From: Malacoraja senta
Lineage: Eukaryota
Assembly (NCBI GenBank): GCA_038087875.1
Contig: CM075977.1
Coordinates: 209,011,978 to 209,066,000, forward strand
Length of the DNA: 54,023 nucleotides
Reading direction: 5' to 3'
Under the pieces are notes generated by a model. That model did not search any database. It was not told the DNA's origin and worked only from the letters and a program-made list of their open reading frames with translations. Positions 1-54,023 of this stretch are shown one piece after another. The number at the start of each line of letters is the position of its first letter. Within the stretch, counting starts at the first letter, position 1. A program made the translations under genes and the position numbers.

Positions 1-407
1 TTGAATGGAATGCTAATTGCTAGATTCTTGTGCCCAATGTTCCTGGTATATCAATTTCACTATAGCTTCATGATTTATTTTCTTTCACTTTTCTCCTCTT
101 CTCAAGGTTAAAACACCTAACATCATCATATTTGTGCTACTTTATTTATTTTATATTTCTGAGTAGTAGGGCTTACTCAATCTGTTATTCAAATGTTGTT
201 ATCAGGTTATTCTAACTCTTATAAGCATACAATATTGGTACATATTAATTGTGTTATTCACAAGCTCTCAGCAAGCCTGTGAGAGCTCTGCTAAACAGGT
301 TTTGTAATCACCACCTTGTTAAAGACTTATCGAATTAGATTACTTAGACATTACTACATCTACGTTTTTAAAGTTATACTTGTATTAAAGCTGCTCTTAA
401 TATTTTC

Positions 408-615
408 TTTTAGAGATACAGCACGGTAATAGGTCCTTCTGCCCATCAAATCTATGCCAATCATCAATGGCCCCATCAAACTAGTTGCATGTTATTCCAT
501 CTACGCATCTACTCCCTACACATTAGGGGCAATTCAATATAGGTCAATTAACCTACAAAACCGCACATGTTTGCGATGTAGAAGGAAACCAGAGCACTCA
601 GAGAAAACCCACACT
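408..615 (-). mobile_element. SINE 3' fragment (HE1/V-SINE-like)
   Basis: aattaacctacaaaaccgcacatgttt..aggaaaccagagcac..gaaaacccac. Confidence 0.7.
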
Positions 616-824
616 GTTTGATAATACAAGTGATTTCCGTCAGCCTCAGTCATTAAATAAATTGCAACAGTACATAATTGTATGGGGTTGAATTTTTAAT
701 ATAAGACTTTAATTAAGCATATGTATCCATTATTTCACTGACATACAAATTTGTGGTATCTCTCATGTTTCTGTTCTCAAAGCCATATGCTCACCAAAAG
801 TTGCATTGATTGAATTGAATTGCT

Positions 825-1150
825 TGATTGAAAAATACAGCATGGAAACAGGCCCTGCGGCTCACCGAGTCCATGCTGACCATCAGTCACCTGGTCACAC
901 TACTTCTGTGTTATCCCACTTTCATGACCACTTCCAACACACTAGGGGCAATTTACAGAGGTGAATTAACATACTAAACCCTTTTGGAATGTGGATGAAA
1001 ACTGGTGCACCCGGAGGAAAGCCACACACACACACACACATACACAGGGAGAACCTGCACATTCCACACAGACAGCACCCGAGATCAGGATTGAATCTGG
1101 GTCTTTGGCGCCGTGAGGCAACAGTTCTACCAGCTGCACCACTGCTATCA
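825..1150 (-). mobile_element. tRNA-derived SINE (HE1/V-SINE-like)
   Basis: Reverse complement of the 11992 element; contains a (ca)n run. Confidence 0.8.
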
Positions 1151-2059
1151 CCTTATTGTAACTAAGGTTAAATTTCTTAAGAATATTATTTATGAAATTT
1201 ATAACTGATGTACTAATGCAATTTTCAGGGAAATTCCAACCCTCTCACATTCGCAATGAAATACAAAAATATTCTCCCAAAGACAAGGACTGTTTAATTT
1301 CTCCATGTGAAATGCATTCAGATCCTCTGATGATTTGAGTCAGAGCTGCTGACTACTCAGATGAGTTGAACTCAATGGGTTTGAGTTTTGTCAGTTCGGC
1401 ACTGAGCTGCCAGATGGAACATATGTGCAAGTGTGATGCTTCATCTGAGGGACTAAAGATCAATGACATGATCCATCCGGCCCAACTTCAATCACACATC
1501 CTGCTGGCTAACAAAGGCGTTGCAGTGACAGCAGACTAGAAGAAGGCAGTTACCCAAAGCAGCTTAACTGTAATGATGGAAGGTGAATTTTGCAGCTGGT
1601 TGTTCTCTTTAAAAATAGGAATCCTTACAAAGATGAACTGTAAGACAGTTACAGTACACAGATACAGATCTGTACGACAGCTTTACATGGTGCAACCCTC
1701 TAGCCTCTCCTTTACATTTGAACTCTATCAAGACCAAGATCTTGATTGCAGTTTACTTGTGCATGAAAGTCAAGACAATTTTGTATCCTAAAAAATGGTT
1801 ATATTTGCTCTCATTGCTCATTTATTTTGTAGGGATTAAAACCAAATCAATTTTTAAATAAAGAGAAGAAATAATTGTAAATATCTATCGTGTATGAAGA
1901 AGTGGATCCATTTTTGCATAATACCCCAGATCATTCTCATTTTTCCCATCTTTAATCAATCTGCTATATATTTTCCTTTTTTATTTATACTACTGAAGAC
2001 CTGAAGTTTCCAGAACTGATGCTCCAACTGTTTAAATTGTATATCTTGCTCTAAGGAAG

Positions 2060-3640
2060 GTAATACAAGGAACCCAGGATGTCTTGGACCCTTTGGCCTC
2101 ATATTTATTTTTGGGAAAATTGCTGGAGTCGATAATTAGGCAGGGAGGCACTGAACACCTTCAACATTTTCAGCAGGTCAGGCAGAGCCAGTACGAACTT
2201 GTAAAAGGTATGCTATGCTTGGCAAACGTGTTTAGTCTTTTTAAAGATGTACCTAAAATAATGGAGAAGGTCTCTGTATATTTCATTTAGAAGGCACTTG
2301 ATAAGGTCCCTCAATCCAGGTTTTTATCGAAAGTAGTAATATGTGGAAATTATTGGTAGAGTAAAAATTTGGAAGTGGCAGGTGAAAGAGAAGAAGGTTA
2401 AGGGGCAGGAATGAACTGCAGATGCTGGTTTAAACTGAAGATAGATACAAAATGCTCAAGTAACTCAGCAGGTCAGGCAGCATCTCTGGAGGGAAGGAAT
2501 GGGTGATGTTTCGGGTCGAGACCCTTCTGCTATTACCCTCCTGAGGTTAATGGGCAGATCAGCAAGACATGAATAGCAGTGACTGCAAGACCCATGTTGG
2601 GGTCAAATTTTATTTGTGAAATATTTTTAAAAATAACTTAGGTGATGGGAGAAAAAGGATAAAAATCAATGTTGTCGATTACAAATGGAGGTGATGTGGT
2701 ACACAGTGCAGACAGAAACTGCAATCTTAATATATTTATTAATGGTAATAAAATGTAATGTGAGCTTTTCCACTTTGGAGTTAAAAGGGTTGGAATTGGC
2801 AATACTAAAATGCTACAAGCAATATGTGGGAGGAGAGATGAAGGGTCCATGTACATAGATCATTAAAATGTCATGGGCAGGTGCAGTATGTAAATAGAAA
2901 GACTAATGGAATGCTTGACTTTATATCTAGAGGACTAAACCACTGGGGATTGAAATTATTCTGCAATAGTGCAAAGCACTCAATAGACCACACCAAGAAT
3001 CTCGTGAGCAGTTCCAAGGAAAATCTTAGGGAAGATACATTGGCTTTGGAAAAAAAATGTTATGTAGCAAAATAACTCACTGCCTGTAAGAGTGGTTGAG
3101 ACAAAAGTTAATCAGGGCTTTCAAAACAAAATTGGATAGGCATGAGAAGAAATAATATGCGGGCACTTGTGGTTAGAGAGGGGAAGTGGAATTGGCAGGT
3201 TTGCTTAACAAAGAGCTGATATAGCTTAGTTCTGTGATTTTAACCATTTGCTTAGATTGGATTACATAAACTAGCATTGTATTCTCTAAAATATTGTTGT
3301 TCAAGGCATGAAGGATATTTGTAAGGCATTAAGCTTAAGATATCAATTAGATAGATGTAAACTATCTTTGCTCTTTGTAAAGCAAACCTATCAATTCCAA
3401 TTCCCCCTCTCCATCCTTCATGGTTGGAGAGGCCATGACTAGCAGATATAGTTTAAAAATTGGACCCAGGCCTTTCAAGAGTAAACATGGGTAACACTTC
3501 TACATTCAAAGTAGGGTAGACATTTGGAACTCCATTCCTCAGAGTGGAAATGATGCCTGGTCATTTATTAACTTTGAGTTTGAGAACATAGATTTTAGTT
3601 AAGTTGGTCATGTGCAAGTAGGTCACAAATTAGCCATGAC
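2060..3640 (+). mobile_element. Old, highly decayed CR1 LINE remnants
   Basis: Degenerate CR1 ORF2-like stretches (gaaggcacttgataaggtccctca, KTNGMLDFISRG, aacacttctacattcaaagtagggtag..tggaact). Confidence 0.55.
2408..2543 (-). mobile_element. Short Penelope pLTR insertion
   Basis: agaagggtctcgacccgaaacatcacc..gatgctgcc..cagcatctgcagttc. TSD aggttaa(g/t)gggcag at 2395 and 2544. Confidence 0.7.
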
Positions 3641-3867
3641 AATACAAAATACTAGAATAAATCTTAGAAGCTAAGTATACACATCCTTCCATTTGGAAGA
3701 CTAAACTTTTATTTCAATTTGCTCTTTCCTATCATGAACATTCAAAATCAGTTGATTTGTTTCCTCCAATTACGTGTACTAACATCTGAATTCATGGTTT
3801 GGAAATCGCCGTTTGTGCATTCACTCATTGTATGACATGCCAGAGGGTGAAAATCATGAGAGGAATA

Positions 3868-4180
3868 CAGAGTAGGGGAATCGAGGACCAGAGGACATAG
3901 GTTCAAGGTGAAGGGGAAAAGATTTAATATAGGAATCTGAAGGGCAACATTTTCACACAAAAGGTAGTGGGTGTATGGAACGTTGCCAAAGGAGGTAGTT
4001 GAGGCTAGGACTATCCCAATGTTTAAGAAGCAGTTGGACAGGTACATGGATAGGACAGGTTTGTAGGGATATAGACCAAATGTGAGCAGGTGGGACTAGT
4101 GTAGCTGGGACATGTTGGCGAGTGTGGGCAAGTTGGGCCAAAGGGCCTGTTTCCAAACTGTATCACTCTATGACACTATA
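3868..4180 (+). mobile_element. CR1-type LINE 3' fragment, ending ~30 bp from the lectin exon donor
   Basis: accagaggacatagg..ttttcacacaaaaggtagtg..aagggcctgtttcc..ctctatgacactata. Confidence 0.8.
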
Positions 4181-4209
4181 ACTGTTTCCGAATAGTCAAA
4201 AGTACGTAC

Positions 4210-4368
4210 GGTTCACGAAAAGTTGCTCCTCGTGTGTAAGGATGCTAGACAGGTGAGCCCCCTGCAGACGACATTCCTTCTCCGCATCCTCCCAGGTCCG
4301 TCGGTGGCCAAAGTATTTGTAGCAATGTCCTTGGAATTTGTGCCATCCAAAATCACAGTCCTCCGTAT
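4210..4368 (-). CDS. vcan: Versican G3 C-type lectin domain, first exon (159 bp)
   Basis: tttgattgccag|...|gtacgt. Translates [53 protein letters not shown], nearly identical to the start of the versican lectin domain. Not in the ORF track. Confidence 0.96.
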
Positions 4369-4617
4369 CTGGCAATCAAATCAACAGATCCATAAATTTA
4401 CTGAACACTCCATTGCCAATCTTTCCTCGTTAAGTATAGATGCAGAGAACACTCATTTAAATGAGCAATATTTGTGATAACATGCTTGAAGAAATCACAC
4501 AACCGTCCAATACTGAAATACGGTTAAGGTGGTGAAATTTAAATAATTCTATTTCCTCAAATAGCCCACAGTCTTCTACAGCTGTGGTCAAATGTCAAAA
4601 GAAGCTCAGTCTTCTGG

Positions 4618-4837
4618 CAAAACAAGACACAAAGTACTAGAGTAACTCAACAGGTCAGGCAGCATCTATGCAGGACATGGATAGATAATTTTTCGGGTCG
4701 GGACCCTTCTTTAGACGCTGATGAATAGTTCCATCCCGAAACATCACCTATCTACATTCTCCAGATATGCTGCCTTACACATTTAGTTATACCAGCAATT
4801 TTGTGTCTTTTCTGATCTGTAAGTTCTTGTGTCTACT
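4618..4837. mobile_element. Palindromic Penelope-derived insertion (two inverted pLTR arms)
   Basis: Arms gacacaaagtact..gcagcatct / tgctgcc..tttgtgtc with hammerhead-like cores on both strands. TSD gtcttctgg at 4609 and 4838. Confidence 0.7.
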
Positions 4838-5569
4838 GTCTTCTGGTAGTCAGGAGAACTCTGCACTTAAAACAAAAACAGCAAGGGAAAACTGGCATTT
4901 GAAATAGAGCATGATCCATTTCTAAGTTTCACCATAAAATGATGGTTCGCTCGTTATTTATCACAATCAACTTTAGCCAATGCAGTTAAAATATTCATTT
5001 AAAGAAAAACAAGCAAACTGCCAAGTTCATGAATTCATAAAGAAGTTGGCCTCAAATTATATTTTAACATCTGTGCATGTAACCTAACACAATAATATTT
5101 GGTTCTTTGCTCCGTTAATTTAAATGGAGTGTTAACCAGTTTATTTATGTGGTAATATTCACATAACACTAGGAAATTTAGCTCAGGATAAAACTGAGGT
5201 GACTGATTTTTAAAATGCAAGGAGCGAAACCTTACTTCTGAGGTACGTGATGGTCTGAATATGCTACTTGTGAATGCAAGGCTCTAACCAGCAATATTAG
5301 GTCATTGGCATCAAATTCAAATATAGATTTGTATGAGAACCAGCGCCAGCAAGGAGGAACACGAGCCAAAGCATTGCAGAACCAATACAGAAATCCTTTT
5401 ATCATGTCAGTGATAATGGTGGAGTCATCAGGTTAAATTATCTAATCTGTCTCTTTCGAGCATCCAACTATAAGTTTCTCTAGTTAACTTTTTCAAGACA
5501 AAGTTCTTAACAAAACTTAAATTTGAACATTCATCTCATCGCTCAACTGCAAAACCAATCATTTGTGTG

Positions 5570-5666
5570 TATCTGAAGAAGGGACTCGACCCGAAACATC
5601 ACCCATTCCTTATCTCCAGAGATGCTGCCTGTCCCGCTGAGTTACTCCATCTTTTTGTGTCTATCT
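5570..5666 (+). mobile_element. Short Penelope pLTR insertion with hammerhead core
   Basis: CTGAAGAagggactcgacccGAAAcatc. TSD tcatttgtgtg at 5559 and 5667. Confidence 0.75.
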
Positions 5667-6104
5667 TCATTTGTGTGGTGATCTCTGCTAGTGGAAGTAG
5701 TGTCGATACTACTGGTGGCCGCTTTGACTCTGGTGCCCCCGGATACTTCCCCTTGGGGAGATCATTGAAAGACATGGCATTGATTTCAATATGTGGGGTG
5801 GTAGCACATAGCTCATTGCCACCTCAACACAACCACCATCTTTAAAATGTTACGCTGGCATCGCCCAACTGGAAGGGCAGAAATTTACTCCAAGTAAATA
5901 TTGAGAAGATTGAAACCATGATTTTTGTCCTTGCTGCAAAATTCTAGTCAAAGCCATCACTCTCCCTGGCAGCTATCTTGATGCAAAAGCCAGTTTAATT
6001 TTCTCTTAAAATGAATAGATATCCCACTGCAGGTCTTTCCCAGGTTCTGAGCTCAGTTAAACTGTACCTGCCAGAGCAGTTGAAAGACAGTAACAATTTT
6101 GGAA

Positions 6105-7018
6105 CGCCCTTACTTCCTTAGAAGGCTAGGAAGTTTGGCATGTCCCAATCAACTCTCACCAATTTCTACAAATACACCGAAGAAAGCATTTTATCGGGGT
6201 GCATCACAGCATGGTTTGGGAGGAGCTCCATCCAAGACCACAAAAAATTGCAAAGTCAAGTCACATTTATTTATATAGCACATTTAAAAAACAACTCTCA
6301 TTGGCCAAAGTGCTTTACATTTGTTATAAGAATAGTATAAACAAACAAACTACATACATATATACATATAGCCCTCGCTCAGAGGACGCCAAGAAAGGCT
6401 TGGGAGTATAGATATGTTTTTAGTCTTGACTTAAAGGAGTCGATGGAGGGGGCAGTTCTGATGGGAAGGGGGATGCTGTTCCACAGTCTAGGAGCTGCAA
6501 CCGCAAAGGCGCGGTCGCCCCTGAGCTTATGCCTAGACCGCGGGATATTCAGCAACCCCAAAGACTTGTGGACACAGCCCAGACTATCACACAACCATCC
6601 TCCCCTTCCATTGACTCCATTTATACCTCATGCTGCCCCGGCAAGACCACCAGCATAATCAAGGACGGTCGCTCACCTGCCACACCATCTTCACCTTTCT
6701 GTGAAAACGCACACTTTCAGATTCAGGGACAGTTTCTTCCCAGGTGTTATTGGGCAATTGAACCATCCAACCAACAACTAGAGGGAGAGCAGTCCTGAAC
6801 TACTATCTACTTCTTTGGAGACCCTCGGACTATCTTTGATCATACTTTACTGGACTTTATCTTGCACTAAACATTATTCATGTTATTCCCTTTATCATAT
6901 ATCTGTACACCATGAATGGCTCAATTGTAATCATGTATTTTCTTTCCGCTGACTGGTTAGCATGCAACAAAAACTTTTCACTATACCTCGGTACATGTGA
7001 TAGTACACTAATCTAAAC
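6105..7018 (+). mobile_element. Rex-Babar-like LINE 3' fragment interrupted by an L2 fragment
   Basis: TLTNFYKYTEESILSGCITAWFG resembles the 15943 ORF C-terminus. It resumes at ~6562, and its 3' UTR matches 22420-22880 in reverse. Confidence 0.75.
6255..6560 (-). mobile_element. L2-type LINE 3' fragment nested in the Rex-Babar fragment
   Basis: LLNIPRSRHKLRGDRAFAVAAPRLWNSIPLPIRTAPSIDSFKSRLKTYLY is an L2 ORF2 C-terminus. Tail reads tataaataaatgtgacttgactt. Confidence 0.8.
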
Positions 7019-8124
7019 AAAATCAATATGCAATGCAATGCATAGACTGAACAACAGGAGTAGATTCAGGTTCCATTGGGTGTGAAACCTGTGCTCTGGA
7101 TCTGACTCCTGTGTCGGCAACTGGTGTTTGGCATACAATCGGCACTACCAGCTTTACCCATGGTTACTGCTAAAAATCTACCTCTTCATTCATATCCAAA
7201 TCATGAGCTGCACTTCCAGTAAAGTAAGCTTATGTAAAAAAAAAACTTGCAAATTAAGAGGGGTTTTAATACAAATAAATCTGTTTCCAAGCTGTAATAA
7301 AGTTGAAATAAATATCAATGCTGGCAGCGTGCCTTCCCAATTAGTGAAGCGGAGAAGAGTATAGTGCACCTCCCCCACATCGACACAAACCTTTAATAAC
7401 TCAACACCAGTGAAAGGAGAATCAGTAAAGTTCACCGGAAGGTTATTTTTTTTTTAAAAAGGGTAGTTAGTTGTGTCACAAAATAAGAAATTGTGAACCA
7501 GGTAAATATGTGTTTTTTGCTTGTATTATGTTTTGTAAGTTTTCCCTCAATAGGGATTCCTAATTTCCCCGAGCTCTTGATTTTAAGCATATCAGGTTTA
7601 GTGGACGGATATTTTGGGAACAATTCTCTGCTTCCCAAATGAAACATTTCCCAATGCATTTGTGACGGCCTGCTCTTTTATCTCGAAGCACAAAGTGGTT
7701 CCTGAGAACAGAGCACTCCTCCCACCCCCCCCCCCCCCCCATCCCACCCCCCCCCCCTCCCTCCTTCGCAGAGCTCAGATTTATTGCCTGGCCCCATTTA
7801 GGGACCTCTCCATCATCCCACGGGAAGGAAGTGGAGTGTAACAATAAAGCCTGTGGTAAGTCTAAGAAACCATAAGTCGTGTCCAGAGAGTTACCTACTA
7901 TGCACTGGAGAAAAGAGGCAGGCTAAATATTTTTTTATGATAAATGCTAAAATCTTTTCAGAACATCATGTTCTAGCTTATTTAAAATGAAAAATAAATA
8001 GATCGGGTGGAAATTAAAACATTTGGGCTGAATTTTAGGAATTAGATATCATACAGAATAAATCCAAATAAAATATTAAACTAATATCCCATTGATAAGG
8101 AATGAATTTATATTAGTCCCGATT

Positions 8125-8392
8125 GATTGAAAGATATGGAAACAGGCCCTTCAGCCCACCGAGTCCACACTGACCATCAATCTCCTATTCACACTGGTTC
8201 CATGTTATCCCACTTTCGTTCCCTGCACACTCGGGGCAATGTACAGAGGCCAATTAACCTACAAACCCACATGTCTTTGGGATGTGGGAGGAAACCAGAG
8301 CAGGCAGAGAAAAACCCACGCACTCATAGAGAGAACATGCAAACATTACACAGGTAGTCACGATTGAACCCATGTCTCCAGCACTGTGAGGC
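8125..8392 (-). mobile_element. tRNA-derived SINE (HE1/V-SINE-like)
   Basis: Same family as 825-1150. Confidence 0.8.
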
Positions 8393-8517
8393 ATTAAAAG
8401 TGAATGGGGAAATTTATTTGAGTACTCTGCATGTTGAAAGAGCAGATCCATCTACAGGGAATGGTCTTTAACTACTCATGATATGTCAGAATATTGTGAG
8501 TTAAAGTTACATCATAG

Positions 8518-9020
8518 AGAATGTGCAGAAAGGAACTGCAGATGCTGGTTTAAACCGAAGATAGACACAAAATGCTGGAGTAATGCAGAGGGACAGGCAG
8601 CATCAATGGAGAGAAGGGATGGATGACGCTTTAGGTCAAGACCCTTCTTCAGACTGAGAGTCAGGGGAGGGTGAGATACAAAGATAAGGAAGTATAAGGT
8701 GTGAGAACGAGACATCAAAGGGGGTGGAGATGAAGGAAAATGTAGCATAGATCACTGTTCGCGAGGAGAAGGTAACAACAAAGCAAACAGAGATAAAATG
8801 TAATCAGGAACAGTCAGACTGGTCAAAGAACTGGGAAGGGGGAGGGATGGAGAGAGAGGGAATGCAAGGGTTACTTGAAGTTAGAGAAGTCAATATTCAT
8901 ACCACTGGGGTGTAAGCTGCCCCAGCGACATATGAGGAGTTGCTCCTCCAATTTGTGTTGGGCCTCTCCAGAGATGCTGCCTGTCCCTCTGAGTTACTCC
9001 AGCATTTTGTGTCTATCTTC
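8518..9020 (-). mobile_element. Penelope-like element 3' fragment (GIY-YIG C-terminus, 3' UTR/pLTR, inverted pLTR piece)
   Basis: 8966-8871 translates EAQHKLEEQLLICRWGSLHPSGMNIDFSNFK* (PLE P-x-G-(L/M)-N end motif). Decayed hammerhead core at ~8620-8655, inverted pLTR copy at 8965-9020, TSD acatcatag at 8509 and 9021. Confidence 0.8.
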
Positions 9021-9482
9021 ACATCATAGTGACTTGAGCACAAAACTTTAAGCTGATAAGGTAATGGGCTGTTAAACTTCAGTTCCATCTACTCTTTCAG
9101 ATAGATGTAGCAGATTGTAATTGAAGAGGCATGTTGTCCTCATAGTCCTGGCAAATATCTATCTCTTAAACACTATCACTAAAGTTGATTATTAATACAC
9201 TTATGGAAGTTTGCTCAGGGAAACTTAGCTGTTACATTTCCTACAGCACAGCCGTCTTATGCCCATCAAAAGTACTTTGTTGGTTTTTGTTCAACAGGTT
9301 ACAAAGAGCAGTAAACCCTGATATCATCAAGATAATAATTTCCATTAATATGGTAATGTTACCACAGTGCTTATTAGGGTGGTTTTACAGTATGGTTGGA
9401 TCTTTCCAATGTATCAAATGATCCTGGCTATTAAAATTAATTGGTGCTTGCCAATAGGCATCTAATGTTATCTTTATATAAG

Positions 9483-9730
9483 GTAAAGGTAGACAAAAAT
9501 GCTGGCGAAACTCAGCGGGTGAGGCAGCTTCTATGGAGAGAAGGAGTAGGCGACATTTCGGGTCGAGACCCTTCTTCAGACTGATGTCGGGGGGGGGGGG
9601 CGCGATGGGAAAAAGAAAGGAAGAGGCGGAGATAGTCGGCTTGTGGGAAAGCTGGGAAGGGGAAAGGGAAGGAAGGAGATAGCAAGGACTATCTGAAATT
9701 AGAGTCAACGTTCATATCGCTGGGGTGTAC
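9483..9730 (-). mobile_element. Penelope-like element 3' fragment with hammerhead core
   Basis: Ends ..HPSDMNVD..NFR*, then cagtCTGAAGAagggtctcgacccGAAAtgtc at 9583-9551. Confidence 0.75.
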
Positions 9731-10037
9731 TTTGATGTAAATTCAGCCAGAATCTAGCTCCTTTGTGTCTTGTCAAGTCAATGGACAATTGCATTTATAT
9801 AACGCTTTTCACACTGCAAGACATTCCAAAGCACTTAGTACCAGTGTAAACAAGGTCTCGTATCTCTTATTTTCTTATGACATTGAATAAAATAATTTGG
9901 CCCATTGAATCTACACCCTCCCAAATTAAAATTATTATTTCCCTCTAACCTATTCTTCCTTGCATTAACATCAACTCCCCCCCCCCCCCCCCCCGATTCA
10001 TTCTCCTGCAAGCGACTCACTACTAAAGGTTGAAATG

Positions 10038-10232
10038 AAGAACTGCAAGTGCTGGTTAAAGGACACAAAGTGCTGGAGTAACTCAGCGGGTCAGGCAGCA
10101 TCTCTGGAGAACATGGATAGGTGATGTCTTCTGATAGTCTGAAGAAGGGTCTTGAACTGAAACGTTACCCATCCATGTTCTCCATCGATGCTGCCTGACT
10201 CACTGAGTTACTTCAGCACTATGTGTCCTTTT
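10038..10232. mobile_element. Palindromic Penelope-derived insertion
   Basis: Inverted arms around tagtCTGAAGAagggtcttgaactGAAAcgttacc (10135-10170). Confidence 0.7.
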
Positions 10233-10234
10233 GC

Positions 10235-10425
10235 ACACAAGGGGTAATTTAGAGTCACCAATTAAATTAAGTTTTAGGAGGAAGATACTGTAGCATCTGA
10301 GGAAAGCACGTGCAGTCACTGGAGAATGTGTAAACTCCACACAGGCAGGACCCAAAGTCAGCATTGAGAACAGCTCACTGAAGCTGTGCATCAGCAACTG
10401 TATCTGCTATGCTACCATGACACCG
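10235..10425 (-). mobile_element. Decayed V-SINE-like element
   Basis: ggagaatgtgtaaactccacacagg..gctgtg..cagcaact. Confidence 0.6.
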
Positions 10426-10771
10426 CTTCATAGTAATCCTGTTTAAGATATTATGGATGTTTGCCAGTAGAAAGTGAATATATTTCCTTCTCTGCTAGAT
10501 TCTATCCCTCCTTTTCTGGGATTCTGTTTCTTCCTTGTATCATCAAAAGTTCATACATTCTAATTTGCCTCGAATGATTTTGTTATAACTCTTCATGCCA
10601 TCATCTAGATCAAACGCTTACTAAGTTTCTTGATTACCACAGATTTCAACTAAAGTAGAGGATTTTTAATGAATCAGTTTCATATGAGCAACGGGCATAA
10701 CGTTTATGTTTATAAAATTTTAAAGCATGTGACAGGGGTAATTATTGCATTTATGAAAAATAACAATATTT

Positions 10772-11010
10772 TAGAAACAGAAAATAGGTGCCGGAGTAGG
10801 CCATTCGTCCCTTCAAGGCAGCAGTGCCATTCAATATGATCATGGCTGATCATCCAAAATCAGTACCCTGTTCTGCTTTCTCCCCATATCCCTCAATTCC
10901 GTTAGCCCTAAGAGCTATATCTAACTCTCTTCTCATTGTTTCTTAAATGTTGGGATAGTCCCAGCCTCAACTATCTCCTCTGGCAGCTTGTTCCATACAC
11001 CCACCACCTG
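10772..11010 (-). mobile_element. CR1 3' end fragments
   Basis: Reverse complement of the 20490-20650 and 3990-4030 sequences. Confidence 0.75.
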
Positions 11011-11991
11011 TCTGAATATGGGCCGTATATATAGATGTCTGAATGTAGGCAATAGGTCCAAACCATGCAGTGTATTGTAAATGCAAGTTAGTGTGAAATG
11101 ATACTACAATCAGCCAGGGAGCTCAGCAGCTTGAGCAAATTTTGTGGGGAGGGGAAGAAATGGTTGACATGTCCTTAACGCACCTCCCCAACTAATGGTG
11201 CTCGACCTACAGAGTTTCTCTTGCAGATTGTCTTTTGCTCGAGATTCCAGCATCTGCAGTCTCTTGTGTGATATGATGCTTTTAAAATGAATAACATTTT
11301 TAATTCCCTAATGTACACACAAGCCTGTTAAAGGAAATGAGCAGAGCTTAAAGACCACCATCTAATTTAAAAGTGGCCTGACAGACCATGTGGGTCCAAT
11401 CAAGTTAGAAAGGAAATTCATTATCCAAGTTGAAACAGACAGTATTTTAAAAAGAACTAATACCAACTAATAGCAACTCTTTTTGAAGAAAAATCTGAAA
11501 TGTACATTTGAAAGATTGACTTGATGAATGCAGCCTACTTCAAGGTGATATAGTCCTCAGAGCTCAATGCTTTAAAAAAAACAAGATTTTGACATACATT
11601 TTCAATTATAGCTAAACAGCAGCATTGCAGTATCAAAATTAGTAGCGTTAATTGAGGAATAAATATTGAGGTAACTCGCCCGCTCTTCAAAACAGGATCA
11701 CAAGATCTGGCTTAACCCCCCCCCCCCACCCCCACCCATCTCAATCAATCTGATGGTTTGTCCTGCTTCTCTTTTCCCGCTTATCCCCCCCCCTACAATC
11801 AGTCTCTGTTTATCAGAGAGATATGACAGAGCCTCTGTTTAATGCCTCGCCTAAAAGACAACGACTTTGAGAGTACAGTTTCACCTCTTACCAGAGTGTA
11901 AAGCTAGATCTTCATGCTCAAGTCTCTGGATAAGGATTTGAACCCAATGATTCAAATAATTATAATTATGGATTTAGTTTACTATATTCGA

Positions 11992-12298
11992 GGCGGCACA
12001 GTGGCACAGAGGTAGAGTTGCTGCCTTACAGCGCCAGAGATCCAGGTTCGATCCTGACAACGGGGTGGCTATCTGTACGGAGTTTGTACAGTCTCCCTGT
12101 GACCACGTGTGTTTCTGTGGTCCAGTTTCCTCCCATATTCCGAAGACATGCAGGTGTGTAGGTTAATTGGCTTTTGTAAATTGCCCCTAGTGTGTGGGTT
12201 AGGAAACAGGGGTAACATAGAACTAGTGTGAACAGGTGATAGTTGGTCAGTGCAGTCATGGTGGGCCGATGGGCCTTTTTTTCACAATGTGTATCTAA
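11992..12298 (+). mobile_element. tRNA-derived SINE (HE1/V-SINE-like)
   Basis: A box tggcacagaggt, B box ggttcgatcc (12045), V-core ctgtacggagtttgtac..tctccctgtgacc, CR1-like tail, TSD actatatt. Confidence 0.85.
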
Positions 12299-13904
12299 AC
12301 TATATTTTAATTAAAATCTGAAGATGATTATCACAGCAGTCGTATATAATGAAATGCCAGGTCAACAGTATTATTGTGAATTACATTTTGCATACACCTA
12401 ATCATTGGAACATAATCAGAGCTTTCAAAGGGCAAGTAGCTTAATTGGCATAGTAAGTCAATGAAATGAGCAGTTAGGAAAGGTATGTAATGATGGGCTT
12501 GAGAGACAATACTATCACTAAGAAATGCTATCATCAAGAAGAATTTTGATTCCTAGGCATAACCTCCCAACATGGGTACATTCCAAAAGTAATTGCTGTA
12601 AATAAAGTCCTTTAGACATGATAATGTGCTATATATATGCAAGTTCATTTCTGGGGACTGTATAATCTATTGCTTTGGTTTGAGTGAGATGCAATTCCTA
12701 AGCTTTATGACTCCATTATTCAACACTGCAAAACATTTGTTATTCTTTACTGAATCAATGACAGTATTAGAAGACAATTTGTTATCAGCTTTGGAAGGGA
12801 CCAATACGTTAACACGGTCGAAAGGTTGGGACTAATCATCCAGGTGGTCTCTTTGAACAGAATTCCATCAAAGAACTCCCTTGAGTACAAACATTTACAA
12901 AATGTTAATATTGTAAATGTGTGGCTGTGAACTGTGGTGTTTATTATCATCGCCAGCCTGCAGTGTTATCGTCTCCTTTAAGATTAGTGAACCGTCATCT
13001 TGGACAAAGGAAGTCCAGCAGTCAAAACTAATGCCTTTCCACAGCACTGCCATAAAAGGACTCTGACATATTTAGAACAGCTCTTCCAATTCTGAATCAC
13101 ATGTGACAAACAGGCTTGGCATGCATTTCGTAGATAAGAATCTACAGACACAATTCAAATTCGGAAACCTAATTTTCTCCTTGAAACGTAACCTTCAAAG
13201 GTCGGCTATCACCGTCTGTGTTTGCAGTGAGGTATAGATTCTGTTGTATTTTTGATGAGTTACACTTCTGTGGTCATCTTCTCACACCAGACAGTTATGT
13301 CTGTCCTTTGAAATACATTTTTGTCTGATGTGGTGTAAATCTGGCATGTATTGCTTTGCCCTAAGAGTTCCGCTGGGTCCTAAAGTCTGTGCTATTTTAT
13401 ATCCCAAAGCTGGCAAATATTAACTGGGTTTAGAGTCCCACATTTAATTTATTATAGAGAAAACAGGCAACTTTTTAAGTGAGAGGTTCAGTTTTATATT
13501 AAAGAATACAAGCGTACAAAATATGACACTTGTAAACGTCCAATGTGGCGTTTCAATTCTACCGTTTTATTTTTCAGCCATATCTATTGATACCAATAAT
13601 TAATTCCTTTTTTAAGAAGCATGCTTTTGTAATCTGGGAAGAGACCCTGCACTCGTTGACCTAGTCTCCCTGCCAATATTCACAACCACACCCAAAGGAA
13701 AGATGGAAATCCTGATACATTCCTGTATCTTCGGCATCACCCAATTTAATGGAATGCTTAAGCCTCTGAGGAGAAAAAAACATGCAGATTTTTGTACATG
13801 TGTTGTAGTGGATGGGGAAAGGCTTACAACTGGAAGCATTTAAAACTACAGGTGAATTTTGCAGAAGCAAGAGATTTATTTCTATATTTCAAGTTTGCTG
13901 TCAA

Positions 13905-14228
13905 CCATAAGGTCATAAGCGATTGGAGCAGAATCAGGCCATTCGGCCCATCAACTCTACTCTGCCATTCAATCATGGCTGATCTATCACTCCCTCCTAA
14001 ACACATTCTCCTGCCTTCTCCCCATCACCCCTGACACCCATACTAATCAAGAATCTATCTCTACCATAAAAAAATAAAGAATTCCACAGATTCACCACCT
14101 TCTGACTAAAGAAATTCCTCCTCATCCCCTTCCTAAAGGATCGTCCTTCAATTCTGAGGCTATGACCTCTGGTCCTAGACTCTCCCACTAGTGCAAACAT
14201 CCTCTCCACATCCATTCTATCCAAGCCT
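13905..14228 (-). mobile_element. CR1-type LINE 3' fragment
   Basis: ORF ..GESRTRGHSLRIEGRSFRK..FFSQKVVNLWNS followed by a 3' UTR. Confidence 0.85.
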
Positions 14229-14769
14229 ATGAACCAATGTGTTTGCTACATATTCTCTCTCACTCACTGAGCAGAACTATACGGCGTGCTTTATATGAAT
14301 AATAAGGAGGAAACTTTGTAGCTCAATTTATGGCCAGGTTACATCATCGCTAAGTGTAGATTTTAACGCTCAGCAATTATTATCTATTTTGGCTTATGTG
14401 TTCGCAATACCACAATATATTTTCAAATTTAAATTCCTTTGGAGCGAATGACTACATGCTAGGTGCAAATTTGTCCATTAGTTTATGTAATAGTCCGCAG
14501 ACTAGTTAACAGTTACAAATTATGCAACGAGGCTGATTGTATTGCAATGTTTGAATCTCAGTTAATATTATAGGAGCATTTAGATTCAAAGGCAAAAATG
14601 CTTTGGTCTCGAAAATAATTTATTGCATTTATCTTTCACTCGGTTTTCATAGGCACTGATTAAGAACCCCGTTGAGCTGGGCATCCGTCCAACATAAGCC
14701 TAGACTGTGAGTGTCAGCAGATGAATCCATTTTGGGGGCATGTCACAGCTGGGACTGGTTATTAAAAAC

Positions 14770-15040
14770 AACAGCTTTCATTTGCATAGTGCCTGCAACA
14801 TAAAAGAGAAAAAGTCTTGCACTTATAAAGTACTTTTCATGACCTCGAGATGTCCCAAAGCACTTTACTACCAATGAAGTACTTTTGAAGTACGGACACT
14901 GTTGTAATGTAGGAAACACGGCAGCCAATTTAAGTACAAGTTTCCTCAATCTGAGACGTGATAACAACCAGATAATCTGTTTTTGAGATGTTGATTAAGA
15001 GATAAATGTTGGCAAGGATGTGGTCAAATGTCCCAGGACT
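14770..15040 (-). mobile_element. Old Deu-SINE-like (SacSINE1/AmnSINE1-related) fragment
   Basis: gtcccaaagcacttta..ccaatgaagtacttttgaagt..ctgttgtaatgtaggaaac..ccagataatctgttttt..gataaat. Related pieces at ~9100-9310, 11600-11950 and 20700-20880. Confidence 0.55.
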
Positions 15041-15774
15041 CTCGTGCTGATTAGTGAAAGGAATAAATTCAGGTTCAGTTGAATTTCAGCATCTTTACTG
15101 ATGTTTTGGGGGTAACTATCCATGATACTGTCCATTTACGATTTGAACCGCTGGCTTTAGAAGACCGAATCAATCAACTTTGTTTTTAAGAGTATGGAAC
15201 TGCAGGATACTTCAACAGCATTGTAAGGATCATGATCCACACTTCTATTCATCTCTTCTGGAAAGGGCACTTGAGTACAATCAGTAGCAGGAAGCCAGAT
15301 TGATTATTTTTTCTTCCATGCAGTGGCCCTAAGGAAATTACAGTACCCTCTGACAGACACTCACTTGAGATCAGTTACAGCAACAAACCCTGGTGATAAA
15401 AACGTGGGGTCCGACTGGCTCAGGACCCCAGTGCGTACATTACATTCATTTAATGTATTGTGAAAGACCAACTAAAACAGTTTTTCCCATGATTCAAGCT
15501 TTTATGTACTATTACCATAATCCTCAATCCCTCCTCACATCTCCCTGTATCTGTTGCACAATACATTCATTCCTGATCCCTAGTCCTTGTACCAACAGCT
15601 AATGGGAGGAGATTTTCTTTATTTGCCTCAATCTTATAAATCTTTCATCACTCTTCCCAACCTCCATTTCTCCCAGGAGAACAACCCCACCTTCTCCAAA
15701 CCACATGATTAACTGCTCGCTACAAATTCATTTTGGCATCATCAAAAAATGTGCTCGATATTCTAGCTTCCAAT

Positions 15775-17405
15775 TCAAGAGAGTTTATTGTCATGTGTCC
15801 CAGATAGGACAATGAAATTCTTACTTGCTGCAGCACAACAGAATATTGTAAACATAAATACAGAACAGTTCAATGTGTGATATAGCATAGACCATATATA
15901 TACACATAAATAAACAGATAAAGTGCAATAGGCTGTAATACTTCATAGTTTGTTTGACGGTGAGTTTAATAGCCTGATGGCTGTGGGGAAGTAGCTGTTC
16001 CTGAACCTGGATGTACCAGATTTCAGGCTCCTGTACCTTCTACATGATGGCAGCGGAGAGATGAGTGTGTGGCCAGGATGGTATGCGTCCTTGATGATGT
16101 TGGCAGCCTTTTTGAGGCAGCGACTGTGATAGATCCCTTCAATGGTGGGGAGGTCAGAGCCAATGATGGACTGGGCAGTGGTCACAGCTTTCTGCATTCT
16201 TTTCCGCTCCTGGACATTCAAGTTGCCGAACCAGGCCACGATGCAACCGGTCAGCATGCTCTCTACTGTGCATCTGTAGAAGTTTGAGAGAGCCCTCTTT
16301 GACATACCGACTCTCCATAATCTTCTCAGGAAGTAGAGGCGTGATGTGCTCACTTTATAATTGCATCAGTGTGCAGGGACCAGGAAAGATCTTCGGAAAT
16401 ATGCACACCCAGGAATTTGAAATTCTTGACCTTTTCCACCATCGACCCGTTGATATAAACGGGACTGTGGGTCCCCATCCTGCCCCTTCCGAAGTCCACA
16501 ATCAGTTCCTTGGTTTTGCTGGTGTTGAGAGCCAGGTTGTTGTGCTGGCACCATTTGGTCAATCGGTCGATCTCACTTCTATACTCTGACTCATCACCAT
16601 CAGTGATTCGTCCCACAACAGTGGTGTCGTCGGCGAACTTGATGATGTAGTTCGCACTATGTCCAGCTACATAGTCATGAGTATAGAGTGAGTACAGCAG
16701 GGGGCTGAGCACGCAGCCTTGAGGTGCTCCCGTGCTGATTGTTATCGAGGATGACACATTTCCACCAATACGGACAGACTGTGGTCTGTGGATGAGGAAG
16801 TCGAGGATCCATTTGCAGAGGGATGCTCAGAGACCCAGATCTGAGAGCTTGGTAGCCAGCTTGGAGGGGATTATGGTGTTAAACGCCGAGCTGTTGTCAA
16901 TGAACAACAGCCTGACATACGAGTTTTTGTTGTCCAAGTGGTCCAGAGCGTAGTGGAGAGCCAGTGAGATCGCATCCACCATTGATCTGTTGTGGCGGTA
17001 AGCGAACTGCAGTGGGTCGATGTTCTTGTCGAGGTAGGAGTTGATATGCGCCATAATCAACCTCTCAAAGCACTTCATCACCACAGACGTTAGTGCCACT
17101 GCTCGATAGTCATTGAAGGCACGTCACCTTGCTCTTCTTGGGCACCGGTATTATTGATGCCCTTTTAAAGCAGGTGGGAACCTCAGACCTTAGAAGTGAG
17201 AGGTTGAAAATGTCCATAAAAACTCCAGCCAGTTGGTCCGCAAAGGTTTTTAGAACACGGCCAGGTATTCCATCAAGCCCACGCGCTTTCCGAGGGTTCA
17301 CCCCCCTGAAGGATCTTCTGACGTCAGCCTCTGTGACTGTGACTGAAATACCATCACGGCGAAAGGGGGCTCGGGAAGGCACATCAGTATTCTCCCTATC
17401 AAAGC
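15775..17405 (-). mobile_element. 5'-truncated, decayed non-LTR retrotransposon (Rex-Babar-like) RT region plus 3' UTR
   Basis: Broken ORFs with RT motifs [51 protein letters not shown] and RLYFLRRL. 3' end reads ...gacaataaactctcttgaa. Confidence 0.88.
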
Positions 17406-17940
17406 GTGAGTTGCCAGCAGCTCAACAGAAGAGAATTATTTATAGCTTCACTCAACTCACCTGGATCAAAGAAACGGCAGAAATCGGTGCAATAACGGGC
17501 AAGCTGCTAGTGCACTTGAAGGCACTAGTGATATCGCGATCTCCCGCAGCTGCGGGAGCCCCCGACTGTAAGCGATCCCTCGATCGCTGGAGAACACCCG
17601 ACCCGACTGAGGATCACAGGTACTGTACTTGGAAACACCGGGGAGACCTCCGGAGCCGATGGGCAGGATCTTCCAGGAGCAATGGAGCTGCGGCTGCCGA
17701 CTGTGAGGGAATCCCCGATCACAACGGAGCTGGAGCTGCTGTCTGCAAGGGAATCCCCGTTCCAACGCAGGTTCGCAGAAACAGCAGGTACAGTAAACAC
17801 AGTACCTGGAAACAACGGAGAGGCCTCAATTGTGTCCGGAAACATGGCCGACAGGCAGGACTTCAGGTCAGACTGAAGCGCAGGGGACTTCGACCTCCTC
17901 TCCCTACCATCCTACTGGCCAATGTACAGTCCCTTGAAAA
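17406..17940 (+). mobile_element. Inverted 5' fragment of a Rex-Babar-like LINE (leader plus start of endonuclease)
   Basis: GC-rich segment whose + frame ends RLKRRGLRPPLPTILLANVQSLEN, the typical start of the APE domain in this clade. It abuts the opposite-strand RT fragment. Confidence 0.7.
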
Positions 17941-18839
17941 CATAATTATATCACAGAAAGAAGTGCCCCAGAATTGTTCTTTGGGCAACACTCTCATCTC
18001 CGAATGGGTTGTTAAGTAATTATTTACCACAACTTTCTCCTTCCTATTCTGAAGCCATTTAAAAAAAATCTAAGATGACACTCTCCAGTTCCTTCGATCT
18101 GTTGCTAACAAGGCTTTTCAAATGTTTTCTTTAAATATAGTTCTTCAAGAACTTCGCTCATTAATTAATCAACGCGATCATTTAGCTTAGTCAAATGTGA
18201 TCTGCCTTTCATAAATCCATAAATCCTATTTTGACCTTTGTGGCTGTGGCTTCATATACTGTACAATTAGAGTCATAGAGTTACGCATCATGGAAACAAG
18301 CCCTTCAGCCCAATTCGTTCATGCCAACCAAGATGCCCCATCTAACCTATTCCCATTGTCTTGCATTTGGCCTATATCCCTCTAAACCTTTCCTATCCGT
18401 AAACCAGTCCAGCTGTGTTTTTTTAAATTCTTTTTGTATTTGCCTCAAAAGCCTCCTCTGTCATGTTAATTCTGTCACGTAAAAATAACAATACCTGTCT
18501 CAGACTTTAAAATGGCATGAACTTCATTACAATGTCTATGGCCAAGTCCCTGACACGAGCTTGCCAAGCATTCAGGCGTAATTTTGTAACCTGCATCAAA
18601 AAACTGCCATGGTATTGTTAAACACATCACGATTAAGAATTTAAATGATGAATTGCACTTGGCTGGTATTTCCTTCTGCCCCACCCACTTCTTGGCAACA
18701 CGAGAATGCTGCCTTTCATCACGATTACCATATGTCGCAGATGGAAAATATACAAGTTTTGACAGATGCCCAAACTTCTGGTTCAGTTGCCTCAGTGCAA
18801 AAAATGGTATTGTTTCACTAATAAAACTTTTTGACTTAC

Positions 18840-18953
18840 CTTGTTCGCACAAAGCACCAGCATAACTTGGCAAGCAGACGCAGCTGAAACAGTTGACACC
18901 ATCAATACACGTGGCTCCATTCTGGCAAGGGTTGGACTGACACTCATCCACAT
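18840..18953 (-). CDS. vcan: Versican G3 EGF-like domain 2 (calcium-binding type) exon (114 bp)
   Basis: tttcattcag|...|gtaagt, phase 1-1. Translates [38 protein letters not shown], close to versican DFDECHSNPCRNGATCVDG..CLPSYVGALCEQ. Confidence 0.96.
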
Positions 18954-20199
18954 CTGAATGAAATATAATTTGGTAATATTGGTTCGTGGTTAATTAAACA
19001 CAGCAATGCTGTCACAATCGCTACGGCATGCTAAGCCTACTAAATGATATCATTAATCAAAGTATTCACATTGGACCTACTTCTTCAAAGTACAACTCAG
19101 GAAGTTGCTTCTTTGAAGATTTAGACCAATTTCCTAAAAACCAGAAGCAACCCTAATTAATTAGGATAGCAGTCCAGACAGGAAAATTTGTCTGACTCTC
19201 ACGGTCTGATCATATAAACAAAAAGAAGCATTTGAAAAAAATTGATACTACCTCAGACTGTAAAAGGTGTATTTGCAAAACCAAAGAAAATACTGCACAG
19301 TGGGGGAAAAAAAAACAAGAAAAAAGTTATGTTTGATATTCATGGCTTTGAAAAGCTACTTTATAACTCTACAATGGCCCGTTCGGAAACCCCCTTCCCC
19401 AAGACCCCAAAATTGAAGACTTATGCATAAAATAATTTGGCATGGGCAGAAATTATGCAGAAATGTACTTGCTTTGCAATGGAGACACAAGGAGTTGCAG
19501 ATGCTGGTTTGCAAAAAAAGTGACGTTGCTTTGCAATGTATTTTATGTAGTAAAAATGCATTCCCCATTAGCTAACATAGCTTTGCACATAAAATGTGGT
19601 TTGAGTTCATAACACAGCAATATTCTCTAACTTTGACATCAATATGTAACTTAAGTTCTCCTAACCCGGCTTTCTGTTAGTCGCATTGCTCCCAGTTTAT
19701 GGTGCTGTGGTCCATTTAAAGGAATGACTTGAGCTGTGATTTCTGTGGCACAGAAGGAGGTTATTGTGAGTAACTGGAAAAGCTGGGATTGAAAAGGGAG
19801 AGCTTACGATGAGATTGGATGTAACTATTAAAAGTTAGGTAGTTGAAGCAGGTATTATTGCAGTATTAAAAAAAAAACATTTGGACAGGTACATGGATAG
19901 GATAAGTATAGAGGGATATTAATTGCAAGTAGATGGGACTATTGTAGATGGTTCACGTGAGCAAGTTGGGCCAAAGGGCCTGTTTCCACGCTATTTTTTT
20001 CCTCTATGACTCTAGTGCGTTTAGAAAAATGGAAGAGATATTAATCAGCAGAAAGGTCATGGGAATTGTAGATAAAATAGGTCATGAAAGGTGATTTAAT
20101 GTAACACCTTTCATGAACTCAGGACAATCCAAATTGATTCATAGTCAATGAATAGTTTTGAAGCATCGTCCTTGATATAACACACTGAGCCCAACATAT

Positions 20200-20655
20200 G
20201 GTGACATATGATGAAAGAATGGGTTGACCCGGCTTGTGATCACTGGAATTTCGAAGGATGAGAGGGGATCTTACAGAAACATATAAAATTCTTAAAGGAT
20301 TGGGCAGGCTAGATGCAGGAAAAATGTTCCCGATGTTGGGGAGTCCAGAACCAGGGATCACAGTTTAAAAATAAGGGGTACGCCATTTAGGACTAATGTG
20401 AGGAAAAACCTTTTCACCCAGAGTTGTTAATCTGTGGAATTCACTGCCACAGGTGGCAGTGGAGGCCAATTCACTGGATGTATTTAAGAGAGATAGATTT
20501 AGCTCTTAGGGCTAATGGCATCAAGGGATATGGGAGAAAAGCAGAATCGGGTTACTGATTTTAGATGATCCGCCATGATCATATTGAATGTGGGTGCTGG
20601 CTTGAAAGGCCGAATGGCCTACTCCCGCAACTATTTTTCTATGTTCTATGTTCTA
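20200..20655 (+). mobile_element. CR1-type LINE 3' fragment
   Basis: ..aggatgagaggggatctt..gaatctgtggaatt-like..ggccgaatggcctactcc..tctatgttctatgttct tail. Confidence 0.85.
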
Positions 20656-20893
20656 ACAGCTCCAAAAGCATGAGAAGTGAAAAAAATCAGGTATTTTCTT
20701 CCTGTAATGCAAAATAAAGGAATAACTCTTGGATAGGAACCGCTGATTTGCTCTTACTTGAAATGATGCCATTGTATCTTTGCATCCATCGGGATTGGTA
20801 GATGGTGCCTTAGTTTAATGTTTTACTCAAAGGATGAAACTGCTGACAATGTAATATTCTTGACAATAGCACAGTGAAATCACTTTCCAGATC

Positions 20894-21655
20894 ATATAAC
20901 CATATAACCATATAACCATTACAGCACGGAAACAGGCCATCTCGGCCCTTCAAGTCCGTGCCGAACACTTTTTTTTTAAACTTCCCCTAGTCCCATCTAC
21001 CTGCACTCAGACCATAACCCTCCATTCCTTTCCCGTCCATATACCCATCCAATCTATTTTTAAAGGATAAAATCGAACCTGCCTCCACCACTTCCACTGG
21101 AAGCTCATTCCACACAGCTACCACTCTCTGAGTAAAGAAGTTCCCCCTAATGTTACCCCTAAACTTCTGTCCCTTAATTCTCAAGTCATGTCCCCTTGTT
21201 TGAATCTTCCCTACTCTCAATGGGAAAAGCTTATCCACGTCAACTCTGTCTAGCCCGCTCATAATTTTTAAAGACCTCTATCAAGTTCCCTCTTAACCTT
21301 CTGCGCTCCAAAGAATAAAGACCTAACTTGTTCAACCTTTCTCTGTAACTTAGTTGCTGAAACCCAGGCAACATTCTAGTAAATCTCCTCTGTACTCTCT
21401 CTATTTTGTTGACATCCTTCCTATAATTAGGCGACCAAAATTGTACTCCATACTCCAGAATTGGCCTCACCAATGCCTTGTACAATTTTAACATTACATC
21501 CCAACTTCTATACTCAATGCTCTGATTTATAAAGGCCAGCACACCAAAAGCTTTCTTTACCACCCTATCTACATGAGATTCCACCTTCAGGGAACTATGC
21601 ACAGTTATTCCTAGATCCCTCTGTTCAACTGCATTCCTCAATTCGCTACCATTGA
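20894..21655 (-). mobile_element. CR1-type LINE 3' fragment
   Basis: QRDLGITV..YKALVRPILEYGVQFWSP..ERRRLRGNLIEVFK..TRGH..FFTQRVV..WNELP, ending in a (catataac)n microsatellite tail at 20894-20918. Confidence 0.9.
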
Positions 21656-22184
21656 TCATTGGGATCAAGTCCTTAGAGCGGACCCCCCCCCCCCCCCCCC
21701 CCCCCCGCCTATTCTTCAATGATCAGAATGTGGATGCAAGTGCCAGGGAACTCTTAAATCTATTCAGCATGAAAGTGAGATTAATAATTACTGGTTGAGG
21801 TATGTACGTAGTTCCAAAGTAATGTTCAAAAAAATACTTCTGTTTCCCATTTTAAATTTCAAGACATTTTTGAATCATTTTGCTCAATTAAGTCTGTAAC
21901 ATTTAGCATAATACGTGGATCCAATCTCCATATGAGGAAGAAAAATTAATCATGTGATATTAATAGAATTTACATAAAATGCACTGGGACTTTTTCTCCT
22001 GTTTTGTTGGAAAGAGGATCAAATTGCTGCATAATGTCTGGAGCATACCTACTGAAAGTATGTTTAAAACAACATTCCTATTCTTGCTCATTGTCTAACC
22101 AAATGTTCCTTACACCTTTCTCATAAAAATGTTTCACGGCATTGAGCATCACTTAGCTATTGCAGTGTTTACTGTTGCTCTTAC

Positions 22185-22301
22185 CTAGTTCACAGTGTTC
22201 CCCAGTAAATCCAGGAAAACAGGTACAGATGTAACTTGTCTCTCGTCGGAAGCAACTTCCTCCGTGATGGCAAGGGCTTTCTTCACATGGGTTAAAATGT
22301 G
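22185..22301 (-). CDS. vcan: Versican G3 EGF-like domain 1 exon (117 bp)
   Basis: tttgtcacag|...|gtaaga, phase 1-1. Translates [39 protein letters not shown], a 6-Cys EGF similar to versican EGF1 (..TETSYVCTCVPGYSGDQCEL). Confidence 0.95.
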
Positions 22302-22419
22302 CTGTGACAAATGCAAATATTGAGAAATGAGCAAGTGCAGTTACATTTTAACCAGTGAACATTTATTCACAGAAAAACCCGAATAAAAATGACAATCTAA
22401 TGACATGTGACAAATTAGT

Positions 22420-22880
22420 TCATTTAGTTTAATTTATTCTAACGTGTACCGAGGTACAGTGAAAAGCTTTTTGTTGTGTGCTAACCAGTCAGCAGAAAGA
22501 CAATACATGATTACAATCGAGCCATTTACAGTGTATAGATACATGATAAAGGAATAAGGTTTAGCACAAGGTAAAGCCAGCATGTACGATAAAAGATAGT
22601 CGGGTCTCGACCTGAAACGTTGCCTACTCCTTCGCTCCATAGATGCTGCCTCACCCGCTGAGTTTCTCCAGCATTTTTGTCTACCTTCGATTTTTCCAGC
22701 ATCTGCAGTTCTTTCTTAAAGATAGTCCGAGGGTCACCAATGAGGTAGATAGTAGTTCAGGACTGCTCTGGTTGTGGTAGGATGGTTCAGTTGCCTGATA
22801 ACAGCTGGGAAGAAACTGTCCCTCAATCTAGAGGCGTGCGTTTTCACATTTCTGTACCTTTTGCCGGACGGGAGAGGAGA
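22420..22880 (-). mobile_element. Rex-Babar-like LINE 3' UTR fragment hosting a Penelope-derived insertion
   Basis: Reverse complement of 6700-7015, interrupted at 22602-22717. Confidence 0.75.
22602..22717 (+). mobile_element. 116-bp Penelope pLTR insertion
   Basis: gggtctcgacctgaaacgttgcc..cagcatctgcagttc. Perfect 10-bp TSD aaagatagtc at 22592 and 22718. Confidence 0.8.
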
Positions 22881-23444
22881 AAGGGACTTGCAATGGTGCA
22901 CATTGCATTAAAATCAATGTCTGAATTTGTTTGTAAGAATGCTTCTCAGATCTAGTTCCTCTTTACTGGAGTATCAATTTGGCAAATTGGTATTAATTAA
23001 CCTGACACCAAGGGGTTAATACATTGGGTTTTTTTTTACATGGCTTTTCTTTAAGAGGCACTGACCAAAAAAGTTTTAATACACTATTTTGTTTTAATTT
23101 GGGTTGGCTAGCTATTAGCAACAGATGTTTATTTAAAAGAGCTAAGTGCTAAAGTATTTAAGCATTTGTACTTGCATGGGTTTTATCTAAAATTCCTACT
23201 TCGGAGACCAATTTTTAGGTAGATTGCCTGAAGTAATATTTTAAGATTGTCATGGCACAGGGATAAATAGTTAGTATTCCACATTGATTCATGAGATTTG
23301 AAGATAGTAAAAAGTGGAAAAAATGACTGAGGTAGAGGGTGAATTCAGTTCAGGCACCGAGAGAGAAATGGTGAAAGAAAAAATATATAAGCTTTGGCAT
23401 TAAAAATTCACAATAAATAATTTTTAACTTGAAGATTCCTTTTG

Positions 23445-23845
23445 CTTCACATTCACTGGAATCTAGAAGGATGAGAGGGAATCCTACAGAAACAAATAAA
23501 ATTCTTGAGGGATTGGACAGGCTAGATGCAGGAAAAATGTTCCAGATGTTGGGGGAGTCCAGAACCAGGGGTCACAGTTTAAGAATAAGGGGTAGGCCAT
23601 TCAGGACTGAGATGTGGAAAAACTTCTTCACCCAGAGAGTTGTGAATCTGTGGAATTCTCTGCCACAGAAGACAGTGGAGGCCAATTCACTGGATGTATT
23701 CAAGGGAGAATTAGATAGAGCTCTTAGGGCTAAGAGAATGAATGTATATGGAGAAAAAGCAGGAATGGGGTACTGATTTTGGATGATCAGCCATGAAGGG
23801 CCGAATGGCCTACTCCTGCACCTATTTTCGATGTTTCTATGTTTC
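23445..23845 (+). mobile_element. CR1-type LINE 3' fragment (same subfamily as 20200-20655)
   Basis: ORF SLESRRMRG..TRGHSLRIRGRPFRTE..FFTQRVVNLWNSLP followed by a CR1-like 3' UTR. Confidence 0.88.
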
Positions 23846-25066
23846 CTTTTTTACAAAAGAATTCTCTCACTTCTTCCATCTTCTATTTTCGGCTCCTAAA
23901 TAACATCCAGTAATATTCCTATAATGTCAAGACACAGAGCCACATCTTTCCAGCAGCCTTTTTGCAGCCGTCAGGTTTGTACAATTTTCTTTGTGTTTTT
24001 AAGGGACATTTGCCAAAAAGGGCAACTTTCAAATTTCTCTGTCGGTATTAAGTGCCAGCACTGTGGGGGGAAATGTATCAGTAATCCTGGTTTGGTTTGG
24101 TGGAAGGCATTGGTTTAATCTTTGGTTTGGGAAGCCTCTGTTGAAACAATTCTAAAATCCCGAGCCACCAGACCTCTAACAATGTTCAGTTTACCCATTC
24201 ACACATTCACTAGCTTGGACTTCCTTTAATCATTTCTTTCTCACCATGATTCTCATCCAGGCACTTCACTAATTTTAATAACTTTCCTGCGTGAATTAAA
24301 AAAAAAAAAAAAGTATCTTTCTCCTGTTCTCTTCCTTTTTAAGTGGTGTCCTTTTTGCAGGACCCTGCAGTCCTGAGAAAGACTTGTCAGACCTCACTGG
24401 CTTCTGTTTCTCCATAGACACTTCCTGACTCTGCACAGTCTGCTATGTTGAGACTTAGCTGGATTTTTGGTAGGTGAACAGTTAAACGAATCCCTGTGAT
24501 TCAGTTTATATAGGACAATCAAAAGCTATAATTGGCATCACGTATAAAAATCAAACAAGCAACCAGCTTAAAAGTCCCAAACTATTATTTCTAAAAGGCA
24601 AGTCCACTTAATAGGTTTTGCTGCAGTGTCCACCAATGTTACACTTAGACTATATTAGGTACTTATGTAAGACAAAACTAATTCTACTTGTATGCTATTT
24701 TTGTTAAGTATTTCATTTGGCAGAGTGGTCCAGATCAAAACTAAAGTTTCTCTGTTAAACAAAATGGGGATGTGAATGAATAATTAATTCTGAAGCAAGA
24801 GTTTTTCCTGCAGAGAGCACTGATTAGGAAAATTGTGATGTAATTCCTATTTTCCGTCTTTTCCAAATACCTCACTCCTGGTGAATGAGGCTCTGCACTG
24901 AAATGTCTCTTTTTGGAAAATGCCCTTCAAAAACACAAAGAAATATAAATTACCTACAAAAGCAAAGTGATATTTATTCATAACAGATTCCACACCATAT
25001 TTTCTCTGCCTCACCATTTAGTATTAAAAATTGAAAGAATAAAATATTCTACATTATATTTCATAC

Positions 25067-28000
25067 CTGGAATATGAACAGCCTCTCCATCGTCCGGCCC
25101 GCTTCCAGTTATGGTTTCACCGGTTTTATTAAAGCCCCAATAATCAATATCAGAAATAATTGCCGGATGAATTGTTGATGCCACCATTGGTTTCCGTTAT
25201 TTTGATGTCAGATTCTGTTTCAGTAACATCGGTGCTTCTTGCCAAGAGTTTAGGGGCTTGTGTTAACCTCCGATCTTCTGATCTGTCAGGTGGTGAAGAT
25301 GGGGTAGTCTGGATTTCCTTTAACTTTGTTTGCCTATCAAGTGACACGACCGTCGTATTTTGGAGATCCTGTTGCTCCAATGTCTTCAGCTTCCCTGTCG
25401 AGCTCCGATATAAAGAAGGGGGAACTGTCGTGACCCTGGCGGCTTCCATTACATCCTTTTCAGCTTTACGTTCTGTAGATGGCCGTAAAAATGAAGTACT
25501 GACCACGGTCTCTTTAGAAATCTCCACATAGACTTTTTCTGTTGTTGAAGCCTTTACTTCTTCAAGTGTGACTCCTTGGGAATCGATTGTTGTTCCAACA
25601 CCATGTTCTTTAGCAGGCCTCTTTGCTTCATGCAAAGAAACTTCTTGCTCAGTTACCATATAAGCTGTTGTTCTGAGCGATTCTTTCTCAAATGTTTCAA
25701 GGGGAATGGAGTGTTCTGTTGAGCTTCCCATTTGTTGCAATGTCACATCAAGTTCGGATGAAGCTGTGGTATCATCTATGCCCTCCTCGGTCCTCCTGCC
25801 TGCCATTTGTGAAACCTCTTCATGAATAATAGTCGGCCACATTATTATCTGACTTGCTCCTGTCGTCAAACTTCCCGTTTCTTCCACTTTCATTCCCAGT
25901 GTTGTGGCTTGTGTGCCTTTAAATTCTTCATCCGGCTTTTCTTCAGAGAGCTTCTTTGTTGTATGTTCTTTTTCGTGTACAAAAACTTCAGCAGGCGATG
26001 AGATAAAACTAGCTGTGGATACCTCCACAGGTGTTCTGGGTCTCTGCGTCAAAATTACCGACTGCTCTTCAGCTGTGGGCACAGAAGTTGATTTCATGGA
26101 CAGACTTTTCGTAGTGATTATTTTAAAAACAAATGCAGATGAGGTGGGTGTAGAGGTGGCAGCTTTAACTGGCATGTCACTCAATATTTTACCTTCAGTT
26201 CTTACAGTGCTGTCTCCAGAAAATTCCTCTTTGAATGTACCAAAGGCTTCGATGGGCTTCTCCTGCTCAGTTGCAGACCGAACACTTGAGTACTCTGTAC
26301 CATTGACCATTAAGTATGTTGAGGTTTCTGAAAATGTACTTGGACCATCTCCTTCTTTCAGAGTAGTCCTCACAGTTGCTGCGAGCATCTCTTCTTTACC
26401 AGAAACGGCTTGTGACACATTCTCCTTCATATCTTCAGTGAATGAAGTGGACACTATTTCTCGAGAGGTGTCTGCAACTCTTCCTGGTACAATTGTGCCC
26501 ATCAATGGAGGTAATGTATCCTTCTCTGTATGAAGTTCATGCACACTTGGTCTGATTTTATCAAAGGAAACCATTGTGCTGATTGTTTGTGTTTGTTCCG
26601 GTGTCACTGTCATTAAAGGTGAAGACAGATCTCCTGATCCATCAATCTCTGTCTTAATGAATTTACTCCCGTCTTCAGTGTCATCATACTTCACTGCCTC
26701 AGTTTTGATCTTTTCCAAACTTTGCGTTACATTATCCTTTGGTAGATGAGTTGGAGACACAATTTTTACTTCAATTTCCTGTCTAACATCCTCTAATTTT
26801 CTATCAGCATCAATTATACCATCTGATTTTGTGCTGATTCCGATTTCCTGTTCCTCCAGAATGCTCAACCCACTGTCCTTCCCATTAATATAAATGACAC
26901 TAATATATTCATGAGGACCATCAGTACTTTCATCTCCTGGCAGTTCATCTGCATCATCGCTGGAAATTGTTGGTGACCCTGTTATCTCAACTACAGATTC
27001 CATTGTACCCTGTTGGATCTTTGTCAGTTCTTCTTTAACAGTGTGTCGCATAAGGTCAAATTTCTTATGATCTATCTGTCCAGTCTCAATGCTCTGAATG
27101 ATTTGTGTGTAATTCAAGTGATAGCCATCTGGGATGCTTACCCCATGAACCACCCGAGGCTGAAAACCATCCTTTTCACTTACGGTTAGGACAGGAGTTT
27201 CAGTAATTTCCGCTGTTTTGTTGACGTGAATACTGCTAACAACTATTTGAGGTTCCTTTGATAAAAACTCTTCACCTGTCAGATCAGGGACATAAGTAGT
27301 AGCAGGTTGGATGTCAGACTTTATCTCTGTTAAATTAGAACTTGCTTCCACGGTAAAAATAAGGACTGTTTCACTAGTTCCCTCATGAACACCCCTCAAT
27401 TGCTCCTTGGGAAATGTTGACTGCCTGTAGTAACCTTCAGTTGGTTGCAATTTTGGTTCACTAGAAAGTTCAATTTTCTCTTGTGGTCCTGCAGTGAAAA
27501 TGGTTGGCTGGACTTTTATTGTATGACGACCTTCACCAGAGCTCTCCTGCACACTTAATGGGACAATTGTGCTTGAGCTTACTTCCATAGAATCTCTAGT
27601 TATCAGCACTGTCCTCTCAGTTGAGTCTTCTTCACTTGTACTATCCCCTCCTTCTTCAGAGTGTTCTGATTCTGAAGTCTGGCTTAGTACATCTTCCACT
27701 CCTTCAGCACTTTCTTCTGACACCAATTTTGGCTTCTGTCCCACTGTAACCATCTCAGGCTCCCGCTCAATCTCCATTGGTTTCTTACTTATATTTGTAA
27801 TTTCAACTAAGGAATCTGTGGATGATATCGCTGATGGTTTTTTTGTCACTGAAATTTGCTGGGTGACCTCTGATATCAAAGTACCTTCCTTAGCCTTGCT
27901 ATCTTCATCAGAGATGCCCGTGACTAATGGCAGAGTTGTAATAGTAAAAATGTCTTCACCTGAACTTTCAACTTCCCCAGCCTGAATCTCTGAGGCTGTC

Positions 28001-31000
28001 TTTATCATTGATGGAGTGGATCCTTCAGTTGAGGATTTTACAGATAGCTCTGATTTAGCAGACATGCCTTCCTCCCCTGCTAGAGTAACATCAGCATGGA
28101 GAACACTTGTACTTAATAATGTAACAGTGCCACTCAATTTTGAAACCAAAATCTCTGTACCATCTTTGGCAGATGATTCAGTGCCAAATGTTTCTTCATC
28201 AAAACTCTTAATGACTGAAAAAGGTGTCGGCTCCTGTGAATGCTGGTCTGTTGCAGTAGGTAATCTAATTGCTGGAGATCTCTCAGAAGACTCTGTCGCC
28301 ATGGTTCTTGGCCTGCTTTGCAACACTGTACTTGCTGCTGTTGCTTCTGATGTGGATTTTTGAGACTTTAGTTCAAATGATGGTGTGACGGTTTCATGGC
28401 GAACGCCACCCACCATTTCCCCTATAACTGAAACTGACATAAACCTACTTTCGCTCTCAAAACCACTCGTCGGAAACTTGACGTCCAGTTGTGAATAGGT
28501 TTTCACCAGCAGATCCCCTGCCTCTGTGTGGGTCATTGGCCCAAGTGTGAAAATTCCTTTCCATTTACCAGGTGCAGCTGTAACTGCTGTATGGAGTGCT
28601 TCCTCATCCAAAAACGTTTTGTTCAACAAGGTAACCGGTTGGCTGCTCATTTTTGGAGAGGAATCATCAATAGACAACTGAATTGGTTGCTTAACTGTAA
28701 ACATCTCCACGCCAGAACTCTCAAAGACTTCCAGGAAAGGAGGTTGTTTGTCCAAATCCTTCTCCGTTATTCCAGATACGTCAGTTGCTGGAGGTTGCAC
28801 AGATGGTTCCTCAATAACTTTCTCCGAAATGGTTTGGATCTCAGCGATTATAGATTGTGCTTCTATTGTAGATCCCTGAGACTGCCTTTCAATTCCAGGT
28901 GTCATTGAAGTAGGTGGATACATCTCATCGATTACAATGGTGTCTGGGGAAAATGTGTATGTGGTTTCCTTATCACCAAAAGCGACTGTTGATGCAGACT
29001 GATCTGCCACCTGTGTGTGCACATTGACGAGCAAACCATCCATCTCTGTGTGTGCCTCAGGCAAGCCAGAGCCAGAAAAATCCTCCACAGATTCACGTTC
29101 ATCTGTAGCAGTGCTCTGGAGAGCTTCCACATCCACTAGAGTTTTACTAGTCACTGGTAAAAGAGTAGAGCTAATTTCTATCGTTGAAATAGTAGGGTGT
29201 AATCGAACTATTTTTTCGGCAGTAATCAGTTCTTCCCCAGAACCCTCAAATTCTGGAGAAGGAGGTAATTTGACTGAAACTTTCTCTGTTATTCCCGATT
29301 CCACAATTACTGGAGATTTCACAGTTGATGCTGTAACCAATTTCTCTGGGATGGTTTTGATGCCGGTGATCACTGATGATGCTTCTGATGTGGATTCTTG
29401 TAACTTTGTTTTCATTAATGGAGTAGCAGTGACAGGGCGTTCTCCTTCGACTAGTTCTTTAGTCACTGAATCAAATGTATACCTGGTTTCTTTCTCACCG
29501 GCCACATCTGTTGCTGCAGACCTGTCTTCCACCTGTGTCTGGACTTTTACCATCAAACCATCAGTGCGTGTGTGTGTGTCAGGTAATCCAGATGTTGTTA
29601 TTCCAGTCTCTTGGTCAGTTGCTGCTGGAACAGCACTGTGAAGAGCTTCCTCATCCAAATATAGTTCTGCTTGTCACTGGAGTTTCTTGGCTGCTCATCT
29701 CCAGTGTGGAAACATCAGGTTCAACCCGGCCAGTGTGTCCAATACTGAATGTTTCTTCACCAGAACTCTCAAATTCTGGAGAAGGCTGCAGTTTGTCTGA
29801 AACTTTCTCAGTTATTCCCGATTCATAAATTGCAGAGGGTTTCACAGTTGACGCCATAACCACTTTCCCTGCGATGGTTTCTATCTCAGTGATCACTGAT
29901 GGTATTTCCGATGAGGCTTTTCCAATGACTGGTGTAACTGTATCATGAGGAGAAACCTCTTCTGCTTCGCTGGTGACTGGAACTAACACATATCTGGTTT
30001 CCTTCTCGCCAATCACGATAGTAGATGCAGACATGTCAGTTGTTTGTGTGTGCACTTTAACCAGCAAACCATCCCACTCTGTGTGTATCTCCGACGAGCC
30101 AGACCCAGAAATTTCCTCCTCACTCTCACGAATAACTGTCACGGTGCTCTGGGGAGTTTTTGCATCAACTAGAGTTTTACTGGTGACAGGTAAAAGGGTA
30201 GAGCTTATTTCTGTGGTGGAAATATCAGTTCCAAATTGTGCAATTTGTTTGGAAGTAATCAGCTCTTCACCAGAACTCTCAAATTCTACCGAAGGACGTA
30301 GTTTGACTGAAACTTTCTCTGTTATCTCCGTTTCCACAGTAGCTGGAGATTTCCCAGTTGTTGCTGTATCCACTTTCTCTGGGATGGTTTTGATGCCGGT
30401 GATCACTGATGATGCTTCTGATGTGGTTTCTTGTAACTTTGTTTTCATTAATGGAGTACCAGTGACAGGGCGTTCTCCTTCGACTAGTTCTTTAGTCACT
30501 GAATCAAATGTATACCTGGTTTCTTTCTCACCGGCCACATCTGTTGCTGCAGACCTGTCTTCCACCTGTGTCTGGACTTTTACCATCAAACCATCAGTGC
30601 GTGTGTGTGTGTCAGGTAATCCAGATGTTGTTATTCCAGTCTCTTGGTCAGTTGCTGCTGGAACAGCACTGTGAAGAGCTTCCTCATCCAATATAGTTCT
30701 GCTTGTCACTGGAGTTTCTTGGCTGCTCATCTCCAGTGTGGAAACATCAGGTTCAACCTGGCCAGTGTGTCCAATACTCAATGTTTCTTCACCAGAACTC
30801 TCAAATTCTGGAGAAGGCTGCAGTTTGTCTGAAACTTTCTCAGTTATTCCTGATTCATAAATTGCAGAGGGTTTCACAGTTGACGCCATAACCACTTTCC
30901 CTGCGATGGTTTCGATCTCAGTGATCACTGATGGTATTTCTGATGAGGCTTTTCCAATGACTGGTGTAACTGTATCATGAGGAGAAACCTCTTCTGTTTC

Positions 31001-34000
31001 ACTGGTGACTGGAACTAACACATATCTGGTTTCCTTCTCGCCAATCACGACAGTAGATGCAGACATGTCAGTTGTTTGTGTGTGCACTTTAACCAGCAAA
31101 CCATCCCACTCTGTGTGTATCTCCGACGAGCCAGACCCAGAAATTTCCTCCTCACTGTCACGAATAACTGTCACGGTGCTCTGGGGAGTTTTTGCATCAA
31201 CTAGAGTTTTACTGGTGACAGGTAAAAGGGTAGAGCTTATTTCTGTGGTGGAAATATCAGTTCCAAATTGTGCAATTTGTTTGGAAGTAATCAGCTCTTC
31301 ACCAGAACTCTCAAATTCTACCGAAGGACGTAGTTTGACTGAAACTTTCTCTGTTATCTCCGTTTCCACAGTAGCTGGAGATTTCACAGTTGTTGCTGTA
31401 ACCACTTTCTCTGGGATGGTTTTGATGCCGGTGATCACTGATGATGCTTCTGATGTGGTTTCTTGTAACTTTGTTTTCATTAATGGAGTAGCAGTGACAG
31501 GGCGTTCTCCTTCGACTAGTTCTTTAGTCACTGAATCAAATGTATACCTGGTTTCTTTCTCACCGGCCACATCTGTTGCGGCAGACCTGTCTTCCACCTG
31601 TGTCTGGACTTTTACCATCAAACCATCAGTGCGTGTGTGTGTGTCAGGTAATCCAGATGTTGTTATTCCAGTCTCTTGGTCAGTTGCTGCTGGAACAGCA
31701 CTGTGAAGAGCTTCCTCATCCAATATAGTTCTGCTTGTCACTGGAGTTTCTTGGCTGCTCATCTCCAGTGTGGAACCATCAGTTTCAAAAAGGCCAGTGT
31801 GTCCAATACTCAATGTTTCTTCACCAGAACTCTCAAATTCTGGAGAAGGCTGCAGTTTGTCTGAAACTTTATCAGTTATTCCTGATTCATAAATTGCTGA
31901 GGGATTCACAGTTGACGCCATAACCACTTTCCCTGCGATGGTTTTGATCTCAGTGATCACTGATGGTATTTCCGATGAGGCTTTTCCAATGACTGGTGTA
32001 ACTGTATCATGAGGAGAAACCTCTTCTGTTTCGCTGGTGACTGGAACTAACACATATCTGGTTTCCTTCTCGCCAATCACGACAGTAGATGCAGACATGT
32101 CAGTTGTTTGTGTGTGCACTTTAACCAGCAAACCATCCCACTCTGTGTGTATCTCCGACGAGCCAGACCCAGAAATTTCCTCCTCACTCTCACGAATAAC
32201 TGTCACGGTGCTCTGGGGAGTTTTTGCATCAACTAGAGTTTTACTGGTGACAGGTAAAAGGGTAGAGCTTATTTCTGTGGTGGAAATATCAGTTCCAAAT
32301 TGTGCAATTTGTTTGGAAGTAATCAGCTCTTCACCAGAACTCTCAAATTCTACCGAAGGACGTAGTTTGACTGAAACTTTCTCTGTTATCTCCGTTTCCA
32401 CAGTAGCTGGAGATTTCACAGTTGTTGCTGTAACCACTTTCTCTGGGATGGTTTTGATGCCGGTGATCACTGATGATGCTTCTGATGTGGTTTCTTGTAA
32501 CTTTGTTTTCATTAATGGAGTAGCAGTGACAGGGCGTTCTCCTTCGACTAGTTCTTTTGTCACTGAATCAAATGTATACCTGGTTTCTTTCTCACCGGCC
32601 ACATCTGTTGCTGCAGACCTGTCTTCCACCTGTGTCTGGACTTTTACCATCAAACCATCAGTGCGTGTGTGTGTGTCAGGTAATCCAGATGTTGTTATTC
32701 CAGTCTCTTGGTCAGTTGCTGCTGGAACAGCACTGTGAAGAGCTTCCTCATCCAATATAGTTCTGCTTGTCACTGGAGTTTCTTGGCTGCTCATCTCCAG
32801 TGTGGAAACATCAGGTTCAACCCGGCCAGTGTGTCCAATACTCAATGTTTCTTCACCAGAACTCTCAAATTTTGGAGAAGGCTGCAGTTTGTCTGAAACT
32901 TTCTCAGTTATTCCTGATTCATAAATTGCAGAGGGTTTCACAGTTGACGCCATAACCACTTTCCCTGCGATGGTTTCGATCTCAGTGATCACTGATGGTA
33001 TTTCTGATGAGGCTTTTCCAATGACTGGTGTAACTGTATCATGAGGAGAAACCTCTTCTGTTTCACTGGTGACTGGAACTAACACATATCTGGTTTCCTT
33101 CTCGCCAATCACGACAGTAGATGCAGACTTGTCAGTTGTTTGTGTGTGCACTTTAACCAGCAAACCATCCCACTCTGTGTGTATCTCCGACGAGCCAGAC
33201 CCAGAAATGTCCTCCTCACTCTCACGAATAACTGTCACGGTGCTCTGGGGAGTTTTTGCATCAACTAGAGTTTTAATGGTGACAGGTAAAAGGGTAGGGC
33301 TTATTTCTGTGGTGGAAATATCAGTTCCAAATTGTGCAATTTGTTTGGAAGTAATCAGCTCTTCACCAGAACTCTCAAATTCTACAGAAGGAAGTAGTTT
33401 GACTGAAACTGTCTCTGTTATCTCCGTTTCCACAGTAGCTGGAGATTTCACAGTTGTTGCTGTAACCACTTTCTCTGGGATGGTTTTGATGCCGGTGATC
33501 ACTGATGATGCTTCTGATGTGGTTTCTTGTAACTTTGTTTTCATTAATGGAGTACCAGTGACAGGGCGTTCTCCTTCGACTAGTCCTTTAGTCACTGAAT
33601 CAAATGTATACCTGGTTTCTTTCTCACCGGCCACATCTGTTGCTGCAGACCTGTCTTCCACCTGTGTCTGGACTTTTACCATCAAACCATCAGTGCGTGT
33701 GTGTGTGTCAGGTAATCCAGATGTTGTTATTCCAGTCTCTTGGTCAGTTGCTGCTGGAACAGCACTGTGAAGAGCTTCCTCATCCAATATAGTTCTGCTT
33801 GTCACTGGAGTTTCTTGGCTGCTCATCTCCAGTGTGGAAACATCAGGTTCAACCCGGCCAGTGTGTCCAATACTCAATGTTTCTTCACCAGAACTCTCAA
33901 ATTCTGGAGAAGGCTGCAGTTTGTCTGAAACTTTCTCAGTTATTCCTGATTCATAAATTGCAGAGGGTTTCACAGTTGACGCCATAACCACTTTCCTTGC

Positions 34001-37000
34001 GATGGTTTCGATCTCAGTGATCACTGATGGTATTTCTGATGAGGCTTTTCCAATGACTGGTGTAACTGTATCATGAGGAGAAACCTCTTCTGTTTCACTG
34101 GTGACTGGAACTAACACATATCTGGTTTCCTTCTCGCCAATCACGACAGTAGATGCAGACTTGTCAGTTGTTTGTGTGTGCACTTTAACCAGCAAACCAT
34201 CCCACTCTGTGTGTATCTCCGACGAGCCAGACCCAGAAATTTCCTCCTCACTCTCACGAATAACTGTCACGGTGCTCTGGGGAGTTTTTGCATCAACTAG
34301 AGTTTTACTGGTGACAGGTAAAAGGGTAGAGCTTATTTCTGTGGTGGAAATATCAGTTCCAAATTGTGCAATTTGTTTGGAAGTAATCAGCTCTTCACCA
34401 GAACTCTCAAATTCTACCGAAGGACGTAGTTTGACTGAAACTTTCTCTGTTATCTCCGTTTCCACAGTAGCTGGAGATTTCACAGTTGTTGCTGTAACCA
34501 CTTTCTCTGGGATGGTTTTGATGCCGGTGATCACTGATGATGCTTCTGATGTGGTTTCTTGTAACTTTGTTTTCATTAATGGAGTAGCAGTGACAGGGCG
34601 TTCTCCTTCGACTAGTTCTTTTGTCACTGAATCAAATGTATACCTGGTTTCTTTCTCACCGGCCACATCTGTTGCTGCAGACCTGTCTTCCACCTGTGTC
34701 TGGACTTTTACCATCAAACCATCAGTGCGTGTGTGTGTGTCAGGTAATCCAGATGTTGTTATTCCAGTCTCTTGGTCAGTTGCTGCTGGAACAGCACTGT
34801 GAAGAGCTTCCTCATCCAATATAGTTCTGCTTGTCACTGGAGTTTCTTGGCTGCTCATCTCCAGTGTGGAAACATCAGGTTCAACCCGGCCAGTGTGTCC
34901 AATACTCAATGTTTCTTCACCAGAACTCTCAAATTTTGGAGAAGGCTGCAGTTTGTCTGAAACTTTCTCAGTTATTCCTGATTCATAAATTGCAGAGGGT
35001 TTCACAGTTGACGCCATAACCACTTTCCCTGCGATGGTTTCGATCTCAGTGATCACTGATGGTATTTCTGATGAGGCTTTTCCAATGACTGGTGTAACTG
35101 TATCATGAGGAGAAACCTCTTCTGTTTCACTGGTGACTGGAACTAACACATATCTGGTTTCCTTCTCGCCAATCACGACAGTAGATGCAGACTTGTCAGT
35201 TGTTTGTGTGTGCACTTTAACCAGCAAACCATCCCACTCTGTGTGTATCTCCGACGAGCCAGACCCAGAAATGTCCTCCTCACTCTCACGAATAACTGTC
35301 ACGGTGCTCTGGGGAGTTTTTGCATCAACTAGAGTTTTAATGGTGACAGGTAAAAGGGTAGGGCTTATTTCTGTGGTGGAAATATCAGTTCCAAATTGTG
35401 CAATTTGTTTGGAAGTAATCAGCTCTTCACCAGAACTCTCAAATTCTACAGAAGGAAGTAGTTTGACTGAAACTGTCTCTGTTATCTCCGTTTCCACAGT
35501 AGCTGGAGATTTCACAGTTGTTGCTGTAACCACTTTCTCTGGGATGGTTTTGATGCCGGTGATCACTGATGATGCTTCTGATGTGGTTTCTTGTAACTTT
35601 GTTTTCATTAATGGAGTACCAGTGACAGGGCGTTCTCCTTCGACTAGTCCTTTAGTCACTGAATCAAATGTATACCTGGTTTCTTTCTCACCGGCCACAT
35701 CTGTTGCTGCAGACCTGTCTTCCACCTGTGTCTGGACTTTTACCATCAAACCATCAGTGCGTGTGTGTGTGTCAGGTAATCCAGATGTTGTTATTCCAGT
35801 CTCTTGGTCAGTTGCTGCTGGAACAGCACTGTGAAGAGCTTCCTCATCCAATATAGTTCTGCTTGTCACTGGAGTTTCTTGGCTGCTCATCTCCAGTGTG
35901 GAAACATCAGGTTCAACCCGGCCAGTGTGTCCAATACTCAATGTTTCTTCACCAGAACTCTCAAATTCTGGAGAAGGCTGCAGTTTGTCTGAAACTTTCT
36001 CAGTTATTCCTGATTCATAAATTGCAGAGGGTTTCACAGTTGACGCCATAACCACTTTCCTTGCGATGGTTTCGATCTCAGTGATCACTGATGGTATTTC
36101 TGATGAGGCTTTTCCAATGACTGGTGTAACTGTATCATGAGGAGAAACCTCTTCTGTTTCACTGGTGACTGGAACTAACACATATCTGGTTTCCTTCTCG
36201 CCAATCACGACAGTAGATGCAGACTTGTCAGTTGTTTGTGTGTGCACTTTAACCAGCAAACCATCCCACTCTGTGTGTATCTCCGACGAGCCAGACCCAG
36301 AAATTTCCTCCTCACTCTCACGAATAACTGTCACGGTGCTCTGGGGAGTTTTTGCATCAACTAGAGTTTTACTGGTGACAGGTAAAAGGGTAGAGCTTAT
36401 TTCTGTGGTGGAAATATCAGTTCCAAATTGTGCAATTTGTTTGGAAGTAATCAGCTCTTCACCAGAACTCTCAAATTCTACCGAAGGACGTAGTTTGACT
36501 GAAACTTTCTCTGTTATCTCCGTTTCCACAGTAGCTGGAGATTTCACAGTTGTTGCTGTAACCACTTTCTCTGGGATGGTTTTGATGCCGGTGATCACTG
36601 ATGATGCTTCTGATGTGGTTTCTTGTAACTTTGTTTTCATTAATGGAGTAGCAGTGACAGGGCGTTCTCCTTCGACTAGTTCTTTTGTCACTGAATCAAA
36701 TGTATACCTGGTTTCTTTCTCACCGGCCACATCTGTTGCTGCAGACCTGTCTTCCACCTGTGTCTGGACTTTTACCATCAAACCATCAGTGCGTGTGTGT
36801 GTGTCAGGTAATCCAGATGTTGTTATTCCAGTCTCTTGGTCAGTTGCTGCTGGAACAGCACTGTGAAGAGCTTCCTCATCCAATATAGTTCTGCTTGTCA
36901 CTGGAGTTTCTTGGCTGCTCATCTCCAGTGTGGAAACATCAGGTTCAACCCGGCCAGTGTGTCCAATACTCAATGTTTCTTCACCAGAACTCTCAAATTT

Positions 37001-40000
37001 TGGAGAAGGCTGCAGTTTGTCTGAAACTTTCTCAGTTATTCCTGATTCATAAATTGCAGAGGGTTTCACAGTTGACGCCATAACCACTTTCCCTGCGATG
37101 GTTTCGATCTCAGTGATCACTGATGGTATTTCTGATGAGGCTTTTCCAATGACTGGTGTAACTGTATCATGAGGAGAAACCTCTTCTGTTTCACTGGTGA
37201 CTGGAACTAACACATATCTGGTTTCCTTCTCGCCAATCACGACAGTAGATGCAGACTTGTCAGTTGTTTGTGTGTGCACTTTAACCAGCAAACCATCCCA
37301 CTCTGTGTGTATCTCCGACGAGCCAGACCCAGAAATGTCCTCCTCACTCTCACGAATAACTGTCACGGTGCTCTGGGGAGTTTTTGCATCAACTAGAGTT
37401 TTAATGGTGACAGGTAAAAGGGTAGGGCTTATTTCTGTGGTGGAAATATCAGTTCCAAATTGTGCAATTTGTTTGGAAGTAATCAGCTCTTCACCAGAAC
37501 TCTCAAATTCTACAGAAGGAAGTAGTTTGACTGAAACTGTCTCTGTTATCTCCGTTTCCACAGTAGCTGGAGATTTCACAGTTGTTGCTGTAACCACTTT
37601 CTCTGGGATGGTTTTGATGCCGGTGATCACTGATGATGCTTCTGATGTGGTTTCTTGTAACTTTGTTTTCATTAATGGAGTACCAGTGACAGGGCGTTCT
37701 CCTTCGACTAGTCCTTTAGTCACTGAATCAAATGTATACCTGGTTTCTTTCTCACCGGCCACATCTGTTGCTGCAGACCTGTCTTCCACCTGTGTCTGGA
37801 CTTTTACCATCAAACCATCAGTGCGTGTGTGTGTGTCAGGTAATCCAGATGTTGTTATTCCAGTCTCTTGGTCAGTTGCTGCTGGAACAGCACTGTGAAG
37901 AGCTTCCTCATCCAATATAGTTCTGCTTGTCACTGGAGTTTCTTGGCTGCTCATCTCCAGTGTGGAAACATCAGGTTCAACCCGGCCAGTGTGTCCAATA
38001 CTCAATGTTTCTTCACCAGAACTCTCAAATTCTGGAGAAGGCTGCAGTTTGTCTGAAACTTTCTCAGTTATTCCTGATTCATAAATTGCAGAGGGTTTCA
38101 CAGTTGACGCCATAACCACTTTCCTTGCGATGGTTTCGATCTCAGTGATCACTGATGGTATTTCTGATGAGGCTTTTCCAATGACTGGTGTAACTGTATC
38201 ATGAGGAGAAACCTCTTCTGTTTCACTGGTGACTGGAACTAACACATATCTGGTTTCCTTCTCGCCAATCACGACAGTAGATGCAGACTTGTCAGTTGTT
38301 TGTGTGTGCACTTTAACCAGCAAACCATCCCACTCTGTGTGTATCTCCGACGAGCCAGACCCAGAAATGTCCTCCTCACTCTCACGAATAACTGTCACGG
38401 TGCTCTGGGGAGTTTTTGCATCAACTAGAGTTTTACTGGTGACAGGTAAAAGGGTAGGGCTTATTTCTGTGGTGGAAATATCAGTTCCAAATTGTGCAAT
38501 TTGTTTGGAAGTAATCAGCTCTTCACCAGAACTCTCAAATTCTACAGAAGGAAGTAGTTTGACTGAAACTGTCTCTGTTATCTCCGTTTCCACAGTAGCT
38601 GGAGATTTCACAGTTGTTGCTGTAACCACTTTCTCTGGGATGGTTTTGATGCCGGTGATCACTGATGATGCTTCTGATGTGGTTTCTTGTAACTTTGTTT
38701 TCATTAATGGAGTAGCAGTGACAGGGCGTTCTCCTTCGACTAGTTCTTTAGTCACTGAATCAAATGTATACCTGGTTTCTTTCTCACCGGCCACATCTGT
38801 TGCTGCAGACCTGTCTTCCACCTGTGTCTGGACTTTTACCATCAAACCATCAGTGCGTGTGTGTGTGTCAGGTAATCCAGATGTTGTTATTCCAGTCTCT
38901 TGGTCAGTTGCTGCTGGAACAGCACTGTGAAGAGCTTCCTCATCCAATATAGTTCTGCTTGTCACTGGAGTTTCTTGGCTGCTCATCTCCAGTGTGGAAC
39001 CATCAGTTTCAAAAAGGCCAGTGTGTCCAATACTCAATGTTTCTTCACCAGAACTCTCAAATTCTGGAGAAGGCTGCAGTTTGTCTGAAACTTTCTCAGT
39101 TATTCCTGATTCATAAATTGCTGAGGGATTCACAGTTGACGCCATAACCACTTTCCCTGCGATGGTTTTGATCTCAGTGATCACTGATGGTATTTCCGAT
39201 GAGGCTTTTCCAATGACTGGTGTAACTGTATCATGAGGAGAAACCTCTTCTGTTTCGCTGGTGACTGGAACTAACACATATCTGGTTTCCTTCTCGCCAA
39301 TCACGACAGTAGATGCAGACATGTCAGTTGTTTGTGTGTGCACTTTAACCAGCAAACCATCCCACTCTGTGTGTATCTCCGACGAGCCAGACCCAGAAAT
39401 TTCCTCCTCATTGTCACGAATAACTGTCACGGTGCTCTGGGGAGTTTTTGCATCAACTAGAGTTTTACTGGTGACAGGTAAAAGGGTAGAGCTTATTTCT
39501 GTGGTGGAAATATCAGTTCCAAATTGTGCAATTTGTTTGGAAGTAATCAGCTCTTCACCAGAACTCTCAAATTCTACCGAAGGACGTAGTTTGACTGAAA
39601 CTTTCTCTGTTATCTCCGTTTCCACAGTAGCTGGAGATTTCACAGTTGTTGCTGTAACCACTTTCTCTGGGATGGTTTTGATGCCGGTGATCACTGATGA
39701 TGCTTCTGATGTGGTTTCTTGTAACTTTGTTTTCATTAATGGAGTAGCAGTGACAGGGCGTTCTCCTTCGACTAGTTCTTTTGTCACTGAATCAAATGTA
39801 TACCAGGTTTCTTTCTCACCGGCCACATCTGTTGCTGCAGACCTGTCTTCCACCTGTGTCTGGACTTTTACCATCAAACCATCAGTGCGTGTGTGTGTGT
39901 CAGGTAATCCAGATGTTGTTATTCCAGTCTCTTGGTCAGTTGCTGCTGGAACAGCACTGTGAAGAGCTTCCTCATCCAATATAGTTCTGCTTGTCACTGG

Positions 40001-43000
40001 AGTTTCTTGGCTGCTCATCTCCAGTGTGGAAACATCAGGTTCAACCCGGCCAGTGTGTCCAATACTCAATGTTTCTTCACCAGAACTCTCAAATTCTGGA
40101 GAAGGCTGCAGTTTGTCTGAAACTTTATCAGTTATTCCTGATTCATAAATTGCAGAGGGTTTCACAGTTGACGCCATAACCACTTTCCCTGCGATGGTTT
40201 CTATCTCAGTGATCACTGATGGTATTTCTGATGAGGCTTTTCCAATGACTGGTGTAACTGTATCATGAGGAGAAACCTCTTCTGTTTCACTGGTGACTGG
40301 AACTAACACATATCTGGTTTCCTTCTCGCCAATCACGACAGTAGATGCAGACTTGTCAGTTGTTTGTGTGTGCACTTTAACCAGCAAACCATCCCACTCT
40401 GTGTGTATCTCCGACGAGCCAGACCCAGAAATGTCCTCCTCACTCTCACGAATAACTGTCACGGTGCTCTGGGGAGTTTTTGCATCAACTAGAGTTTTAC
40501 TGGTGACAGGTAAAAGGGTAGGGCTTATTTCTGTGGTGGAAATATCAGTTCCAAATTGTGCAATTTGTTTGGAAGTAATCAGCTCTTCACCAGAACTCTC
40601 AAATTCTACAGAAGGAAGTAGTTTGACTGAAACTGTCTCTGTTATCTCCGTTTCCACAGTAGCTGGAGATTTCACAGTTGTTGCTGTAACCACTTTCTCT
40701 GGGATGGTTTTGATGCCGGTGATCACTGATGATGCTTCTGATGTGGTTTCTTGTAACTTTGTTTTCATTAATGGAGTAGCAGTGACAGGGCGTTCTCCTT
40801 CGACTAGTTCTTTAGTCACTGAATCAAATGTATACCTGGTTTCTTTCTCACCGGCCACATCTGTTGCTGCAGACCTGTCTTCCACCTGTGTCTGGACTTT
40901 TACCATCAAACCATCAGCGCGTGTGTGTGTGGCAGGTAATCCAGATGTTGTTATTCCAGTCTCTTGGTCAGTTGCTGCTGGAACAGCACTGTGAAGAGCT
41001 TCCTCATCCAATATAGTTCTGCTTGTCACTGGAGTTTCTTGGCTGCTCATCTCCAGTGTGGAACCATCAGTTTCAAAAAGGCCAGTGTGTCCAATACTCA
41101 ATTTTTCTTCACTAGAACTCTCAAATTCTGGAGAAGGCTGCAGTTTGTCTGAAACTTTCTCAGTTATTCCTGATTCATAAATTGCTGAGGGATTCACAGT
41201 TGACGCCATAACCACTTTCCCTGCGATGGTTTTGATCTCAGTGATCACTGATGGTATTTCCGATGAGGCTTTTCCAATGACTGGTGTAACTGTATCATGA
41301 GGAGAAACCTCTTCTGTTTCGCTGGTGACTGGAACTAACACATATCTGGTTTCCTTCTCGCCAATCACGACAGTAGATGCAGACATGTCAGTTGTTTGTG
41401 TGTGCACTTTAACCAGCAAACCATCCCACTCTGTGTGTATCTCCGACGAGCCAGACCCAGAAATTTCCTCCTCACTGTCACGAATAACTGTCACGGTGCT
41501 CTGGGGAGTTTTTGCATCAACTAGAGTTTTACTGGTGACAGGTAAAAGGGTAGAGCTTATTTCTGTGGTGGAAATATCAGTTCCAAATTGTGCAATTTGT
41601 TTGGAAGTAATCAGCTCTTCACCAGAACTCTCAAATTCTACCGAAGGACGTAGTTTGACTGAAACTTTCTCTGTTATCTCCGTTTCCACAGTAGCTGGAG
41701 ATTTCCCAGTTGTTGCTGTAACCACTTTCTCTGGGATGGTTTTGATGCCGGTGATCACTGATGATGCTTCTGATGTGGTTTCTTGTAACTTTGTTTTCAT
41801 TAATGGAGTAGCAGTGACAGGGCGTTCTCCTTCGACTAGTTCTTTTGTCACTGAATCAAATGTATACCTGGTTTCTTTCTCACCTGCCACATCTGTTGCT
41901 GCAGACCTGTCTTCCACCTGTGTCTGGACTTTTACCATCAAACCATCAGTGCGTGTGTGTGTGTCAGGTAATCCAGATGTTGTTATTCCAGTCTCTTGGT
42001 CAGTTGCTGCTGGAACAGCACTGTGAAGAGCTTCCTCATCCAATATAGTTCTGCTTGTCACTGGAGTTTCTTGGCTGCTCATCTCCAGTGTGGAAACATC
42101 AGGTTCAACCCGGCCAGTGTGTCCAATACTCAATGTTTCTTCACCAGAACTCTCAAATTCTGGAGAAGGCTGCAGTTTGTCTGAAACTTTCTCAGTTATT
42201 CCTGATTCATAAATTGCAGAGGGTTTCACAGTTGACGCCATAACCACTTTCCCTGCGATGGTTTCGATCTCAGTGATCACTGATGGTATTTCTGATGAGG
42301 CTTTTCCAATGACTGGTGTAACTGTATCATGAGGAGAAACCTCTTCTGTTTCACTGGTGACTGGAACTAACACATATCTGGTTTCCTTCTCGCCAATCAC
42401 GACAGTAGATGCAGACTTGTCAGTTGTTTGTGTGTGCACTTTAACCAGCAAACCATCCCACTCTGTGTGTATCTCCGACGAGCCAGACCCAGAAATGTCC
42501 TCCTCACTCTCACGAATAACTGTCACGGTGCTCTGGGGAGTTTTTGCATCAACTAGAGTTTTACTGGTGACAGGTAAAAGGGTAGAGCTTATTTCTGTGG
42601 TGGAAATATCAGTTCCAAATTGTGCAATTTGTTTGGAAGTAATCAGCTCTTCACCAGAACTCTCAAATTCTACAGAAGGAAGTAGTTTGACTGAAACTGT
42701 CTCTGTTATCTCCGTTTCCACAGTAGCTGGAGATTTCACAGTTGTTGCTGTAACCACTTTCTCTGGGATGGTTTTGATGCCGGTGATCACTGATGATGCT
42801 TCTGATGTGGTTTCTTGTAACTTTGTTTTCATTAATGGAGTACCAGTGACAGGGCGTTCTCCTTCGACTAGTCCTTTAGTCACTGAATCAAATGTATACC
42901 TGGTTTCTTTCTCACCGGCCACATCTGTTGCTGCAGACCTGTCTTCCACCTGTGTCTGGACTTTTACCATCAAACCATCAGTGCGTGTGTGTGTGTCAGG

Positions 43001-46000
43001 TAATCCAGATGTTGTTATTCCAGTCTCTTGGTCAGTTGCTGCTGGAACAGCACTGTGAAGAGCTTCCTCATCCAATATAGTTCTGCTTGTCACTGGAGTT
43101 TCTTGGCTGCTCATCTCCAGTGTGGAAACATCAGGTTCAACCCGGCCAGTGTGTCCAATACTCAATGTTTCTTCACCAGAACTCTCAAATTTTGGAGAAG
43201 GCTGTAGTTTGTCTGAAACTTTCTCAGTTATTCCCGATTCATAAATTGCAGAGGGTTTCACAGTTGACGCCATAACCACTTTCCCTGCGATGGTTTCGAT
43301 CTCAGTGATCACTGATGGTATTTCTGATGAGGCTTTTCCAATGACTGGTGTAACTGTATCATGAGGAGAAACCTCTTCTGTTTCACTGGTGACTGGAACT
43401 AACACATATCTGGTTTCCTTCTCGCCAATCACGACAGTAGATGCAGACTTGTCAGTTGTTTGTGTGTGCACTTTAACCAGCAAACCATCCCACTCTGTGT
43501 GTATCTCCGACGAGCCAGACCCAGAAATGTCCTCCTCACTCTCACGAATAACTGTCACGGTGCTCTGGGGAGTTTTTGCATCAACTAGAGTTTTACTGGT
43601 GACAGGTAAAAGGGTAGAGCTTATTTCTGTGGTGGAAATATCAGTTCCAAATTGTGCAATTTGTTTGGAAGTAATCAGCTCTTCACCAGAACTCTCAAAT
43701 TCTACAGAAGGAAGTAGTTTGACTGAAACTGTCTCTGTTATCTCCGTTTCCACAGTAGCTGGAGATTTCACAGTTGTTGCTGTAACCACTTTCTCTGGGA
43801 TGGTTTTGATGCCGGTGATCACTGATGATGCTTCTGATGTGGTTTCTTGTAACTTTGTTTTCATTAATGGAGTACCAGTGACAGGGCGTTCTCCTTCGAC
43901 TAGTCCTTTAGTCACTGAATCAAATGTATACCTGGTTTCTTTCTCACCGGCCACATCTGTTGCTGCAGACCTGTCTTCCACCTGTGTCTGGACTTTTACC
44001 ATCAAACCATCAGTGCGTGTGTGTGTGTCAGGTAATCCAGATGTTGTTATTCTAGTCTCTTGGTCAGTTGCTGCTGGAACAGCACTGTGAAGAGCTTCCT
44101 CATCCAATATAGTTCTGCTTGTCACTGGAGTTTTTTGGCTGCTCATCTCCAGTGTGGAAACATCAGGTTCAACCCGGCCAGTGTGTCCAATACTCAATGT
44201 TTCTTCACCAGAACTCTCAAATTCTGGAGAAGGCTGCAGTTTGTCTGAAACTTTCTCAGTTATTCCCGATTCATAAATTGCAGAGGGTTTCACAGTTGAC
44301 GCCATAACCACTTTCCCTGCGATGGTTTCGATCTCAGTGATCACTGATGGTATTTCTGATGAGGCTTTTCCAATGACTGGTGTAACTGTATCATGAGGAG
44401 AAACCTCTTCTGTTTCACTGGTGACTGGAACTAACACATATCTGGTTTCCTTCTCGCCAATCACGACAGTAGATGCAGACTTGTCAGTTGTTAGTGTGTG
44501 CACTTTAACCAGCAAACCATCCCACTCTGTGTGTATCTCCGACGAGCCAGACCCAGAAATGTCCTCCTCACTCTCACGAATAACTGTCACGGTGCTCTGG
44601 GGAGTTTTTGCATCAACTAGAGTTTTACTGGTGACAGGTAAAAGGGTAGGGCTTATTTCTGTGGTGGAAATATCAGTTCCAAATTGTGCAATTTGTTTGG
44701 AAGTAATCAGCTCTTCACCAGAACTCTCAAATTCTACAGAAGGAAGTAGTTTGACTGAAACTGTCTCTGTTATCTCCGTTTCCACAGTAGCTGGAGATTT
44801 CACAGTTGTTGCTGTAACCACTTTCTCTGGGATGGTTTTGATGCCGGTGATCACTGATGATGCTTCTGATGTGGTTTCTTGTAACTTTGTTTTCATTAAT
44901 GGAGTACCAGTGACAGGGCGTTCTCCTTCGACTAGTTCTTTTGTCACTGAATCAAATGTATACCTGGTTTCTTTCTCACCGGCCACATCTGTTGCCTGCA
45001 TGAGGACTTTTACCATCAATCCTTCTCTATGTGTGTGTGCCTCAGGTAATGTAGATGTTGTTATTCCAGTCTCTTGATCAGTTGCTGCTGGAACAGTACT
45101 GTGAAGTACCTCCCCATCCAAAGATATTCTGCTGGTCACTGGAGTTTCTTGGCCCCTCACCTCTAATGTGGATGCACCAGGTTGAAACTGGCCAGTGGGT
45201 TTGATGTTAAATAATCCTTCACCAGAACTCTCAAACTCTGGAAAAGACGTTAGTTTGTCTGAAACTCGCTCCGTTATTCCAGATTCCTCAATTACTGGAG
45301 GTATCACAGTTGACTCCATATCCACTTTCTCTGGGGTGGTTTTGATTTCAGTGATGACTGACGGTGCCTCTGATGAGGATTGTTGAGATGTTTTTTCAAT
45401 TGCAGGTGTAACGGTATCATGGGGAACTCTCTCCTCTACTTCACTGGTTACTGAAGCTGATGCATATCTGGTTACCTTGTCACCATCCGCAACTGTTGAA
45501 GCAGCAGACTCATCTGTCACCTGGGTGTACCCTATCATCGGCACACCAACGTCCCTCTCTGTTGTTGCCTCTGTCCAGCCCGACGCAGTAGAATGCTCCT
45601 CACTCTCACCTGCAACTGGAACTGTGCTGTAGGGAACTTCCCCATCCATTAAAGTTTTACTAGTCACCGGTAAAAATGTAGAGCTCATTCCCATCATGGA
45701 AATATCAGGACCAAATTGAACAACTTGTTTGGAAGTAATCAGTTCTGCGCCAGAACTCTCAAATTCTAGAGGAGGCAGTTTGACGGAAACGTTCTCTGTT
45801 ATTCCTGATTCCACAGTTGCTGGAGATTTCACTGTTCTTGCTGTAACTGCTTTCTCTGGGATGGTTTTGACCTTAGTGATCATTGATGGTGTTTCTGAGG
45901 TGAATTCTTCTGACCTTTCTTTCATTACTGGGGTAGCAGTGACAGGGCGTTCTCCAGCATCCATTTTTCTTGTCACTGAATCAAATGTATATCTGGTTTC

Positions 46001-49000
46001 CTTATCAGCAAACACGACTGTAGCAGCAGACTTATCTTCCTCATCTATGTGGACTTTTACCATCAAACCTTCTCTCTGGGTGTGTGCCTCAGGTAATCCA
46101 GATATGGGTAATCCAGTCTCTTCATCGGGTGTTGCTGGTACAACACTCTGAAGTACCTCCCCATCCAATGATGTCCTGGTGGTCACTGGAGACTTGTGCC
46201 TGCTCACCTCTCGTGAGGAAACATCAGGATCAAACCGGCCAGTGTATTTAATAGTAAATATTCCTTCACCAGAACTCTCAAAATCTGGAGACGGGATTAG
46301 TTTGTCTGAAACTTTCTCCGTTATTCCTGATCTATCAATTGTTGGAGGTTTCACAGTTGACTCCACGACCACTTTCTCTGGAATGGTTTTGATCTCAGCA
46401 GTCACTGATGGTGCTTCTGATGAAGATTCTTGAGATACTTTTGCAATTGCAGGTGTAACAGTGTATTGGGGAATTCCCTCTTCTATTTCACTGCTGGCTG
46501 AATGGGATGTATATTTGGTTTCCTTATCGCCAACCACAACTGTTGAAGCAGGCTCGTTTGTCGTCTGTGTGCGGACTTTTACCAGCAAACCGTCCCTCGG
46601 TGTGTGTGTCTCCGCCCTCTCATGTGCAAATATGACAGTGCTGTGTGCAGCTTCCGCATCCACTGAAGCTTTACTGGACACTGGCGAAAGAGTAGACCTA
46701 ATTTCTAAAGTGGAGACGTCAGGTTCAAAGCGGCCAGTGTGTCCGGTCGTAAGCATTCCGTCTCCAGAAGTAATCAGCTCTTCACCAGAACTCTCAAATT
46801 CTGGAGAAGGAGTTAGTTTGACTGAAACTTTTGCTGTTATTCCCGATTCCATGGATGCAGGAGACTTTACTGTTGACTTTGTAACCACTTTCTCTGGGGT
46901 AGTTTTGATCTCTGTGATCACTGATGGTACTTCTGATGTGAATTCTGGTAACTTTTTTTTAATTACAGGGGCAGCAGTGACAGTGTGATCCCCTTCATCC
47001 ATTTTTTGTGTCACTGAATCAACCGTATAGGTTCCCTTATCACCATCCACAACTGTTGCTGCAGACTTGTCTTCCATCTCCGTGCGGTCTTTCACCTGGA
47101 AACCTTCAGTGCGTGTGTGTGCCTCAGTTAATCCAGATGTAGGTATTCCAGTCTCTCGATCGGGTGCTACAGGAACAGCACTGTGAAGTACATCCCCATC
47201 CAATGAAGTTCTGCTTGTCACTGTAGACTCATGGCGGCTTACCTCTGGTGTGGAAACATCAGGAAAAAAACGGCCTGTGGGTCTGATAGTAAACATTCCT
47301 TCACTGGAACTCTCAAAATCTGGGGAAAGGGGTAGTTCATCTGCAACTTTCTCCGTTATTCCTGATTCATCACTTGATGGAGGCTTCATAGTGGAGGCTG
47401 TAACCACTTTCTTTGGTGTTGCTTTGATCTCCGTGATCACTGATGGTGCTCCCGATGAGGTTTCTTGGGTTGTTTTTACAATTACAGGTTTAACAGTATC
47501 ATGAGGAGCTGCGTCTTCTACTTCACTGGTGACTGAAACTGATGTATATCTGGTTTCCTCGTGATCAACGATGACTGTTGATGTAGACTTTTCTGCCAGC
47601 TGTGTGTGGACTTTTACCAGCAAACCATCCCTCACTGTGTGTGCCTCCGGCAAACCAGAACCAGAAAATTCCTCCTCACTCTCACGTGTAACTGCAGCTG
47701 TACTGTGGAGAGCTGCCCCATCAACTAATGTTGTCTTGGTCACTGGTAAAGGTGTAGAGCTCATTTCTAATGTGGAATCGTCAGCCCCAAATTGAACCAT
47801 TTGTTTGGATGTAACCATTTTTTCACGAGAACTTACAATTTCTGGAGTAGGGGATGGTTTGACTGAAACTTTTTCCATTGTTCTGGTTTCCCCAATTGCT
47901 GGAGGTTTCAATGTTGATGCTGTAACCTTTTTCTCTGGGGTGGTTTTGAGCTCAGTGATGACTGATGGTCCTTCTGACGTGAATTCTTTTGACTTTTCTT
48001 GAATTACTGTGGAAGCATCATCTATTTCTCTTGTCACTGAATCAAATGTATATCCGGTTTCCTTGTCGCTAACCACAACTGTAGCAGCAGACTTGTCTTC
48101 CACTGTGTGGACTGTTACTAGCAAACCTTTCCTCTGGGTGTGTGCCTCAGGTAATCCAGATGTGGCTATTCCAGTATCTTGATCGTGTGCTGCTGGAACA
48201 GCACTGTGAAGGGTTACCTCATCCAATAATGTTCTGCTGGTCACTGGAGACTCATGGCTGCTCCCCTCAAGTGTGGAAATATCAGGACTGAACTGCCCTG
48301 TGGGTCTGACAGTAAACATTCCTGCACCAGAACTCTCAAAATCATGAGAAGATACTTCTTTGACTGGAGATTTCACTGTCAATACCTCAATTGTTGGATG
48401 TTTCACAGTTGATTCCACATCCATTATATCAGGGCTGGTTTTGCTCTCAGATATTACTGATGGTGTTTGCGATCTAACTGCGTGAGTTTGCTTATCAAAA
48501 GTCGTTGTGAGGGCATCATCGGGAATTCTCTCGTCCACTGCTTTTGTCGTCACTGAAACAGATGTCTGTAAGGTTTCCTTTTCAACGATCACTGTGGGCA
48601 CCTCTGTGAATGATAAAATAACTGTATCCTTACTCAGTGGTTCACCTGAACCTAACTCTGTAAATGGCGTGGCTATGCTTGTGGCTTCTTTAATTTTCTC
48701 GATGTCTTGGATTTTCTCCTCCACAGGTTTTGTTACTTTAGAAGAGTCCCATTCAGGTTTGTCGGTTACAATTTCAGTTCTGCTTATTGATAATTTGCTT
48801 GGTGTAATAGAACCTACTTCACGTTTTAGTTCCTCTGTACTTTCTTCTGGTTGTGATGTTTTGCCCTCACTGCCATCATATGATTCTGTGACAGCTTTAG
48901 TTTGTTCTCGCTTTCTTTCTGGGATCGTGGCTCGACCTTCCTCAGTTGCAGATGGTACAATAATACTGGGAGGGACAACTAACTTTGTAACCGGTGAAGG

Positions 49001-49959
49001 ACTAAGCATTTCTCCACCACGACTCTCATCAGGTCCAGGTGTGGACAAGGTTTCTGTGTACATTTCTATCGTTGCTGCTGTTTCCTGTTTTACATCTTTT
49101 TCAAAGGTTCTTGGATATAGTTCTGGCTCCCTTGGTTTGGTAGTTGTTTTATGGGGGGCACCTGGAATTGTAGTAGAAACCGGCTCAAACCCTTCAACAG
49201 AAGCCTCAACCGTTTCTTTATCAATTGTTTCGTGTGAAATGATGTCTTCAGTCCTGGTCACTGTTTCAGTTTTTGGTGAAGTAACGTCTTCTGACGCAGT
49301 TGTAACAATCCCAAAGAGGTGAGGTTTTTCCTCCGTTGATTCTGTGGTGAAAATCTGTTTGGGTGTCTTTTGAGCATCTCTGGATGAAGCAGCATCTTGC
49401 GTGCTGGGTGAGATGACCCAATGTTCTCCAGCAACACTAGAATGGATTCCCATCTGCTCTTCTGTAAACGTGGGTCTTTCAGATGGACTTTTAACACTGG
49501 AAACTGTTTTTGATCTCTCAGTGGAGATTCCTGGTTCCTGACTTTCAGCAGTTCCACTCTCAATCGTTGAGAAGTCCTCCTTGCTTTCGTCATCTTTTTC
49601 TATAACATCCATGTCTGGTATTGCACTTATACTGGGAGATACCCTTTCCACTTGGTCTCCCCTGGCTTCCTCACCACGGGTATAAGGCGGCTCAAATTCT
49701 ATCCGCGTCTTCCCATTAATAAAGCTGAGCGATTGGTGAGCATCCTGCACTGGAGCCGCTGTGGGAACTTGCGGGAAGACAAATTTGGTAAAGTCAGATT
49801 CTCCACTGCCGATGATTCCACCCTCCTCCTCTCTGACATCAAAGTGAATGTGCATAAAGTGAATCTTGGAGCCCGATCGTTGCGTCACACCTTCAGCCGA
49901 TTGATTGAGTGGCAATAAAAGTGGTTCTGTTGGAGTTTTTCCAGCTTCTGGTACAAGCT
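25067..49959 (-). CDS. vcan: Versican giant GAG-beta (chondroitin-sulfate attachment) exon, ~8,297 codons after correcting two +1 frameshifts
   Basis: Acceptor ttttttaatgtatttacag|AG (exon starts 49959) and donor CCAG|gtatga (exon ends 25067), both phase 1. Covered by ORFs 29651-50002 and 25150-29658, which are S/T/E-rich with many SG dipeptides. The N-terminal FINGK...EEARGDQVERVSP resembles versican YINGK...AEARRGQFESVAP, and the C-terminal GEAVHIP resembles GTAIYLP before EGF1. Length 24,893 = 3n+2, matching two single-base insertions. Confidence 0.9.
28400..29319 (-). repeat. Diverged monomers of the coding repeat (3' flank of array)
   Basis: EFEGSGEE (~29240) and VFESSGVE (~28715) anchors with the same downstream motifs. 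Confidence 0.8.
29320..44995 (-). repeat. Coding tandem array of ~15 near-identical 1032-bp units (344 aa)
   Basis: Identical landmarks recur every 1032 bp (shadow ORFs start at 29973, 31005, 32037 ... 44421 = 15 copies). Units differ by scattered substitutions only. Confidence 0.97.
44996..48345 (-). repeat. Older diverged ~170-aa monomers of the same coding repeat (5' flank of array)
   Basis: FESSG/FESSS/IVSSR anchors at about 45225, 45755, 46275, 46790, 47310, 47830 and 48335, each followed by ..PVTSRT..GLLVKVHT..KETRY..SVITEIKT motifs with in-frame indels. Confidence 0.9.
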
Positions 49960-50050
49960 CTGTAAATACATTAAAAAATATATATACATCAGTGACACAC
50001 ATGGGAATCTAGGAAGAGAAACAGGCCCATCAAAATTAATTCTACTTTCA

Positions 50051-50418
50051 AAAATGGACACAAAGTGCTGGAGTAACTCAACATGTCAGGTAGCATTTCT
50101 GGGTCTTAGTAATGATGCCCATAAAACTACAGAATTGCCACAAATACCCATCTAATCCATTAATATTCTTCAAGGATAGGAGCCTGCCATCATTACTCAA
50201 TTTGGCCACGTGTGACTTTGGATCCACCAGTGTGGTTAACTCCTAACTGCCTCCTGTTCTGAGTAGTTAAGCTGTCTGTGTGGAGTTTGTACATCCTCCC
50301 TGTGATCGCATGGGTGTTCTCCGGGTGATCTGGTTTTGCTGAGTTACCTGCTGAGTTACTCCAGCACTTTGTGTCCTTTTTTGTAAACCAGCATTTGCAG
50401 TTCCATGTTTCTACGTTT
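50051..50418. mobile_element. Composite insertion bounded by inverted Penelope pLTR arms
   Basis: 25-bp perfect inverted repeat (50056-50080 / 50352-50376) and 12-bp TSD attctactttca at 50039 and 50419. The interior includes a V-SINE core fragment. Confidence 0.72.
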
Positions 50419-50544
50419 ATTCTACTTTCAGTTTGCTGATGATTGAATTTGTTTTAAACCAATTGCCTATTTTTCATTTCATGTTTTAAAAATAACATCC
50501 TTTTCTTGGATGAGTACATTGCTGTTAATTATGGCTTTTATTGT

Positions 50545-50940
50545 TGTTTGAAAGACACAGCATGTGAAATAGGCACTTCTGCCCACTGAGTCTATCGATC
50601 ACCCATTCTCACTAGTTCTATGTTATCTATCTTTCACATTCTTTCCCTACACATTAGGGGCAGTTTACAGAGGCTAATTAACCATGAAGCCCACACATCT
50701 TTGAGGTATGGGTGGAAACCGGAGCAAACCCACGTGGTCAGAGGGAGAATTAGCAAACTCCACACAGCCAACCTAACCACTCAGAACAGGAAGCAGAACA
50801 CAGCACGGAAACAGGCCCTTCGGCTCAAATTTCCCCCGACAACCAACATAATCCATCTACACTAGTCTCACCTGCCTATGTTTGGCCCATATCCCTCTAA
50901 ACCTATCCTATCCACATACCTGTCTAAATGCTTCTTAAAT
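50545..50940 (-). mobile_element. V-SINE-like fragment followed by a CR1 3' tail fragment
   Basis: gggagaattagcaaactccacacag, then cagcacggaaacaggcccttcggc..ggcccatatccctctaaacct. Confidence 0.65.
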
Positions 50941-52546
50941 TATTAAAAAAATAATTAAGGTATTATAACATTAAAAAAAACATGCTTAAAACTAAACTGT
51001 TAAGAAGCAATTAGACAGGCACATGTGAAGGCAGGACATAGAGGGACATGGATCACCTGCAGGTTAAATGGGATTAATTTAGATCAGCATCATGGTCATT
51101 CAACGCATACACTATTCATCATAATAGCATAACAAACATTTAAAAAAAGATTTGGACAGTTACATGGATCGGATAGGTTTAAAGGGATATGGGCCAAATG
51201 CAGGCAGCTTGGATAAATGTAGATGGGGCACGTTGGTCAGTGTGGGCAAGATGGGCCAAAGGGCTTGTTTCTAAACTCTAAACTCTGACTCTAAATATGG
51301 GGAATATAATTAAAAACAAGTGAACAGCAAATGATTGGAAATTCTGGGAATTTTAGACAAAAATAGAGAATGCTCAAAGCACAAGGTGTTTAGAGGAAAC
51401 GAGCAGAATTGACAGCAAAAAAAAGAAACGAGTCCTTGATTCATAATGTTAAACATTCACAATGTAAAGCACAATGTTAATGATTTGCTATATTTTGACC
51501 ATATGCTACTTCCATAATTTGATTCCAATGACTTTGACAGGGCTTCAATGCACAGTTGGTACTAAATAACATTTTCAGTACTGGAATGAAGGATGAACTT
51601 CTACATCATTTTTTCCCCCTCAAAATTAGAAAATGTATTCATTTCAATTGAACTTTGTTATCAAAAGGCACATTCATGAGCTGATCCCCCCTGTACTTCA
51701 ATTTTTACCATACAATAGCCAGGCAAGCCAGGCTTGTTTGTTCATTTCTCGGAAATACAGCCCGAGGACATTGCTGACCCAGCTAAGCTTTTTCTTTTAG
51801 ATGTCCCAACTTAATGGCCTTGGTACAGCTGTGACAAAAATTAGGTAGTATCATCGACATCAGATCACTCAGATAAAGAAGCACCTCCAAGTGAAATTGT
51901 AGTTCTCAACTCGTAGCTACTAATTAACATGTACTGCCATGCTGTGTAAAGGTAATAACTGCAAATTGTCTTTAACTATTTGTTGAAGCCCATAATAGTA
52001 CTGGAACTTGTACTGAAACTTTTGGGTTGCTTGGGCAAATGCTTTATAATACCTCCTCTCATTGCCAATAAGTAAACTGCACAGAATAACTATGTTACTG
52101 GCAGAAGCCAATGTTGTCTCGTGGCTACAGTAATTGCAGTGTTTGGCATGATCCTTCTCAAGTGGGATGTTAATCACTTAGTGAATCACCATCATTGTCA
52201 AACAATTAAGTCATTGGGCAGAACACACCAGTGTTGGGTGGGTCAGGCAGCATCTGTGGAGGGAATACACAGAAGGCTGGGACCCTTCTGCAATTTTCCT
52301 TGCATGACCCAAGAATACATAATCACTTCGACAGGAAATATTTACTGCAAATGTACCAGGAATCCTAGCTTTTGCATTTCTCTCCCCTTACTGTTTCAAG
52401 CAGTTATTCCTATTATCAGGTCCATTACAAACTAAAACAGTGCTTCATAGAACATAGAACATAGTGCAGCACAAGAACAGGCCCTTTAGCCCACAATGTC
52501 AGTACCAAACATGATGCCAAGACCATCTCTTATCAACCTGCACATA

Positions 52547-52866
52547 GGGGCAGCTCGGTGGCACAGTAGTAGAGTTGCTGCCTTATAGCACATGCAGTGC
52601 CAGAGACCCAGGTTCGATCCCAACGACGGGTGCTGTCTGTACAGGGTTTGTATGTTCTCCCCATGACCGCGTGGGTTTTCTCCGAAATCTTCGGTTTCTC
52701 CCCGCACTCTAAAGACGTACAGGTTTGTAGGCTAATTGACTTGGTATACGTGTAAATTGTCCCTAGTGTGTGCAGGATGGTACTAATGTGCTGGGATCGC
52801 TGGTCGGTGCAGACTTGGTGGGACGAAGGACCTGTTTCCGCGCTGTATCTCTAAACTAAACTAAAA
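52547..52866 (+). mobile_element. tRNA-derived SINE (HE1/V-SINE-like) nested in a CR1 3' fragment (52446-52930)
   Basis: A/B boxes (ggttcgatcc), V-core and (ctaaa)n tail. Confidence 0.85.
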
Positions 52867-53711
52867 AATCCACATCCCCCATTCCCTGCGTGTCCATATG
52901 CCTATCCAAAATTATTTTAAATGCCACTATCTGATAAATGTGGAAACAACATTTCACAATTAGAATCAAGTCATTGTTCCTCACAGTTCCACCACACTAT
53001 ATTAATCTGCGATGAAAAATAATTGCTCTGGAACAATTATAATGTAATTGCTCTGGTGTTTCTTCACCCATAGATGCAATTCAACATTTTAAAAGATTAA
53101 TGCCATGCAGCACCATTCAATTTTGTATCATGACACGGCAAGAGCCCACAGAATGTGACATGGAGATTTATTAAACATAACAAAAAGCTACAGAGGAAAG
53201 CTTAACACTGCAGACATACTGCATGTTCTCTGGCCTTCTGGTACTACAGCATCACAATGGAGATACATTTCAACTCAAATTTCCTTCTAGATAAGGCAAT
53301 TTCTAACTTCATCGCATGTATTTAATTTCCCTAAAATGGAGTCTGAGTGACTTCAAGCTGGGTTCCTTCAACTTTACATGGTTGCTAAGTATTAAAAGTT
53401 GTGTTATGGTTTGCACAATCCTTTCCAATAATAAATTTGTTTATATTAAGTTCACATGTTTTCATATTGTAATACTTCAGCAGGTCCCATGACATTTATA
53501 AACACTTATACTGATCTTAAAGTTAATAACTTTTTGCTGACATGACATGTGAAGAATTTACAGGTTTGGGGCTAATTATTGTTTCAATCGGAATAGCAGA
53601 TTTAGTAATGGATCTGACTGATGTACATGGGTATGCTTGGGGAACATGGATTTACGGTGGGGAGTCAAATGTTATCTGAAAGATGTTGATCTTCGAGGAG
53701 GGGTGAATTGT

Positions 53712-53972
53712 TTTTAGAGATTTAGTGACACAGCACAGAAACAGGTCCTTCGGCCTACCGGGTCCATGCTGACCAGCGATCCCCGCACACTAAGGCTATC
53801 CCACACACACTAGGGATGATTTACAATGATACCAATCTAATTAACCTACAAACCTGTACGTTTTTGGAATGTGGGTGGAAATAGGAGCTCCGTACAGACA
53901 TGCACCTGTAGTCAGGATCGAACCCGGGTCACTGACACTGTAAGGCAGCAACTCTACCACTGTGCCGCCCTG
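53712..53972 (-). mobile_element. tRNA-derived SINE (HE1/V-SINE-like)
   Basis: ggatcgaacccgggtc..ctgtaaggcagcaactctaccactgtgccgcc is the reverse of the SINE head. Confidence 0.8.
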
Positions 53973-54023
53973 TTCGACTGTTGTGAAGGGAGGGGTTGCG
54001 GATTGTCTTGTATAATAATAGAA

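What the first reader, a model, noticed from the sequence alone, without database searches (positions are those of the whole stretch)
25067..49959. A ~24.9-kb single coding exon: versican GAG-beta expanded to ~8,300 aa
Seen: canonical phase-1 acceptor and donor 24,893 bp apart, with coding sequence throughout apart from two 1-bp slips. Known: human VCAN GAG-beta exon 8 is ~5.3 kb (~1,750 aa), and the largest human coding exons (MUC16, TTN) are roughly 17-22 kb. Inference: this exon is ~4.7x the human one and among the longest vertebrate coding exons, giving a core protein near 1 MDa before glycosylation. Such a hyper-extended proteoglycan could matter for cartilage, notochord or jelly-type matrices in a chondrichthyan.
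Basis: partly seen in the sequence, partly recalled or inferred. Interest (0 to 1): 0.85.

Follow-up and report, generated by a model that had tools for sequence, protein, structure and literature searches.

The report
Giant versican GAG-beta exon in skate
A skate's versican gene carries one uninterrupted 24.9-kb coding exon (about 8,300 amino acids, about 120 likely sugar-chain sites). It was built by recent tandem copying of a 344-residue cassette, so a familiar matrix proteoglycan becomes a roughly 1-MDa, mucin-like giant.

Summary
On the minus strand, a canonical acceptor (exon starts at 49959) and donor (exon ends at 25067) bracket 24,893 bp of coding sequence with two frame breaks.

Both breaks are single extra bases of this assembly, at 29657 and 25191. 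Two DNA runs and one RNA run leave them out. Without them the exon is 24,891 nt with no stop.

An RNA contig from a related skate joins 25067 to the EGF1 exon at 22301. No junction read was found for the acceptor.

The gene is versican and the exon is GAG-beta. EGF, EGF and C-type lectin exons follow it. All close relatives are named versican. The conserved N-terminal motif holding the ADAMTS Glu-Ala site lies about 96 residues into the exon.

The size comes from 40 copies of a ~172-aa module seen only in elasmobranch versicans (about 1-5 to 26 copies elsewhere). These include 14-15 near-identical 1032-bp cassettes, and read depth supports about 14.

An independent skate assembly (Rhinoraja longicauda) has a fully open 22,560-bp orthologue, which NCBI splits into two models. 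The core arrays are species-specific.

It is not a vertebrate record, because human MUC12 and MUC4 repeat exons are longer. Two sibling notes of this scan (s1-172317, s1-172349) cover the same stretch.

The parts
25067..49959 (-). Versican GAG-beta exon: 24,893 bp as assembled, 24,891 nt by reads. Phase 1 at both ends; 8,296 full codons.
49960..49980 (-). Acceptor AG (49961-49960) with a T-rich tract. Conserved in Rhinoraja longicauda. Not confirmed by a junction read.
25065..25066 (-). Donor GT. The junction 25067|22301 is seen in an RNA contig of a related skate (run X1).
29657..29657 (-). Extra base in the assembly (TTT run on the coding strand). It causes the first frame break and is left out in X19, X20 and X1.
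25191..25191 (-). Extra base in the assembly (AAA run on the coding strand). It causes the second frame break and is left out in X19, X20 and X1.
49652..49672 (-). EEARGDQ, inside the conserved FINGK...VERVSPS motif at exon residue about 96. It is the counterpart of the mammalian ADAMTS Glu441-Ala442 (DPEAAE|A) site.
   Evidence: PMC11526477
28132..48598 (-). Whole array of 40 modules of about 172 aa, equal to about 20 cassettes of 344 aa.
45143..48247 (-). Three old cassettes, about 74-75% identical to the core. Two of them (48247-47229 and 47223-46197) are 1:1 orthologous to Rhinoraja cassettes.
29681..45142 (-). Young core of the array. One cassette is 94% identical to the reference and 14 cassettes of exactly 1032 bp are 97.6-100% identical. 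They form a species-specific clade.
32777..37936 (-). 5,160 bp with perfect 2064-bp periodicity. Units starting at 37936, 35872 and 33808 are identical; units at 36904 and 34840 are identical.
28712..29680 (-). Terminal diverged cassette (82% identical to the core), orthologous to the last Rhinoraja cassette.
25068..28711 (-). Unique C-terminal part of GAG-beta. It is 85% identical in protein to Rhinoraja, with omega 0.54.
22185..22301 (-). EGF1 exon of G3 (117 nt, phase 1-1).
18840..18953 (-). EGF2 exon of G3 (114 nt, phase 1-1).
4210..4368 (-). First C-type lectin exon of G3, 96% identical to Pristis versican. The 3' end is approximate.

Best explanation
This is the intact GAG-beta exon (the exon 8 equivalent) of a skate versican gene. 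It is read on the minus strand from 49959 to 25067 as one open frame of 8,297 codons.

Its size comes from a ~172-aa module found in elasmobranchs, paired into a 344-aa cassette. That cassette was tandemly amplified and/or homogenised, most likely by unequal crossing-over, after the split from the Rhinoraja lineage. The result is 14-15 near-identical 1032-bp copies inside an older, diverged array.

Each cassette brings about six Ser-Gly dipeptides, mostly in acidic context (EFESSGEE, EEDISGSGSSE). The exon therefore offers about 120 candidate chondroitin-sulfate attachment sites on an acidic (pI 4.6), Thr/Ser/Glu/Val-rich and probably unfolded core.

When the exon is included, the protein would link hyaluronan (through G1) and G3 ligands across a very long, densely glycosylated bottle-brush. 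The phase 1-1 boundaries leave exon skipping in frame, as in mammals. The conserved Glu-Ala motif near the exon start suggests that ADAMTS release of a versikine-like G1 fragment is retained.

Shown: the open frame, the donor junction, the array anatomy and its read-depth support, gene identity, the orthologue, and species-specific amplification. Inferred: the acceptor, full-length inclusion in mRNA, GAG substitution, cleavage, and the biological role.
For: Open frame and splice sites.

Both frame breaks are refuted by reads of three runs. The corrected exon has 0 stops.

Donor junction 25067|22301 in RNA.

Transcription. RNA contigs of a related species cover 47200-49595, while unique intron 51314-52061 has zero depth.

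Versican identity.

GAG-beta identity. The conserved motif lies at the same distance from the exon start as in turtle and bird V1-type isoforms. The human exon 8 acceptor is phase 1, read from c.4004-2A>T in PMC3130719.

Array.

Copy number. The X19 unique contig has depth 28.9 and the collapsed repeat contig 409.5, a ratio of about 14.

Orthologue. The Rhinoraja longicauda exon is 22,560 bp and fully open, with the same splice sites.

Cassette tree. Core arrays form species-specific clades with 100/100 support, while flank cassettes are orthologous.

Selection. Omega is about 0.55 in the unique flanks.

GAG sites. 121 of 126 SG dipeptides have at least 2 acidic residues within 6 positions.

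Cryptic donors. Strong donor hexamers (GTRAGT) are scarce in the exon, 2 seen against about 17 expected.
Against: - No read or contig crosses the acceptor at 49959.
- RNA evidence comes from related species and covers only parts of the exon. No RNA data span the core array, so internal splicing or partial inclusion is not excluded.
- Five array units are pairwise identical over 5.2 kb. Depth can only roughly check the exact copy number in such a block.
- X20 gives a lower depth ratio of about 10.
- Variation among the young copies looks neutral (10 synonymous and 31 nonsynonymous sites, omega about 1). There is thus no sequence sign that the extra copies are individually selected.
- GAG attachment is predicted from motifs only.
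Confidence: 0.85

Rival explanations
1. The array length is an assembly artefact. Under this view a shorter array was over-expanded by the assembler, so the true exon is much shorter.
For: Units within 32777-37936 are perfectly identical in an ABABA pattern. The assembly has at least two consensus errors in this exon. The X20 depth ratio is only about 10.
Against: In X19 the collapsed repeat contig is 14.2 times deeper than the adjacent unique contig, matching 14-15 assembled copies. An independent assembly of another skate holds 17 cassettes in a 22.6-kb open exon. The other core copies differ by 3-27 substitutions, as expected of real paralogous units.
Confidence: 0.07
2. The interval is open DNA but not one exon in the mature mRNA. 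Parts of the repeat would be removed as introns, or the exon would usually be skipped (V2/V3-type transcripts), so the 1-MDa protein would be rare or absent.
For: No RNA data span the core array. Mammalian exon 8 is alternatively skipped (PMC3130719). NCBI's pipeline split the Rhinoraja orthologue into two models that contain small introns.
Against: The frame is kept open over 22-25 kb in two species despite array turnover. Omega is about 0.55 in the flanks. Strong donor motifs are depleted and absent from the core cassette. RNA contigs are colinear with the genome over 1.4 kb near the 5' end and at the 3' end. Gene models of other elasmobranchs carry 1,900-5,000 aa of the same region.
Confidence: 0.12
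3. It is a decaying or pseudogenised exon, as the two frameshifts would suggest.
For: The window as assembled carries two frame breaks.
Against: Three independent runs lack both extra bases. The corrected peptide matches the Rhinoraja orthologue across both sites. There are no other stops in 24.9 kb.
Confidence: 0.02
4. It belongs to a different gene: a mucin (as NCBI's 'mucin-17-like' label for the Leucoraja fragment suggests) or the aggrecan chondroitin-sulfate exon.
For: The composition is mucin-like (T 15%, S 12%). NCBI gives 'mucin-17-like' names to fragments in Leucoraja and Heterodontus.
Against: The exon is spliced to lectican G3 exons. Full-length relatives carry V-set, two link modules, EGF, lectin and sushi domains and are named versican. 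There is no second link-module pair. The GAG-beta N-terminal motif is conserved. Pfam finds no SEA or VWD domain.
Confidence: 0.02

Closest known systems
Mammalian, bird and reptile versican (VCAN/PG-M) GAG-beta exon 8
   Same: Same position: the last large exon before the EGF-EGF-lectin-sushi exons. Phase 1-1 boundaries. A conserved N-terminal motif with the Glu-Ala ADAMTS site about 93-96 residues in. Acidic Ser-Gly attachment motifs. No folded domain (PMC3130719; PMC11526477).
   Different: It is about 4.5 times longer: 8,297 codons against about 1,800 in a turtle (about 2,150 residues for GAG-beta plus G3 by isoform comparison). It is built around 40 copies of a ~172-aa module that a profile does not detect in turtle, lizard, bird or salmonid versicans. 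It also holds a young, near-identical tandem array.
Versicans of other elasmobranchs (public predicted proteins: Scyliorhinus canicula 6,895 aa, Chiloscyllium plagiosum 5,956 aa, Hypanus, Mobula, Pristis, Narcine, Heptranchias)
   Same: Same gene, same module, same flanks. The homologous region is already long, at 1,866-5,047 aa.
   Different: Module number is highest here: 40, against 36 in Rhinoraja and 1-26 elsewhere. The skate cores were amplified independently in each lineage. Skate gene models are fragmented or misnamed in public annotation.
Mucin VNTR exons (MUC16, MUC4, MUC12)
   Same: One giant internal coding exon made of tandem repeats, rich in Ser/Thr, with diverged edge repeats and a homogenised centre. 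Sizes are 10 kb to more than 25 kb (PMC3467050, PMC13345508).
   Different: A different gene family and domain context (a hyaluronan-binding lectican). The repeat unit is much longer (1032 bp). The motifs are for glycosaminoglycan attachment rather than a pure PTS repeat.
Aggrecan CS1/CS2 exon
   Same: A lectican with a large single exon of repeated Ser-Gly units that varies in repeat number (textbook knowledge, not tested here).
   Different: Aggrecan has a G2 domain and short (~20-aa) repeats. The orthologues here have only two link modules and are named versican.

Membership tests
Versican (lectican family), GAG-beta exon | Followed directly by G3 exons: EGF, EGF, C-type lectin | tested here: met
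   Pfam finds EGF and Lectin_C on the downstream exons. tblastn of the Pristis versican C-terminus maps EGF1, EGF2 and CLECT at 76-96% identity. An RNA contig joins 25067 to 22301.
Versican (lectican family), GAG-beta exon | G1 made of an Ig V-set domain plus exactly two link modules, with no G2 | tested here: inconclusive
   G1 lies outside the window: there is no match to the first 1,500 aa of Pristis versican. In three orthologues Pfam finds V-set plus two Xlink stretches only.
Versican (lectican family), GAG-beta exon | Cassette-type exon with phase 1 at both ends, so that skipping keeps the frame | tested here: met
   The acceptor leaves 2 bases and the donor 1 base of split codons. The corrected length is 24,891, which is 3 x 8,297. 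The human exon 8 acceptor is phase 1, from c.4004-2 (PMC3130719).
Versican (lectican family), GAG-beta exon | Conserved N-terminal GAG-beta motif with the ADAMTS Glu-Ala site about 93 residues after the exon start | tested here: met
   FINGK...GEEARGDQVERVSPS at exon residue about 96 aligns with FINGK...AEEARSDQIESV of turtle and bird V1-type isoforms, about 70-95 residues after the G1 junction. Cleavage itself was not tested.
Versican (lectican family), GAG-beta exon | Preceded by a separate GAG-alpha exon | not testable with these tools
   The upstream 4 kb of the window is intron. In orthologues about 1,000 residues lie between G1 and the start of homology to this exon.
Versican (lectican family), GAG-beta exon | Carries chondroitin sulfate on Ser-Gly sites | not testable with these tools
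   Motifs only: 126 SG dipeptides, 121 of them in acidic context.
Aggrecan | G2 domain (a second pair of link modules) before the GAG exon | tested here: not met
   The first 1,400-1,600 aa of the orthologues show only two Xlink stretches.
Mucins (NCBI label 'mucin-17-like' on skate fragments) | PTS repeat exon in a gene with SEA or VWD domains | tested here: not met
   No such domains are found. The exon is spliced to lectican G3 exons.

The most novel reading that the evidence does not exclude
The skate versican array may behave like a mucin VNTR. On this reading it is a fast-evolving, copy-number-variable coding array whose module number sets the valency of sulfated glycan chains. The resulting ~1-MDa, Ser/Thr-rich core would then be a scaffold of an elasmobranch-specific hydrogel. 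[quoted passage not shown] The evidence here neither places the protein in any tissue nor shows which glycans it carries.
Probability: 0.08. Interest if true: 0.8.

Novelty: new variant of a known kind. Interest (0 to 1): 0.45.

Why it matters
- It shows that a lectican can evolve in the manner of a mucin VNTR. One long cassette was amplified independently in related lineages, multiplying candidate glycosaminoglycan sites about ten-fold over the number usually quoted for mammalian versican (from general knowledge, not checked here).
- It gives a natural series of 1-5 to 40 modules across sharks, rays and skates. That series could be used to ask how core length and chain valency shape hyaluronan matrices.
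- It is also a practical warning. Two 1-bp consensus errors and the repeat structure break or mislabel this gene in public skate annotations ('uncharacterized protein', 'mucin-17-like'), so the largest versicans are invisible in protein databases.
- A 25-kb internal exon is a good test case for exon definition outside the mucins.

Tried and rejected
- Tandem Repeats Finder reported nothing, because the 1032-bp period exceeds its 500-bp limit. A k-mer spacing analysis and blastn were used instead.
- Pfam has no family for the GAG region; only sub-threshold noise appeared.
- The second read-laying run did not reach the acceptor. RNA contigs stop at 49595, and the intron beyond 50005 is swamped by repeat-derived contigs.
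- Runs of organism B are probably DNA and matched only a 45-bp piece.
- Fetching loci of other elasmobranch versicans failed. S. canicula was too long for the tool, the Pristis gene spans 155 kb, and the S. torazame file was too large. Exon lengths outside skates are therefore protein-level estimates.
- The PDB search only returned generic C-type lectin and EGF chains plus the aggrecan lectin domain. It did not help to separate lectican paralogues.
- The G3-based protein search was flooded by multi-EGF proteins, but it did supply bony-vertebrate versicans.
- Three literature searches found no paper on elasmobranch versican size.
- The pseudogene, mucin and aggrecan readings were rejected, as set out under the rival explanations.
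Full report
**Observation.**
The window holds two very long minus-strand open frames, 29651-50002 (6,783 aa) and 25150-29658 (1,502 aa). AT skew is constant from 25 to 50 kb.
- The acceptor reads ...tttacag|AGCTTG, so the exon starts at 49959.
- The donor reads CCAG|gtatga, so the last exon base is 25067.
- Within the 24,893-bp exon the coding frame steps +1 near 29657 and again between 25153 and 25200. The last 40 codons (…GSGPDDGEAVHIP) run into the donor in phase 1.
- The other two sense frames carry 444 and 577 stops.

**The two slips are assembly errors.**
Logan contigs of four runs were laid on 25000-29900.
- X19 and X20 hold 0.86-0.98 of the sampled words. Their contigs run on into the intron, so they are DNA.
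- X1 is an RNA run of a relative about 97% identical to the window.
- All three leave out exactly one base at 25191 and one at 29657.
- Both sites are 3-base homopolymers.
- With those two bases removed the exon is 24,891 nt, giving 8,296 full codons and no stop. The peptide across each site then matches the orthologue of another skate.

**Splicing and transcription.**
- An 890-nt X1 contig fits 25067-25432 and then continues with letters that occur exactly once in the window, at 22272-22301.
- That place is preceded by AG and opens an EGF exon, 22301-22185. The donor at 25067 is therefore used in RNA.
- For the acceptor I found no junction. RNA contigs of organism C (about 93% identical, up to 1,369 nt) cover 47200-49595. 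Unique intron at 51314-52061 has zero depth in all four runs. This argues for transcription rather than DNA carry-over, but the acceptor remains inferred.
- The inference rests on four things: the AG and its T-rich tract, conservation in Rhinoraja, a stop 15 codons upstream, and the point where homology to other versicans begins.
- Strong donor hexamers are scarce in the exon: 2 GTRAGT against about 17 expected, and none in the core cassette.

**Gene identity.**
- Downstream exons are EGF1, EGF2 (18953-18840) and the first C-type lectin exon (4368-about 4210).
- The unique N-terminal 1,400 residues find nine proteins: six named versican core protein-like, one PG-M (UniRef) and two labelled only uncharacterized. 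They come from rays, sawfish, an electric ray and sharks, and are 3,732-6,895 aa long.
- Three of these were scanned. Each has a V-set domain and only two link modules before the GAG region, which excludes aggrecan.
- A G3-based search adds bony-vertebrate versicans at 68-76% identity.
- In turtle V1-type isoforms GAG-beta starts right after residue 348.
- The motif FINGK…(A/G)EEAR(S/G)DQ(I/V)E lies about 70-95 residues after that junction. It lies at residue about 96 of this exon.
- This motif is the region of the mammalian ADAMTS site Glu441-Ala442, DPEAAE|A (PMC11526477).
- Exons 7 and 8 encode GAG-alpha and GAG-beta and are alternatively spliced (PMC3130719). The human exon 8 acceptor (c.4004-2) is phase 1, as it is here.
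- No GAG-alpha or G1 exon lies in the 4 kb upstream.

**Why the exon is so long.**
- k-mer spacing shows a 1032-bp period.
- In register, the cassettes are:
  - three old cassettes (48247-45143, about 74-75% identical to the core);
  - one at 94% (45142-44129);
  - fourteen of exactly 1032 bp at 97.6-100% (44128-29681);
  - a terminal one at 82% (29680-28712).
- Inside the core, units starting at 37936, 35872 and 33808 are identical, and so are units at 36904 and 34840. This is a 2064-bp higher-order repeat.
- Each 344-aa cassette is a diverged dimer of a ~172-aa module, and a profile counts 40 modules.
- The core has 41 variable sites, 10 synonymous and 31 nonsynonymous, so omega is about 1.
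- Read depth agrees with the assembly. In X19 the unique contig has depth 28.9 and the collapsed repeat contig 409.5, a ratio of 14.2. X20 gives about 10 at very low coverage.

**Comparative picture.**
- phmmer of one cassette against 1.84 billion representative proteins finds only eight. All are elasmobranch proteins: four are labelled versican or PG-M, two 'mucin-17-like' (Leucoraja erinacea, Heterodontus) and two 'uncharacterized protein' (Rhinoraja longicauda, Mustelus asterias).
- A profile built from elasmobranch modules finds none in turtle, lizard, bird or salmonid versicans.
- Module counts:

| Taxon | Modules |
|---|---|
| Heptranchias | 1-5 |
| Narcine | 6-7 |
| Pristis | 8-9 |
| Stingrays | 10-15 |
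| Mustelus | 13-19 |
| Catsharks and bamboo shark | 14-26 |
| Rhinoraja | 36 |
| This window | 40 |

- The region homologous to this exon measures 1,866-5,047 aa in those proteins.
- The Rhinoraja longicauda locus (L001 plus L002) contains the orthologous exon with the same splice sites. It is 22,560 bp with 7,519 codons and no stop. NCBI splits it into two adjacent gene models.
- In a tree of all cassettes, the outer cassettes pair 1:1 between the two skates.
- The 15 core cassettes of the window form one clade with 100/100 support, and 10 Rhinoraja core cassettes form its sister clade with the same support.
- A further four-member Rhinoraja-only clade also has 100/100 support.
- The cores were therefore amplified or homogenised after the lineages split.
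- The unique flanks evolve with omega of about 0.55 and dS of about 0.12.

**Protein properties.**
- The exon encodes 889 kDa with pI 4.6. Composition is T 15%, S 12%, E 12% and V 10%.
- 121 of 126 SG dipeptides have at least two acidic residues within six positions.
- With G1, GAG-alpha and G3 added (about 1,700 aa in orthologues), a V0-type core would be about 1 MDa. This is an inference.

**Context.**
- Reported human giants are MUC16 exon 3 at >21 kb and TTN at >17 kb (PMC3467050).
- Long-read pangenomes report MUC4 repeat alleles of 27.8 kb and MUC12 proteins up to 23,080 aa (PMC13345508).
- The exon is therefore very large but not a vertebrate record. It is the largest lectican exon I could find.
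- No paper on elasmobranch versican size turned up.

**Verdict.**
This is a real, intact and hyper-expanded versican GAG-beta exon. Still open are full-length inclusion in mRNA, the exact copy number and whether it is polymorphic, actual glycosylation, and the tissue role.

Noticed in passing
L001:1-24594 and L002:1-77621 (Rhinoraja longicauda, CM130165.1): The orthologous 22,560-bp exon is fully open. NCBI nevertheless annotates it as two adjacent genes: LOC144611327 (1,505 aa) and LOC144592138 (3,687 aa). Leucoraja erinacea and Heterodontus fragments of the same exon are labelled 'mucin-17-like'.
   Followed up: yes
window 50005-51313 and 52062-52800: Intronic stretches draw very high depths of RNA-run contigs in all four runs (up to about 64,000), with many rearranged joints. 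They are probably an abundant expressed interspersed repeat family. This also hid any acceptor junction.
   Followed up: no
window 15943-17382 (-): Broken reverse-transcriptase ORFs (Pfam RVT_1) of a LINE-like element lie in the intron between EGF2 and the lectin exon. They coincide with a GC peak of 0.51.
   Followed up: partly
window 29221-29900 (runs X19 and X20): The repeat-to-unique depth ratio is about 14 in X19 but about 10 in X20. This may hint at cassette copy-number differences between individuals. X20 coverage is only about 4x, so the hint is weak.
   Followed up: no
window 49652-49672 (-): An RGD tripeptide follows directly after the predicted ADAMTS Glu-Ala bond (EE|ARGDQ). It is present in six of the seven elasmobranch sequences aligned (Scyliorhinus canicula has EEAKGGQ), while turtles and a bird have ARSDQ. 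Cleavage would expose it at the new N-terminus.
   Followed up: no
window 27336 and 48015-48290: In-frame length differences appear in other individuals or species: +AGA behind 27336 in X20, and +18, +3 and -18 bp in RNA contigs of organism C. The unique parts of the exon therefore tolerate codon-multiple indels.
   Followed up: no
window 48507-49322 (+): A 271-aa antisense open frame lies inside the exon. It is most likely a by-product of the skewed, stop-poor composition and not a gene.
   Followed up: no

What the first reader, a model, noticed from the sequence alone, without database searches (positions are those of the whole stretch)
29320..44995. Recent 15-fold amplification of a 344-aa cassette multiplies candidate GAG attachment sites
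Seen: 15 near-identical 1032-bp units, each with six Ser-Gly dipeptides (FESSGEEL, ISGSG x2, YESGI, FESSGEET, TTSGL), so ~90 in the array, several in acidic xylosyltransferase-favoured contexts. Known: human versican GAG-beta is non-repetitive with an estimated 12-15 chains, whereas aggrecan CS1 has a short-unit coding VNTR. Inference: versican here has convergently gained an aggrecan/mucin-like VNTR with a very large unit, a possible copy-number dial for matrix charge and hydration.
Basis: partly seen in the sequence, partly recalled or inferred. Interest (0 to 1): 0.8.

Follow-up and report, generated by a model that had tools for sequence, protein, structure and literature searches.

The report
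Giant repeat-expanded versican exon in a skate
A skate's versican gene has one 24.9-kb coding exon holding 15 near-identical 344-residue cassettes, each with conserved sugar-chain attachment motifs; the cassette is an old shark-and-ray repeat that skates have multiplied, giving several times more candidate attachment sites than any other versican compared here.

Summary
Window 29260-44740 (minus strand) holds exactly 15 in-frame 1032-bp units that differ at 0-30 positions. Each has six Ser-Gly, 90 in all. Word depth in two DNA runs of the same species is about 13-14 times the flank, so the array is not an assembly artefact.

The gene is versican. The array lies in the GAG-beta exon (25067-49959, about 8,297 codons), followed by the EGF and C-type lectin exons of G3.

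"Recent, convergent amplification" is only partly right. The unit is a dimer of a ~170-residue module found in every shark and ray versican examined (5-26 copies) and in none of nine bony-vertebrate versicans. Rhinoraja, Leucoraja and two closer relatives also carry multi-copy 1032-bp arrays. The window's units form a clade of their own, which points to array turnover or concerted evolution.

The most conserved module columns are the Ser and Gly of E-S-S-G-E and T-S-G-L-P-E, which supports glycosaminoglycan attachment. Substitution, expression in this species and copy-number polymorphism remain untested.

Two 1-nt frame breaks are probably assembly errors; the one at 25191 is contradicted by reads.

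The same scan noted this stretch in two other first-reader notes (s1-172349, s1-172310).

The parts
25067..49959 (-). Versican GAG-beta exon (exon 8 equivalent). It is 24,893 nt as assembled. Without the two suspect extra bases it is 24,891 nt = 8,297 codons, and it contains no Cys.
   Evidence: Acceptor ...TTTACAG|AG and donor CAG|GTATGA were located. The N-terminal block aligns to the GAG-beta start region of chicken V1, gar, sparrow and batoid/shark versicans. The Rhinoraja orthologous exon is 22,560 nt and forms one open frame.
29260..44740 (-). Array of 15 near-identical 1032-bp (344-aa) units. Each unit is a dimer of 170 + 174 aa modules and carries six Ser-Gly.
   Evidence: Depth is about 13-14 times the flank in two same-species DNA runs.
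32357..37516 (-). Youngest layer of the array: a 2064-bp super-unit (two units) repeated 2.5 times with zero differences.
   Evidence: matrix.
44741..48847 (-). Older, diverged copies of the same module lying 5' of the array in the coding direction. They are positionally orthologous to units in Rhinoraja and Leucoraja.
28231..29259 (-). Older diverged dimer lying 3' of the array. It groups with the last dimer of Pristis.
29657..29659 (.). Frame break 1: AAA where all other units have AA. It splits the open frame into 6783 + 1502 aa.
   Evidence: No contig of any of the four runs carries the extra base, but the same-species contigs there are collapsed repeat contigs, so this is unresolved. It is probably an assembly indel (table 4).
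25191..25193 (.). Frame break 2: TTT where the reads have TT. It creates a false stop about 85 nt before the real donor.
   Evidence: table 4: one base is 'left out' at 25191 in the single-copy contigs of all four runs, including both runs of the same species. Without it the frame matches Rhinoraja up to the donor.
22186..22308 (-). G3 EGF-like exon 1.
   Evidence: tblastn with Pristis versican; Pfam EGF at 3e-09.
18841..18954 (-). G3 EGF-like (calcium-binding type) exon 2.
   Evidence: EGF at 1.2e-07.
4208..4369 (-). First C-type lectin exon of G3.
   Evidence: tblastn gives 96% identity to Pristis versican residues 4478-4531. Pfam Lectin_C scores 21.2 bits, just under the cut-off, because only one exon of the domain was scanned.

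Best explanation
This is the GAG-beta exon of the versican gene of a skate.

Its central part is built from a ~170-residue, Cys-free, acidic, Ser/Thr-rich module that is predicted to be disordered. The module carries two strongly conserved Ser-Gly motifs, E-S-S-G-E and T-S-G-L-P-E. All elasmobranch versicans examined repeat it in tandem.

In skates a dimer of this module (1032 bp, 344 aa) became the unit of a coding tandem array. The inferred mechanism is unequal crossing-over or gene conversion between units. It has kept the array at about 15 copies and has homogenised it separately in each lineage:
- In this species one unit type fills the array, with a 2-unit super-repeat as its youngest layer.
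- In Rhinoraja the array is a 4-unit higher-order repeat.
- In Leucoraja it is a 2-unit higher-order repeat.

Each added unit lengthens the core protein by 344 residues and adds six Ser-Gly, five of them in acidic contexts of the kind favoured by xylosyltransferase. The exon therefore offers 126 Ser-Gly, against 23-43 in whole bony-vertebrate versicans. The expected effect is a much longer bottle-brush with more chondroitin/dermatan sulfate chains at roughly unchanged spacing.

Shown here: the array, its copy number, gene identity, repeat phylogeny, motif conservation and frame conservation across genera.
Inferred: the recombination mechanism, actual GAG substitution, and any physiological effect.
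For: Array and copy number: (depth about 13-14 times the flank in X1 and X2).

Gene identity:
- The best homologs are batoid 'versican core protein-like' proteins at 49-59% identity, with Ig, link, EGF, lectin and sushi Pfam domains.
- EGF and lectin exons lie downstream.
- The conserved block SFINGK...EEARGDQ aligns to chicken V1, gar and sparrow versican.

Module distribution:
- Skates: 40 in this exon, 36 in Rhinoraja.
- Sharks: 25-26 in Scyliorhinus canicula and Chiloscyllium plagiosum, 18 in Mustelus, 5 in Heptranchias.
- Rays and relatives: 14 in myliobatiform rays, 9 in Pristis, 7 in Narcine.
- None in nine bony-vertebrate versicans at E<=10.
- Only 8 representatives in 1.84 billion proteins match, all elasmobranch.

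Motif conservation: across 144 non-redundant modules the top two columns are the S and G of ESSGE, at 0.81 and 0.78 with occupancy 0.83. The SG of TSGLPE stands at 0.74 and 0.68, and S7 and G8 are at least 90% conserved in alignment A1.

Disorder: the AlphaFold model has mean pLDDT 46.9, pTM 0.09 and no secondary structure.

Constraint:
- The Rhinoraja exon is one 7553-aa open frame, 22,560 nt = 3 x 7520.
- The window exon is 3 x 8297 nt once the two extra bases are discounted.
- dN/dS between the window consensus unit and Rhinoraja type A is 0.39-0.49; for the flanks it is 0.55.

Concerted evolution: the window's 15 units form one tight clade, while the flanking old units pair with their positional orthologs in other skates. 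The edge units are the most diverged.

Relatives: organisms C and D, about 5% diverged, show 7-22 times depth over the unit.
Against: - No expression data exist for this species.
- Within the array dN/dS is 0.93, so the differences between copies look neutral.
- One Ser-Gly (the G of the second ESSGE) is lost in one unit.
- The extra A at 29657 could be real. It would then truncate the product before G3.
- Depth-based copy number is rough.
- An ancient array cannot be cleanly separated from independent amplifications in each skate genus.
Confidence: 0.75

Rival explanations
1. One reading: a single, very recent amplification private to this species of a cassette that was single-copy before. 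Versican would then have gained a VNTR by convergence with aggrecan.
For: The units are 97-100% identical, with stretches that show no differences at all. The window's units form a species-specific clade. Different skate genera amplify different unit types or higher-order repeats, which fits independent expansions from a few ancestral dimers such as those rays keep.
Against: Multi-copy arrays with the same 1032-bp period occur at the same place in Rhinoraja, in Leucoraja, and by depth in two species only about 5% diverged. Those relatives show similar depth multiples. The module and its dimer organisation predate skates.
Confidence: 0.15
2. The array is an assembly artefact, meaning over-expansion of a shorter repeat by the assembler.
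For: Five units are pairwise identical. The assembly has at least one proven 1-nt indel error in this exon.
Against: Contig word depth over the unit is about 13-14 times the flank in two separate samples. An independent assembly of another genus has 14-15 units in one open frame.
Confidence: 0.03
3. The frame break at 29657 is real. The allele would then encode a versican truncated inside the array (no distal GAG-beta, no G3) or be removed by nonsense-mediated decay, making the array a decaying relic.
For: The assembled sequence has the extra A. Collapsed contigs cannot exclude a 1-in-15 variant.
Against: An extra base of the same kind (a two-base run read as three) at 25191 is contradicted by single-copy contigs of both same-species runs. 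Removing both bases gives an exon of exactly 8,297 codons. The 1,502-aa frame downstream stays open and orthologous to Rhinoraja with dN/dS 0.55. The single-copy path contig of organism D also lacks one base there.
Confidence: 0.05
4. The repeats act mainly as a mucin-like, O-GalNAc-glycosylated or keratan-sulfate-bearing spacer, and most Ser-Gly sites carry no chondroitin sulfate.
For: Ser+Thr make up 28% of the unit and Thr is its commonest residue. NCBI pipelines label skate and shark fragments 'mucin-17-like'. No sequence rule predicts GAG attachment (PMC13038410). Site spacing is wide, about 57 and 112 residues.
Against: The Ser and Gly of ESSGE are the most conserved columns of the whole module over the shark-ray divergence, more so than any Thr. 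That is what a specific xylosylation site predicts and a generic mucin region does not. The acidic flanks fit the preferences of XT1 (PMC13038410). The two functions do not exclude each other.
Confidence: 0.2

Closest known systems
Versican (VCAN/PG-M) GAG-beta domain of bony vertebrates
   Same: Same gene by orthology and same exon position, directly before the two EGF exons of G3. The central region is likewise Cys-free, acidic and Ser/Thr-rich. The block around EEARGDQ near the exon start is conserved. Published description: GAG-alpha is exon 7, GAG-beta is exon 8, V0 is 3396 aa, and the two domains together hold about 30 potential GAG sites (PMC4859157).
   Different: The exon is about 8,297 codons. 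The nine bony-vertebrate whole versicans compared here are only 2,635-3,583 aa, and from memory the human GAG-beta exon is about 5.3 kb. It is built from 40 copies of a ~170-aa module that a profile does not detect in gar, lizard, turtle or bird versicans. It has 126 Ser-Gly in this exon alone, against 23-43 per whole protein.
Aggrecan CS1 coding VNTR
   Same: It is also a lectican whose GAG-attachment region is an in-frame tandem array, so copy number sets the number of attachment sites. In humans there are 13-44 copies of a 19-aa unit, and length associates with height (10.1101/2021.01.19.427332).
   Different: The unit here is 18 times longer (344 aa against 19 aa). Ser-Gly density is about 1.7 per 100 aa, far below the roughly two Ser-Gly per 19-residue unit that I recall for aggrecan CS1 (from memory). 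The array has a nested structure of monomer, dimer and super-unit. Polymorphism has not been shown here.
Mucin tandem-repeat (PTS) exons, for example MUC1 and giant central mucin exons
   Same: Very large single coding exons made of near-identical tandem units that encode disordered, heavily glycosylated Ser/Thr-rich sequence, evolving by unequal recombination. Pipelines even label fragments 'mucin-17-like'.
   Different: The protein is a hyalectan with G3 (and, in orthologs, G1) modules. The conserved columns are Ser-Gly in acidic context rather than Pro/Thr/Ser runs. Pro is only about 5%.
Higher-order repeat arrays (alpha-satellite type) and coding macrosatellites
   Same: The hierarchy runs from monomer to dimer to multi-unit higher-order repeat. 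Homogenisation is lineage-specific, and the edge units are more diverged.
   Different: The array is entirely protein-coding and keeps its frame over 22-25 kb in two genera.

Membership tests
Versican (hyalectan/lectican family) | [quoted passage not shown] | tested here: met
   The EGF exons at 22186-22308 and 18841-18954 and the first lectin exon at 4208-4369 match Pristis versican G3 at 76-96% identity and Pfam EGF/Lectin_C. The remaining lectin and CCP exons lie outside the window.
Versican (hyalectan/lectican family) | Large Cys-free central GAG-attachment region encoded by a giant exon directly upstream of G3 (GAG-beta, exon 8). | tested here: met
   Exon 25067-49959 has 0 Cys in 8,270 residues. 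Its N-terminus aligns to the GAG-beta start region of chicken V1, gar and sparrow versican and to residue ~1471 of Pristis versican.
Versican (hyalectan/lectican family) | N-terminal G1: an Ig-like fold plus two link (hyaluronan-binding) modules. | not testable with these tools
   The upstream exons are outside the window. The orthologous batoid proteins carry PF07686 and PF00193.
Chondroitin/dermatan sulfate attachment sites | Ser followed by Gly with nearby acidic residues. | tested here: met
   There are six Ser-Gly per unit, five with two or more Asp/Glu within 5 residues; 75 of 90 in the array are of that kind. ESSGE and TSGLPE are the most conserved columns in 144 modules.
Chondroitin/dermatan sulfate attachment sites | The Ser actually carries the xylose-initiated linkage tetrasaccharide and a GAG chain. 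| not testable with these tools
   This needs glycoproteomics.
Coding VNTR (aggrecan CS1 or mucin type) | In-frame, head-to-tail, near-identical units. | tested here: met
   15 units of 1032 nt (3 x 344) with 0-30 differences, all open.
Coding VNTR (aggrecan CS1 or mucin type) | Copy number varies among individuals of the species. | tested here: inconclusive
   Two samples of the species give similar depth multiples of about 13-14 by bin means. The resolution is too low to see a difference of 1-2 units. Between genera the exon differs by 2,331 nt.

The most novel reading that the evidence does not exclude
Skate versican is a ~10,000-residue proteoglycan whose GAG-beta domain is a copy-number-variable coding macrosatellite. 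Under this reading, array length differs among individuals and species and sets the number of chondroitin sulfate chains (potentially more than 100, in the range of aggrecan). That would give elasmobranchs, whose ~170-aa module is a lineage-specific invention, a tunable space-filling matrix component. A more remote possibility is that it contributes to specialised elasmobranch hydrogels.
Probability: 0.25. Interest if true: 0.7.

Novelty: new variant of a known kind. Interest (0 to 1): 0.55.

Why it matters
Versican is usually described as having a non-repetitive GAG-beta domain with a modest number of chains. Here it is modular in a whole vertebrate class and expanded in skates.

- The single coding exon is about 8,300 codons, among the largest I know of in vertebrates (from memory).
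- The whole core protein would be roughly 10,000 residues, estimated by adding the flanking parts of the Pristis ortholog.

This offers a natural experiment on how core-protein length and GAG-site number evolve. It also gives a conserved and easily testable pair of candidate xylosylation motifs.

There is a practical warning too: current skate annotations break this gene into 'uncharacterized' or 'mucin-17-like' fragments, and no intact skate versican was found in the protein collections searched.

I found no paper describing the repeat in four full-text searches, but the library is incomplete.

Tried and rejected
- Tandem Repeats Finder found nothing in the array because its longest period is 500.
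- Pfam gave no family for the unit or the exon ends.
- AlphaFold on a 50-row module alignment gave no fold (pLDDT 46.9), which I take as disorder, so no fold search was run.
- The module profile found nothing in gar, lizard, turtle or bird versicans, so homology to bony-vertebrate GAG-beta could not be shown.
- I considered using the second run search to look for the three-A variant at 29657. I dropped the idea because one search already showed that no laid contig of X1 or X2 carries it and that Logan contigs drop rare variants. The search was used for RNA runs instead. It found only relatives' runs at 5-8% of words and no RNA run of this species.
- The third protein search, placed inside the array, returned no intact skate versican.
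- The Leucoraja locus ends inside its array and its frame switches several times. I used it only for unit types, not for copy number or frame.
- The idea that versican is the core of the ampullary jelly rests on nothing found here. A review only says the gel is a keratan-sulfate mucin-like glycoconjugate (PMC10987296).
Full report
**1. What is in the sequence**

A lag-1032 self-comparison gives 95-100% identity from about 29500 to 43750. The repeat finder places copies every 1032 nt, each itself made of 510 + 522-nt halves about 64% alike, with more diverged ~516-nt copies on both sides from 28738 to 48352.

The span 29260-44740 is 15 x 1032 + 1 nt. The pairwise matrix shows 0-30 differences among the 15 units. 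The edge unit (29260) is the most diverged. Units 32357, 34421 and 36485 are identical, as are 33389 and 35453, so a 2064-bp super-unit is repeated 2.5 times without a difference. The next unit (44741) is about 88% alike.

All of this lies in a minus-strand open frame of 6783 aa (29651-50002), followed by one of 1502 aa (25150-29658).

**2. Is the array real?**

I laid Logan contigs of four runs on 24300-30292, a stretch that holds only one unit, so every copy must pile onto it.
- All four runs are genomic, because one contig spans intron and exon at equal depth.
- In the two runs of the window's own species (two samples), word depth is 28.9 in the flank against 374-410 in the unit (X1), and 3.89 against bin means of 37-70 (X2). 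Both give about 13-14 times.
- The tool cautions that summed word depth is a rough measure.

Two related species, about 4-6% diverged in the flank, show the same jump: 10.1 against 124-225, and about 80 against 550-1650.

**3. Two frame breaks**

The two open frames are separated by one extra A (AAA at 29657-29659, where every other unit has AA).

A second break was found by comparison with Rhinoraja and Pristis. The assembled frame stops about 85 nt before a good donor (CAG|GTATGA, last exon base 25067), and the +1 frame there matches the orthologs.
- In one search (table 4) one base at 25191 (TTT against TT) is 'left out' in the single-copy contigs of all four runs, including both from the same species. 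That break is an assembly error.
- The break at 29657 is of the same kind. It is absent from every contig, but there the same-species contigs are collapsed repeat contigs, so it is not formally resolved.
- Discounting both bases, the exon (25067-49959) is 24,891 nt, exactly 8,297 codons.
- The Rhinoraja exon is 22,560 nt, or 7,520 codons.

A length that is a multiple of three fits what I recall, from memory, as the phase-symmetric cassette nature of exon 8; its skipping in isoforms V2 and V3 is described in PMC4859157.

**4. Which gene**

- Residues 15-560 of the exon hit batoid 'versican core protein-like' proteins at 49-59% identity. These proteins carry Ig, link, EGF, C-lectin and sushi domains.
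- Downstream on the same strand lie two EGF exons (22186-22308, 18841-18954) and the first C-lectin exon (4208-4369). They match the G3 of Pristis versican at 76-96% identity and match Pfam EGF and Lectin_C.
- The block SFINGK...EEARGDQ near the exon start aligns to chicken V1, gar and sparrow versican, and to residue ~1471 of Pristis versican.

This is therefore the GAG-beta exon. Flank identity is about 92% to Rhinoraja longicauda and about 90% to Leucoraja erinacea, which makes the source a skate.

Adding about 1,460 upstream and about 310 downstream residues, as in Pristis, the full-length core protein would be near 10,000 residues. That figure is an inference.

**5. The repeat is old; the homogeneity is young**

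A phmmer search of the unit against 1.84 billion representatives found only 8 proteins. All are elasmobranch versican, 'PG-M' or 'mucin-17-like' models.

A profile of the ~170-aa module gave the following counts:

| Source | Modules |
|---|---|
| This exon | 40 |
| Rhinoraja | 36 |
| Chiloscyllium plagiosum | 26 |
| Scyliorhinus canicula | 25 |
| Scyliorhinus torazame | 22 |
| Mustelus | 18 |
| Chiloscyllium punctatum | 15 |
| Myliobatiform rays | 14 |
| Heterodontus | 12 |
| Pristis | 9 |
| Narcine | 7 |
| Heptranchias | 5 |
| Gar, three lizards, two turtles, three birds | 0 (E<=10, filters off) |

Only the skates have many modules with a twin at 90% identity or more: 30 here and 26 in Rhinoraja.

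Arrays in other skates:
- Rhinoraja has 14-15 units of 1032 bp in three types, arranged roughly A-A-B-C, inside one 7553-aa open frame.
- Leucoraja has at least 10 units of two alternating types, 97-98% alike within a type and 91% between types.

In the unit tree, the window's 15 units form one tight clade, sister to Rhinoraja types A and B. The old flanking units instead pair with their positional orthologs. At the protein level, skate dimers, myliobatiform dimers and Pristis/Narcine dimers each cluster by lineage, except the last dimer.

This is the pattern of array turnover or concerted evolution. Independent amplifications from a few ancestral dimers cannot be excluded.

Mean dS within the array is 0.014, against 0.11-0.14 between the flanks of this species and Rhinoraja. 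The present set of units therefore coalesces at roughly a tenth of that divergence, and the identical super-units are much younger.

**6. Function**

Motif conservation:
- Across 144 non-redundant modules from 13 species, the two most conserved columns are the Ser and Gly of E-S-S-G-E (0.81 and 0.78 at 0.83 occupancy).
- The Ser-Gly of T-S-G-L-P-E follows at 0.74 and 0.68.
- S7 and G8 are at least 90% conserved in the 50-row alignment.

Other properties of the module:
- It is predicted to be disordered (pLDDT 46.9, pTM 0.09, no secondary structure).
- It is acidic (55 Asp+Glu against 30 Lys+Arg per unit), 28% Ser+Thr, and Cys-free.

Published work describes GAG sites as a central Ser flanked by Gly or Ala within acidic patches.

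I therefore read the module as a GAG-attachment cassette. The array lengthens the bottle-brush: 126 Ser-Gly in this exon against 23-43 in whole bony-vertebrate versicans. Density is nearly unchanged, at 1.5-1.7 against 0.7-1.2 per 100 aa, so the molecule is aggrecan-like in total load but not in spacing.

Selection measures:
- Between species, dN/dS is 0.39-0.49 for the unit and 0.55 for the flanks.
- Within the array it is 0.93, from 10 synonymous and 30 non-synonymous variable sites. The copy differences look neutral, and one copy has lost one Ser-Gly.

**7. What is not shown**

- Expression in this species.
- GAG substitution.
- Copy-number polymorphism.
- The status of the A at 29657.

**8. 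Literature and novelty**

The standard description of versican is 15 exons, a V0 of 3396 aa and about 30 potential GAG sites over GAG-alpha and GAG-beta (PMC4859157). The best-known lectican coding VNTR is aggrecan CS1, with a 19-aa unit in 13-44 copies and a length associated with height (10.1101/2021.01.19.427332).

Four full-text searches found nothing on repeats in elasmobranch versican.

Protein databases hold the skate gene only in fragments: Rhinoraja as 1505 + 3687 aa 'uncharacterized' models, and Leucoraja as a 2102-aa 'mucin-17-like' model.

Two other first-reader notes of this scan describe the same stretch, as the monomer-dimer-array hierarchy and as the ~24.9-kb exon. Both agree with what I measured.

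**9. Verdict**

'Recent convergent amplification' should be replaced by 'skate-wide, concertedly evolving array built on an elasmobranch-specific versican module'.

This is a new variant of a known kind: a lectican GAG domain organised as a large-unit coding tandem array. It is of moderate to good interest for matrix biology and repeat evolution.

Noticed in passing
window 25191-25193 and 29657-29659: Two single-base insertions, each a two-base run read as three, inside a 24.9-kb exon. The first is contradicted by contigs of two same-species runs. This assembly seems to carry short-homopolymer indel errors that break long open frames, which matters for any gene model from it.
   Followed up: yes
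window 15946-16365 (-): A 140-aa open stretch in an intron that resembles the C-terminal tail of a fish or shark retrotransposon ORF (by recollection). Its only Pfam hit is PF09004 (ALKBH8_N, 8.4e-06), which is probably due to that repeat family rather than a real ALKBH8 domain.
   Followed up: partly
window 16000-18000, including 17680-17767: A GC-rich island (0.51 against about 0.39 around it) in the intron between the lectin and EGF exons. It has a 42-bp tandem repeat (2.1 copies) and a 296-aa plus-strand ORF (17129-18019) with no Pfam match. It was not explained.
   Followed up: partly
window ~22750-23100 (intron between the GAG-beta exon and EGF exon 1): A ~350-nt element that matches several other places in the Rhinoraja and Leucoraja loci at 79-86% identity on both strands. 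It is probably an interspersed repeat.
   Followed up: no
L001+L003 (Rhinoraja longicauda) merged coordinates 2244-24803; L002 (Leucoraja erinacea) 72205-87049: Public annotations split the skate versican exon into separate 'uncharacterized' or 'mucin-17-like' genes. The Rhinoraja exon is in fact one 7,520-codon exon. The Leucoraja array changes frame at least four times (77046, 81182, 83134, 84528), which is probably due to assembly indels.
   Followed up: partly
P0046 (Scyliorhinus canicula), P0043 (Chiloscyllium plagiosum), P0001 (Pristis): A few modules in sharks and sawfish also have twins at 90% identity or more (4, 4 and 2 modules). Small recent duplications of the module therefore occur outside skates too.
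   Followed up: partly
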